Positions 1 to 64,000 of a stretch of DNA of 64,000 nt are shown here, piece by piece (the first letter of the stretch is position 1; every line of letters begins with the position of its first letter). Under the pieces are notes generated by a model. It saw only the letters and a list, made by a program, of their open reading frames with translations. It did no database searches and was not told where the DNA came from. The position numbers were made by a program, and so were the translations under genes. The DNA comes from Mobula birostris (Eukaryota): contig NC_092383.1 in assembly GCF_030028105.1 (NCBI RefSeq), positions 86,757,921 through 86,821,920 of the forward strand, in the 5' to 3' direction.

Positions 1-257
1 GGCTATATTTCATTAGAAGTTTGAAGAGATTTGGTATGTCACCAAAGACACTGGTAAGCTTCTAAGGATGTACTGTGGAGAGCATTCTCACTGGCTGCGA
101 AACATTCTGGTAACGGGGTGGGGGGAGGATGGGTCCACTGCACAGAATCAAAATAATTTGCAGAAAGCTGTGAACTCAGTCAAATCCAACATGGGTACAG
201 GCCTCCATAGTATCCAGGACATCTTCAAGGAGCAATGCCTCAAAAAGGTGGCACCCA
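1..257 (+). mobile_element. Rex1/Babar-like LINE C-terminal fragment
   Basis: Degenerate 'RCTVESILTGC...LQKAVNS...IQDIFKEQCLKK' motif, recurring at many other sites in the window. Confidence 0.6.
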
Positions 258-3200
258 TTAAACCAAACATCACTTACTGTGCTCACACCATTGACACACA
301 AGGATTACACAAGTGTGCAGAGAAAACTCAAGTGGTGGTGGATGCCCCAAAGGCAAAATATGTGTCACAATTGCAGTCCATCTTAGGATTTGTCAATTAC
401 CATAACAGGTTCCTGCCATGTCTGGCTACTGTGCACCACCACTTAAGCTCATTTCTGCAGATCAGAAAGGAATGGCAATGGACAAAGCAGTGTGAAGTTG
501 CTTTCAAAACAGGAAAGAGAATGGTGACTCTGTAGGAAACTGTACTCACATGTTATGATCCACATCGTCCAGTGAAGCTTTCCTGTGACACTTCTCTCTA
601 TGGCATAGGTGCAATCTTTCACGTTATGAGTGAAGGAAGTGAATGCCCCATAGCCTTTGAATCACATTTCCTTACCTCTGCAGAGAAAAATTATGCTCAG
701 ATTGACAGAGAGGAATTGAGACTGGTTTGGGCATAAAATGTTTCAGCCAGTACTTGTATGGGAGAGAATTTATCCTTGTACTGATCATCAAACAATTGTT
801 ACTGATCTGACAGTATAAAAATAAAAGAGAAGTATAACATAGCAAAGACGAGTGGGAAGCCGGAGGATTGGGAAACTTTTAACAAGCAACAGAAGGTAAC
901 TAAAAAGGCAATACGCGGAGAAAAAATGAGGTATGAAGGTAAACTAGCCGAGAATATAAAGGAGGATAGTAAAAACTTCTTTAGGTATGTGAAATGGAAA
1001 AAAAATAGTTAAGACCAAAATTGGGCCCTTGAAGACAGAAGTGGGTGAATTTATTATGGGGAACAAGGAAATGGTAGACAAGTTGAACAAGTACTTTGGA
1101 TCTGTCTTCACCAGGGAAGACACAAACAATCTCCCAGATATAATAGTGGCCAAAGGACCTAGGGTAATGGATGAACTGAAGGAAATTTATATTAGGCAGG
1201 AAATGGTGTTGGATAGACTGTTGGGTCTGAAGGCTGATAAGTCCCCGGAATTTGATTGTCTGCATCCCAGGGTACTTAAGGAGGTGGCTTTAGAAATCGT
1301 GGACGCATTGGTAATCATTTTCCAATGTTCTATAGATTCAGGATCAGTTCCTGGGGACTGGAGGGTGGCTAATGTTGTCCCTCTCTTCAAGAAGGGAGGA
1401 AGGGAGAAAACAGGGAATTATAGACCAGTTAGCCTGACGTCGGTGGTGGTAAAGTTGCTGGAGTCAATTATAAAAGATGAAATTATGACACATCGGGATA
1501 GCAGTAACAGGATCGGTCCGAGTCAGCATGGATTTACGAAGGGAAAATCGTGCTTGACTAATCTTCTGGAATTTTTTGAGGATGTAACTATGAAAATGGA
1601 CAAGGGAGAGCCAGTGGATGTAGTGTACCCGGACTTTCAGAAAGCCTTTGATAAAGTCCCACATAGGAGATTAGTGGGCAAAATTAGGGCACATGGTATT
1701 GGGGGCAGAGTACTGACATGGATTGAAAATTGGCTGGCTGACAGAAAACAAAGAGTAGCGATTAATGGGTCCCTTTCGGAATGGTAGGCGGTGACCAGTG
1801 GGGTACCGCAGGGTTCAGTGCTGGGACCGCAGCTGTTTACAATATATATTAATGATTTAGATGAGGGAATTAAAAGTAACATTAGCAAATTTGCCGATGA
1901 CACAAAGCTGGGTGGCAGTGTTAAATGTGAGGAGGATGTTATGAGAATGCAGGGTGACTTGGACAGGCTGGGTGAGTGGGCAGATGCATGGCAGATGCAG
2001 TTTAATGTGGATAAATGTGAGGTTATCCACTTTGATGGTAAGAACAGGAAGGCAGATTATTATCTAAATGGAGTCAAGTTAGGAAAAGGGGAAGTACAAC
2101 GAGATCTAGGTGTTCTTGTACATTAGTCACTGAAAGCAAGCATGCAAGTACAGCAGGCAGTGAAGAAAGCTAATGGCATGCTGGCCTTCATAACAAGGGG
2201 AATTGAGTATCTGAGCAAAGAGGTCCTTCTGCAGCTGTACAGGGCCCTGGTGAGACCACACCTGGAGTATTGTGTGCAGTTTTGGTCTCCAAATTTGAGG
2301 AAGGACATTCTTGCTATTGAGGGAGTGCAGCGTAGGTTCACAAGGTTAATTCCCGGGATGGCGGGATTGTCAAATGTTGAAAGATTGGAGCGACTGGGCT
2401 TGTATACTCTGGAATTTAGAAGGCTGAGAGGGGATCTTATTGAAACATATAAGATTATTAAGGGATTGGACACGCTGGAGGCAGGGAGCATGTTCCCGCT
2501 GATGGGTGAGTCCAGAACCAGAGGCCACAGTTTAAGAATAAGGGGTAGGCCATTTAGAATGGAGCTGGGGAAAAACTTTTTCACCCAGAGAGTGGTGGAT
2601 ATATGGAATGCTCTGCCCCAGAAGGCTGTGGAGGCCAAGTCTCTGGATGCTTTCAAAAAAGAGATAGATAGAGCTCTTAAAGATAGCGGAATCAAAGGTT
2701 ATGGGGATAAGGGAGAAACTGGATACTGATTGTGGATGATCAGCCATGACCACAGTGAATGGCTGTGCTGGCTCAAAGGGCCGAATGGCCTACTCCTGCA
2801 CCCATTGTCGATTGTCTATTGTCTATTGTCAAACACTGGTGTCCATTATCAATCCACAGGACGGTGTTCCACAAACATCAGCAGCATGAATGTAGAGAGG
2901 GTCTCTGTTTCTTGGAGGACTCAATTACAAGACTGAATTCAGGAGCACAATTAAAAATGGAAATGCTGATGGATTGTCCTATTTACTGTTGGAAAAGGAA
3001 ATACTGGAATATTTACAAAGTAGGACACTCCTCAATTTATTCTCCCTTAAGCAAATTGAAAGTCTCCCTATTGTGGCAGAGATGATCCAAAGGAAAACCA
3101 AAACAAAATTCCCCCACACTGTCTCAGGTCTACATGGCCACCCAAAATGGCTGAAATGTGCAGCAGGATCTCCAGTTCCTTTTTTATACTAGCACTGGGA

Positions 3201-4417
3201 TGAAATTGCCCTTGACAGGGGTTGCCTTAGTGGGTATTGAGAGTACCATCGAAGTTGAGAGCTAAAGTGTTAGACTAGCTATATGCTAGTCATCTAGGTG
3301 AAGTCAAAATGAAAGCGTTAGCTCTAAGTTTTGTTTGGTAGTCTGGGAAAGAACATTAGACTGAGCAGGTTGCCATGCACTCTCTGGGATGCCAGCATGC
3401 CCAGAAGATGCCAAGAGCAGCCCCTCTGCCTTCCTGGGAATGGCCTGCATAGGACTAAAGAGGATCCATGTGGAGTTTGCCGAACCATTCATCAGCACAG
3501 ATTTCTTTGTAGTAGTGGATGCAGCTACAAAGTGGCCAGAAATGTTCCCAATAGTTTCCACTACAGCCTTGCACACTGTTGATGTGTTCAGAAGCCTCTT
3601 CTCAAGGAATGGTGTTCCAGAACACTTAGTCAGTGACAATGGACTACAGTTTGTGGCAATCATTCCTGAAAATGAATGGAACGACACATATTACATCTGG
3701 ACCATACCACCAAGCTACAAATGGCTTGTGGAAATGTTTGTCCAGAGCCTAAAGAAGGCACTTCAAGAAACGTCAGTAAAATACACTACACTGACACTGA
3801 ATCAGAAGCTTGCTAGTAGCACACCTCATAGCCAACAACTCACCAGCTGTGCTGCTCCTAGGTCATTACTTGTGCTCACACTTGGTTCTCCTCAAACCCA
3901 TTCTCAGAAGGAGTATGCAGGCCAAACAACGAAGACAAATTGCAGGTCCTGAGATTGTTACACAGCCGTAAATCTTACCTGACAAGCAGAGTAATCCTCC
4001 TCGTCAGGAAAGACGAGAGTATGAAATTGTGCATAGCAATTAAATCTTTAGGCCTGAATGGAACAGTTTAAAATTTACAATGCTCTGGATATCTGTATAT
4101 AGTAGTTGTCTTAAATAGTATGTGTGTAGAGAGTTGAGATGCATTCTCTATTGATTTTCAGTTTATAGCGAAGCAGGGAAGAGGGTTATGCATTTAATAT
4201 TTCAGTGATATTGTAAATATACTGTTTGTTGAAGCATTCTTGTTCACTTAAATAATTCACCATGGGTTATATGTAAAATTACATGAATTGCATACGACAT
4301 GACATGACCACCTGATATGTGCACGCCTCACTTAAAGTGAAGAACAACTAAGACTCACATCTCTTAGCTCTCTTGTTTTCCTTTGAATTACCTTAATGTT
4401 TACTGAGATACAAAACA
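258..4417 (+). mobile_element. Degenerate Ty3/Gypsy LTR retrotransposon (RT end, RNase H, integrase, PPT, 3' LTR ~4186-4417), split by a CR1 insertion
   Basis: LGFVNYHNRFLP and WQWTKQCEVAF (RT/linker); YAQIDRE (RNase H); VVVDAATKWPE...LVSDNG (integrase, ORF 3389..3952); purine tract aagcagggaagaggg precedes the LTR-like AT-rich segment. Confidence 0.8.
795..2828 (+). mobile_element. 5'-truncated CR1 LINE (ORF2 RT, with nonsense codons at 1785 and 2124)
   Basis: ORFs 1029..1787, 1791..2126 and 2142..2729 contain NYRPVSLTS, DFQKAFD, GVPQGS, FADD; (attgtct)n tail; tcaaaca occurs on both flanks. Confidence 0.93.
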
Positions 4418-4419
4418 GA

Positions 4420-5145
4420 ACAGGGAGGGTTTAAACTAATTTGGCAGGAGGATGGGAACTGGACAGATAGGGCTCTTGGTTTACAAGCAGAAGTATTAGT
4501 TAGACTTTCTGACAGTTAGACTGTCAGAAAGGACTGGCAGATGATAGGACAAAATTGTAGTCAGTGGGATGAGTTGTATTGTAAAAGGGGGACAAAATTG
4601 AAAAGGGTGACAGATTAAGGACTGAAGGTGTTATATTTGAATGAATGTACTATAGGCAATAAGGTAGATGATCTTGTAGCACAGTTAGAGTTTGGCGGGT
4701 ATGACATTATGGGCATCACTGAGTCATGGCTGAAAGAAGGAGTTGGAAGCTTAACATCCAAGGATACACATTGTATCTAAAGGACAAGGCAGGTAGGCAG
4801 AAGGCTTGGCGTGGCTCTGTTGGCAAAAAAGAGGTGACATAGAATCGGAACATGTAGAATCTTTGTGCCTAGAGTTAAGAAACCGCAAAGGTAAAAAGAC
4901 CCTGATGTGAATTATATACAGACCTCTGAACAGTAGCCAAGATGTGGAATAAAAATTACAATGGGAGGCAGAAAAGGCATGTCGAAAAGTGAATGTTACC
5001 ATAGTCATGGGGGATTTCAATACGCAGGCCAATTGGAAAAATCCAGTTGGTGTTGGTAGCCAAGAAAGAGAATTTGTAGAATGCCAATGAAATAGCTTTT
5101 CAGAGCAGTTTGTGGTTGAGCCTGATAGTGGAAAAGCAATTCTGG
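4420..5145 (+). mobile_element. CR1 fragment, endonuclease region
   Basis: Degenerate 'NKVDDLVAQ...GITESWL...YRP...MGDFN' APE-type motifs. Confidence 0.75.
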
Positions 5146-5297
5146 ACATTTCTCTCTCCCAATTTCCTTCTTTAAACTTCCTTTATCTTTTCCCCTTTCT
5201 GCATTTCTCTCTGCTCTTATCTTAAACTTCCTTCCTGCCATTCTAATGTAACCTCTCTCGCCAAAGTTCATCTCCCCACATGCCCACTGATCCAAGT

Positions 5298-5530
5298 CCG
5301 CCATGGTAGTGTAGTGATTAGTATGATGCTATTACAGCCTGGGGCGTCGGAGTTTGGGGTTCAGTTCTGGCATCCTCTGTAAGAAAATTTGTACATTCTT
5401 CCAGTGAGAAGTTGGGTTTCCTCCCACAGTCCAACGATGTAGTGGTTAGCAGGGCAATTGTTCATTGTAAATTGCCATGTAATTAGGATAAGCTTAAAAA
5501 GGTGGGTTGCTGGGTGGAATGGCTCCTATT
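5298..5530 (+). mobile_element. HE1/V-SINE-like tRNA-derived SINE
   Basis: tRNA-like head (ggtagtgtagtgattag...ggttcagttc) plus the V-domain core tttcctcccacagtccaa; related copies at ~43760-44050 (-), ~52300-52600, ~54140-54420, ~56100-56410 and ~56970-57210. Confidence 0.7.
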
Positions 5531-6060
5531 GGTAGATAGATGGATAGATAGGTAGATTCAATAACCATTCCAGTAATGGCTTTCTATGGTGTACAAACCA
5601 CTTCTCTTCGAGAACAGACCTCCCCTCCCCAGATGTATTCTGATTCATTCCCTTCTGTCGTATTCCCCAGACAATGAGTGTCCCCATCTTTCCTTGTTCT
5701 TGTACTGACCACCATGTCACATTAACACTAGTTCTTGGCTGAGGTGCTCTTCAATTATTCACCTTTAACATCCTGAATTTTTCCTGCATTGCCTCAGTTC
5801 TCTTCCTCTTCTTGTCCTTGGCTGCATGCATTATGTTCACCTTCCTTCTGAAGATCCTGCTGCAGGAAATGTTGCCAACGATAAAGCTGGTGAGACAATT
5901 TTCTTTCCGCCGTCACCGTGGTGATGCCGGAGGTTGAGAATGTCAAATTCAAGTGGATGATGTGAGGAAAAATTATTTACTTTTTATAGCTAATTCACTG
6001 CTTCAAGATTTTACAGCAAGTATGTGCAGGGACATCAAATCTGCAGGACGAATTGGACCA

Positions 6061-6616
6061 ACACTCAGTGGCCACGTTATTGGGTACAGCACAGTAGTGA
6101 AACCCGGTGAGGTCCCCTGTTGCTGTAGCCCTCCACTTCTAGGTTCGATGAGTTTATCCATTCAGGGATACTCTTCTGCACAGCACTGTTGTTATCTGTG
6201 GCTATCTGAGTTACTGTGACCTTCCTGTCAACTTGAACTAGTCTGGCCATTCGCCTCCGACCTCTCTCATTAACGAAGTGTTTATGCCCACAGAACTGCT
6301 GCACACTCCATGTTTCTTTCTCTATTATTTTTCTCACCATTCTCTGTCAACTCCGGAGATTGTTGTGTGTGAAAATCCCAGGAAATCAGCAGATTCTGAG
6401 ATACTCAAACCAATTCATCTATCACCAACAGTCATTCCATAGTCACTTAGATAACATTTCTTCTTCATTGTGATGTTTGGTTTCAGCAACAATAGAACCT
6501 CTTGACCATGTCTGCGTGCATTTGTGCATCAAGTTGCTGGCACCTGAGTAGTTGATTAGATATTTGCACTAATGTGCAAGTGTACAGGTGTACCCAATAA
6601 AGAGTCCACTGAGTGC
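6061..6616. mobile_element. Non-autonomous Tc1-like DNA transposon remnant
   Basis: Terminal inverted repeats cactcagtggccacgttattgggtac / gtacccaataaagagtccactgagtg; second copy at ~58708-59637. Confidence 0.65.
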
Positions 6617-6689
6617 AGCAAGATCACACACCACATGCTAGTAATAGCCAGACAATACTGTATATTCTCACAAGGATTATTAAGACTGC

Positions 6690-7190
6690 CTAGGGCACTG
6701 GGCATATTTCCTCTTCTCTTCTTTCAAGTGATACCAATGGAGTTTTGCCATCTGCATGTAGTGAAAACTGCCCAGCGGATTATGGCACCCAGTTGCCCAC
6801 CATTGAGAACATCTACCATAAACACTGCCTGGGTAGGGTGAAAAGCATTATCATAGATGCATCTCACCCTAACCGTAGACTTTTTACTCTCCTCCCATAC
6901 AGTAAGTGCTACAGGAGCCTCCACTTCCGCACTAGCAGGCACAGGAAGAGCTTCTTCCCTGAGGCTGTGACCCTGCTGAATCTCACATCACAGTGCTAAG
7001 CAGTATTGCACCCATATTGTACTGTCTCAGTACTTTTATATTTGTGTGCTGTAGCACTTACTTTTGATTCGCAGTTATTTTGTAAATAACACTATTCTTT
7101 GCATTTCTGGTCAGATGTTAACTGCATTTCATTGGCTTTGTATCTGTACTCGGCACAATAAAAATAAAGTTGAATCTAATCTAATCTAAT
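6690..7190 (+). mobile_element. Rex1/Babar-like LINE 3' end with (aatct)n tail
   Basis: ORF 6745..6999 (HCLGRVKSIIIDASHPNRRLFTLLP...SFFPEAVTLLN), followed by AATAAA and a microsatellite tail. Confidence 0.65.
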
Positions 7191-7585
7191 GAGAGGAGGC
7201 CCTCATCTCAGTGACAGGGAGCTCCTTGGACAGTGTTTGCAGTCTCTCAGGATAGGCACTGGATGGGGCAGCTGAGAATCTATTGCCAGGATGCTAGAGT
7301 GAGACTGGAATCTGAAATTCACTCAGAAATGAGGAAAGATAAAAGTCAGCCACTGACAACGGCAGCTCTGATCAAAAGCAAGTCAGTGGTTGTGAGGGCC
7401 TTTGCAACATCCTGAGAACGTGATTAGGGATGATGTTATTGTTTCTGTTCTCAGTCTATGTGGTATTCATTTGTATTAATGGATGAACTGGGCATACTTT
7501 TGGTACAGTGCGGTGGCTGATTAAAATATTTTTTTGGGGTCAGTTTGAATTTACCTGTTCATTTTCTGAAGAACGTCTCCCTCAG

Positions 7586-7906
7586 TTTCAGGTGCTTTAT
7601 GGGCAGAAGATAAAGTAAGAGGAGTTGCGGGAAGAGCGGTCACAATCGATTGTCACTATGCACCAATGTACCGTTCACACACAAAGTATTGGTGCCGCAT
7701 GTGGGATCGCCAGTGTACAGTTTTAGTGGAAACAAATGGGACACAAGGACAGAGTGGAAGACGGTCAATCACAGATAACCCAGGGCCGGGAATATTTACT
7801 GTTACTGTGGAGGATCTTCGCTCTGGAGATACAGGGTGGTACAGATGTGGAATTACAACATCTGGCAACAAACCAACATTTGTCGTACATCTACGAGTCT
7901 CTGACA
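7586..7906 (+). CDS. Gene A exon: V-type Ig domain (CD300/pIgR-like)
   Basis: ccctcag|TT TCA GGT GCT... to GAC A|gtaagt; 321 nt, phase 1-1; TIDCHY, KYWC-x6-C (second disulfide typical of CD300/pIgR/TREM), DTGWYRC. Confidence 0.93.
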
Positions 7907-10900
7907 GTAAGTTTCTCAACAATTGAATTTATGTCCCCCACTGAAATGTCTGATCTATGGAAGGGCCATGGCATCTCCGGTCTGCCAAGGCTCCACAACA
8001 GTGCAGAGACTTGTGAGGTGTGGGCAGGGGTCGAGAAACCTCACTCATGTTGTCTGACCCACTGACTGGCCAGTGATTTCCACTGGGAGGCTCAGCACAT
8101 TATTCTGTCTCAGAACTGTATGAAATGTCACCCTGTCAGAATTTTGCATTCAGACTAAAACTAATAATTCAACAGTAACAGATCGATAAGAAACAAGTGA
8201 TGATCATGGTCTAAATACCTCGAAAATTATAAAGAGTTAATCAGCCCCCAGAGAACAATAGACAGTGTTCAGTTCTTAGAGGGAAGGCCAGCCTGCTCCC
8301 CACCCCTTCCTCAGGGATGATTCAATTCCTCCCCCACCTTGCTGTCTCTTACACCATGCCCCCGCTCCCAGAAGATATTACTCCCTGTACTCAGGCTGCC
8401 TTCCTGAGAGGCCACAGTCAGAGTGGATCAATAATAGCATGTCCTCCTCACCAACAATAAACACAAGCACATCTCAAATGTGTGTGTTTGGTCCTCTGCT
8501 CTACACACGTGACTGTGTGGCTCAGTTCCGCTCAAATGCCATCTATAAATTTGCGGATGACACCACTGTTGTTGGTAGACGAGTAAGCATACAGGGGTGA
8601 GTTGGATCAGCTGGTTGAGTGGTGTGACAGCAATAATTTTGCACTTAACGTCAGCAAAATCAAGGAAATGATTGCGGACTTTCAGAATGGGAAGTCAGGG
8701 GAACACATACTGTCACATGTTCATCATAATAAATTTGATTCTAATTCAGATTCTTTGCATCCAGTTCACTTCTGGTGAGAAATATAATTGTAAACTGGCT
8801 CCCTGCAGCTGAGAGAGTTTGTAGCCCTGATTTTCACACCGACACATTTTTGTTATCATTACTGCTGTCCTGATCTGAAGACCTTCTATGTTCTGGGATA
8901 ATGGCAGACGTGGTAGATCGGGTAGCTAGGAGGATATAGAGACACTGAGAAGTAAATGAGCTGGTGAGATTCCAAAACGGTGAGCTCTGGCTGAGATACA
9001 AAAATGGTGAAATTAGAGAGTGATTGATTTTTGATGTTTACTCAGTGTCTAAATATTTGATCCTTTTCCGCAGAACCCGTATCTGTTCCGGTACTTGGAT
9101 TTCTGTCAGCTCCAAACGATTCACATCTTGCGGATTCAGCATCAATGTCATGTGAGTCTGTCCAGGGATCCCTTCCCATTCAATACTCATGGTATGAAAA
9201 GACACCATCTATGGATTCAAAGATCTCAAACACCAATGAACTGGATCTACATTGTCAACCTTTCAAACACCAACTCTATCAATATTACTGCAAAGCCACA
9301 AATATTCTTGGAACAAAATCCAGTGAAATGGTGAACATATCCATCTACAACAGAGGAGGGAAGTACAAGTATCTGATGGAATTGAGTCACGGGGGTAAGT
9401 TGTGGAGGGAGTGACTCCTTTGGGTGAACACTGTGGTGTAATTGAATGTGTGGTTTGTAATGAATGTTATATTCTTAGACTTGTATTTGTCTCCACCATG
9501 AAGTTTCCTGCTGAGAATGGAATGCCCTAACAGTCAGTAGCTGAGAAGTCCGTCCTTCACCAGAGAGCAATGTACCTCCAGCTCGCTCTAGCTGAATATG
9601 GTGGCTTTGTGTTTAAACTACTGACTGAGATTTTCTCATCTTTGAGAAGCAGTAAATAACCAAATATGCTCTTTCTAGATCTGTAAACATTTTCCTGTAG
9701 TGTATTTATTCTATAGAAAATAGGCAATCTAAAAAGCCTCTAGAAACCTCATGCAGTTAGTATAAGAACTCAAGATACTTGCAGTAGCAGGCCATTTCGT
9801 CTCTTATTTGAAGGACTGATCTATCTCAGGTTTCAACTCTTCTTCCCACAGTTCTCCATTCTTTGTCTATAAAAATGATTATCTACTTTCTCTTTAAGTA
9901 CCCCCTTTGATTCAGCATCACAACCTCCCATGTGGAGAATTCCAGAGATTGTGAACAAGTTCCTAAGCACCTCAGTTTTGAATCACCATCTCCTTGTGAT
10001 GAGAGTCCTTGATGTGGATGAATTGGACCCATATACTGGGATATCTGGAAGAAGGTTTGGATCTGAGCTCAAAACAAACACTAGACAAAATCACTTGTAG
10101 GCTTATGATTGAACACCGAACCTCATTTCAGCTGTTCCTTGAACACTCAATCCTTGGTGCCCAGAATATGATTGGCAATAACTGGGTCAGTCCTGAATCT
10201 TTAAAGGGGCCACACCACCTATCCACACTCTGGGGAGTTAGAGCTCCTAAACCTCGGAAGCTGGCACAGATGGGTGTGTTGTAATCTTAACCTTGTTAAT
10301 ATGTTACAGATCCTCTAACAAATGTAAACACTTTGGCATCTTCTCTGTGACGCCCCTAAGGATCTTCCCCAGCAACACTGGTGTTCAGTAATGCACAGGA
10401 AATATGTGTGAAGGCAATCATTTTTCACTCAAGGCATGAGTTTCCACTTGTCAATCATGTACTCCTGCTTGGGTGCATTTGGAAAACACGTGAGACTGAA
10501 TTTTCTTTCCTTGTTTCAACAGGACGTGAATATTCATGTGAAACATTTACAACAGCGTCAACTGCAAGGTAAACCACTTGATCCAGTTTTGCTGAGAGTA
10601 CAATGTTCTCATTGCTGGTGCTATGATTGACCCTTTCTAATATTATGCTGTCTCTCTGTGATCAATCATTTTGAATCTTCTCTTCTTCTTGCACACTTTA
10701 TCTACCAAATCTCTATGCCCAGCCACTCAACATCTGTTTTTTTCCTTAATGCATTAACTTGTTTTTCTTATCAGGATAAAGTGCATTTTATTGTTGTCAC
10801 TTCTTTTTGCCTTTCATAAATGCTCTAGTTAATTTATCTCACATTTGCTTCAATTTGCAAAGACTTTTATTGGCTTTTAGATGTGTTATGAAATTGTTGA

Positions 10901-13051
10901 ACTTAATTCCTCCAACCCCACATAAACACTAGTCCAGAGAGCAATGAGTTTTTTTTCTGATCACCAAAGATTATCTTTCTCAGTTCTATATTCATTTGTT
11001 ATGTGCCATGTTGTATGACATGCACGATCACGGTCTTTCCATAACCATGATTGTTCTTGGCAAATTTTTCTCCTGAAGTAGTCTGCTATTGATTTCTGCT
11101 GGGCAGTGCCTTTATAAGATGGCTGACCCAGCCATTATCAATTACGCTTCAAAAATTATCTGGCTGGTGTAAGTGGTCGCATTACCAGGACTTGTGATAT
11201 GCACCAGCTGCTCATACAACTATCCACCACCTGCACCCATGGCTCCACGTGACCCTGATTGGTGGGGGTGGTGTGGGGCGAAGCATGTTCTTTATCTGGC
11301 CCATGGTGATCTGCAGGCAAGCGGTGGGCTGGAATACTTTATAGCTGCTTTGGTAGAGACATATTTCCACCCTGGCACCCTAAGTTATCCATCTTAAGTT
11401 TTCTGAAGCAACAACCACAAAATGCTGGAGAAAATCAGCAGACCAGGCAGCTTCTATGGAAAAGAGTCAACAGTTGATGTTTTAGGGAGAGACCCTTTAT
11501 CAGGACTGGCAAGAAAGAGGAGAAGTCAGAGTAAGAAGGTGGGGAAAGAGGAGGAAAATGTACAAGGTGGTAGGTGATAGGTGTAACAGAGTGAGGGGAA
11601 GGAGGGGAAGGGTAAAGAGTTGGGAAATTGATTGATGAAAGAGATAAAGGGCTGGAGAAGGTGGAATCTGATAGGAAAGGGCAGAAGACCATGGAAGAAA
11701 TGGAAGGGGAAGGAGCACCAGTGGGAGGTAATGGATAGGTAAGGAGATAAGGTGAGAGATAGAAACAGGAATGGTGAAATGTGAAGTGGGGGAGGGCAAT
11801 ATCCAGAAGTTTGAGAAATCAATGTTCGTGCCATCAGGTTGGAAGCTACCTGTTCAGAATATAAGGTGTTGCTCCTCCAACCAGAGTGTGGCCTCATCAC
11901 AACAATAGAGGAAGGAGGCTGTGGACTGACATGTCCCAATGGGAAAGGGAAGTAGAACTGAAATGGGTGGACACTGGGAGATCCAATGTTCTCTGGGGGA
12001 CGGAGCATAGGTGCTCTGCGAAGCAGTCTTCCAATCTACGTCAGGTCTCACTGATATACATGAGGTGACACCGGGAGCACCGGACACAGTGAATGACCCC
12101 CAACAAACTCACAGGTGAAGTGTCACCTCAGCTGCTGGGACTGTTTGGGGCCCTGAATGGTAGTGAGGGCAGGGTGTAGGGGCAGGTGTGGCACTTGCTT
12201 GTGATTCTAATTTGTCTGCATGATTTCATGTCCCTTCTCCCTTTCGCCATCAGTCACACGTCATTTATTATCTTTCACATCTATCCGCATGGATTCTATC
12301 ACTGCCTTCCCTACGGCAGTGTCCGCTTCCTTCAATTGTATTTCTTTATCATTGTCGCACCTCTGCACTTCACTATTTCCTTCTCTTCCTTTCCAAAATT
12401 TATTTTCACTTTGCAATTTCTGATTTACAGTCCTCATTTTTGTGCAGTCATGTCCCAGTAATGAGGTCTGTAACTGATGATCAGAGGTTATTTTATCATT
12501 CACTCTGTCGAACACTCATTTCGCCTCCTGCTTGAACTCCCCTGGCTCAGCTGCTTTACCTCACTCCACTCCACTGAGATTACAGCAGAAACACAAAGCC
12601 ACCTCATTTCCTCGCACTGATTCTATATCTCTTCCCCTTTGCTCAGTTTCATGATATGGAAGGTGGGTCGTTGGGTGCTCTTCGCTCTCCTGATGATCAG
12701 CACGATTTCAGTCATGTGGTTCACAAGAGAAACGAAGGTAGGCTTATGGACATCAGTGAAATCGCTTTCAAATATACTGTCCATTTGAGGAAAAACATTT
12801 AAATACATGAGTCTCTTCTTATCCTATGGTAAAACCATACTTTATGCAAATGAGATGGCTCAGCTTTGACATGGTCTCTTGTGTGTAGAATGACTGATGT
12901 ATGTATGGAATGCTACTTTCAGACAGAATTCCATTGTGAGTGGCCATCTAAACTAAAGCATTGTTGAAGAATCTGATGAGTTGACCATTGCCTTTTGCAG
13001 AGACGTGATGAATCTGATCTTTTCAGCCTGATGGTCCAGGAGGTAAAGTGA
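7586..13051 (+). CDS. Gene A (5'-partial): CD300/pIgR/MDIR-like activating-type Ig receptor; exons 7586-7906 (V), 9074-9394 (C2), 10523-10568 (stalk), 12647-12737 (TM), 13001-13051 (cytoplasmic, stop)
   Basis: All five exons have AG/GT boundaries and join in frame (phases 1,1,2,0): ...SGALWAEDKVRG...VSD-K-PVSVP...LSHG-G-REYSCETFTTASTA-S-FMIWKVGRWVLFALLMISTISVMWFTRETK-RRDESDLFSLMVQEVK*. No family-type leader exon was found upstream within the window. Confidence 0.85.
9074..9394 (+). CDS. Gene A exon: C2-type Ig domain
   Basis: ttttccgcag|AA CCC GTA... to GGG G|gtaagt; 321 nt, phase 1-1; PVSVP, SCES, IQYSWY, YYCKATN motifs. Confidence 0.92.
10523..10568 (+). CDS. Gene A exon: short stalk (GREYSCETFTTASTA)
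   Basis: Polypyrimidine tract ttttctttccttgtttcaacag|; ends GCA AG|gtaaac; phase 1->2, exactly what is needed to link the C2 exon to the phase-2 TM exon. Confidence 0.75.
11415..12200 (-). mobile_element. Penelope-like element 3' part (GIY-YIG endonuclease remnant)
   Basis: The minus strand encodes a degenerate '...DEATLWLEEQHLIF..GS.QPDG.NID' GIY-YIG C-terminus followed by a CT-rich tail; shorter tail copies at ~19640-19740, ~51600-51965 and ~61840-62285. Confidence 0.7.
12647..12737 (+). CDS. Gene A exon: transmembrane segment with charged Arg (FMIWKVGRWVLFALLMISTISVMWFTRETK)
   Basis: ccctttgctcag|T TTC ATG... AAG|gtaggc; hydrophobic helix with CGT (Arg) at 12669-12671. Confidence 0.82.
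13001..13051 (+). CDS. Gene A terminal exon: short cytoplasmic tail RRDESDLFSLMVQEVK*
   Basis: ccttttgcag| phase-0 acceptor; TGA at 13049-13051; ATTAAA at 13134-13139 is a candidate poly(A) signal. An internal donor (GAG|gtaaag, 13043) cannot be excluded. Confidence 0.65.
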   Translation, partial: RRDESDLFSLMVQEVK

Positions 13052-14769
13052 AGACTCCCAAATTACACTGACTGTGCTGGAATTTTACATCAAGTTCGAA
13101 CATTCATTCTTCGGCACACCTTGTGCAGTGAGAATTAAAATGAAAACCGAACAAGATAATGTTGCCATCCTTCAAGTCAATGACTTTAATTTTTGATTTC
13201 CTTCTCAAAATGTTGCCCTCATTGATATCAATATTATGGCAGATTTATTTCTGCAGATGCCAACTGATCTGCTGGGTATTTCAATTATCTGCTGCTTTCA
13301 TTTCAATAGGTACATATAGAGAGCTCGAGTTTCATAGCCATTCAACCATACCTGAATATGCATGAATATAGCCAAATGAAAGAGTGTTACTCTGGGGCCA
13401 AGGTGCAAAACACAGTACCAACAGTCACACACAGCACAAAGCACTATAATACATGTAAACTAACAAACATGTTTCTCTATCAGTAAAATACAGTCACACA
13501 AGACCCTAAGTCCCATGAATGTTGCAAAAATCTGCGGTCAAACAAAAAATGGCTTGTCTTCTGCTGAGTGAACACTGGGAGGCAGCACTGTCTCCAGTTT
13601 GGATGCTGTGCCACACTGCCTCCAGTGGAGGGCACCAACTCTGATGCCTCTCTCATGGGTGGCTGTAAACAGACAACACAGCTTGGGGCCAAGTCCTTGC
13701 TATGACTAAGGCTACACAGCTGTCCTGCCATCGGCCTATAAATCAGTGATACTGACCTGCAGCATTACACATTACCAGTCCCCAGCAGTGTTGTGCAACC
13801 TCAAGAAAAGCGAATAAGACAATCACTCACCGCTAGACTTTGCACACCAATGCCTCTCTGTTGCATGCAGCATCACCGTCCGCACCAGATCTGGCTCCTT
13901 CAGTCTCTCCACCAACGAGCAACTCGCAAATGGGTTAGACCAGCAGTACTTTCAGTTCTTAATGCTCAGCAGGTTCTTGCGACCCTGTTGGAGCTGCGGC
14001 AATCAAACGCGCCACTATCTTATTTTGCTTTTGTGTGTTCAGAAATATTGATACATAGTGATTGCTGTGATGAATTATTCAATATGGGTACTTTTGATGT
14101 AACTGTACAAAAGTGATAAAGGACAAAGAGCAATAGAAAGTAATATAGGAAACTGAATAAAATGAGTGATGCACAACTTTTTGCATCTTGTATCAGTCAT
14201 CGGGGTGTGTGTATCTCAAAGCTGATCTGTGACTGTAACCCAAGATTGTACAATAAATCATCCTATTTGAAAATGACAGAAGCGGAGCTCTGTTGTTGTA
14301 ATCATGAAGTTAGAAAACATAGATTACTCACTCCTAATCAGGTACAAATGATCAGGTGTCATAACATCCTTCATTTGATATGTGAGAAAGTGATGCAATA
14401 TGACCAGAGTCTGGTTCGAGTTCATAATCTCTTCAGGTCACGGTTATCTCATGAGTGTTGATTAGCCACAGATATTTCCAGACGCAGTTGCCCCACTGAT
14501 GGATCCAGACCTCTTAAACCTGAGCTTGTGAATGCTCTGAGGGAAGGAATGCTTAAAATGCAGCCTGACCCTGTCATGGGACATCACAAAGCACTTCAGA
14601 AACACGGAGTGGAAAACATTGCAATATTCCACTGTTCAGTTTACAAGATTGGTGTTTGGTTCCAGCAAATATGATTAAACAGCATCTTCACTCATTTCAC
14701 CAAATTGTTGTAAGGTGTTGATGCTCTAATCCAGCTGCAGAAACACAGGAAGTGTTTCATATCTCAGAA

Positions 14770-16960
14770 TCAGGTTTGTTATCACCGGCATGTGTTGTGA
14801 AATTTGTTAATTTAGCAATACATGGTAATATAGAAGTTTTAAAAAATACATCAATTACAGTAAATATATATGTATATTGAATAAATTAAAAATATCCCAA
14901 AAACAGAAGCAATATATATTTTTTAAAAGTGAGGTAGTGTTCATGGGTTCAATGTGCATTTAGGAATCAGATGCAGAGGGGAAGAAGCTGTTCCTGAATC
15001 ACTGAGTGTGTACCTTCAGGCTTCTGTACCTCCTTCCTGACAGTAACAAGGAAAAGAGGGCATATCCTGGGTGATGGGGGTCCTTAATAACGGATGCCAA
15101 CTTTCTGAGGCTCCACTCCTTGAAGACATCTTGGATACTATGGAGGCTAGTATCCAAGATGGAGCTGACTTATTTTACAACTTTCTGTAGCTTCTTTCAG
15201 TCCTGTTCAGTAGCCCTCCCCTATCCTCCATACCAGCCTGTCACAATGCTTTCCATAGTACATCTATAGAAGTTTTTGAGTGGTTTAGATGAGAAGCCAA
15301 ATATCTTCGGTCTTCCAATGAAATATAGCCACTGTCTTGCCTTCTTTATAGCTGCATCAATATGTTGGGACCTGCTTAGATTCTCAGAGATCTTGACACC
15401 CAGGAACTTGAAACCGCTTACTCTCTGTACTTCTGATCCCTCTACGAGGATTGGTATGTGCTCCTTCATCTTACCTTTCCTGAAGTCCACAATCAGCTGT
15501 TTCATCTTACTGACGTTGAGTGCAAGGTTGTTATTATGATACCACTCCACTAGGTCTCGGTCCTGTACGTCCTCTCTTATCTATCTGAGACTCTACCAAC
15601 AATGGTTGCATCATCAGAAAATATATACCGGCATTTAAGCTATGCCTAGCCATACAGTCATAAATTAAGTATAGAGAGATTAGAGCAGTGGGCAAAGCAC
15701 ACACCCCTGAGGTGTTCCAGTGTTGATCATCAGCGAAGAGGAGATATTATTTCCAATCCACTCAGATTGTGGTCTTCAGTTAGGAAGCTGCAGATCCAAT
15801 TGCAGAGAGAGGTAGAGAGGCCCAGGATCCGAGTTTATAACCGAACTGTGGGAATGATGATGTTAAATGCTGAGCTATATTCAACAAACAGCATCTGACA
15901 TAGCAGTTTTTATTGTCCAGGTGATGTAAGACCGTGTGAAGAGCCATTGAGATTGAGTCTGCCATAGATCCATTGTGGTGACTGGCCAATTCTAGTGGGC
16001 CTTTGGTCCTTGGTGAGGCTGGAGTTGACTCTAGCCATGACCAACCTCTCAAAGTATTTCATCGCCATAGACGTGAGTGCAACTAGACGATAGTCATTAA
16101 GGCAGCTCATACTGGTCACAGGTATATAGTTGCCCTTTTGAAGCAGGTGGGGACTTCCGACCATAGCAGTGGTAGTTTGAAAATGTCCTTGAATATCCCA
16201 CCAGTCAGATGGCACAAATTTTCAGAGCCTCCCCAGGTACTCCATCGGGGCCTTCTGCCTTGCGAGAGTTCACTCTCCCGAAAGCAGCCTGACATCGGCC
16301 TCTGAGACAGTGATCACAGGGTCCCCTGGTGCCGCAGGGATCTTCACAGCTGTAGTAATATTCTTCCTTTCAAAGGGGGCATAGAAGGCATTGAGCTCAT
16401 CTGGTAGTAATGTAGGAAGCAATGTCCCGCAAACCCTGCCAGAGTTGACGTGTATCCGATGCCACCTCCAACCATGCTCAGAATTGTATCTTCGCTCTTG
16501 AAATAGCCCTCCGCAAGTCATACCTGATTTTCTTGTGCAGGCCTGGGTCGCCAGATTTAAATGCCACAGACTAGCCCTCAGCAGATAATGTGCCTCCTGG
16601 TTCATCCGCAGCATTTGGTTTGGGAATGTACAACCAGTTCTCGTAGACAAACACTCATCCACACAGGTTTTAATGAAGTTGGTAACAACTGCAGCACACT
16701 CGTCCAGATTCGAAAGTGAATCCCTGAATACAGTCAATCTGAATCGCTGCGTCTGGAATGGAAGGGGTTAACCAGGATTCTATGAAACAAATGATTCAAG
16801 CAGTCCTAATGTCCCTTCTGATACTTCACCGTAGTTCTGAGATCTTCAATTTTATTTACTAGATACTGTACGATTCCCAGCAAGATAGTCGGTACTGGGA
16901 GTTGAAATCCCCATTTTCTTAAATGCACCCACATCCCTGATCGGCAGCCACGTTTCTTTG
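14770..16960 (-). mobile_element. Rex1/Babar-like LINE remnants (at least two pieces)
   Basis: ORFs 15221..15550, 15910..16215 and 16270..16737 (EWYHNNNLALNVSKMK, LNDYRLVALTSMAMKYFERLV). Confidence 0.75.
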
Positions 16961-17056
16961 AGGAGTCAGAGAACCACACAGCATGAACTGAATAGATCAC
17001 ATTTCAATTAATATCTAACAATTTGACCAGGTGAACAATCATACGGCAGATTTATA

Positions 17057-17612
17057 AACCCAAGAGATTCTGCAGATGCTGGAAATCCAGAAAAACACAC
17101 ACAAAATGCTGGATGAGTTCAGCTGGTCAGGCAGCATCTATGGAAAGGAATAAGCAACTGATGTTTCAGGCTGAGACCCTTCATCAGGACTGGATTATGA
17201 GGACATGTTGTGGAACATTGTGAAAAGAATACAACCTCACCCCTTCTTCTTCTTCTATTCCCCACTCTGGCTTCTTACCTCTTCTCAGATGCCTTTCACC
17301 TCCACCTAGATTCCCTCCCCCTTCCCCTTCTCCTATGGCCCACTCTCGTCCCCTATCAGATTCCATTCTGTCCAGCCCTTAATTTATCCTACCCACCTGG
17401 TGTCACCTATCACCTTTGAAATATTCTCTTTTCCCTCCCCCCATATTTTTTTATTCTGGGGTCTTCCCCTTTCCTGCCCAGTCCCGTAGAAGGTTCACAG
17501 CTGGAAATATCGGCTGTTTATTCATTTCCATAGATGCTGCCTGACCTGCTGAGTTCCTCCAACTATGTTGTTTATGTTACCTCGGAATTCCAGTATCTGC
17601 ATAATTTCTTGT
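17057..17612. repeat. Inverted pair of Penelope-type tails (~130-bp imperfect terminal inverted arms)
   Basis: Left arm gattctgcagatgctggaaatccag...aaaatgctggatgagttcagc is the reverse complement of right arm gctgagttcctccaa...ggaattccagtatctgcataatttc; the same architecture occurs at ~26205-26620. Confidence 0.6.
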
Positions 17613-18484
17613 TGTAATACTGAACATTGTGGAATTGGAAATTTCCATTAGCTGAGAAGGTGAGTGAGGGTGTGCTGGGTTAGAGGTGAGAGAGAACATA
17701 GGGGGCAATAGATACTGTACGTGTAACCTGTCCAAATTCTGTCCTGTATCATTCTATGAGAAATACTTAAGCGACTCACACAGACCACTTGCTGTCAAAA
17801 TGGATTTGATTTGACTCAAGGACAGAGCTGACATGGATTTTACCACCGTGATAATGTGTAATGTGTAATTCGATCGACTATTTCACCCCAATACTGAACC
17901 GAAGTAAAGTGAAATCCCATCGTAGCTTTTGAAATTACACTGATCAATACAATGTATTTCAGAAGAGGTGAGTTTAAAAGTTGCCTCAAAAGATCTGACA
18001 CAGTGTTCAATGCAAATGAAGCCATGTATTGCATGCTGAGTTTGTTGCATGAAAGGCCCCTTCTACGTCATGTCTGCTCCCTGCATTGCCCTCGAGAGGC
18101 AGGTTCTCCAAAACAGATTTGACTGAATTATCACCAAGGCAGATCCAGAAGGATATGCAAATCTTGGAGTGCAGGTCCATAACACTGTGAAGGTGGCAAC
18201 ATAGACAGATGTAATTTTGGTGGTAAAGCAACCTTCAGTCAGGACATTAACCAAAAAAGTTATGAATGCATGTAACAGCTGTATAAAACTTTGCTTAAGA
18301 CACATTTGGAGTATGTGCATAGTTCTGGTAGCTACATAATGGGAAAGGTGCAAACCTTTCAGGGGAGCAACTGAAGAAAAGGTTTGCTTGCTTATTTCCT
18401 GGATGAGAGCATGTAAGTTGCATGCAGAAGTTGTATAAACAAGGATTGTTTTCTCTGGAGACTGATCAATAGGAATTTTTTTTA

Positions 18485-18610
18485 TTTTGTGAAATATAAC
18501 TATGAGTTTTTCATATTGTCACATATCACACTTCATTTGGTTTGCTATGGTTTCAAAATTGGACTTCCTGCTCCTTCCTTCCTTATTTTGATCTGACAGT
18601 TATTTTCACA
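18485..18610 (+). promoter_or_regulatory. Degenerate duplicate of the gene B proximal promoter (ETS site kept, RUNX sites mutated)
   Basis: aaatataactatgagtttttcatattgtcacatatcaca...ggacttcctg...acagttatt aligns with 28110-28225; ACTTCCTG at 18563-18570. Confidence 0.65.
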
Positions 18611-18863
18611 ATGTCCACTCTCTTATTTACACAATGATCCCTCTCCACTCAGATTCTATGTAGGGTCTTGACCCAAACCTTCGACAGTTCTCTTCCCCCT
18701 GACAGACGCTGCATGGCCTGCTGAGTTCCTGTGGGAGTTTTCTCTGAATTCCAGTTTCCAGCATCTTTGGTGTCTACAAATAATCACGCACTTTTCTGGA
18801 AATGATGCATGACCCCCAAACTGAAATGGATTATGAAAATCTCCCATACCGGTTGTCACTCAC

Positions 18864-18900
18864 TGGGTAGGAAATGAATTAGAAGAATCAAAATCCACAT
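18864..18900 (-). pseudogene. Inverted orphan leader exon MWILILLIHFLP(I), paralogous to the gene B leader
   Basis: The minus strand reads aaaacaATG TGG ATT TTG ATT CTT CTA ATT CAT TTC CTA CCC A|gtgagt. It aligns codon for codon with gene B ATG TGG TCT TCG ATT ATT CTG ATT GGT TTC CTA CCT G|gtgagt, and the flanking intron sequence is also homologous. No Ig exons lie downstream of it on the - strand in this window. Confidence 0.85.
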
Positions 18901-18944
18901 TGTTTTATTTGCAGATACCAGGTCAGCACTGGTCTGTTCACAGC

Positions 18945-20830
18945 GTTCTGAATGAGGTAGCTGAAGAGATTGTGGAAGCATTAGCAGTGATCTTCCAAAC
19001 GTGGTTCCAGAGGACTGAAAAAATACAAATGTCAGGCATCATTAAGAAAGGAGGGAGACAAAAGTGGGATATTATAGGCAAATTACTGACTTCAGTGGTT
19101 GGTAAGATGTTAGAATCTATTATTAAGGCCTGGATGGTGGTTCATAAATGATAGGTGCTGTTTTTGCTGCGACAATGCTCCTTGTAAGTGTGCTCAACAG
19201 TGAGGCGGGGGGGGGGAGGGGGCTTATCTGCGATGAACTGGGCTGTATCCACCACCTTTTGTAGGTTTTTCTGTTCAAGGGCATTGGTGTTTTTATACCA
19301 TGCCATGATGCAACCAGTAAGAATGCTCTCCACAGTGCATCTATAGATCTTTGTAAAAGTTTTAGATGGCTTTTTGTTCTTTGCAAACTTCCAAGGAAAT
19401 AAGGCACTGTCATGCCTTCTTTGTAATGGCAGTTAAGTGCTGGACCCAGGGCAGATCCAAAGAGGTTAATGTTACTGACTCTTCCCACCTCTGGATCCCC
19501 TGATGAGGACTGGCTCATGGACCTCTGGCTTCCTCCTCCATGGTCAATAATCGGCTCTTTGGTTTTGCTGATGCTGAGTGAGAGGTGGTAGTTGTGACAC
19601 CATTCAGTCAGATTTTCAATCATCCTCCAACATGCTGATTGAAGACATACAAATGCTGAAGGAACTCGACAATACAGGCAGCATCTATATAAAAGAATAA
19701 GCAGTTGATATTTCAGGCTGAGACCCTTCATTGAACCCATTTTCAGGTCAGGGACCCCTCCTCAGATCTGGATAAAAAGTGGAAGACTGTCAGTTTAGAA
19801 AGCAGATCTTGTCAGAGGAAAGATGTGTAAGTTAAAAGACGATACAGTTCTGTCTCAGGTGATGAAACCCTGATTTATGGACACTTCTACATATGAACAA
19901 GACTCTGTAATATTACTTAATTCAAAAGTCCAATGTATGTCTATGTACATATATCTACTCATGACATGAAGATTGTCGATGTTGTGGATGGCACAGACGG
20001 TTGTTGAATGTTACGACAGGATAAAGACAGGATGCAGTGCTGGGTGGAGAAGTGGTAGATGGAGGTTAACACCGCAAAATGTGAAGTGATACATTTTGGA
20101 TGATCAAACTTGAAGGTTAATGGCAGGATTCTTAATAATGAGGAGGAATCGAGGGATATTGGGGCCCAAGTCTGTGGTAGATTCCTCCAATTTGCTGTGC
20201 AATTTGAAAGGTTGGAAAAGAAGGTGTATGAGGTGTTGGAATTCACTAGTCAAGGGGATTGAGTTCAAGAGATGCAAGGTAATGTTACAGCTCTATAAAC
20301 CTCTGGTAGGGTCACACTTGGAGTATTGTGCTCGGTTCTGATTGCTTCATTGTAAGGATGTTGTTGAAGTTTTAGGAACAGTGCAGAGGAGGTTTACCAG
20401 GATGCTGTCTGGATCAGAGAACATGTCTCATGAGGAAAAGTAAAAGTTGAGTCAGCCAGTGATTTTCTCTTTGGAGCAAATGAGGATGAGAGGTAAATTG
20501 GTAGAGAAGTGTAGAAGAGGAGTATAAGACATAGATTGAGTTGACAACCAGCACTTAATTCTCATCCATTTATGATGAGTGGAGGAAAGTTTAGGGGAGA
20601 TGTAAGAGGTAGAATTTTTTTTTACACAGAGTGGTGGGTCCCTGCAACACACTGCAGGCATGGTGGTAGAGGCTGATACAATAGGGATACTTAGAGGCTC
20701 TCAGGTGGGCAAATACATATATGTATGAAAATATAGGGTTATATGCTGTGTAGGATGAAAGGATTAGATTGATCATGGGATATAGATTAGCACAACACTG
20801 TGGGGTGAAGGGCCTGTACTGTGCTGTATG
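18945..20830. mobile_element. Mosaic of CR1 (+; ~18945-19130 and ~19960-20830) and Rex-like (-; ~19130-19640) fragments
   Basis: 'VLNEVAEEIVEAL', 'LQLYKPLVGSHLEYC' and 'MESILTGCIMAWY' motifs. Confidence 0.65.
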
Positions 20831-22429
20831 TTCTCCATTCTTACAAATAGCAGAACTAGTTTCCTTTCTCTCCTCTTTTCAGAATTACTCTTTATTGTCA
20901 GTTTTATATGCAGTTGATGCCTTTCATTACAATACCATGGAGGTATGGATATGATATTGAGTGATATTTGTTGTGCTTTCTGACATACGGGTAAAATTGG
21001 CCTGTAGGTATCTGCAAAAACAGAACCCATTCATTACTCAGGGATAGTCCGTATGGAGATTGATTAAGATTGATCTGATTAGTTGATAGGTGAAGCCCAG
21101 CCCACCAGTGAATACATCGGCAAAGGAATCCTGGCACAAGAAAGCAGAATCCATCATCAAGGACCCCCACCATCCAGACATGCTCTCTTCTTGGTGCTGC
21201 CAATGGAAAGGAGGTACAGGAGCCTCAGATCCCACACTACCAGGTTCAGCAACAATTCAGCCATCAGGCTCCTTAACCAGCATGGATTAATTCCTCTCAC
21301 TTCAACCCTGAAATGATCACTGAACACAACCTCTGAACTCACCTTCAAGGAATCTATAATTCATGTTCTCAGTTTTATATATTTATTTATTTATTGTATT
21401 TTCAGTTTGTCTTCCTTTACAGATTGTTTCTTTGTCCATATCTCTGTGTTAATCTTCATTGAATCTGTTGTATTTCTTTGTCCCACTGCGAACGCCAGCA
21501 AGGAAATGACTTTCTGGGTGGCATATGCTGACGTAATTGTATTTTGATAATAAATTTACCACGTACTTTTGGAACTTTGACAAGGTGCATGATTGCTGAC
21601 CTTTCAGAACACATTTTGTAGAAATGGAGTGAGAAAGAGACACAAGAATGAAAATTTCCAATCACTGTACAAAGGTCTTAAAGGAGAATGAGCAATGGAA
21701 ATACAAGTTGTGTGCTGAATAAAATGAGTGAGAGCTGCAAATTACTGCAGCTTGCTTTGGTCATCAGGGCATGAGTCTGCAAAGAGAAGGTATGACTTTT
21801 CTCAGTACTGATCTGTGACTGTAACCCATGAAAGTTCAATAAAGCATCTTATAAATGAGAGAAGGTGAACTGCATTATTGTTGTTATAATCAGTGTTGTC
21901 TATGGTGACAAATGCACTTTGCTGGTAGACGTAATTTGAATGTTGGACTTTGAAATGCACCATTCACAATTTGGGAATATCACATTATATCCTTCACCAG
22001 CTGTGTGAGGATGTGAAGCAGTAACACCAGAGTCTGTTTGGAGGTCTTGATCTCTTCAGGTCAGGTTTATCTGATGGGTGTTGATTAGCTGCAGATAATT
22101 CCGGATGCAGTGGTCCCACTTGTGAATTTGGGCCTGTTAAACCTGAGCTTGTTAAAGGTCTGAGGGAAGGAACTTGCTTTGTGTTTTTTCTACTGCAAAT
22201 CAACACGTTTCACATCAGAAGGCAGTGTAAATAAATCTGATTCAGATTTTGAAAACGACCCTTTCTCTGAACCAGATACCCTAAAGCAATTCTCAAAGGA
22301 CATGGTTCAAAATTCTGTGGCTCTTTACTTGACTTACAAAACAGAATTTAGGGAAGTTCCAATGGATGCCTGACGAAAACAAATTGTTCTATCATCTTCC
22401 TGCATTGCTCCATCATTTAAGACCAAAAG

Positions 22430-22955
22430 AACAAAAGAGATAGGAACAGAATTAGTCCATTTAGCCCATTCACTCTGCTCCACCGTTCCATAGAGACTGA
22501 TTTATCATCTCCCTCAACCACATTCGCATGTAACCTTTGGACAATCTCACCAGTCAAAAACCTATCAAACTCTGCTATAAACATACCCAATTACATGGCC
22601 CCCATAGCTGACTGTGGCAGTGAATTCCACAGATTCATCACCACCTGGCTAAAGAAATTCCTCCTCATCTCTCACTTAAAAGGACCTCTTTGTATTTTGA
22701 GGCTATACCCTCTGGTCTGAGACTCCCCCACACTCTATTGAAGTTCGAAGCTCTTCACTGTTCAAGAGGTTTCAATGAAATTTCCCCATCATTCTTCTGA
22801 ACTCCAGCAAGTACAGGCCCAGAGCCATCAAACAATTCTTACACATTAACCCTTTCATTCCTGGAGTCATTCTCATGAATCTCCTCTGGATCCTCTCCAG
22901 TTACAGAACATACTTTAATAGATAAGGGGCCCAAGATCGTTCACCATATTCCAGG
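22430..22955 (-). mobile_element. CR1 3' fragment (minus strand)
   Basis: Reverse complement of the CR1 3' ORF2/UTR (gaattccacagattcatcacc, aaagaaattcctcctcatctc). Confidence 0.7.
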
Positions 22956-25394
22956 TGAGGAACAGGATTTCTTGGAATGTATGCGGGATGGTTTTCTGAA
23001 CCAACATGTCGAAGAACCAGCTAGAGAGCAGGCCATTCTAGACTGGGTATTCAGCAACGAGGAAGGGTTAATTAGCAATCTTGTCGTGAGAGGTCCCTTG
23101 GGTAAGAGTGACCATAATATGGTGGAATTCTTCATTAAGATGAAGACAGACATAGTTAGTTCAGAAACAAAGGTTCTGAACTTAAAGGGTAACTTTGAAG
23201 GTATGAGACGTGAATTAGCTAAGATAGACTGGCAAATGATACCTAAAGGGTTGATGGTGGATACACAATGGCAAGCATTTAAAGATCGCATGGATGAACT
23301 ACAACAATTGTTCATCCCAGTTTGGCAAAACAATAAACCAGGGAAGGTAGTGCACCCTTGGCTGACAAGGGAAATTAGGGATAGTATCAATTCCAAAGAA
23401 GAAACATACAATATAGCCAGAAAAAGCGGCACACCTGAGGACTGGGAGAAATTCAGAGTCCAGCAGAGGAGGACAAAGGGCTTAATTAGGAAAGGGAAAG
23501 AAGATTATGAGAGAAAACTGGCAGGGAACATAAAAACTGACTGTAAAAGCTTTTATAGATATGGGAAAAGAAAAAGACTGGTTAAGACAAATGTCGGTCC
23601 CTTACAGTCAGAAACAGGTGAATTGATCTTGGGGAACAAGGACATGGCAGGCCAATTGAATAACTACTTTAGTTCTGTCTTCACTGAGGAGGACATAAAT
23701 AATCTTCCAGAAATAGTAGGGGACCGAGTGTCTAGTGAGATGGAGGAACTGAGGGAAATACATGTTAGTAGGGAAGTGGTGTTAGGTAAATTGAAGGGAT
23801 TAAAGGCAGATAAATCCCCAGGGCCAGATGGTCTGCATCCCAGAGTGCTTAAGGAAGTAGCCCAAGAAATAGTGGATGCATTAGTGATAATTTTTCAAAA
23901 CTCTTTAGGTTCTGGACTAGTTCCTGAGGATTGGAGGGTGGCTAATGTAACCCCACTTTTTAAAAAAGGAGGGAGAGAAAAAACAGGGAATTATAGACCG
24001 GTTAGCCTAACATCAGTGGTGGAGAAAATGCTAAAGTCAGTTATCAAAGATGTGATAACAGCACATTTGAAAAGTGGTGAAATCATCGGACAAAGTCAGC
24101 ATGGATTTGTGAAAGGAAAATCATATCTGACGAATCTCATGGAATTTTTTGAGGATGTAACTAGTAGAGTGGATAGGGGATAACCAGTGGATGTGGTATA
24201 TTTGGATTTTCAAAAGGCTTTTGACAAGGTCCCACGCAGGAGATTAGTGTGCAAACTTAAAGCACATGGTATCGGGGGTATGGTATTGATGTGGATAGAG
24301 AATTGGTTGGCAGACAGGAAGCAAAGAGTGGGAATAAACGGGATCTTTTCAGAATGGCAGGCAGTGACTAGTGGGGTACCGCAAGGCACAGTGCTGGGAC
24401 CCCAGTTGTATACAATATATATTAATGACTTAGATGAGGGAATTAAATGCAGCATCTCCAAGTTTGCGGATGACATGAAGCTGGGCGGCAGTGTTAGCTG
24501 TGAGGAGGATGCTAAGAGGATGCAGGGTGACTTGGATAGGTTAGGTGAGTGGGCAAGTTCATGGCAGATGCAATTTAATGTGGATAAATGTGAGGTTATC
24601 CACTTTGGTGGCAAAAACAGGGAAACAGATTATTATCTGTATGATGGCCAATTAGGAAAAGGGGAGGTGCAAGGAGACTTGGGTGTCATTATACACCAGT
24701 CATTGAAAGTGGGTATGCAGGTACAGCAGGCGGTGAAAAAGGCGAATGGTATGCTGGCATTCATAGCAAGAGGATTCGAGTACAGGAGCAGGGAGGTTCT
24801 ACTGCAGTTGTACAAGGCCTTGGTGAGACCACACCTGGAGTATTGTGTGCAGTTTTGGTCCCTTAATCTGAGGAAAGACATTCTTGCCATAGAGGGAGTA
24901 CAAAGAAGGTTCACCAGATTGATTCCTGGGATGGCAGGACTTTCATATGAAGAAAGACTGGATGAACTGGGCTTGTACTCGTTGGAATTTAGAAGATTGA
25001 GGGGGGATCTTATTGAAAGGTATAAAATCCTAAAAGGATTGGACAGGCTAGATGCAGGAAGACTGCTCCCGATGTTGGGGAAGTCCAAAACGAGGAGTCA
25101 CAGTTTAAGGATGAAGGGGAAGCCTTTTAGGACCAAGATGAGGAAAAACTTCTTCACACAGAGAGTGGTGAATCTGTGGAATTCTGTGCCACAGGAAACA
25201 GTTGAGGCCAGTTCATTGGCTATATTTAAGAGGGAGTTAGATATGGCCCTTGTGGCTAAAGGGATCAGGGGGTATGGAGGGAAGGCTGGTACAGGGTTCT
25301 GAGTTGGATGATCAGTCATGATCATACTGAATGGCGGTGCAGGCTCGATGGGCCGAATGGCCTACTCCTGCACTTATTTTCTATGTTTCTATGT
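22956..25394 (+). mobile_element. Young 5'-truncated CR1; ORF2 nearly intact, with an in-frame TAA at 24181-24183
   Basis: ORFs 22972..24183 and 24187..25302 are in the same frame; RT motifs; (ttctatgt)n tail. Confidence 0.95.
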
Positions 25395-28109
25395 GATCTG
25401 ATGAATACCTTCTAAAGCCTCAGTTCTTGGATAACTTCTCAACACCGAATGAAAAATGTTTTATAATCCCACCGTTATCCCACCGATTGGGATTAACCAC
25501 AATGTTTAGACACAATGGCTAAGTGGCCTTTTCACTTTTCTTCACCAGACTCTTATTGTTGTTCATTGCTCTAGTTGCAGAAACAAAAATGCTTTGCTGA
25601 AGATGTTTTGTAACTCTGCACTTGTTCACATCAGTATATTGCACAATAGTCTTTGAGAAATTTTCCAAAAAGTGATGGAGCAATGCAGAAAGAGACGGGA
25701 ACTTCTTTCAGTGTATAGCAACCACTGGTACTTCTCCATATTCTGTTAAGTCAAGTAAAAAGGATAGAAGTTCTAAGCACATCAATGTGTAATTTTTGTA
25801 TTTTAAAGTATACAGTATATGTCTGACTATGCATCTTTGCAACAATAATTTCCTTCGGGATAAATAAAGTTTTAGCTTTCCTTATCTTAACCTCTCTAAT
25901 CCTTCACTGAAGGTGAACATTACACAGTTGACAGCAGTGACTGATGCAATAAACTCAGCACTCATACTATGCAATGTACAGAATTTAAGCAGATATAAAT
26001 TCATGGCTAATATGCTGCACTGTTTCCCCCTAGGACAAATGTAACAAACCCAAAGTAACAAAAGCTCTCTGTGTAAACTGAATTATTTTATCTTTTATCT
26101 ATTTCTAAACAATTGCAAAGTCAGCAACAAAAATTCAGGACAAAATAAATGAGCCACATTCTTGGATCACCTCAACCCTCACACTACAATGAAATCAAAA
26201 GCAAAACATACAAAATGCTGGAGGGACTCAGCACATTAGGCAGCATCTATGGAAATGAATAGATAGTCAAGATATCAGGCTGCTACCCTTACTTACCTCC
26301 TCTTCTCAGCCTGTTATTTCCCCCTGGGTCCCATCCTCCTTTTTCTATGGTCCACTCTCCTCTCATATCAGATTCTTTTGTTTCTAGCCCTTGACCTTTC
26401 CCACTCACCTGTCTTTACCTATCACCTTCCAGCTAGCCTCCTTCCCTTCCTCCCAGGCTTTTTATTCCAAAACATTCTTCCCTCATTCTCAGACCTGAAG
26501 AGGGGCCTTGGGCCAGAATGTAAGTTATCTATTCTTTTCCATAGATGATGATGCCTGGCCTGCTGAGTTCCTCCAGCATTTTGGGTGTGTTGATTTCCAG
26601 CAAATACAGATTTTCTTGCATTTGCTATGAAATCAGAATTGAGCAATTAACATTTTTAGTTAAGCTTCAAGATGCCGCCAATATGTGGCGATTCTCCAAA
26701 CAGCTCCAATGGGAATCATCAAATATTCCCATTTAGGACAACTGCAGCTAATTTACCAACATACAGTATGCCGGTGATATTAAACCTAATTCTGTATTAC
26801 TCCTCCAATATGTGTGACACGTGAGAAGTGTTTTCACTTGTACTGAAGCTCTCCTCAGACTTCATCTGCCCTAGGAATCACGCAGCATGAATCTGGATTA
26901 ATCACACTTCGACTGACGTTGAAAGATCTAACCAGGTGAACAGGGATATTGGGAAGCTAGCAACTGAGAATCTGAGCAAAGGTATGCAGGGTTGGGGTAT
27001 AGAATTGATGTTTCTTTCTGAGACCCTTCATCAGGTCTCATGTCGTGGTTCTCTCGTGTCTCATTTTGATTGAATCATCACCAAGGCAGGTTCAGAGTAA
27101 TGTACAAATCTTGGACTGTAAGTCCATAACTCCCTGAGATTTGGAACAGAGGGAGATGGTAAAGTAGGTGTTAAAGAGAGCTTATGGATTTGGATGAACA
27201 TTTAACATTCAAGAATTCGTGTTGCAGAAGAAACTCATCAGATTGGTGGTTGTACAACAAAAGACATAGGAGCAGAATTAGGTCATTCTTCCTTTAGAAT
27301 CTATCCTACCATTTCATCCTGGCTGATTTAATTTACCTCTCAACCCCATTTCCTACTTTTTCCCTGTAACCTTTGATGTCTTTTCTAACCAAGAACTTAT
27401 CAACCTCTACTTTAAATATATCCAATGACTTGGCCTCCACAGCTGTCTGTGGCAGTGAATTCCACAGATTTATCATCGCATGTCTAAAAAAATTCTTTCA
27501 TCTCTGTTCTATAGGAATGTACTTGTACTCTGAGGCTGTGCCCTCTGGTCCCAGACTCCCCTACTACAGGAAACATCCTCTCCACATTCTCTCTATCTAA
27601 GCCTTTCAATATTTAATAGCGTTCAATAAGAACCCCTCTCATTCTTATAATCTCCAGTGAGTACAGTCCCAGAGCCATCAAATTCTCTTCTGGACAGTAC
27701 TAGTGGTGAGGTATCTTTCAATCTCAGTCACAACACTCAACATGGGCTCTTTCCCTTTCCACCGTTAAATTTTCACCATGAACATTTTTCCCAATGACTC
27801 ACCACAGCTAACATTTTAATCAAGCAAAAAATAAAATTTAGACCATAAGACCATAAGATTTAGAAGCAGAAGTTGGCCATTTGGCGAATCAAGTCTGCTT
27901 CTCCAACTTCCGGAGGAACATGGTGAATCAGGTGGAATCTACAGAGGCAGAGTGATCAACATTTCAGATTAATCTCCTGCTTCGGGAAACCTTCCAGCCA
28001 TTTATTGTTCCATCCGATCAAATCATTTGCTGTTGCTTGCACCTACCATTTTAAAACTTCTCACCATTTCATTCAGTCTTGGGGAATTGTTTAAATGTTT
28101 CTGTATTGC

Positions 28110-28267
28110 TAAATGTAACTGAAAGCTTTTCAGATTGTCACATACCACACAGCAGTTGGGTCACTGTGGTTTTTTTGATCAAACTTCCTGCGACTTCTTC
28201 TTCCATTTTATTTCACAGTTATTTCTCTCTGAGGACAGATAGATCCAAGCTGGATCCTGTGAGTAAA
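28110..28267 (+). promoter_or_regulatory. Putative TATA-less haematopoietic promoter/5'UTR of gene B
   Basis: RUNX motifs ACCACA (28144-28149) and TGTGGTTT (from 28165) and an ETS motif ACTTCCTG (28183-28190) lie ~80-120 nt upstream of the ATG; the block is conserved in the duplicate at ~18.5 kb. TSS not known. Confidence 0.5.
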
Positions 28268-28307
28268 ATGATGTGGTCTTCGATTATTCTGATTGGTTTC
28301 CTACCTG
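28268..28307 (+). CDS. Gene B leader exon MMWSSIILIGFLP(V)
   Basis: gtaaaATGATG... CCT G|gtgagt (strong donor, phase 1); completes the signal peptide with VSGA from the V exon. Confidence 0.88.
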
Positions 28308-31300
28308 GTGAGTGACAACCAGCGCTGTACATTCGCATAGTCATTGTTGGTTTGGGGGTCGTACACTGTTTCCACAACAGTGCTTGAATACCTGTAGGCA
28401 CAAAAGATATTGGAAAATGGAGTTCAGAGTACACTCCTGGAGGAACTCATCAGGCCAAGCAACATCTGTCATGGGGACAGGAAATGACAACAGTTTGGGT
28501 TGAGACCCTGCATCAAGTGTGAGTGGAGAGAGAGATAGTGTACATAGGAGAGGGGGAGGTGTGAGACTGGGTCCACTAGGTGGTCAGGAACTGAAGGGAG
28601 GTGAAGCACAACAGACAAATGCAATGGGGAGGGAAAGGGGTGGAGTTTGGAGATAGGTGAAAGGTGGAAGCAGATAAAGAGAAAAGGTGAATAGTGTGGA
28701 GCCAGGTGGGGAGAGAATATGTCCAGCTGGAGAAATCTTCCAGAGGCTGTTAAGTGGGAATATCAGGTCTACCTTTGCTGGAATCTTATCTCACTCTGCA
28801 GGGATCACTATGACAACTGACGTTATTGTCTTGAAATCAGTGTCTTCCCTGGGGCATTTCAGCGGGGCAATTAGTAAAGAACATTACCAAATCTGGAGTC
28901 AAAGGTAAACCAGGGTGTGTAGATTTCTGTTCTGAAAGGCCTTTCCGATCCAGATGGCATTTTGTCAGTCTGGTAGTTGATCATTATCATTATTGATATG
29001 TGTTTTAAACCAGAAATAATTAATAAATCATCTACTTAAACTCTCAATATATCCTTACAGAAATTGAAATTGCACCTGAATTTCTAGACACTAAGTAGTA
29101 ATGACCACTGTTACACTACCTTCTAATTACACAGCGAAATACTTGATAGGTACAAAATATAAAGTTTCCATCAGAACCAGAGGGCCTGGTTTTAGACATT
29201 ATGAGGGGTTTCTTTCTGCAGTTTATAAACTTGCCTGTAAGTGAGGAGTAAATCAGGACACCAGCCTAATGGAGAGAATTGAAACATGATCTCAAGTGAT
29301 CCTATTGACCTCATCTCAATAGGTTTCAATAGGTACATTTAATGTCAGAGAAATGTATACAATGTAAATCCTGAAATTCTTTTTCTGAGCAAACATCCAT
29401 AAAAACAGAGGAGTGCCTCAAAGAATGAATGACAGTTAAATGTTAGAACCCCAAAGACCCTCCCCAACTCCCCCCTCCTACGCATAAGCAGCAGCAAAGC
29501 AAAGACACCCCCAACAGCAAAAAAAAGCATCACCACCCCCCACTGAGTACTCAAGCGTGCAGCAAAGCATTAATAAAGACACAGACTTGCAGTACCCCAA
29601 AGACTATTCGTTCACCTGGTAATTTAACATACCACAGGCTCTCTCTCTCTCCCTAACAAGGGAAAAGAGGTGTCCCTGTTTCACAGGTAGAAGGGAGACA
29701 TAACAAAGCGACTCACTGATTTATGGTGTTAAAAGTCTGTTGCGTTGTATTTTCCAAGCCCTGTGCCCAAAAGGCTCGGGCCTCTGGGCACACAACCTGC
29801 AGCCAGCTCGCCGCTTACGATCTTCCGTGTACTCCCACAACGCAAGAGCCTTGAATCCGCCTGCCTCCAGAGCCACGAAAAGCCGGCACCCTGAAGGCAC
29901 GCTGATCTTCCAGACTGCATCCTTGGCATATCGAAAAGCGACCAGTCATGAGGCCCCAAAAGTGGGTCCTATTTCTGCCAAGAACTGAATTGAGAGGGGA
30001 AAAAAAGAGCTATCAAAAGATAGAAATAGAGATGTTTCCAAAATGCAAGCAAAGGAGTTGCCATTAGGCTCCTCCTCCAGTTCCAATTTCCTGGAACCTG
30101 AGACACACACACACAAAAATCTGGGAGTATTCCAAATTAATCCTTTGGGAACTTTGTGTACATTTGAATGGGTGATAGGAGGTAATTGAAAGTTCAACAC
30201 TGCGGCTCTCCCTCAGTACTACACTGGAAGGTCAGCCCTGGGTTTCTGCTCAGGACTCTGGAGTGGGAAGTGAACCCACAATGTACTGACACAGGGGAGA
30301 GAGCACTGACACAGCTGACACAGTAACAGCACTGACTGCACTTCACACCAAAACCATTGGCTGTGGAAACATGTGCCACTTGCTGGACGTGACCTGGACG
30401 GGTCTTTAATTGTCATGTTGAAAAATATTAGTTTGCTTTAATCGTTCCTTTCCCCTCAAATCTGAAAATACCTCCCTCAGTTTCAGGTGCATTGTGGGCA
30501 GAGAAATATGTAAAAGGAGTTTTGGGAAGAGCGATCACAATCGATTGTCACTATGAAGAAAAGTACCGCTCACGCAAAAAGTATTGGTGCCATGGATGGA
30601 CTCATCAATGTTCAGTTTTAGTGAAAACAAATGGACAACATGGATGGAGTGGACGAGTGTCAATCACAGATAACCTGGAACAGAGAATATTTACTGTTAC
30701 TATGGATGATCTTCATTCTGGAGATACAGGATGGTACAGCTGTGGAATTGCAATACGAGGTGCCGATCAGATATTTAATGTACACCTACAAGTATCTGAA
30801 GGTAGGTTTCTCAGTGATTGACCTTCTGCCTTCAGCAAAATAAATGTCTCATCTATGTTTCCTCTGTGAAGGATTTTCAGATGTTCATTCAGTGTCTGAT
30901 TGTTGAATTCCTTCCCACAGAACCTGTTTCTGTTCCTGTGCTTCGATATCTGTCACCAGCCAATGTCTCCCGTCTTGGGGGCTCAGTGTCAGTTTCCTGT
31001 GAGTCTCTCCAGGGATCCCATCCCATTCAGTACTCATGGTATGAACAAACCTCATCTGGGCATCCAAAGATCTCAGATACCAATGAACTGGCTCTACATT
31101 GTCAATCCTTCAACCAGAAGCACCATCAATATTACTGCAGTGCCTTGAATTGGCATGGAGCAAGATCCAGTACAATGGTTAATGTGGCAGTCTTCAACAA
31201 CGGAGAGATCTGCAGTTATGTGACAGAAATCAATGGCATCAGTAAGTTCTACTTTCAAGAGAGGATACATTTAAATATTTCTTTTTGTTACTCTGTTACT

Positions 31301-34300
31301 GCTGCTCTTATACTTCTAGTGAGGGTAAGGAATTTCTTTACATTTGTAGAAGCTGTACATTGCAGCCTCCATGGGGTAGAAATAAAGTGCAGTGAACAGT
31401 TAAGTCTGTCACTTCCTCCTGGAAGATGTGGAGCATCCCAAACATAGTTGGACTTGCACCTCCAGAAAACAATGAGAGAATTCTATTCATACTTGTGTCG
31501 AGTTGTGAGACAGTGACACTATCATATAAACAAAAGGAAGGACTCTGAAGAAGACACAAGCAGTATGAAAGAAATTCGAGATTGTCAGAAGGCAGGAGTG
31601 AGTGTAGCTGCTACTACTAAGGAGAAGGTGCTTGGAAAGCTGAGCGGTCTAAAGGTCAATAGGTTGCCTGGACCAGCCAGACTACACCCCACGGTTCTGA
31701 AAGAGGCAGCTGAAGAGATTGTGGAGGCATAAGAAGTGATCTTTAAAGAATAACTGGATTCTGGAATGGTTTTCTAGGACTGGAAAATAGGGAATGTTCC
31801 TCCACTCTTTAAGAATAGAGGGAGACAAATGAAAGGGAACTATAGACCAGTTAGCCTGACTTTAGTGGTTGTGAAAATGTTGAAGTCCATTATCAAGGAT
31901 GAGGTTTTGGATTACTTGAAGGTACATGATTAAATAAGGTATATGGTTAAATATGTCGAGTTCATGGCACCATGGGTGGCTCTGCAGCACAGGAAGGAAG
32001 TAAAAGGAGTGGGAGAGCTATAGTGAAAGGGGATTCGATTAAAAGGGGAGTAGATAGGCGTTTCTGTGGCCGCAAACGAGACTCCAGGAGGGTATGTTGC
32101 CTCCCTGGTGCAAGGGTCAAGGATGTCTCTGAGCGGCTGCAGGACATTCTGGAGTGGGAGGGTGAACAGCCAGTGGTTGTGGTGCACATAGGTACCAACG
32201 ACATAGGTAAAAAACGGGATGAGGTCCTACAAGGTGAATTTAAGGAGTTAGAAGATAAACTAAAAAGTAGGACCACAAAGGTAATAATCTCTGGATTACT
32301 ACCAGTGCCACGTGCTAGTCAGAGTAGAAATAAGAGGATATTTCAGATGAATACGTGGCTTGAAAAATGGTGGAAGGAGGAGGGATTTAAATTTCTAGGG
32401 CATTGGAACCAGTTCTGGAGGAGGTGGGACCGGTACAAACAGGACGGTCTGCACCTGGGCTGGAATGGAACCAATGTCCTAGGGGGATCGTTTGCTACTG
32501 TTGTTCAGGAGGATTTAAACTAATGTGGCAGGGGGCTGGGAACAAGTGCAGAGAGACAGAGGGGTGTAAAATGAGGGTAGAAGCAAAAAGTAGTAAGGTG
32601 AAAAGTGAAAATGGCAGGCTGGCAAATCCAGGGCAAAAATCAAAAAGGGACACTTGTCAACATAATTGTATAAAGGCCAAGGGTGTTGTAAAGGCAAGCC
32701 TGAAGGCTTTGTGTGTCAATGCAAGGAGCATTCGTAACAAGGTGGATGAATTGATTGTGCAGATAGTTATTAATGAATATGATATAGTTGGGATCACAGA
32801 GACATGGCTCCAGGGTGACCAAGGATGGGAGCTCAACATTCAGGGATATTCAATATTCAGGAGGGATAGACATGAAAGAAAAGGAGGTGGGGTGGCATTG
32901 CTGATTAGAGAGAAGATTAATACAATAGAAAGGAAGGACATTAGCCGGGAGGATGTGGAATTAATATGGGTAGAGCTGCATAACACTAAGGGTCAGAAAA
33001 TGCTAGTGGGAGTTGTGTACAGGCCACCTAATAGTAGTGAGGTTGGGGATGGCATTAAACAGGAAATTAGAAATGCGTGCAATAAAGGAACAACAGTTAT
33101 AATGGGTGACTTCAATCTACATATAGATTGGGTGAACCAAATTGGTAAGGGTGCTGAGGATGAGGATTTCTTGGAACATATGCTGGATAGTTTTCTGAAC
33201 CAACAAGAGAGCAGGCCATTCTGGACTGAGTATTGAGCAATGAGGAAGGGTTAGTTAGCAATCTTGTCCTGCGAGGCCCCTTGGGTAAGAGTGACCATAA
33301 TATGGTGGAATTCTTTATTAAGATGGAGAGTGATATAGTTAATTCAGAAACAAAGGTTCTGAACTTAAAGAAAGGTAACTTTGAAGGCATGAGACGTGAA
33401 TTAGCTAAGATAGACTGTCAAATGATACTTAAAGGGTTGATGGTGGATGTGCAATAGCAAGCATTTAAAGATCGCATGGATGAACTACAACAATTGTTCA
33501 TCCCAGTTTGGCAAAAGAATAAGCCAAGGAAGGTAGTGCACCCTTGGCTGACAAGGGAAATTAGGGATAGTATCAATTCCAAAGAAGAAACATACAAATT
33601 AGCCAGAAAAAGCGGCACACCTGAGGACTGGGAGAAATTCAGAGTCCAGCAGAGGAGGACAAAGAGCTTAATTAGGAAAGGGAAAAAAGATTATGAGAGA
33701 AAACTGGCAGGGAACATAAAAACTGACTATAAAAGCTTTTATAGATATGTGAAAAGAAAAAGATTAGTTAAGACAAACGTAGGTCCCTTACAGTCAGAAA
33801 CAGGTGAATTGATTATGGGGAACAAGGACATGGCTGACCAGTTGAATAACTACTTTGGTCCTTTCTTCACTAAGGAGGACATAAATAATCTTCCGGAAAT
33901 AGTAGGGGATCGAGGGTCTAGTGAGATGGAGGAACTGAGGGAAATACATGTTAGTAGGGAAGTGGTGTTAGGTAAATTGAAAGGATTGAAGGCAGATAAA
34001 TCCCCAGGGCCAGATGGTTTGAATCCCAGAGTGCTTAAGGAAGTAGCCCAAGAAATAGTGGATGCATTAGTGATAATTTTTCAAAACTCTTTAGATTCTG
34101 GATTAGTTCCTGAGGATTGGAGGGTGGCTAATGTAAGCCTGCTTTTTAAAATAGGAGGGAGAGAGAAACTGGGGAATTATAGACTGGTAAGCCTGACATC
34201 GGTGGTGGGGAAAATGCTAGAGTCAGTTATCAAAGATGTGATAACAGCACATTTGGAAAGTTGTGAAATCAGCGGACAAAGTCAGCATGGATTTGTGAAA

Positions 34301-37300
34301 GGAAAATCATATCTGACAAATCTCATAGAATTTTTTGAGGATGTAACTAGTAGCGTGGATAGGGGATAACCAGTGGATGTGGTATATTTGGATTTTCAAA
34401 AGGCTTTTGACAAGGTCCCACACAGGAGGTTAGTGTGCAAACTTAAAGCACACGGTATTGGGGGTATGGTATTGATGTGAATCGAGAATTGGTTGGCAGA
34501 CAAGAAGCAAAGACTGGGAATAAACGGGACCTTTTCAGAATGGCAGGCAGTGACTAGTGGGGTACCGCAAGGCTCAGTGCTGGGACCCCAGTTTTTTACA
34601 ATATATATCAATGACTTAGACGAGAGAATTAAATGCAGCATCTCCAAGTTTGCGGATGACACGAAGCTGGGCAGCAGTGTTAGCTGTGAGGAGGATGCTA
34701 AGAGGATGCAGGGTAATTTGGATAGGTTAGGTGAGTGGGCAAATTCATGGCAGATGCAATTTAATGTAGATAAATGTGAGGTTATCCACTTTGGTGGCAA
34801 GAACAGGAAAACAGATTATTATCTGAATGGTGGCCGATTAGGAAAAGGGGAGGTGCAACAAGACCTGGGTGTCATTGTACACCAGTCATTGAAAGTGGGC
34901 ATGCAGGTACAGCAGGCGTGAAAAAGGCGAATATTATGCTGGCATTCATAGCAAGAGGATTCAAGTACAGGAGCAGGGAGGTACTACTGCAGTTGTACAA
35001 GGCCTTGGTGAGACCACACCTAGAGCATTGTGTGCAGTTTTGGTCCCCTAATCTGAGGAAAGACATTCTTGCCATAGAGGGGGTACAAAGAAGGTTCACC
35101 AGATTGATTCCAGGGATGGCAGGACTTTCATATGATGAAAGACTGGATCGACTAGGCTTATACTCTCTGGAATTTAGAAGATTGAGGGGGGATCTGATTG
35201 AAACGTATAAAATTCTAAAGGGATTGGACAGGCTAGATGCAAGAAGATTGTTCCCGATGTTGGGGAAGTCCAGAACAAGGGGTCATTGTTTGAGGATAAA
35301 GGGGAAGCCTTTTAGGACCGAGATGAGGAAAAACTTCTTCACACAGAGAGTGGTGAATCTGTGGAATTCTCTGCCATAGGAAACAGTTGAGGCCAGTTCA
35401 TTGGCTATATTTAAGAGGGAGTTAGATAAGGCCCATGTGACTAAAGGGATCAGGGGGTATGGAGAGAAGGCAGGTATAGGGTTCTGAGTTGGATGGTCAG
35501 CCATGATCATAATGAATGGCGGTGCAGGCTCGAAGAGCCGAAAGGCCTACTCCTGCACCTATTTTCTATGTTTCTATGTTTCGTACAGGTGAAATCTTGC
35601 CTGAAAAATCCGTTAAAATTCTTTGAGGAAATTACAGGCAGGATAGACAACGGAGAGTAGGTGGATATGGTTTACTTGGATTTTTAGAAGGCCTTTGGCA
35701 ACATGCCACACTTGAGGCTGCTAAAGACAAAACCACAGTAGTACTGGAAAGATTCTAGAATGGAAAGAGGATCGGCTGGCTGACAGGAGGCAAAGAGCGT
35801 GAACAAAATGGTGCCTTTCCGTTTGGTTGTCAATGACTCAAGGTTTTCCACAGTGGTCTGTGTTGGAACCACTTCTTCTTTTCAGATTTCATGTCAACGA
35901 TTTGGATGACAGTATTGATGGCTTTGTGACCAAGTTTGGGGACAATAAAGTCAAAGTGAAAGTCAAAGTCAAAGTTTACACAGTTTGTTTTCCATTGATC
36001 CTGTTTACAGTTACTGTTCTGTAGATTTGCTAAGTATGCCCACAGAAAAAGAATATCAAAGTTGTATGTGGTGAGATGTACGCACTCCGATAACAAGTTT
36101 TTACTTTGACTTTGACTTTGATGAAGGGGTATCTCATTGAATCCTATCGAATATTGAAAGGACTAGAAAGAGTGGATTTAGAGATACAAACAAGGCTGAG
36201 CTTCATACATTTCCTTGCATTTGGTCCACATCCGTCTAAAGCTTTCCTGGACATGAATTTGTCCAAATGTATTTTAAATAGTGTATTTGTACCCACTTCC
36301 AACTCTTCCTCTGACCTTTTTCATGCACATACTACTCTGTGTGGAAAACACTACCCCTCCCAACCCTCTAAGACTCTACTCTCACCTTCAGACGAGACTC
36401 TTTAGTTTTTGACGTCCCTAGTCTGCAATAAAGACCGTGATTACCCACCATACCTTTGTCCCTCTTAATTTTTAAACTGGGGTTACCCCTCAGCAGAGTT
36501 AACTTCAGAGAAAACAGTCCCAGCCTATCCATATCCCAAAACTTCCAGTCCCAGCAGCATCTGTGTGGATGTTTTCTGTACCTTCTCTAAATTAATCACA
36601 CTCTTCCTCTGGACAAGGTGAAGTCTTGTCAATGTCCTTTATAGCTCTAACATGCCATCCCAACTGTACTTAATGCCACATCCAATGAAGGCAAGCATGG
36701 CATTTGCCTTGGTCAACACTTTGTCCACCTGTGTTGCCACTTTCAGGGACCAATGTAGTTGCACACCTCGTTCCCAACAGTGCAAGTTGTGTCCTTGTTT
36801 AATTTCCCAAAATGCATCACTTCACAGTGCCTGAGTTCAATTCCATCAGCTATTCCATTGGCCACTTTCCTAGTTCAAAGTTCAAAGTAAATTCATTATC
36901 AAACTATGTATACCATAAACAATCTAGTTTCATCTTCTTGCAGGCACCCACAAAACAAAGAAACACAACAGAATCCATGACGAACCACATACAACAAAAA
37001 CTAACAAGCATTCAATGTGCAAAAGATGATGAATCGTGCAAAATAAAAAAATATGTAAACAAATGATACATAGAACATGAGTCACAGAGTCCCCGAAAGT
37101 GAGACCACAGCTGTGGAGTCAGTTCAGCGCTGAGGTGAGTGAAAATGGTCCAGGACTCCTGTACGTCCTACCCAATGGTGGTAGTGAGAAGAGAGGTAGA
37201 TGTTTCAAATTCAGACAAATGGGATGGGTTCAGGTGGAAGGATTGTGTGGGAACAGAGTGATGTGGCTGAACACTGGTTCATTTTCCAGATCCAATTATA

Positions 37301-40300
37301 AAATTTGACAATTCTTTCCACTGTCCACCACGCTACAGTGTCAGCTGAAACTTATTAATCATGTGACTTACATTATCATAACAAATTATCAATATCGATG
37401 ACAAATAACAGTGGTTAATGAATAATAGCACTGATCCCTATGACATACCACTCGTGATAAAGTCTGGTGTTGTCAGACATCACGATCACAACCTGATCAC
37501 TTCTGCCAAGCCTATTCAGTACTCATTCAGTTAGCTTACACTGTGATCTCACATTACAGTGGATGTGCTCTATATGGATCTGTGTGGGCACGTGGCCAAG
37601 TGGTTAAGGCATTGGACTAGCGACCTGAAAGTCGTGAGTTCGAGCCCCAGCTGAGGAGAGAAGGTTTACAAGGATGTTGCCGGGACTTGAGAAGCTCAGT
37701 TACAGAGAAAGGTTGAATAGGTTAGGACTTTATTCCCTGGAGCGTAGAAGAATGAGGGGAGATTTGATGGAGGTATGTAAAATTATGATGGGTATAGCTA
37801 GAGTGAATGCAAGCAGGCTTTTTCCATTGAGGCAAGGGGAGAAAAAAACCAGAGGACATGGGTTAAGGGTGAGGAGGGAAAAGTTTAAAGGGAACATTAG
37901 GGGGGGCTTCTTCACATAGAGAGTGGTGGGAGTATGGAATGAGCTGCCAGACAAGGTGATAAATGCGGGTTCTTTCTTAACATTTAAGAATAAATTGGAC
38001 AGATACATGGATGGGAGGTGTATGGAGGGATATGGTCTGTGTGCAGGTCAGTGGGACTAGGCAGAAAATGGTTCAGCACAGCCAAGAAGGGCCAAAAGGC
38101 CTGTTTCTGTGCTGTAGTTTCTATGGTTTCTATGGTTTCTGAGGCAACGTGTTGTGTCCTTGAGCAAGGCACTTAATCACACATTGCTCTGCGACGACAC
38201 TGGTGCCAAGCTGTATGGGTCCTAGTGCCCTTCCCTTGGACAACATTGGTGTCGTGGAGAGGGGAGACTTGCTGCATGGGCAACTGCTGGTCTTCCATAC
38301 AACCTTGCCCAGGCCTGCGCCCTGGAGAGTGAAGATTTTCCAGGTGCAGATCCATGGTCTCGCAAGACTAACTGATCTATATGGATTTTTGTAAGGCATT
38401 AGGCAAGGTTCCACATGGTAGGCTTATTCAGAAAATCAGAAGGCATGGGATCCAGGGAAGTTTGGCCAGGTGGATTCAGAATTGTCTTGCCTGCAGAAGG
38501 CAGAGGATCGTGGTGGAGGGAGTACATTCGGATTGGAGGGTTGTGACTAGTCCCACAAGGACTGGTTCTGGGACCTCTACTTTTGTGATTTTTATTAACG
38601 ACCTGGATGTGGGGGTAGAAGGGTGGGTTGGCAAGTTTGCAGATGACACAAAGGTTGGTGGTGTTGTAGATAGGGTAGAGGATTGTTGAAGATTGCAGAG
38701 AGACATTGATAGGATGCAGAAGTGGGCTGAAAAGTGGCAGATGGAGTTCAACCCGGAGAAGTGTGAGGTGGTACATTTTGGAAGGACAAACTCCAAGGCA
38801 GAATACAAAGTAAATGGCAGGATACTCGATCGTGTGGAGGAGCAGAGGGATCTGGGGGTACATGTCCACAGATCTCTGCAAGTATCCTCACAGGTAGATA
38901 GGGTAGTTAAGAAAACTTATGGGGTGTTAGCTTTCATAAATCGAGGGATAGAGTTTAAGAGTCGTGAGGTAATGATGCAGCTCAATAAAACTCTGGTTAG
39001 GCCACATTTGGAGTATTGTGTCCAGTTCTGGTTGCCTCACTATAGGAAGGATGTGGAAGCATTGGAAAGGGTACAGAGGAGATTTACCAGGATGCTGCCT
39101 GGTTTAGAGTGTATGGATTATGATCAGAGATTAAGGGAGCTAGGGCTTTACTCTTTGGAGAGAAGGAGGATGAGAGGAGACATGATAGAGACATACAAGA
39201 TATTAAGAGGAATAGATAGAGTGGATAGCCAGTGCTTCTTCCCCAGGGCACCACTGCTCAATACAAGGGGACATGGCTTTAAGGTAAAGGATGGGAAGTT
39301 CAAGGGGGATATTAGAGGAAGGTTTTTTACTCAGAGAGTGGTTGGTGCGTGGAATACACTGCCTGAGTCAGTGGTGGAGTCAGATACACTAGTAAAATCT
39401 AAGAGACTACTAGACAGGTATATGGAGGAATTTAAGGTGGAGGGTTATATGGGAGGCAGGGTTTGAGGGTCAGCACAACAATATGGGTCGAAGGGCCTGT
39501 ACTGCGCTGTACTATTCTATGTTACAGATCAGTCTACAATGCAAGATCTTGCCAAAGGCCTTGCTAAACTCCATGGGCTAAGCACTACTGTCCTGCTCTC
39601 TTCAGTCCCTTTGATTATCTCTTCCAAAAAACTCAGCCATATTTGTTTGAAAGAGGATGTCCCATGCACAAAATCACATAGACCATCCCAAATCAGATCT
39701 TGTTTTTGGCAAATTCAGGTAGATCCTGTCTTACACAATCACCTCCAGTAAGTTACCCACCACTGATCTTATGCTCACCTACCTGGAATGGGACTGGATC
39801 AGTAATCTATTGACTCAGAAATGTGGAAACACACTGAGACATTAGTGAGCAGTGACAATCCTGACTCCAATCAAATAAAAATCATTACTTGTGAAGAGCT
39901 GTGAGCACGAGATGAGGGACGATGCTGTTGTCTTCTCAGTCTATGTGGAATTCAATTGTATCAATTGACAGTGTGGCAGATTCCTTAGAACACAGTGATA
40001 GCTTTATATAAAATATCTTTATTTATCATTATTATGTTCTTTATCTTTTGTGTTTTTGTGCTGCATTAAGCCAGGGTAACAATGATTTCATTCTCTTTTA
40101 CACTTGTGCGCTGGAAATGAGATTAAACAATCTTGAATCTAGAATCTAGAATCTGCTTGTGTAAATTTGATTTTACCGGTCCATATTCTGAAAAATTTCT
40201 CCCTCAGTTTCAGGTGCTTTATGGGCAGAAGATAAAGTGAGAGGAGTTGTGGGAAGAGCGATCACAATCGATTGTCACTATGCACCAATGTATCGCTTAG

Positions 40301-43300
40301 ACCCAAAGATGTTGTGCCGCATCTGGGAACGCCGATGCACATCGTTAGTGAATACAAAGGGGCAAAATGAGCAGTATGGAAGAATGACAATCAGAGATAA
40401 CACATCCCAGGGAATATTTACTGTTACTATGGAGAATCTTGTCTCGAATGATACAGGGCATTACAGATGTGTAATTACATCATCTGGCAATCCTCCAATG
40501 TTTGACGTGTATCTACAAGTATCTGATGGTAGGTTTCCCATTGATTGACTTCATCTTTCCACTGAAGTGTCTGATTCATGTTTTCTCTGGGAAGTGTCAG
40601 GGCAGTACCGATATTCCGCGGTCTGTTACAGTGCAGCCCCGTGTGGGGAGGGTGCCGGGTTCGGGAAACCCCACTCAAGTTGCTTTCATCCAGTGTGTGG
40701 GATCTGACCCTCTGGTTTCCAGTGGGAGGCTCAGCACATTATCCTGCTTCTGAACCGTATGAAATGTTACTCTGTCAGTGGTTTGCATTCAGACTAAAAC
40801 TAATAATCTGATATTTACAGGTCAATGAGAAACAAGTGATACACATGATCTAAACACTTCAGAAAGCATAAAAAGGGAATCAGATCCAGATCACAACAGA
40901 TTGTGTTCAGTTCTCCCAGGGCAGTCTATTCTGTTTCCCATCCCTGCTTCGTGGATCAGTCACTCCCTTGCCTACCCTGCGCTCCCTCTCTGTGCTCTCG
41001 TAATCCACCCGCCAGCACCCACTGACCATCCACTTCCCAGCATCCAGCCTCTCCATTGTTGTGTTCTTTATACGTACCGTGGGTTACTAAGAACAAACCA
41101 CATTCTGGAAGAATAAGAACTAGAACTTTTATTTACAACAGCAAACAGCAACCCTGTTTCTTCTTACAGTCATGCTTTCTAGATCATTCTCTCATTTCTG
41201 CGCATGTTCCAAACTCTGTCCAATCACGTTCTTACTTGTGACATGTGATATCACCACATCCTCCTTTCCTTTAAAAGAAAAACAACTAGCAACATTAATC
41301 AGAACAAATACATAATTTAACATGTCTCTATCAGTCTCCCTGAGGGTTTATGAACACGAGTAGACCTTCTAAGTGATTCACACAGTTCTTGTGTTTCGTT
41401 GTTATCTTCTTGTTTTGTCTGGTCTGCATCAGTTAACTGAAACTCTGAAGTTGGTTCTTTCTTAAGGTGTTTGAGAAGAAATCGCAATTCCTTCATTAAC
41501 TTTGTAATCTCTTTTTTATGCGGGCTTCATCATTTCAATAAAACTTCTCAATTCCTTCGCTTGTACTTTCACTTCTTCAATTGGATCCTGATTCTTGTCA
41601 CTCTTTGGCTTAAGACCAGTCTTGTACTGTACTGGCAAGTTTGCTGGTGGCATGCTTTGTCAGATGCTGGTAACAAAGGGATGGGCCTGGGAGCTATCGT
41701 TATGACTTCTTTTACTTTTGCCGCGTTGGAATAAAATTCTGTTCTCTCTTGCTCTTTCATCATTTCAGTGTATTCTGACTGTGTGTCACTGTCCAGGACT
41801 AAAATCTATTTTCACCAAATTCAGTCTCTCACAGGCAGATAGACCCAGTATTGACTGTACATTTTTTGGCACCACCACAAATGAAAGCATGTGCACCATA
41901 TTTTTGTGTGATACTTTTGCCACACATGTTCCTTTAACTGGAATGTCTGCATCTGAATACCCAATCACTTTTATATTTGTCTGATGTAATTTTGGTATAG
42001 GCTTTAATGCATTAAACTCAGATTCTGCAAGAACATTTACTTGTGCTCCAGTATCCAGTTTAAACAGAATATTGTTTTGATTCACTTGCAATGGAATAGT
42101 CCAGTCATTCTTACTTTGTTTGTTTTTACAAAGCACATCTATGTAAAACTCCTCACGTTCATTTTCAAGCACTGCATTCGCATGTTTTATTTCTTTTTTT
42201 ATTTCTACAACAGCGTGAAAAATTATTATTCTTACTGTAGTCGTTGCACATTTTCCCGTATGTTGGACACTGTTTTAGCCGATGTTGCTGACCACAGCGA
42301 TCACAAAGTCTTTTTCTTTCAGATGTCTGTTGGTTTCGTTGTCGCTTCATTATTTTTCCTAATATGTTTGTGCTTTACAGTGTGTACACTGCCATTCTCG
42401 ATAAAAAGCTCTTTAGCCTGCGACACCACAGTTTGCGAAGCTTTGCAGAGAATCAAAGCTTTTTCCGAATCTATGTCTGGTTCTCTTAATAGTCTTTCTC
42501 GCAGACCATTATCTAGGATGCCGCAATCAATTCTGTCTTTAATGAGAGAATCCGTCAGCTCTGCAAACTCGCATGTTTTACTGCAGTTTCCCAACTCTGT
42601 AACAGATTGATCAATCGTTTGACCAGGTCTCTGCCAAGATTTGAATAAATTGTACCGTTCATACGTCACATTGTGCTTCGGTATACAAAATGCATCAAAT
42701 TTATCCATTATCGCTTTGGAATTCAAATTATCTCCATTCTCAAAAGTAAAATAGTTATATACCTCAATTGCATCATCACCCTATTACATGGAGTAGAATT
42801 GCTGCTCTAGTTTTTTCTGATTTTTTTATCAGCTCCGATTGCCAATAAATAAATTTCAAAATGCTGTTTAAATATTTTCCAGTTTTCAGCTATGTTTCCT
42901 GTCAGCTGAAGTGTCGATGGGGTTGCAAAACTTCCATTTTTAAAACTGTTAGCAAACCAAACAGTTCGCGTGCTTTTTTTTTCTTCGATTATCTTTGATT
43001 CTCCCGTTTCCGTGTTATTCTTCCAGGCCCACTTCTGACAGCATGTTGTGTTCTTTATACGTACTGTGGGTTACTAAGAACAAACCTTATTCTGGAAGAA
43101 TAAGAACTAGAACTTTTATTTACAACAGCAAACAGCAACCACATTTATTACAGCCATGCTTTCTAGATCATTCTCTCATTTCTGCGCATTCTCCAAACTC
43201 TGTCCAATCACGTTCTTACACGTGACATGTGGTATCACCACACCCATCAGGCCCATTCCTGGTGGGAAATAGACCAACGAGGTTAGAAAGAACTTGGGAT

Positions 43301-46300
43301 ACAGTCCAGCTCAAGAATTGACTCTTTGGCCCACCATGTCTACACTGACCATGCTATCATTCTAAGCTATTTCCATCTTATTGCATGTGGTCCATATCTC
43401 TCCAACCCCTCCCTTTTCATGTCCATAACCAAAAGCTTCTTAAATATTGATGTGATATCCCTTTCTACCAACCAGTCTGACTGCGTGTTCCATGCAGTTG
43501 CTACCCACAGTGTAAAGAAAAGCTTGTCTTACAAACATCATTTAAACTTTTCCCTGATTACTATAAAACTATGCCCACTATTACTTGGTATCTCAACCCT
43601 GGGAAAATGATTCTGAATATTTTCCCTATCTATGTCTTGTACAACTTTATAGACTTTTATCAGGTCTCTCCTCAGCCTCCTATACTCAAGTGAACACAAA
43701 CCAAGTTTTTCCAACTTCTCCCCATAGCTAATACACTCCTATCCAGGAAACATATATTTATTTATTTGTTTGTTTGTTTGGAACAGCATGGAATCAATGC
43801 TTCCAACCCTCGGGCCACGCCACCCAGCAATCCCCAGATTTAACCATAGCCTAATCACAGGACAATTTACAATGACCAATTAACTTACCAGCTGGTAGGT
43901 CATTGGAATTTGGGAAGAAACTGAAGCACCTGGAGGAAATGCACACAGTCACGGGGAGAAAGTACAGACTCCTTACAGACAGTGGCAGGAATTGAACCCG
44001 GGTCGCTGGTACTGTAAAGCGTTGTGGTAACTATTATGCTACTGTGTCACCCCTGGTACCATTGTGGTGAGCCTCCTTACCCTCTCCAAAACCTCAACAT
44101 CTTTCTTATTGTGTTGCAACCAGAGTACGCGTTATGTTCTCAATATAACCTAACCAGAGTTTTATGAAGCTACAAAATGCCTTGTCGAATTAGTCTCCAT
44201 CATGTAAATTGAAGAAGGCAAACATGCTGAATGCTTTCATTACCATTATGTCTGCTTGTGTTGCCACGTTCAGGGAGCAGTGGACTTGTAACCCTAGAAC
44301 TCTCTGTACATCAATTCTAAAGGGAGCCATCTGTTAAATTTCAGGCGACGTCACACTCCCCTAATGAATAAGGAGTGTTTGAAGGCCCTGGGCCTGTGCT
44401 CATCAGAGTTTAGAAGAATGAGGAGGGCACTCATTGAAAGCTATCCGGCATTAAAAAGCCTAGTGGATGTGGAGACGATGTTTCAACAGTAAGGGCGTAT
44501 AGGCCCTGAAGGCACAGACTCAGAATAGAAGGACATCCCTTCAAAACAGAGATCAGGAGGAATTTCTTCAGCCAGAAGCTGGTGAATCTGTGGATTTCAT
44601 TGCCACAGGCAGTTGTGGAGGCCAAATCATTGGATATATTTAAAACGGAAATTCATTGGTTCTTCATTAGTAACAGCACCAAAAGATACAGAGAGAAGGC
44701 AGAAGAATTGATTTAGACCATAAGACCACAAGATATAGGAGCAGAAGTAGGCCATTCGGCCCATCAACTCTGCTCTGCATTTCAATCATGGGCTGATCCA
44801 ATTTTTCCAGTCATCCCCACTCCCCTGCCTTCTCCCCATACTCTTTGATTCCCTGGCTAATCAAGAACCTATCTACCTCTGCCTTCAATACACCCAGTGA
44901 GCTAACCTCCAGAGCTGCTCAGGGCAACAAATCAGATTTACCACCCTCTGACTAAAGTAATTTCTCTACATCTCAGTTCTAAAAGGACATCCTTCAATCC
45001 TGAAGTCGTGCCCTCTTGTCCTAGAATCCCCTACCATGGGAAATAACTTTGCCATATCTAATCTGTTCAGCCCTTTTAATCTTTGGAATGTTTCTATGAG
45101 ATTCCCCCCTCATTCTCCTGAACTCCAGTGAATACAGCCCAAGAACTGCCAAACATTCCTCATACAGTAACCCTTTTATTCCTGAAATCATTCTCATGAA
45201 TCGTCTCTGAACCCTTTCCAATGTCGGTATATCCTTTCTAAAATAAGGAGCCCAAAACTGCACACAATACTCTAAGTGTAGTCTCACGAATGCCTTATAG
45301 ATCCTCAACATCACATCCCTGCTTTTATATCCTATACCTCGAGAAATGAATGCCAACATTGCATTCGCCTTCTTCACAACTGACTCAAGCTGGAGTTTAA
45401 AGTATTTAACCTTTAGGGTATCTTGCACAAGGGCTCCCAAGTCCCTTTGCATCTCTGCACTTTGAATTCTCTCCCCACCTAAATAATAGTCTGCCTGTTT
45501 ATTTCTTCCACCAAAGTGCATGACCATACATTTTCCAACATTGTATTTCATTTGCCACTTCTTTGCCCATTCACCTAAACTATCTAAGTCTCTCTGCAGG
45601 CTCTCTGTTTCCTCAATACTACCCGCTCCTCCACCTATCTTTGTGTCATCGGCAAATTTAGCAATAAATCCATTAATACCGTAGTTGAAATCATTAACAT
45701 ACATCGTAAAAAGCAGCAGTCCCAACACCAACCCCTGTGGAACTCCACTGGTAACTGGCCGCCAGCCAGAATAGATTCCCTTTATTTCCGCTCTCTGTTT
45801 TCTGCCGACCAGCCAATGCTCCACCCGTACTAGTGACTTCCCTGTAATTCCATGGGCTCTTACCTTGCTAAGCAGCCTCATGGACGGCACCTTATCAAAG
45901 GCCTTCTGAAAATCCAAGTACACCACGTCTACTGCATCTCCTTTGTCTACTCTGCTTGTAATTTCTTCAAAGAATTACAGTATGTTTTTCAGGCAGGATT
46001 TTCCTTTCAGGAAACCATGCTGGCTTTGGCCTATCTTGTCACGTGGAGGAATATTAAATCAGCCATGATGGAATGGTGGAGCAGACTCAATAGAGTGAAT
46101 AGCATAACTCTATTCCTATCTCTTATGACCCTATGGTCTATGGTCTTTCTGATTCTCCAGTCTCACATAGATCTCAAAACTAATGGGTTCCCTTCCTGCT
46201 ACAGGTCACTGAAACCAATCACAATCATACTCTCCCTCAATAGATATCAGTACTAATGGGATCCCTTCCTGCTGTAGGTCACTGAAAAAAAAATCACAAT

Positions 46301-49300
46301 TATACTCCGTCCCTAAAGTCACCATTCATTTTGTATATATCTGACAATTTCCTGCTTTCACATTATGAGGGTTTTCCAGGACACACACAAATGCTGCCAT
46401 TGCAAAGTCAAACTGTTAGGTGCCACTTTAGACTGTCTCCTTGTGTCTGAGAGAGATTGAAACTGATTTTCACACTGACATGTACTCAGTGTCATCACTG
46501 CTGTTCTGATCTGGAGACCTGCTGTGTTCAGGGTTAATGTCAGACATGGCAGTTCAGGAAGATGTGAGGATGCAGAGACACAGAGAGGAAGGTGATCTGC
46601 TCAGTTTGCAAACTGGTACAGAATTGCTGAAATCTTTAGAGTGTTTGATTTTCAGAAGTTCACTGATTCTTTTCCACAGAACCCATGTCTGTTCCTTTGC
46701 TTCGATTTTCACCATCAACAAATGGCTCAAGTTGTGGGGACTCCGTGTCAGTGTCCTGTGAGTCTGTCCATGGATCCCTTCCCATTCAGTACTCATGGTA
46801 CGAAAAGACCCCATCTGTGGATTCAAAGATCTCTGACACAAATAAACTGGATCTACATTGTCAATCCATAAAATACAAAAATCATCTATATTATTGCAAA
46901 GCCTCAAATGTTAATGGAACGACGTCCAGTGAAATGGTCAACGTATCCATCTCCAACAGTGTCAGGACCTGCAGAAATGTGATTGAAGTCAACAGCATGA
47001 GTAAGTAGTGCAGGATTTGATTCTTTATGATAGTCGATGGAGTACAACTGAACAACTGTGGCGTGCTGGATTTTGTGTTGTTGGATCTTCACTCAGGAGC
47101 ATGGGGTGCATGCTGTCACCACTTTTCAGAGAATCAACAGCCTTTTGGCACAGCAGTTCAAACCTCTGTCTCTCACCAGAGTGTCTCCTGCTTCGGATCT
47201 GCTCTCGGTGGCTGGGTGTGAATGTGGTAATTTTTTCGGCCATTCATTAAGATAGTCCTTCCAAGATAAACTACTGCAAGATGCAAAGTAATTCTATTAT
47301 CAAAGTACATATATGTCACCATATTCTACCCCGAGATCCATTTTCCTGCAAACATTCACAGTAGAAACAAATACATAAAACAGAAACAATGAAAAACATA
47401 CAATCCAAGATGGACAAACAACCAATGTGCAAAAGACACATACAGATACAAAAGGATCAAATTATTAATACGTAAATAAATAATTAATGTTGAGAGCATT
47501 AGTTGGTAAGTCCTTGGAAGTGAGCAGTTCAGTGTTGAAGTGAGTGAAGGTATCCATGCTAGTTCAGGAGCCTCATGGTTGAAGGGTAATAACTGTTTCT
47601 GACCCTGCTGGTGTGACACCTCCTTCCCAATGACAGCAGCGTGAGGAGAGCATGGCCTGGGTGGTAGCAGTCCTTGATGATGGATGCTGCTTTCTCGTGA
47701 CAGAGCTCCTTGGAGACTTTATCCATATTTGCTCTGCCTGAATTTATAAACAATTATCTGTGCTGTACTTTATAGAAAATGAGCTGAGTCATAAAATCAA
47801 AGCAGTTGTATCTTTATAAAATACGTAAAAATCACATGTATTGTGAAAGTCCATGTCCTGAAAACCAACATATCTTTCTCTAATAGATGGAATTGAGAGA
47901 TGTGACCTCAAAAAACTGTGTATCCTAGTTCACTGAGTCTCCAAGCAAAAGTGTAGATAGACTGAACTCAAATGAATCCTATAATGAGTAGCCTCAAGAA
48001 ACATTATTGAAGAGGTAAGGGTTATATTGGAATCATTCAACCACTCAACCAATGGGGACTTGGATAAATTATATTGGGCCTTACTATTTCCCCAATTCAG
48101 CTAATCAGAAATACTTAGGAAAAAATTAGTATTGCTTAGACTGGGGCAATAACAATAATGTAGATAATTTCCTAAATGGTAATAGAATAGAAAGGGGGTC
48201 AAATATAATGAGTTTTGAATATCTTTGTACATCTTTCAGTGAAGGTAAACCATGCAGATGCAGCAGGGCATAAGGAATGCAAATTGTATTTGGACTTTCA
48301 GAGAGATTTGAGTAAAGGAACAAGCATGAAACACTGCAATGATACAGGGATTTTATCAGTTAGGACCAAAGTTCAAATACATTTATTATTGAAGTATGTA
48401 TACCATATACAACTTTCTGATTTGTCTCCTTGCAGGCAGCCACATAACAAAGAAACCTAATAGAACTGCAGAAAAAAAAAGATACCATTCAAACAATGAT
48501 AGTAAGCAAATAGCATTCAGGAGTGAAATTCATGCAAGTGAGTCCACAGCCATGAAGCCAGTCACAACCCGTCTCGGAGCCTGTTAGTTGCAGGCCACAG
48601 CCTCAGTTCAGTGCTGAGATGAGTAAATCTTGCAGAGCATTTAGCCTCACTTCAACCAGTCCCTCTCATCCAGCCCTGACACCCTGACCTTTTCAATCTG
48701 GCCTGGTGCTTAAATCAGTCACATATTGACTTGTTCCTCGCTGTCGGGCCACCAGCATTGTCAGCAGATTTGATCCAATGAACGATGTTCTTGTTATGGA
48801 AGGCAGAGAGCAAAGGATCAGCAGACTGATTTCTGGAATGTCACAAGTGACAAAAGATCAGAGATATGATTGATAAGGTTTTTATTTGCTGGAGTTTAGA
48901 AGGCTGGGAGGTGATCTCATAGAAACCTGCAATATTTTAGCAGGGTGATACACAAGCAGGTAGGTTGCTTCCAGTGCCAGGGAATACAGGACAGTGCATG
49001 GAATCTGAGAATAATCTAAGGGTGAGCTACGAGGGGTGATTGATAAGTTCGTGGCCTAAGGTAGAAGGAGTCAATTTTAGAAAACCTAGCACATTTGTTT
49101 TTCAACATAGTCCCCTCTTACATTTACACACTTAGTCCAGCGGTCGTGGAGCATATGGATCTTGGACCTCCAGAAAGTGTCCACAGCAGGGATGATTTTT
49201 ATGTTCGTGGCCTATGGTAGGTGGAGATGAGTAACACAGCTCTAGTTTCATGCACATGCAGTTCAACTCTTTGAGTGATTATGTACAAAGTTTGAAGTTA

Positions 49301-52300
49301 ATAATTCATGTCCTTTTACCTTAGGCCACACATTTATCAATCACCCCAATGAGTTATTTATTAACTTCAAACTTTCTGTATAATCACACAAGGAGTTGAA
49401 CTGCATGTGCATGTAACGAGAGCTGTGTAATGCATCTCCTTCTACCTTAGGCCACGAACTTATCAATCACCCATGCTGTGGACACTTTCTGGAGGTCCAA
49501 GATTCTTATGTTCCACGACCGCTGGACTAAGTGTGTAAATGTAGGAGCGGACTATGTTGGAAAATAAGTGTGTTAGGTTTTCTAAAACGGACTCCTTCTA
49601 CCTTAGGCCATGAACTTATCAATCATCCCTCATATTTAAGACTGAGATTAGGAAAGATTTCTTCTCCCAGAAAGTGATGACATGTATTCAAGAAAGATCT
49701 AGTTACTTTTTTCAGAGGTGGAGAGATTAAGAGATATGGGAAACAATTACTCTCCCAGAAATACTGGAGATCAGAGGGTTTATTGAAAGGTAGAAAAGGG
49801 GTGAGGCAGGGGTGTGTACTAGCACCAGTGCTCTTTAACATCTTCCTCTTGTGTGTTACCAAGCTTCTCCACAACAAGACTGAGGACATCAGCGGTGTGG
49901 CAGTGGACGTCAGATTAGATGGCAACCTCTTTGACATCAGGAGGCTCCACACAACCACCAAACTCCGTGGAGAGCGAGTCCTGGAGCTGCAGTATGCAGA
50001 CGACTGTGCTCTTGTGGCCCGTACTCCGGAGGATCTTCAGACTGTCCTTGCTGTGGTGGTGAGAGCGTACAGCAGGATGGGGCTGACTGTCAATACCACT
50101 TTGCCAGTGGAGTACCAGCATCCCACCCACTCTACCTGCCTTCACTGTTGGTGATGAAAAGCTGTTAGTAGTGCCATCTTTCAAATATCTGGGGAGCATT
50201 CTCTCTGAGGATAGCGGCATTGACAACGACATCCAGAGCCGCATCAGCTGCCTTTGGGAAACTTCAGCGTACAGTCTTTCAGAACAGGAGTCTTTGTCCC
50301 TCCACAAAGGTCGCCGTATACCAAGCGGTCTGTGTCACCACCCTCCTTTATAGCTGTGAAGTTTGGGTAACCTACAGCCATCACATCAAGCCCTTGGAGC
50401 GCTTCCACATAAGCCGCCTCCAGTGCGTCCTGGGAATTACTTGGTGTGAGCGGGTGTCTCACACTGAAATACTCGTAAAGACCAACTGCAGAAGTATTGA
50501 GGCCATGATCACCCAGCGTCAGCTGCAATGGCTGGGGCACGTGATAAGGATGCCTCCATGCCAGCTACCCTGCAGAGTGTTATACGGCCAGCTACAGCAT
50601 GGTCGACGCTCAGCTGGAGGGCCGAAGAAGTGCTATAAGGATCAGATGAAGAATGCTTTAAGGAAGTGCAAGATCAGACCCGGGGACCTAGAGGAGGTTG
50701 CTGTTGACTGTACCACTTGGCGACAGCTGTGTAGGGACGGGGTCCGTATTCTGGAGATGGAAAGAACAACCGGAAGACAGCAGAAGAGAGCCAGGAGAAA
50801 TGCAGCCATGGTTTCCACCACTACTACATATACATGTCCCACCTGCAACAGAGCTTGTGGGTCCAGGATAGGACTGTATAGTCATCAAAGATCACACTGT
50901 TAAAGGAGTGGACGTCGTCATCCGATTTCAATGGACAACCAAAGAAGAAGAAAGTTGGTATTCACCAATAATATCAGAATGGTGATGGGAAAACTGATGT
51001 GACTGAAAACCAATAAATCTCCAGGTTCTGATACTCTACATCCCAGAGGACATAAGGAATTGGCATGAGAAAACTATAGATGCATTATCGGCCATATTTA
51101 ATTCCAATGGACAGGAGAGATGCTAACCCTTCTATTTTAAAAAAGGAGGTACAGAGAAGAGTGGAAATTATAGAGCAACTAGCCTGACATTAGTTATCAG
51201 GAAATGTGGTGAAGCAGGACAAAAGACAAAACCAAAATATTGAATTGGTCTTGTGTTTCTTTGTGCCCATTATAAATTCTCCCATTTCGGTCTGTTAGAT
51301 GGCCAATATTTGTTTTAGTTAATCTTCTCTTCACATATCTATAGAAGTTTTCACATAGGTATATATGTTCCCTGTAAACCTGCTCATGTTCTGTATTTTC
51401 AATGCTTTAATCAATTACTTTGTTTTGTCATGAATTCTAAACTACTTCTAATACTCAACTTTGCTGTTTCTACCAAACATTACACATTTCGTTGAACCTA
51501 ATAAATCTACAAATCTCATTTGAGAGTCGTGCTTGACAGTCTAAAAGCTTCAGAGGGAATCTCTTTAATACATGAAATATTCCCTGAGGGATGGATGGAG
51601 TTTATGTTGAACTCCTTGCCTGCTCTCCTTCTTCCTCTGGTGCTCCCCTCCCCCTTTCTTTCTCCCTAGGCCTCCCATCCCATGATCCTTCCCTTCTCCA
51701 GCCTTGTACCCCTTTTACCAATCAACTTTCTAGCTCTTAGCTTCATCTGTCCCCCTACAGTCTTCTCCTATCATTTCGGATCTCCTCCTCTCCCTCCTAC
51801 TTTCAAATCTCTTACTATCTTTTCTTTCAGTTACTCCTGACAAAGGGTCTCGGCCCAAAACGTCGACTGTACCTCTTCCTAGAGATGCTGCCTGGCCTGC
51901 TGTGTTCCACCAGCATTTTGTGTGTGTTGGCTAGAATTTCCAGCATCTGCAGATTTCCTCGTGTTTATGTACATATGATTGCACTTAATCGGAGTTTGTA
52001 CTGAGGAACAGCCTTTTCATTGAGAAAACGTCCTGCATTATCCTGTTGGATAAAAAGTGTACTTGAACCATTATCTGCCTGAATATTCAAGCACAGTTAT
52101 GACCACGCCCCTGCAGAGGGTGATGGGGCCCCGGAAAGAGGTCTCCCCATGGCTGGCAGAGGCCAGCTCCCTGGCTGGAACTTCCCCTTATGATTGGGAT
52201 TACAGTTCCCTCAGTCCAAGTCCCCAGCAGCATCTCCACACCACCAGTGCCTAAATACGGGAAAGAATCCAAATTGTCAGTGAATGTAATTGGGTGCTCA

Positions 52301-55300
52301 GGAGAACAGCAATAAGCATAACACCATTACAACACCAGCGATCAGTGACCGGGGCCCAATTCCCACCACTGTTGCAAGTTGTTTGTGCATTCTCCCAGTG
52401 ACTGTGTGGGTTTCCTCTGCGTGCTCTGATTTCCTCTCACGTTCCAAAGGCACACGGGCAAGTATTAGTAATTCATAGGCAAGCCATTTTGGTGCTGGAA
52501 GCATGGAACACTTGCAGGCTTCCCTCAGAAAATATTCTGTGTTGGTTGTCATTGCTAACGATGCATTTCACTGTGTGATCTGATGAACATGTGACAAATA
52601 AATCTCATCTTTAATCTTTAAATGTGTATTGAGTAACAGATCACCTTTGGTCCACCATGCTCAAGTACCCATTGGTCCAACAATTGTGCTGTCTTGTTTT
52701 TGCAAGTACAAAGCAGATAAAATGTCATTTGATTTTCCTTTAACAGGGCCAATCGATTTCTGTGAAAATACTGTGACAGAATCTACGACAACTACACAAG
52801 GGGAAGAATCTAAATCAGATAAAATGTAAAGTATAAGTTTCTCTCTACGGCTGGTTTCACTGCTACTCCTTCCAAATACAGCCAGTTGGGAGAGAAATCT
52901 GTTTCTCTTTAACTGGTATTAAAAACATTTGACATGATTAACTTCAATGAAATGATGTGCCGGAAACTGATTTTCTTGTACAGGCGTCAAGCCCGTGATC
53001 AAAGATAATCTTCTTACCCTAAATATTCTGAGTAATGAAGTGATTGGTATATATTAGAACAACAGGCCCTTCAGCCTGACTCGTCCAAGCCAAACAAGAG
53101 TCCAGGCAGCCACGAAACAAAGAAAACCATGGAAACTGTTCAAAGAAGAGGTTCAGCTACATAGTCAGCAACGCTGTCTGTCAGAGAAGAAGCCACCAAT
53201 CAATCCTTTTAATGTAACAGTTCCAATGAAATGTTTGTAAAGGAACATGGTAGGGATCCCAAATGGCCTGGACAATAGTTACTCTTTAACCAACATCACT
53301 ATCATTGGTCATGGTCACATTTCTACTTGTGAGACCTTGCTGTGAGCAGATTGGCTGCTGCAATTTCCCACGTTGTCAACAGTGTCTAATGTTCATTTTC
53401 TGATCTGCAGACATCCTGAGCTCATGAAAAATGCGGTGTAAATGTCAGACTTTACAAATGGCCAAGAATAAGTTTCAAACCAGGACTGACACTTTCCTAT
53501 TCTTTACCACAGGCCCACTTACATAATTGTGCTCAGTGTCATTGGAATTCTTCTCATACTACTTGTCATTTGTCTACTTTGCTACCTGAAGAGAAAAAGC
53601 AAGGGTAGGTTTCTTTTTTCCTTTAATTATTTCATGATGAATATGATAGCTAGCTGCTGAATCTGAAGGAACTTGATCTGGCTGCAGTGAACAAAAAACC
53701 AGGTTTAGAGTGCTGATGTGTTGGTTTACAACACATGAATGAATGGTGTTGCTTCCACTGTAACCTGGTGACTCCATTATTCCTGAAACATCAGCCGATG
53801 GAATCTCACATCAATTGTGGAATGGCAGAGAACTAAGAGGCTGGGTTGAAGAAAGATTTAGGTGGTCTCACTGTTGTACTCAGTTTTGGAGAATTAGCTG
53901 TTGTATTTGAAGATGTATTCAATAAGCTGTTCCTCAGTACAACTTCCAAATTAAAAGCAATCATTTCGACAATGTATGTGTAAAATCATTCTCTCATGTT
54001 ATTCTCAAAAAAAAAAGATCAGGTGTATCTTTCACCTATCTACCACTCACTATATATCACTGGACAAAGTACCCTGCTCTCATTGGTTGCTGCAGATTAA
54101 ATCACGGGTCTGCTTTGCTGAGATGATCCTGAGATGGGCACCATGGTAGCGTAGAGGTTAGCGCCACACTGTTACTCCTCGGGGCTTTTTGGAGATCGGA
54201 GTTCAATTCCGATGTTGTTTCGTAAGGAGTCTCTGTGTCCAGCCCATTGAATGTGTCCCTGGGTACTCCAGTTTCCTCCCACTCTCCAAAGAGAGTTATC
54301 TGGTCATTGTAAATTGTTCCATGATTTGATTTTTAATCAGGCTTGTCGGGGTCACTGGGTCAGCGAGGCACAAAGGGCCAGAAGGGCTTACTCTGTGATG
54401 TATAAATAAATAAATAAGTAATCTTGTGTCCTTTAAGTAGACTTTGTAAACCAGTGAAGAGAACTGTGAGTACAGAGATCATCTCTGTGTTATTATCAGA
54501 TGGGGAAATGGAGTTGAACACTGGAAAATAAAGCCCCTGCAGCCTCCAACTCACTGGCTGAAAATTAAGACAACTAATATTTCAACTGCTCCCCGTGATT
54601 TAGTTCCTGGCCTCTCTCTCTCTCTCCCCCCAACAAACCAGACAATTACTTTCAGCGTAGTATTATTCCCTAGCCAGTGTTTATTGCAAAGATCTGAACA
54701 AAAGGAATGCATTCTTTTCCAAAGAGAAATTCCCTAAATATTCCCTGAGATATAGGCAGAAAAGTGCTAGGAATGCTCAGCATGTCAGATGGCAGCTGTG
54801 GAGAGAGGAACAGCTGATCCTTCAAGGCAATGGTCTTGCATCAGAACTGGAATATGTGAGCAATAACAAGTCTTGAGATGCAGAGCAAGTACAGAAGGAA
54901 GCACAAAAGAGAGGGTTTCTGAGGGAGTACAAGACAGAATAAGTTCATAAGGAAAGATGATGTGTGAGACAAAAGGTGGGTAGTAATAGGATAAATGAAG
55001 ATTTAATGATGGGCAGGCTTTGAGATTTGATTTCTGCATCGGTGACATTATCCTCATCAGTAACAGAATGTACTGCTCTTGATTTCCTTTGAAATTTCTC
55101 TTTATATGGTTAACTACCATTAATTAAAAAATGGGAAGCAGGATTTGGGAAATAAAATCTGTTCACAATTCAACTTGCACTATTCTGCCCTCACTCAAGG
55201 GTTTTCCCTATTTTTTAGACTAGACAGATAGATAAACTCCAGTCCAGGTGTAGTTGTAGTCTGAAGGTGGTTTTATTGATCACCAATGCATTGCAGTGCA

Positions 55301-58300
55301 CAAGGAGCTGAGTAAAAAGACAATGCTTCTAGCTGTTCTCACAAGAGATGGATTCAAATGTTGATTAAAATTCCTTTGACTCATCACAAGTTGTTTCTGA
55401 TAAATGAACGAATGAGTACACAAGTGATTATAAAATGGCCAACCTAATGTCAAAGTTCAATTGCTTAGAAACACAGTAGTAAGGAATGAAAAACTGCTGT
55501 AAACTTACAAGTAAGCAGTGATATCTAGTGGCTAGAAATAAAATAGCAAACTATATCAGGAAGGAACATGACATTCACTAATAGTCTAAGGCCATCAAAG
55601 TCATTCATTGAGGATGGGACATTCGGTTTCCATATGAAATTGTTTATCTCGGTGTTGAATTTGAAAGGATTTATGGTCAGTTGGTAAATGAGATGATTTT
55701 TATTTTGGGCAGTTTGTTCCTCCTGCCTGAGGGACAATCTACCACAGAGTCCTGGGGAGATCAGTGAGATGTTCATGGGACAGTGTGAATATTGTCAGGT
55801 AATCTGCTCCATCATATTGTGAAGGAGAAATATTCTCTAAGCACACACACACAGACAATGAAGAAAATGTAGGTAAATCAGACAGGATTTGTAGCAATAA
55901 AAAGAAAGATAAAATTTCAAATCCAAAACCTTTATCATAATGTTCAAAGATGATAAACGTTAGTTTTCAGTAGCAGAGAAGGTGAGGTAAAAAACAATAT
56001 GATCCTTTCTAAATATTATGCAGTAACCAGAGCAGAGGTTTGCTCTGTGTGGAGAATCATTACTGTGTTGCAGCTGGGGTTCCCGTGGTTCTGAGATTCA
56101 GTATGGGTGTCATGGTAACCTAGCGATTCACGTGAAGCTATTACAGCTCAGGGCGTTCTGGAGTTTGCAGTTCAATTCCAGTGCCGTTCTGAAAGGAGCC
56201 TCTGTATGTCCTCCCTGTGGAATGCATGGATACACTCCGGGTCCTCCAGTGTCCTCCCACAGTCCAAAGACGTACCAGGTAGGTGAATTGGTCGATGGAA
56301 TTGTCCCATGATTAGGTTACGGTTAATCTGGTTTGTCAGGGGTTGCTGGGGTGGCAAAGCTCAAAGGACTGCAAGGGCCGACTCTGTGCAGTATCACTAA
56401 ATAAGTAAATAAATGTTTATGTCCGTAACAAACACTGAATTTTTAGCAGTAATGTTGTATTTTCCAGAATCGAAGCACAACACATCTCACGGAGAAGGCA
56501 ACAATGGAACCCAGGTACAGACATGAAGTATAAATTATCTGAATGCTTCAGAATGTTTAGAAATTGGATTACATGGGAGTTTACAGGTCATTAATCCCCA
56601 CTAGTCCAGTCTAGTATTTATATTAGACACAAACCTCCGAACCCCACCTCATTGATTTCCATTGGCCTATCTTTCGGGTTATTTGTCTCTTTCTGTTCTG
56701 CTCATCCAGCTTTTCCTAAAGTGCGTCTATAATATTTTACCTGACTGTTCATCGAAGTGGCTCCAGTCTTTATTATCATTACTGAATGGTGAAGAGTGAG
56801 ATTGTTCCTTTCTCTACTGTTAGAGATGGAGCATCTAATTGTGTAAATCTGTCTTTGGGTTCAATGGCTTTTCAGTTTACATTTTGTATATTCCCTCTGA
56901 GAGTCTCAAACTCAATGTGAAATCAGAAAAAATGGGTCAGATCAATTAAGAATAACAATTTTAGAGATGACACAGTAGCTTAGTGGTTAGTGTAACACTA
57001 AACAGCGCCAGTACCTTGAGTTCATTTCCACTCCTCTCTGTAAGGAGGTTTTATGTTCTCTCCGTGACCGTGTGGGTTTCCTCTGGGTGCTCTGCTTTCC
57101 TCCCACATTCCAAAGAGGTTAGTATGTTAATTTGGTCACATGGGTTTAATTGGGTAGAACGGGTTTGTTGGGCCAGAATGGCGTGTTACCAAGCTGTATC
57201 TTTAAATAAGTAAATATCTGTCCTGTGCTGACCTCACCCACCCACTTTCTCACTCTACCACTCAATCCTGACACCAGTATGAATATTCTATTGACCCTTA
57301 GGTCTGTTATCAACAATCTTTGTTCATGATATTTTCCACAGTTTTCAGCTTGCTTGTTATTATTACCTTCAATAATTAATGTTCTAATTGATTTAATTTT
57401 TCCAAATTGAATAATTAAGGTCAATATCATCAAAGAGCTTTCTCAATTTCACAATTTCATCAGTTGCTTTTCACTTTTCCAAAGATAACTAACTGCAGAG
57501 TGGAGATTGCTGAAGGATTCTGCTCTGCCGTACATTTTCTCTTCTTTGCATCACGTTCTCTCCAAGAGCTGTACCCTCAGAGAACTGTTTGTTCCTCTTG
57601 GGCATCCTCCAGTCTTGGAATCCCACTACCAAAGTCGGTAGCTTCAGTTGCCCAAATCCCACACACTAGACTTAACCCCATAAACTCCTGCAATTCTGTC
57701 CTCTTAACTTTTGTTCATTAGAGATACAGCAGAGTAACCGGTCCTTCCGACCCACGAGCCACCTAATTACACCCATGTGATCAATTCACCTCCTACAACA
57801 AACCATTTAGACTGTAAACCCTAAAAATATTGTAATTTGCCCAAATAATTCTCAAGTTCATTTTGAAACTGTTCTCTTGCTAAACTCTGTGAAACACCTT
57901 GGACCAGCTTAGCATGTTGGTGTTGTAAAGCAACATGCTGTTGTTGCCCAGTTAGTAGTGGGTCCTGACTGAGGATCACAGTCATTGAGTCATAAGCTGT
58001 TATCAACCACTCTGGAAAATTAAATTCTAGAAGTTGAGGGTTTATTTAAAGCATCAGGGTTTATTTAAAGAGAGGAAACTGAAGGTGATCTAGTAGATGT
58101 GCTCAAGACTATCCAATTGTTTTACAGGATAGTGAAGGTGTTTCCACTTACAGATCAGAAAAGAACTCGAGCTATGAACATAGGATAGTTATTTTTAAAA
58201 ATTGGAGGAACTTAAAACCGTAAGATCATATGGTATAGGAGCAGAATTAGGCCTTTTGGCCCATCAAGACTGCTCCACCCTTCAATCATGACTGATTTAT

Positions 58301-58661
58301 TTTCCTTCCACCCTATTTTCCTGCCTTCTCCCAGTAACCTTTCACACCCTCACCTTTCACATTCAACAGACATAAAATAGATCTTGGAATTTATTTATCA
58401 TTTCAGGAACTGGTCATGATGGAAGAAAACATCGTTTATGCAGATCTACACCATGTTCGAAGCAATGAGGCAGCTGCCCAGTTGGCTAACAGTGAAAATG
58501 GAAATGTGTATGCCAACGTGAAATTTAAAAGAAAATCAAGAGCAGTGCACTCCTTTACTGATGAGGACAGTGTCACCTACGCAGATATCAAATTTCAGAG
58601 CCAACCCGCAAAGCCCAAACGGAAAACTTCCTCTCCTCGTACTCCACAGGACTTGGAATAA
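28268..58661 (+). CDS. Gene B: CD300/pIgR/MDIR-like inhibitory Ig receptor, L-V-C2-V-C2-stalk-TM-cyt, 598 aa; exons 28268-28307, 30481-30801, 30921-31241, 40208-40528, 46680-47000, 52747-52825, 53513-53604, 56468-56514, 58407-58661
   Basis: The exons sum to 1797 nt (599 codons including stop) with no internal stop and canonical GT/AG at all 8 introns. No leader, TM or terminal exon was found between 31241 and 40208, which argues for one 4-domain gene rather than two genes. Confidence 0.8.
29320..30060. repeat. Unclassified interspersed repeat in gene B intron 1
   Basis: Begins with the caataggtacatttaatgtcagagaaatg head and has low-complexity interior; no convincing ORF; family not identifiable by eye. 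Confidence 0.35.
30195..30335 (-). mobile_element. Old DeuSINE/SacSINE-like fragment ~150 nt upstream of the V1 acceptor
   Basis: ctccctcagtactacactgg...ctctggagtgggaagtgaacccacaa resembles the reverse complement of the tRNA-like head of this SINE family (recalled, not aligned). Confidence 0.45.
30481..30801 (+). CDS. Gene B exon V1
   Basis: ccctcag|TTTCAGGT... GAA G|gtaggt; 321 nt; TIDCHY, KYWCHGWTHQC, DTGWYSC. Confidence 0.93.
30921..31241 (+). CDS. Gene B exon C2a
   Basis: cttcccacag|AA CCT GTT... ATC A|gtaagt; 321 nt; only a 119-nt intron separates it from V1; SCES, QYSWY, YYCSALN. Confidence 0.92.
31600..36180 (+). mobile_element. Old CR1 fragment (~31600-31940 and ~35582-36180) interrupted by a younger CR1
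   Basis: RT text '...YLKVHD' before 31940 resumes as '...GEILP..LEFFEEIT' after 35582. Confidence 0.65.
31940..35581 (+). mobile_element. Near-full-length CR1: ORF1 esterase (SGNH) part plus ORF2 endonuclease-RT, disrupted
   Basis: ORF 31972..32523 (GDSI, HIGTND, DGLHL: SGNH hydrolase typical of CR1 ORF1); APE motifs VNARSI, GITETWL, MGDFN; RT pieces 33476..35379; (ttctatgt)n tail. Confidence 0.93.
37583..38372 (+). mobile_element. tRNA-derived SINE split by a CR1 3' fragment (37657-38138) with a ctgagg target-site duplication
   Basis: A/B-box head gtggccaagtggttaagg...gagttcgagcccc; ctgagg at 37651-37656 and 38139-38144; the SINE body resumes with caacgtgttgtgtccttgagcaaggc. Confidence 0.75.
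38375..39525 (+). mobile_element. CR1 3' half (different subfamily)
   Basis: ORFs 38381..38689 and 38693..39466 (FADDTK, HLEYCVQFW, FFTQRVV). Confidence 0.9.
40208..40528 (+). CDS. Gene B exon V2
   Basis: ccctcag|TTTCAGGT... GAT G|gtaggt; 321 nt, open; TIDCHY, KMLC-x6-C, DTGHYRC. Confidence 0.9.
41057..43242 (-). mobile_element. Internally deleted Gypsy LTR element (gag + CCHC knuckle + protease; RT/RNase H and most of integrase missing)
   Basis: LTRs 41057-41258 and 43044-43242 (TG...CA; ~90% alike by eye); PBS tgctgtcagaagtggg (tRNA-Leu-like) inside the 5' LTR; PPT ttaaaggaaaggagga; flanks tccat/cccat; gag ORF 42319..42726; LDTGA protease in ORF 41786..42172. Confidence 0.9.
44714..46035 (-). 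mobile_element. CR1 3' half, minus strand (adjacent CR1 fragments at ~43330-43760 and ~44060-44710)
   Basis: ORF 45021..45926 (LDFQKAFD, GVPQG, FADDTK). Confidence 0.9.
46680..47000 (+). CDS. Gene B exon C2b
   Basis: ttttccacag|AA CCC ATG... ATG A|gtaagt; 321 nt; SCES, QYSWYEK, YYCKASN. Confidence 0.92.
49030..49632. mobile_element. Palindromic mariner-type MITE inserted at TA inside a CR1 remnant
   Basis: TA|cgaggggtgattgataagtt ... aacttatcaatcatccctca|TA; ~280-bp arms are reverse complements; flanks rejoin as the CR1 text aagggtgagcTAtttaagactgag. Confidence 0.85.
49760..50955 (+). mobile_element. RTE-clade LINE 3' part
   Basis: GVRQGCVLAP, LQYADD, LQWLGHVIRM, C-terminal CPTCNRAC...H zinc motif; (gaa)n tail. 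Confidence 0.88.
52747..52825 (+). CDS. Gene B stalk exon, Thr-rich (RPIDFCENTVTESTTTTQGEESKSDK)
   Basis: gattttcctttaacag|GG... AAA AT|gtaaag; phase 1->2, the same phase pattern as the gene A stalk; shares a C-E-x-x-T-T pattern with it. Confidence 0.78.
53513..53604 (+). CDS. Gene B TM exon, uncharged (MPTYIIVLSVIGILLILLVICLLCYLKRKSK)
   Basis: ttctttaccacag|G CCC... AAG G|gtaggt; strongly hydrophobic helix followed by a basic stop-transfer segment KRKSK. Confidence 0.88.
56468..56514 (+). CDS. Gene B cytoplasmic exon 1 (ESKHNTSHGEGNNGTQ)
   Basis: gtattttccag|AA... CAG|gtacag; phase 1->0 bridges the TM exon to the terminal exon; the donor is only moderately strong. Confidence 0.6.
58407..58661 (+). 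CDS. Gene B terminal exon with ITIM/ITIM-like motifs IVYADL, NVYANV, VTYADI
   Basis: ttatcatttcag|GAA CTG GTC ATG...; TAA at 58659-58661; matches ORF 58416..58661. Confidence 0.88.
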   Translation, partial: ELVMMEENIVYADLHHVRSNEAAAQLANSENGNVYANVKFKRKSRAVHSFTDEDSVTYADIKFQSQPAKPKRKTSSPRTPQDLE

Positions 58662-60519
58662 GCTTGATAAAGTAACTATGTGAATGAATTAAGGCAGAAG
58701 AGTTGCGCTCAGAGGCCACCTTATTAGGTACACCTGTTGATGCTTGTTAATGAAAATATCTAATCAGCCAATCATGTAGCAGCAACTAGATGCATAAAAG
58801 TACGTATGTCAGTGTGCTCTGCATTGAAAAGTGTTCTTCTGCACACCACTGTTGTAACACATGTTTATTTAAATTACTGTCACCTTCCTGTCAGCTTGAA
58901 CCAGTCTGGCCATTGTCCTCTATAAGACCTCTTTATTTAATCTTTCTTCTGGTTCTTCTGGGAGTCAGGAAGGATGTGCATCTTAATTCTAATGATTGTT
59001 TATTTTAAACTACAAACAAACAGACAAATACAAAGCAAACTAAATTAAGAGCTGAGTAACAAAGTAAGAGGTAAATGAACAGCAAAGAATACAAAGGCAA
59101 AAAGATGGCACCTCTGAAAAATCCATTACTTTTATAGCTAAGTAGAATTCCTTATAGAGAAAAAATGGCTTAATACAATACATAATTGAAACAATTACCT
59201 CACGTGGGTAATGTGCTAATATTTACCCAGTGAAAAATGAGAAAGATGATAAACCATGAGTTTAACTGCTATACCGCTTTCTGCCAATGAGTGGGGACAA
59301 ACCAGCACATATGGTGAAAAATACCTAAGTTTTTTAAAAAGTACAGATCTTATAGAAAGTATTACTTTAAAAATGCAGTGGTTTCCAACACCTCTGACCT
59401 CTCTCAGTAACAAGGCATTTGCACGCATAGAACTGCCACTCACTGGATCTTTTTTTTGTTAATCGCTTATGTCACATTTCTTCTCCATTCCAATGTTTGG
59501 TCTGAACAACAACTGAACCACTTGACCAGATCTGCATGCTTTTATGCATCGCATTGCTACCACATGATTGGCTGATTAGGAATTTGCGTTATGAGCAGGT
59601 GAACAGGTGTACCCAATCGAGTGGCCACTGAGTGTAACTCTTTTGCTTTAATCTATCCACATAATTACTTTGTCAAGCTTTTTTCTGAGCTGCTTCTTCC
59701 ACCCAGGCCCCTTTCTAGCTCCTCTTCATCAGCAAGTATGAACTATTGGAAATGAGGGTCTGAGTCTAGATCTCTCTGTGTTACTGCCCGTTCAGCTGCT
59801 GGCATTTTGGGCACCAATGAATGTCCTCCATCTCTGGTGGTGTTCAGGGCTTCCTTCATCATGTCAGTAGCTTCCTCTCAGTTTTCACTCTTGGTAACTG
59901 GGCAAATCCCAGGTTGAGAATCAGCAATACCATCTCACTCAGATGCAGAAGGACTCTTCATTGCTGTTTCTATAAAGTTTTGTTTTACCTGTCAGGGTTG
60001 TTAGCCCTGAGCTAAAACCCCAAACCTGGAGGACCGGTGGACCACTCTTAGTCTGGCCTCTACACTTTGACCTGATTGGCAAGGATAACCCTACCAAGAG
60101 ACAAAGCATAGCTCTCTGGGTCACTGAGGCACACAAGCCTCCAAACCTTGACAAGGTTGTGGTCCTCTTGGAGGCTAGATCACCTCTACAAATGTCAAAA
60201 TGCCCTTGCTCCTCTTTCTGAGTTCTACAATATTCACTCAAGACACACCCTCCTCAGTCATAACTTTTTTCACCTATTTAAATGCTAACAAAGTGATTAT
60301 CATGTTCCAATTATGCAGAGCCCTGGTAAGTCTGCATCTGGACCATTTTGTGTTTCTTTCCACCTGAGGAAGGATACAGTTACAATGGATTGAGTACAGC
60401 AAACTTTTCCCAGAAGGATTCTTCGGATTTTGAGTTTGTTATATAATGAGAGATTGCTGTATGAGACTGACTGGAAATCTACTCTCTCACCTTTTGAGGC
60501 AAATTCAGCGAAACAAAGA

Positions 60520-61700
60520 ATATAGAATGCAGATCATATCAAGGTATAACACAGGGGAAGGCCCTTTGGCTCATCCTGTCTGTGCTGACCATTATTCCAG
60601 TCCAACTAATTCCATCTGTCTGCACGTTCTTACCTGTCCATGTGTCTGTTTAAATACCTTTTCAATGTTGCTATTGTATCTGCTTCCACCACATCTCTTT
60701 GTAGACAATTCCAGGCACTATTTATACTCCCTGTGTATTAAAAAAAATGTCTCTCACATCCCTTTCAAAGTTTCTACTGTACACCTTAAATGTGGGTCCT
60801 TTGGTATTTTACACTTCTACCCTGGAAGCTATGACTATCTCCCCTGTCTATGCCTTTAGTAATTTCACACCTTTCCAATAGCTCGCCCCTCAGGCTCTGA
60901 CACTCCAACTTGTCTAAGCTCTCCATATAGCTATTACACTCTAATCCAGGCGAAACCATGGTCAACCTCTACTGTACAGATATCTCCGAAGCCTCCACAT
61001 TCTTTCTATAGCATGAAGACCGAAACTACAGTCAATTACTCTAAGTATTGCCAAAGTTTTACACAGTTGCAACATGACTTGCCAACTTTCATACTCAATG
61101 CTGGCAAGCATGTCATACACTGCCTTTACTGGCCTGTTCACTTGCATTTTTACTTTCGGGAGCTGTGGACTTGCATGTCACAATCTCATTGTAGATCAGT
61201 GCTCCACAGCGTCCTGCCAGTAACTATATAATTTTGTCTTGCATTTGACCTCTCAAAATGCAACACCTCATGCTTGCGTGATTTGAAGTCTATATGTCTT
61301 TTCTCTGTCCCAATTCCCAGCTGATCTATATCTTGCTGTATCCTTCGACCACATTCTTCACTATCCACAGATCCTACAATTTTATTTTGTCTACAAAATT
61401 ACCTATATTTTCATGCAAATCATTTATATCTATTACAAGCAACAGAGATCCAAGCACTGAACCTTACCGAGTTCCACTGGTCACAGGCCTCCAGTCAGAT
61501 AATCATCCCTCCACCATGGCCTTAGTTGTCTGTCAACATACCAACTTTGTTTCTAACTTACAAACTCACTATGGATCCTGTGTTACTTGATTTTTTGGAC
61601 CAGCATAATATGAAGGACCATGTCAAAAGATTTACAACAGACCATGTGTAAAACATCTACTACATTCCCCTTATCAGTCATTTTCTTCACTGCTGTGTAT
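60520..61700 (-). mobile_element. Old CR1 fragment, minus strand
   Basis: ORFs 60962..61147 and 61186..61368 ('IQQDIDQLG', 'MLQLCKTL'). Confidence 0.7.
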
Positions 61701-62879
61701 TATCCAGGAGTTATAAAATTATAGAGATAATTGGTATTAATTAAAAATGGGAGCAAAGCTTCCTGAAGTACAATGTAATCCACTGATTGTCAAAGAGTTT
61801 TGAAACCAATCACTGAGTGTGAGACATTCTGATTCTAAAGCAACATACACAGAAGGCTGGAGGAACAGGCAGGATCCACGGGAGTGAATGAACAGTCGAT
61901 GTTTGGGTCCGAGATTCTTCATCAGGAGTGGAAAGGAAGGGTAAAGATGCCAGAATAAAAAGGAGGAGGCGGGAAAGGAGGATAGCTGGAAGGTGAAACC
62001 AGGTGAGTTTGAAAGATAAAGGCTGGAGAAGAAGGGCTGGACTCTGATAGAAGAGGAGAGTGGACCATAGGAGAAAGGGAAGATGGAGGGGTTCCAGGGG
62101 AGGTAGAGGCAGTTAAGAAAAGGTAAGAGGCCAGGGTGGGGAATTAAAGAAGAGTGAAGGGGGAAGGACTTTTATTTAACAGGATGGAGTAACCAATATT
62201 CATGCCATTAGGTTAGAGGTTAACCAGATGAAATATAAGGTGTTGCTCCTTCACCCTGAGGGTGGCCTCGTCTGATTCTATACCACCCCAGTGTGAGACA
62301 ATAGAAGAATGGTGATATTAAATTGCACTTAATCAAGCCTTCAGGATAAAATCAGGGGAACCATTAAGTGGCCGTCTCCTGAATTAATACAGTATTAAAG
62401 GCCTTTGTATAGTCACGGGGTCATTGCTCAACTTTGCAATAAAAGATATACATTTTGGGTGCCTGGTGCTTATGCTGAGAGGACCAGCCACAAGTCTATT
62501 AAAATTCAGATATGCTGTTCATTTGGGATGTCCATCCATTATAAATATGCGATTCTGCAAAAGCTGCCAGTCTATTTTTAAAAATTAAAGTTAAGGGTTA
62601 AGTAATAATAGCTATTAAATTGCATTTATTCACTGTTTGTTGTCTTTTTATTTACAAGGTATAAAGCATCACTGTACTGATGCTTGCAGAGAGCAGAAAT
62701 AGACTCTCTCGATCTGCTGTGTTGAATAAAGTTCTTCTGTATCTCACATGTTCGGTGTTCATGTGGCTCAGTTCAGCACTCACAACAATCTCGTAGAGTT
62801 ACAGAGCAATACAGCATGGATAAAGGCCTTTCGGCCCAGACTGTCCATGCTGACTGCAGTGCCCACCCCAGCTGCTCCC

Positions 62880-63650
62880 AGTTCAGGTAGGAGAAGTCTA
62901 GTGAACACACACCAGTGCACAGTGAGGGATCAGCAGTGAAAAGGGTGAGCAGTTTCAAGTTCCTCAGTGCCAACATCTCTGAATATCTATCCTGGGCCCA
63001 ACATATTGATGCAATTACAATGGAGGCATAATGGCGGCATATTTCATCGGAAGTTTGAGGAGACTTGGTATGTCGTCAGTGATACTCACAGATTTCAACA
63101 GATGTACGGTGGAGAGCATTCTAACTGAATCCATCATTGTCTGGCATGGAGGGGTAATTGTACAGTAAAATCTGCAGAAAGTTTAAACTCAGCCAATTCC
63201 ATCGTGGGCACTATCTTCCCACAATCAAAGACACTTTCAAAAGGTAATGCCTCAAAAAGACAGTATACATCATTGAGGACCCTCTTTACATAGGGCATGC
63301 CCTCTCCTCATTGCTACCATCAAGGAGAATGTACTCAAGCCTTAAATCAAACACTCATTGTTTCAGGAACAGCTTCAAACCCTCAACCAGCAGATTGGTG
63401 AATGGACAGTGAACCCATGAACACTATAACACTACTTTTTCCTCCTTTATGCATTTAATTTAATTATTTTTCACACTTTCACAATACTTTCTGTAAATTT
63501 CAGTGTTTTAATAATTAATACACTGAAACTTGCAATAGGTATATATATATATATATAGTAATTTACAGTGTTTTATTATTATGTCTATCAATGAAACTCT
63601 GATGTGACCCATCAAATTTCACGACATAGGGCAGTGATATTAAACCGGAT
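62880..63650 (+). mobile_element. Rex1/Babar-like LINE 3' fragment
   Basis: 'SSFKFL', 'FNRCTVESIL', 'KDTFKR*CLKK' motifs, followed by an AT-rich 3' tail. Confidence 0.65.
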
Positions 63651-64000
63651 TCTGATTCTCATTTCCTGCATTCAGCCCACATCTCTCTGAGCCCTGCCAC
63701 TTCATGTACCTATCCATGTGCTTCTTAAATGGGTACGTTTGTACCTGCCTTATCACTTCCTCTGGAAGACTCTGCAACTCAAACTTCTGCTGCCTTGCAG
63801 TAATACCCACTCATGGGTAAGGCTTGGGGAGTATCTGGAGCTGGAGTCCCTATTCCAGTCCGACATTGAGTTCAATGCTGAATGGCAACTCCTGTGATGC
63901 TGCTGGTGCCAAACTGTATTTATATCTGCCATTCCTTTGGAATCATTGGCTGTGTGAAGAAGGCGAGCCTGCTACATGGGCAACAGCTTACACTCTATAT

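What the first reader, a model, noticed from the sequence alone, without database searches (positions are those of the whole stretch)
7586..58661. Hidden tandem paired activating/inhibitory Ig-receptor locus (CD300/pIgR/MDIR-like) in an elasmobranch
Seen: two collinear genes share homologous V and C2 ectodomain exons but have opposite signalling ends. Gene A has an Arg-containing TM and a 16-aa tail without Tyr; gene B has a neutral TM and three Tyr motifs. Both models are phase-consistent and stop-free although introns are packed with TEs. Known: paired receptors (CD300, LILR, KIR, PIR) have this layout, and skate MDIRs (Cannon et al. 2006, recalled) were described from cDNA as modular activating/inhibitory CD300/pIgR-like receptors. 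Inference: this is a genomic paired-receptor module of the cartilaginous-fish innate or NK-like system, whose V-C2 repeat architecture and exon structure may be poorly annotated.
Basis: partly seen in the sequence, partly recalled or inferred. Interest (0 to 1): 0.8.

Follow-up and report, generated by a model that had tools for sequence, protein, structure and literature searches.

The report
Manta ray MDIR activating/inhibitory receptor genes
This stretch of giant manta ray DNA holds the back half of an "on-switch" immune receptor gene and a whole neighbouring "off-switch" gene of the MDIR family, known from skates since 2006, so the reading is right but the find is an ordinary new member of a known family.

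Summary
All splice sites are AG/GT and there are no stops.

The window is Mobula birostris. The 275-aa set is not a whole gene. It matches residues 227-502 of RefSeq XP_072134923 exactly. That protein is a four-Ig (V-C2-V-C2) receptor with an invariant Arg in the membrane span, and its leader, V1 and C2 lie about 9 kb upstream of the window.

The 598-aa gene is also V-C2-V-C2, with an uncharged membrane span and two ITIMs plus a YxN motif. RNA contigs confirm the V-b to C2-b and C2-b to V-c junctions, and they hold the ITIM exon. A 597-aa stingray protein is 81% identical end to end.

Both genes are clear MDIR family members: 64% identity to skate MDIR5 and 54% to MDIR3. The V domains are of the CD300/pIgR type and the C2 domains of the FCRL type.

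The locus is not hidden, because RefSeq annotates it, though under mixed names and with merged models. It is not a strict pair either, since the two ectodomains are only 65% identical. An earlier follow-up on an overlapping window of this genome (s1-145212) reached the same conclusion.

The parts
7586..7906 (+). Gene A exon: V-set Ig domain, the third Ig domain (D3) of the four-Ig activating-type receptor
   Evidence: Pfam V-set 3.7e-12. Translates exactly to P0020/P0092 residues from 227 on. Falls with D3-type V domains in the tree.
9074..9394 (+). Gene A exon: C2-type Ig domain (D4). It lacks the membrane-proximal Cys that C2-b and C2-c have.
   Evidence: tblastn and exact match to P0020. 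Long branch on the D4 side of the C2 tree.
10523..10568 (+). Gene A stalk exon (GREYSCETFTTASTA), phase 1 to 2
   Evidence: 100% match to P0020 residues 441-455. AG/GT splice sites.
12647..12737 (+). Gene A transmembrane exon with Lys and an invariant Arg (FMIWKVGRWVLFALLMISTISVMWFTRETK)
   Evidence: The GRW motif is conserved in skate MDIR5, stingray, electric ray and manta paralogues.
13001..13051 (+). Gene A last exon of isoform X2: 16 aa without Tyr, plus the stop
   Evidence: Exact match to the P0020 C-terminus.
21083..21316 (+). Alternative last exon of gene A (isoforms X1, X3, X4): 77 aa derived from the C-terminal end of a LINE ORF2
   Evidence: 100% match to P0092/P0042/P0091. Homologous TE copies at 14987-15076(-) and 47288-47711(-).
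28268..28307 (+). Gene B leader exon (MMWSSIILIGFLP), phase-1 donor
   Evidence: tblastn to leaders of homologues. The next RefSeq gene's coding range starts at this ATG by coordinate arithmetic. No RNA contig covered it, so its use is unconfirmed.
30481..30801 (+). Gene B V-b exon (D1-type V domain, CD300/pIgR-like, with the extra Cys pair)
   Evidence: Pfam. PDB: CD300f 7.6e-18 and pIgR. RNA contigs with 0 mismatches and a spliced joint to 30921 in 4 runs. D1 clade in the tree.
30921..31241 (+). Gene B C2-b exon (D2-type C2 domain, FCRL5-like)
   Evidence: PDB FCRL5 1.2e-31. D2 clade, support 99. RNA joints on both sides.
40208..40528 (+). Gene B V-c exon (D3-type V domain; YRCV replaces the usual YRCG)
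   Evidence: An RNA contig runs from 31241 straight into the 34 nt that match only 40208 exactly in the window. D3 clade, support 96.
46680..47000 (+). Gene B C2-c exon (D4-type C2 domain)
   Evidence: D4 clade, support 98. 93.5% identical to the M. hypostoma counterpart.
52747..52825 (+). Gene B stalk exon (PIDFCENTVTESTTTTQGEESKSDK), phase 1 to 2
   Evidence: tblastn. The same junctions appear in M. hypostoma P0237 and H. akajei P0023.
53513..53604 (+). Gene B transmembrane exon, no charged residue (YIIVLSVIGILLILLVICLLCYL)
   Evidence: Hydropathy scan 3.55; tblastn.
56468..56514 (+). Gene B cytoplasmic exon 1 (ESKHNTSHGEGNNGTQ)
58407..58661 (+). Gene B cytoplasmic exon 2 with ITIM IVYADL, YxN motif YANV, ITIM VTYADI, and the stop
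   Evidence: RNA runs X1-X4 hold 86-100% of its sampled 31-mers.
18751..18907 (-). Inverted relic copy of a leader exon plus the start of its intron (73% to 28264-28420); the leader-like peptide runs on to 18948
   Evidence: blastn; tblastn to leaders.
55016..55098 (-). Inverted 83-bp fragment of the ITIM exon (84% identical), interrupted by a stop; a relic inside a gene B intron

Best explanation
The region is part of the Mobula birostris cluster of modular domain immune-type receptor (MDIR) genes. It holds two tandem + strand genes of the same leader-V-C2-V-C2-stalk-TM design. Gene A has only its D3, D4, stalk, TM and tail exons in the window; its 5' half lies about 9 kb upstream. It ends in a membrane span with an invariant Arg and a short Tyr-free tail, or alternatively in a tail made from an exonised LINE fragment. 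By analogy with other receptors of this design, gene A would signal by pairing with an ITAM-bearing adaptor chain. Gene B (598 aa, 28268-58661) has an uncharged membrane span and a tail of about 110 aa with two canonical ITIMs and a YxN motif. By the same analogy, its phosphorylated tail would recruit SH2 phosphatases and damp signalling. The V domains are of the CD300/pIgR/NKp44/TREM type, with the extra Cys pair, and the C2 domains are closest to FCRL5. Shown here: the exon models, family membership, domain types, two splice junctions of gene B, and transcription of its ITIM exon. Inferred: adaptor pairing, phosphatase recruitment, the ligand, the cell type, and use of gene B's own leader.
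For: Exon models are open with AG/GT sites. Gene A exons equal RefSeq P0020 residues 227-502 exactly, and isoforms P0092, P0042 and P0091 map to the same exons. Gene A is 63.7% identical to skate MDIR5 over 493 aa, including the stalk, the WKVGRW membrane span and the tail. Gene B is 54% identical to skate MDIR3 over 586 aa, including the tail. Gene B is collinear with the 597-aa H. akajei P0023 (81%) and with residues 441-1025 of M. hypostoma P0237 (85%), with identical junctions. RNA contigs from four runs are absent from most intron sequence, match V-b and C2-b with 0-1 mismatches, and show the joints 30801>30921 and 31241>40208. The ITIM exon is held at 0.86-1.00 by the same runs. PDB matches: CD300f 7.6e-18, pIgR D1-D5, NKp44 and TREM2 for V; FCRL5 1.2e-31 for C2. 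Domains group by position (D1, D2, D3, D4) across manta, stingray, sawfish and skate.
Against: No RNA contig covered gene B's leader exon. The RefSeq gene that starts at its ATG has a 1535-aa product that I could not retrieve. The M. hypostoma model joins gene A's four Ig exons to gene B's, so gene B may not be an independent unit. Gene A transcripts were not examined with reads here. The A and B ectodomains are only 65% identical, so a shared ligand is not implied. No functional data exist.
Confidence: 0.8

Rival explanations
1. A and B form one complex transcription unit. Transcripts starting at gene A's promoter either stop at the Arg-TM exons, giving a four-Ig activating form, or skip them and leader B and splice C2-a (9394) to V-b (30481), giving an eight-Ig inhibitory form. 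On this reading gene B is a block of alternative 3' exons rather than a separate gene.
For: The M. hypostoma RefSeq model P0237 (1025 aa) has exactly this structure: its first 440 aa are 98% identical to gene A and the rest is 85% identical to gene B. Its coding span of 64.5 kb matches the A-start to B-stop distance here, about 67.7 kb. All Ig exons are phase 1-1, so the join is in frame. No RNA coverage of leader B was seen although V-b depth reaches about 1000.
Against: M. birostris RefSeq places a gene start at leader B's ATG. H. akajei has a stand-alone 597-aa counterpart with its own leader. Gene prediction in tandem arrays often merges neighbours, as the 1254-2193-aa models in other species show. 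An empty stretch in contig coverage proves nothing, as the tool itself notes.
Confidence: 0.15
2. Gene B is two products. One is a short leader-V-b-C2-b form that reads through the 31241 donor and ends near the AATAAA at 31381, secreted or lipid-anchored. The downstream V-c/C2-c/TM/ITIM exons would be used only by other transcripts, or would be relics.
For: Other rays have annotated 248-292-aa L-V-C2 forms with short read-through tails (P0003, P0004, P0005, P0011). There is low contig depth just past the donor (31297-31459, depth about 14) and an AATAAA at 31381.
Against: The contigs past the donor carry 4-6 mismatches in about 130 nt, so they probably come from a paralogue. Depth falls more than tenfold at the donor, and the spliced 31241>40208 form is the main one, with depth 285 in X1. 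The ITIM exon is transcribed. V-c and C2-c are intact and 84-94% conserved in M. hypostoma. A short isoform could still coexist with the long one.
Confidence: 0.05

Closest known systems
Skate MDIRs (modular domain immune-type receptors; Cannon et al. 2006, Immunogenetics 58:362, PMID 16738934, cited in PMC3031540)
   Same: Full-length collinear homology: gene A to MDIR5 at 63.7%, gene B to MDIR3 at 54%. Both have alternating V and C2 ectodomains in variable number. The family includes forms with a basic TM residue and forms with ITIM tails, and it is a large multigene family.
   Different: The species and lineage differ (myliobatiform ray against skate). Here the genomic exon structure and gene order are seen, not cDNAs. 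MDIR3 has an extra N-terminal V domain (V-V-C2-V-C2).
CD300 / CMRF35-like molecules (CLM)
   Same: The V domain matches CD300f at E 7.6e-18 and also matches CD300a. The extra Cys pair (YWC...QC) is present. The family also has activating members with a charged TM and inhibitory members with ITIMs.
   Different: CD300 proteins have a single V domain and no C2 domains. Orthology was not tested.
Polymeric immunoglobulin receptor (pIgR)
   Same: The V domain aligns to all five pIgR domains, best to D1 (47 bits), including the second disulfide. RefSeq names these genes 'pIgR-like'.
   Different: pIgR has V-type domains only and a sorting/transcytosis tail. It has no C2 domains, no ITIMs and no charged TM.
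FCRL5 and classical paired receptors (KIR, LILR, PIR)
   Same: The C2 domains are closest to FCRL5 (1.2e-31). The activating/inhibitory split follows the same logic, with an Arg near the outer end of the membrane span as in LILRA, PIR-A and FcαRI (from general knowledge).
   Different: FCRLs lack V domains. Classical pairs have nearly identical ectodomains, whereas A and B are 65% identical.

Membership tests
MDIR | Full-length sequence homology to the skate MDIR cDNA products | tested here: met
   Gene A (P0020) against MDIR5 (P0029): 63.7% over 493 aa. Gene B model against MDIR3 (P0261): 54.4% over 586 aa. Gene B against MDIR2 (P0065): 44% over 396 aa. MDIR2, 3 and 5 were recovered as database hits.
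MDIR | Modular ectodomain built from distinct Ig domain subfamilies in variable number | tested here: met
   V-C2-V-C2 architecture with four position-specific domain types. RefSeq isoforms drop single Ig exons.
MDIR | Members with a positively charged TM residue and members with cytoplasmic ITIMs | tested here: met
   Gene A has KVGRW in its TM. Gene B has IVYADL and VTYADI. This is by sequence only; signalling was not assayed.
MDIR | Large multigene family / cluster | tested here: met
   At least ten distinct M. birostris family proteins were recovered. Neighbouring family genes lie on both strands.
MDIR | Expression in immune or haematopoietic tissue | tested here: inconclusive
   Transcribed in four RNA runs, but the tissues are coded and unknown.
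CD300 (CMRF35-like) | One IgV domain with two disulfides, then a stalk and TM | tested here: not met
   The V fold and the extra Cys pair are present, but the architecture is V-C2-V-C2.
pIgR | Tandem V-type domains only, with a transcytosis tail and no ITIM or charged TM | tested here: not met
   C2 domains alternate with V domains. The tails are ITIM-bearing or short behind an Arg-TM.
FCRL | Ectodomain built only from FcR-type C2/I-set domains | tested here: not met
   The C2 domains resemble FCRL5, but half of the domains are CD300/pIgR-type V domains.
Classical paired receptors (strict sense) | Near-identical ectodomains joined to opposite signalling ends | tested here: not met
   A against B: 64.7% over 456 aa. 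P0094/P0093 elsewhere in the cluster reach 91%.

The most novel reading that the evidence does not exclude
The tandem MDIR units are not closed genes. Because every Ig exon is phase 1-1, transcripts can run across unit borders. One promoter (gene A's) could then yield either a four-Ig activating receptor or an eight-Ig inhibitory receptor that carries the same four outer domains. The on/off choice would be made by alternative splicing and termination rather than by separate genes.
Probability: 0.12. Interest if true: 0.6.

Novelty: new member of a known kind. Interest (0 to 1): 0.28.

Why it matters
The locus gives exon-level structure for two manta ray members of a poorly studied cartilaginous-fish receptor family; my full-text searches for MDIR terms turned up only one relevant paper. 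It shows that the four-domain V-C2-V-C2 unit, the Arg-bearing membrane span and the ITIM tail are conserved from skates to mantas. It also shows that current RefSeq models in this cluster are inconsistently named, merged or frame-shifted, which is useful for curators. It does not change what is known about paired immune receptors.

Tried and rejected
Those junctions, and all of gene A's, therefore have no direct read evidence here.

2. I tried to fetch the 1535-aa RefSeq product that starts at 28268. It was not among the 90 hits of the P0002 search (length limit 618 aa), nor the top 150 representatives for V-b, nor the hits of the 1254-aa P0095 search. Look-ups of neighbouring genes returned no DNA and no neighbours.

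3. P0020 and P0042 are not indexed as gene products, because only the longest isoform is.

4. The primary MDIR paper (PMC3701310) and a 2010 review (PMC2823954) are not held. The family description therefore rests on PMC3031540, on the database names and on my recollection.

5. Rfam found nothing in 28000-31000. The very deep RNA signal at 29320-29670 is an interspersed repeat, not part of the gene.

6. I looked for a second Arg-TM or ITIM-tail exon set and for minus-strand Ig exons. None were found beyond the two small inverted relics.

7. I rejected the pseudogene reading for gene B, because the frame is intact, it is conserved in two other rays, and it is transcribed.

Full report
**What is in the sequence**

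A tblastn search of the window's own Ig-like ORFs against the window finds three V-type exons (near 7.6, 30.5 and 40.2 kb). It also finds three C2-type exons (near 9.1, 30.9 and 46.7 kb). All are on the + strand, with mutual E-values of 1e-33 to 1e-43. Pfam calls the first set V-set (E 1e-8 to 4e-12) and the second set Ig_3/Ig_2/Ig_C17orf99.

A database search with the C2-b ORF returned ray proteins named pIgR-like, CMRF35-like or Fc receptor-like. Using these as templates located the small exons:
- a leader at 28268;
- stalk exons at 10523 and 52747;
- an Arg/Lys transmembrane exon at 12647 followed by a 16-aa last exon at 13001;
- an uncharged transmembrane exon at 53513;
- two cytoplasmic exons at 56468 and 58407.

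Joining the exons at AG/GT sites gives an open 598-aa protein from nine exons, ending at the stop at 58659-58661. It also gives an open 275-aa piece from five exons starting at 7586.

The 598-aa protein reads leader, V, C2, V, C2, stalk, TM (YIIVLSVIGILLILLVICLLCYL) and a tail with IVYADL, NVYANV and VTYADI. The first and third motifs fit the ITIM consensus and the second is a YxN motif. The 275-aa piece ends in FMIWKVGRWVLFALLMISTISVMWF-TRETK-RRDESDLFSLMVQEVK.

The introns carry LINE reverse transcriptase and endonuclease ORFs and an LTR-type protease ORF. All Ig exons are phase 1-1, so phase consistency alone is weak evidence. The open frames and the homology are what count.

**Species, and what "gene A" really is**

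The 275-aa piece equals residues 227-502 of P0020 without a single difference. P0020 is XP_072134923, annotated as Mobula birostris pIgR-like isoform X2. The window is therefore giant manta ray.

P0020 and its isoforms (P0092, 563 aa; P0042; P0091) begin with a leader, a V and a C2 that are not in the window. The gene's coding range is 30.4 kb, which puts its start about 9.1 kb before the window. So V-a and C2-a are domains 3 and 4 of a four-Ig receptor.

Isoforms X1, X3 and X4 replace the 16-aa tail with a 77-aa exon at 21083-21316. That exon is derived from the C-terminal part of a LINE ORF2. X3 and X4 also skip single Ig exons.

**Gene B**

No RefSeq protein of 194-618 aa matches gene B exactly. 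By coordinate arithmetic, the gene annotated next after gene A starts at 28268, which is the ATG of leader B. Its listed product is 1535 aa. I could not retrieve that protein. It is probably a model merged with downstream units, as happens in other species (1254-2193-aa models).

Support for the 598-aa structure comes from three sources.

1. *Homologous models.* The 597-aa H. akajei protein P0023 is 81% identical from residue 2 to the stop. Residues 441-1025 of M. hypostoma P0237 are 85% identical, without gaps, through every junction.
2. *RNA contigs.* Four RNA runs of the organism leave most intron sequence uncovered. They match V-b and C2-b with 0-1 mismatches. They show the joint 30801>30921 in all four runs. 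One contig runs from 31241 into 34 nt that match only the V-c exon start at 40208 exactly.
3. *The ITIM exon.* The same runs hold 86-100% of the sampled words of this exon.

Some points remain unconfirmed. No contig covered the leader exon.

**Family**

The searches recovered skate MDIR5, MDIR2 and MDIR3 by name. Gene A is 63.7% identical to MDIR5 over 493 aa, including the stalk (EYSCE), the WKVGRW membrane span and the KRDES tail. Gene B is 54% identical to MDIR3 over 586 aa, including the ITIM tail.

The Arg of the GRW motif is invariant in skate, stingray, electric ray and manta sequences, while the neighbouring Lys varies.

Against solved structures, the V domain is closest to CD300f (7.6e-18), CD300a, all five pIgR domains, NKp44, TREM2 and FcμR. 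It keeps the second Cys pair, which aligns with that of pIgR D1. The C2 domain is closest to FCRL5 (1.2e-31). This mix explains the inconsistent RefSeq names.

[quoted passage not shown] 2006).

**Domain trees**

V and C2 domains from manta, devil ray, stingray, sawfish and skate group by position rather than by gene. V-b falls with D1 domains. V-c falls with D3 domains (support 96), with V-a next to that clade. C2-b falls with D2 domains (99) and C2-c with D4 domains (98).

The four-domain unit is therefore old. This supports reading V-b/C2-b/V-c/C2-c as one gene.

**How "paired" they are**

Gene A and gene B ectodomains are 64.7% identical. Another activating/inhibitory couple in the same cluster, P0094 and P0093, is 91% identical up to the stalk. 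The window thus holds neighbours of opposite signalling type, not a tight pair.

**Mechanism**

From what is established for KIR, LILR, PIR, CD300 and related receptors, I infer the following; none of it is shown here.

- Gene A probably reaches the surface and signals through an ITAM adaptor held by the membrane Arg. An Arg near the outer end of the span is the FcRγ-type arrangement.
- Gene B's ITIMs, once phosphorylated, probably recruit SHP-1, SHP-2 or SHIP. The YANV motif could bind Grb2.

The ligand and the cell type are unknown.

**Rival worth keeping**

The M. hypostoma model P0237 joins the orthologue of gene A's four Ig domains (98% identical) straight to gene B's V-b and runs on to the ITIM tail. 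Its span of 64.5 kb is comparable to the 67.7 kb measured here.

If that model reflects real transcripts, one unit could give both an activating four-Ig form and an inhibitory eight-Ig form. I rate this about 0.12-0.15. Merged models are common in these arrays, a separate start is annotated at leader B in M. birostris, and the stingray has a stand-alone 597-aa gene.

**Verdict**

It overstates on "hidden" and "paired", and it takes half a gene for a whole one.

This is a new member of a known kind and is already in RefSeq under other names. An earlier follow-up of this scan on an overlapping window (s1-145212) reached the same conclusion independently.

Noticed in passing
window 28305-28389 joined to 29715: Low-depth RNA contigs (runs X1, X2) show a spliced joint with CT..AC ends. 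The exon edge at 28305 abuts an AC at 28303-28304. This points to a minus-strand (antisense) spliced transcript that overlaps the donor of gene B's leader exon.
   Followed up: partly
window 18751-18948 (-): An orphan inverted leader-like exon (…SANKTMWILILLIHFLP) plus the start of its intron, 73% identical to the leader B region. No minus-strand Ig exons lie near it.
   Followed up: partly
window 55016-55098 (-): An 83-bp inverted fragment of the ITIM exon (84% identical), with a stop, sits inside the intron between gene B's TM exon and cyt1.
   Followed up: partly
window 21083-21316 (+): Three of four RefSeq isoforms of gene A end in a 77-aa tail taken from a LINE ORF2 C-terminal fragment (…RRYRSLRSHTTRFSNNSAIRLLN…). 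This is an exonised transposon that replaces the normal 16-aa tail.
   Followed up: yes
gene B against M. hypostoma P0237 residues 441-1025: Identity rises steeply along the protein: V-b 70%, C2-b 83%, V-c 84%, C2-c 93.5%, tail 94%. Gene A's four domains are 98% identical between the two Mobula species. The outermost V of the inhibitory gene is either evolving fast or was exchanged. The M. hypostoma V-c counterpart also has Trp in place of the first canonical Cys.
   Followed up: partly
RefSeq P0001 (XP_072133758, M. birostris), a paralogue outside the window: This model begins with a V exon read in the wrong frame (MDGVDECQSQITRNREYLLLLWRIF…, the same as frame 1 of the V-b exon here). It then joins two C2 domains directly. 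It is probably a mis-prediction.
   Followed up: no
window 29320-29670: RNA contig depth is very high (2,500-11,600) with many divergent loose ends. This is an abundantly transcribed interspersed repeat in the leader-to-V-b intron. Rfam found nothing.
   Followed up: partly
window 40208-40528 (V-c): The conserved YxCG motif reads YRCV in M. birostris and YICV in M. hypostoma. The Gly-to-Val change in the F strand is shared by both Mobula species.
   Followed up: no

Follow-up and report, generated by a model that had tools for sequence, protein, structure and literature searches.

A flipped leader exon in a ray immune-receptor cluster as the probable relic of a lost paralog, with an apparently active orphan promoter

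The short inverted segment that parts a receptor leader exon from its promoter in the stretch of ray DNA analyzed here (the window, 64,000 nt; all coordinates are positions in it) is most likely what decay has left of the 5' end of a paralog now lost from a tandem array of MDIR/CD300-like receptor genes, a remnant that was flipped in place and has become fixed, and the promoter half of which is probably active. That the stub might be left over from a deleted third receptor had been offered, as a secondary reading, in a first-pass annotation of the sequence, and the homology, the absence of V and C2 exons and the unspliced state of the exon all fit this proposal. In the sequence of events that the homology indicates, a segmental duplication copied the upstream region and the promoter together with the 5'UTR, the leader exon and the first part of intron 1, after which 332 bp of the copy (18611-18942), starting ~85 nt inside the 5'UTR, were turned over where they lay. 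To the right of the flip, where the rest of intron 1 would be expected, a LINE fragment and other transposon pieces are found, with no V or C2 exon after them. The promoter half would have outlived its gene and would now drive a plus-strand non-coding RNA that crosses the flipped exon in antisense and runs on into transposon debris.

The window takes in a section of a cluster in which Ig-superfamily receptor genes follow one another in tandem, without exception on the plus strand; gene B is used throughout as the reference paralog. Domain matches place the Ig exons as follows:

7585-7905, 30481-30800 and 40208-40527, plus strand: V-set exons.
9073-9384, 30921-31241 and 46679-47002, plus strand: C2-type Ig exons, one after each V-set exon.

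The V domains are CD300/pIgR-like, and a protein library search found hundreds of multi-domain relatives. An orthologue-type gene model of 597 aa (P0013), taken from a related genome, can be followed along gene B in the order leader (28271-28306), V, C2, V, C2, stalk (52743-52826) and tail (58404-58658); the gene B leader matches its residues 1-12, and the tail carries tyrosine motifs of the form Y-x-x-L/I. RNA contigs join the first V exon (V1) to C2 (30799 to 30919/21, GT..AG) and the end of the first C2 exon (31241) to the second V exon (40208), and from these joints together with the exon order it follows that gene B is a V-C2-V-C2 receptor. The same architecture is known from the "modular domain immune-type receptors" (MDIR) of skates, which are related to CD300, TREM and pIgR (PMC3031540). 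Judged by its predicted domains, the cluster is of this MDIR type, CD300/pIgR-like V-set domains alternating with C2 domains ahead of a TM region and an ITIM-bearing tail. In RNA the V exons are spliced at the upstream of two tandem acceptors (ccctcag/tttcag/, slashes marking the cuts), which yields ...LP-V-SGALW; both acceptors are retained by all three V exons, and a homologous gene model (P0017) uses the downstream one.

Homology between the stub and gene B was established by self-BLAST of the window (blastn) and by alignments. The parts that correspond are:

18118-18228, plus strand: upstream block, similar to the gene B 5' flank at 27065-27176 (blastn, 75% over 112 positions, E 7e-15).
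18479-18610, plus strand: direct half, with the core promoter and the first ~85 nt of a gene B-type 5'UTR (blastn).
18611-18942, minus strand: inverted segment, with the remaining 5'UTR, the leader exon and the first ~250 nt of intron 1 (blastn and alignments).
18662-18730, plus strand: SINE-like repeat core, within the intron part of the inversion (blastn).
28098-28563, plus strand: reference copy in gene B, with promoter/5'UTR, leader exon (ATG at 28268/28271, donor after 28307) and the start of intron 1.

The direct half matches gene B at 28098-28224 (18479-18605, plus strand, 72.3% over 130 positions, E 5e-11) and the inverted segment matches it at 28555-28264 (18615-18907, minus strand, 74.4% over 293 positions, E 5e-49). 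The first-pass annotation had taken 18485-18610 for a paralog of the proximal promoter of gene B and ~18610-18945 for the reverse complement of its 5'UTR, leader and intron 1 start, and both assignments are borne out by these matches. A second colinear block lies further upstream (17319-17611 against 26330-26618, 68% over 300 positions, E 5e-20), and the two colinear upstream blocks mean that the duplicated piece took in at least 1.2 kb 5' of the promoter. When the alignment is read in gene B coordinates, the direct match stops at about 28224-28228 and the inverted match starts at about 28229-28236, ~8 nt apart, with no sequence lost or duplicated at the breakpoint on the gene B side. Since the two matches abut, an in-place inversion of ~332 bp (18611-18942) is indicated; an abutting breakpoint is what such a flip would be expected to leave and would hardly result from the chance joining of unrelated fragments. 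On the left, colinear homology reaches up to the inversion, and on the right the expected continuation (gene B from 28564 onward) is absent and a LINE fragment is found instead.

It could be argued that the two halves never belonged to a single gene end, and that template switching, or the use of filler DNA in repair, brought an inverted copy of some other paralog beside a promoter fragment by chance. The neighborhood, a patchwork of truncated fragments (LINE pieces at 18945-19128 and 19123-19740), would suit such an origin, as would a 23-nt duplication at the left junction and a second small inverted exon copy at 55016-55098. We nevertheless consider it unlikely, because the two halves abut in gene B coordinates without loss or overlap and are about equally diverged from gene B (72% identity in the direct half and 74% in the inverted one).

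The SINE-like part had been noted before as common to both copies. It is real but small (core ~18662-18730), and the repeat alone was rejected as the cause of the inverted match because its core makes up ~70 bp of a continuous alignment of 293 bp, the homology to gene B extending well past the core on both flanks. Other copies of the core are found in the window at 51844-51908, 11429-11496, 17532-17558 and 26552-26572 (blastn), and DNA contig depth is very high over 18655-18768, a stretch that spans the core. As regards the 5' flank, DNA contigs of 1402 and 1410 nt from two species match 18121-18328 at ~88-90% and then diverge; they are nearer to the stub than is the gene B copy (75%), which points to a closer paralog of this flank elsewhere in the genome.

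The junctions of the inversion and the sequence to its right contain the following features:

18600-18645, plus strand: imperfect 23-nt tandem duplication over the left junction (18600-18622 and 18623-18645, 19 of 23 positions; repeat search).
18945-19128, plus strand: internal LINE fragment, from just before the reverse transcriptase domain into it, touching the right junction (BLASTP).
19123-19740, minus strand: second truncated LINE, to the right of the LINE fragment.

A repeat search revealed no inverted repeat with arms at ~18611 and ~18942. The hexamer ttcaca does occur at both junctions (18605-18610 and 18937-18942), as had been pointed out, but it is a direct repeat, and in 3.5% of random trials in the window two points spaced 332 nt shared a 6-mer no more than 8 nt away. 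Direct repeats cannot mediate an inversion. The left ttcaca and the junction itself lie within the 23-nt duplication, so that the breakpoint is not placeable to the base. The LINE piece at the right junction (~186 bp) matches a LINE open reading frame at 22972-24183 (BLASTP, E 9e-11), which, like the next reading frame, matches RVT_1. Other genomic copies of this LINE family extend past 18941 and 19128 (loose contig ends), from which it follows that the piece has been cut on both sides. There are, then, three unrelated joints inside 520 bp, and we infer from this arrangement that the breaks may have been made by imprecise break repair or by (serial) template switching rather than by a recombinase. 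No recombinase is evident in the window, the nearby reading frames being pieces of LINE reverse transcriptase.

The inversion is present in the animal, and an error of assembly has virtually no probability left: contigs of four independent short-read-type runs (two of DNA and two of RNA, another species and two RNA samples included) span both junctions and extend for 31 nt or more to either side of them. In the same-species DNA run a single 854-nt contig, at 18121-18974, is free of differences; no other contig covers the unique parts, and its depth equals that of the flanks. The DNA run of a second species contains a single 856-nt contig of the same span and orientation with 23 substitutions and 2 indels (~2.7%, or ~97.3% identity), while the RNA contigs that span both junctions come from two runs on other samples. 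The shared orientation in the DNA contigs of two species rules out not only an assembly artefact but also a recent origin. The inversion is fixed and predates the split of the two species, of which, at the DNA level, one individual each was sampled, the cross-species evidence being one contig of one relative. It should also be noted that contigs drop minor variants and that a low-frequency or somatic un-inverted form could escape in this way. The earlier suggestion of a recent or polymorphic inversion is thus not sustained, a single orientation being seen in the contigs of the two species and in the two RNA samples. The duplication itself must be considerably older: the stub differs by ~25% from gene B and by ~2.7% between the species, from which it can be estimated that the duplication is ~10 times older than the species split.

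Within the flipped segment the leader exon can be read as follows:

18864-18900, minus strand: relic of a leader (signal-peptide) exon, MWILILLIHFLP plus 1 nt (phase 1), read from the sequence.

The first reading of this exon proved correct in that it keeps its ATG (18900-18898), an open frame up to its end at 18864 and a phase-1 A/GTGAGT donor (GTGAGT at 18863-18858, with the GT at 18863-18862). Compared with the N-termini of homologous proteins, its peptide is a typical leader of the family that fits the pattern M(M)W..ILLI..LP/VSGALW, and the 20-nt block of leader end and donor has 2 occurrences only within the window. What could not be upheld is the description of the exon as intact amid markedly diverged surroundings. 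In alignments with gene B the exon shows 28/37 identical nt (75.7%), and the values of its surroundings are much the same (5'UTR 75%, non-repeat intron 72%, SINE-like part 79%). Conservation above the neutral flanks (72-79%) was therefore not found relative to gene B, although this is a weak test with an exon of 37 nt and with signal peptides, which evolve fast. The second species differs from this one by 1 change in the 37-nt exon, which is about the flank rate; this change (18884 A>C, CTT to CGT on the coding strand) replaces Leu6 by Arg in the hydrophobic core of the signal peptide. Chance alone would leave a frame of 12 codons open in about half of all cases, and the survival of ATG, open frame and perfect donor through ~25% divergence has, by our estimate, a chance of roughly 5-10%, which is mildly unexpected for a long-dead exon, though the retained ATG and the perfect donor amount to a few positions only.

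The exon faces the minus strand, whereas all V and C2 exons lie on the plus strand and none is found on the minus strand at lower coordinates. Near the stub there is no V or C2 exon on either strand, the only ones of the window being those at 7.6/9.1, 30.5/30.9 and 40.2/46.7 kb, all on plus. Nor is the donor seen in use: the RNA contigs of two libraries (X5 and X6) continue unspliced across 18864/18863, and no splice joint at the stub is listed among the RNA runs. A contig of run X6 that departs from the genome at ~19314-19318 was considered as a splice and rejected (4 mismatches, no GT donor, continuation absent from the window); chimeric joining to a different transposon copy is the probable explanation. 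Another leader-like exon that might serve unit A or unit C was looked for in the window and not found, and an Rfam scan of 17000-20000 gave no match. We infer that the leader exon is without function, since it points away from all V exons, has diverged at the pace of its flanks and remains unspliced.

These findings bear directly on the main proposal of the first-pass annotation, an ON/OFF alternative first exon. According to this proposal the segment would be a reversible or polymorphic structural switch, in the forward state of which the exon would serve as an upstream alternative first exon spliced to V1 or V2 of gene B. The retention of the ATG, the open frame and the consensus phase-1 donor speaks in its favor, as does the seemingly active promoter copy. 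However, one orientation only is found in the contigs of two species and in the RNA of two further samples, the ends of the segment carry no inverted repeats, the exon is as diverged as its flanks and has acquired an arginine in the second species, and gene B has a leader of its own between the flipped exon and V1. Apart from V(D)J recombination, site-specific inversion is not known to act on germline genes of vertebrates. A switch is on all these grounds exceedingly improbable, and, as far as the data reach, a shared orientation and an unspliced exon are what the first-pass annotation itself had named as grounds for refuting the proposal.

What goes beyond the earlier annotation is that the region of the stub is transcribed:

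18526-19523, probably plus strand: transcribed stretch, covered by RNA contigs with 0 mismatches, unspliced.

The contigs of run X5 cover 18526-18984 (depth 27) and 18955-19523 (depth 16) and that of run X6 covers 18540-18983 (depth 17), all with 0 mismatches, so that transcription reaches at least 19523; in run X5 there is no RNA cover at 17800-18483. The contigs end at 18526 and 18540 without foreign sequence attached, which indicates the end of a transcript and not a splice acceptor. Since the introns of gene B have no cover in the same RNA runs, the signal stems from RNA and not from contaminating DNA; the four RNA libraries with stub RNA also carry gene B exons. A motif scan finds a TATA-like aaatataa at 18492-18499, ~30 nt upstream of the RNA start, and ETS-like cttcct motifs at 18564 and 18574. 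The start is at the edge of the best-conserved promoter block (18509-18531), a conserved 17-mer of which occurs in the window only here and at 28134-28150. The position of the RNA start, the TATA-like box, the conserved block and the lack of a nearby poly(A) signal on the minus strand together suggest that the orphan promoter still fires, with a start near 18520-18526 on the plus strand, and we regard this, the strand assignment included, as rather probable. The product is then probably a sterile non-coding RNA consisting of ~85 nt of 5'UTR, the flipped piece in antisense and transposon debris; the first ATG of the would-be plus-strand RNA opens just 8 codons.

It is also possible, if less probable, that the RNA at 18526-19523 is a minus-strand transcript, begun for example in the transposon debris, that contains the leader in sense, remains unspliced and ends at ~18526, the promoter copy being silent. 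The contigs carry no strand, and their depth is higher at the left (27 to 16 and 17 to 9), as it would be near the 3' end of poly(A)-selected RNA. Yet a canonical poly(A) signal is lacking on the minus strand within 18526-18600, the sole AATAAA (18486-18481) lying past the contig ends; the ends differ between libraries (18526 and 18540), as in a fading 5' end; a strong donor would stay unused; and the start coincides with the TATA-like box and the conserved promoter block. A plus-strand RNA from the orphan promoter is therefore preferred. That this RNA is stable and acts in trans, through its antisense leader-end/donor block, on the splicing or translation of the first exon of MDIR paralogs is thinkable, as is, alternatively, that micro-inversion of exon 1 is a recurrent and perhaps selected way of silencing receptors, but we give this pair of ideas very little credence. 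The flipped block of leader end and splice donor is the most conserved of the family (24 nt with 2 mismatches relative to gene B).

The invertible switches of bacteria and phages (fimS, hin/gin) have flanking inverted repeats and a recombinase, and they occur in both orientations. The stub is like them in layout only, in that a short segment lies beside a promoter and its orientation decides whether a coding start is read; it differs from them in having neither flanking inverted repeats nor an evident recombinase and in having been seen in one orientation. Much closer in kind are the fixed microinversions of vertebrates, which have been described between human and chimpanzee (PMC8755829) and in birds (PMC3123225), and for which break repair or template switching has been proposed. 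As in these, a small segment has been reverse-complemented in place, is fixed, is common to related species and has no evident recombinase. However, the "definite" cases of the human-chimpanzee study measure 17-33 nt and have flanking inverted repeats (PMC8755829), whereas the stub measures 332 bp and has none, and on its right a LINE fragment follows in place of the original downstream sequence, so that the event was more complex than a simple flip. The stub also resembles the gene fragments left by birth and death in families such as the MDIR of skates (CD300/pIgR/TREM-like; PMC3031540), being a partial duplicate with non-coding flanks among intact and partial paralogs and transposons that diverges at the neutral rate. 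It is unlike the usual fragments of this sort in that the 5' end alone survives, with the coding part flipped and the promoter part apparently transcribed. The stub is thus apparently an ordinary relic, one more fragment produced by birth-and-death evolution in a rapidly changing cluster of immune receptors, which matters little as found, with a promoter outliving its gene as the sole small twist. It provides an example of a fixed micro-inversion tied to transposon debris and of a duplicated promoter that is apparently active long after gene loss, and those who annotate such clusters should expect "lncRNA" signals of this kind.

Some further observations concern gene B and its neighbors. At 95% identity or above, the four libraries contain no RNA contig for the first exon of gene B (28145-28304), despite a depth of 70-255 over V1 and C2; this gap proves nothing and may be due to short, branch-broken contigs in a multigene family. 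A 301/302-nt RNA contig (X5 and X6) matches 28305-28389 exactly, from 3 nt before the donor, and has unlike sequence on both sides; it could represent a paralog, an antisense spliced RNA (minus strand CAG/GTAGGA) or an artefact. The small inverted exon copy mentioned above (55016-55098, minus strand) corresponds to 58520-58602 on the plus strand; it is an 83-bp copy (84%) of part of the ITIM-bearing cytoplasmic exon, located in the preceding intron. Unit A (7585-9384) has no leader in the window and no stalk, TM or tail exons after it, and may be an orphan V-C2 pair and thus another gene fragment. The sequence just 5' of its V exon (6061-6617) is paralogous to the 3' flank of gene B (58704-59634). 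Finally, right after the last coding exon of gene B there is a 146-bp inverted repeat (79%; 58657-58800 and 59539-59683) with ~740 bp between its arms.
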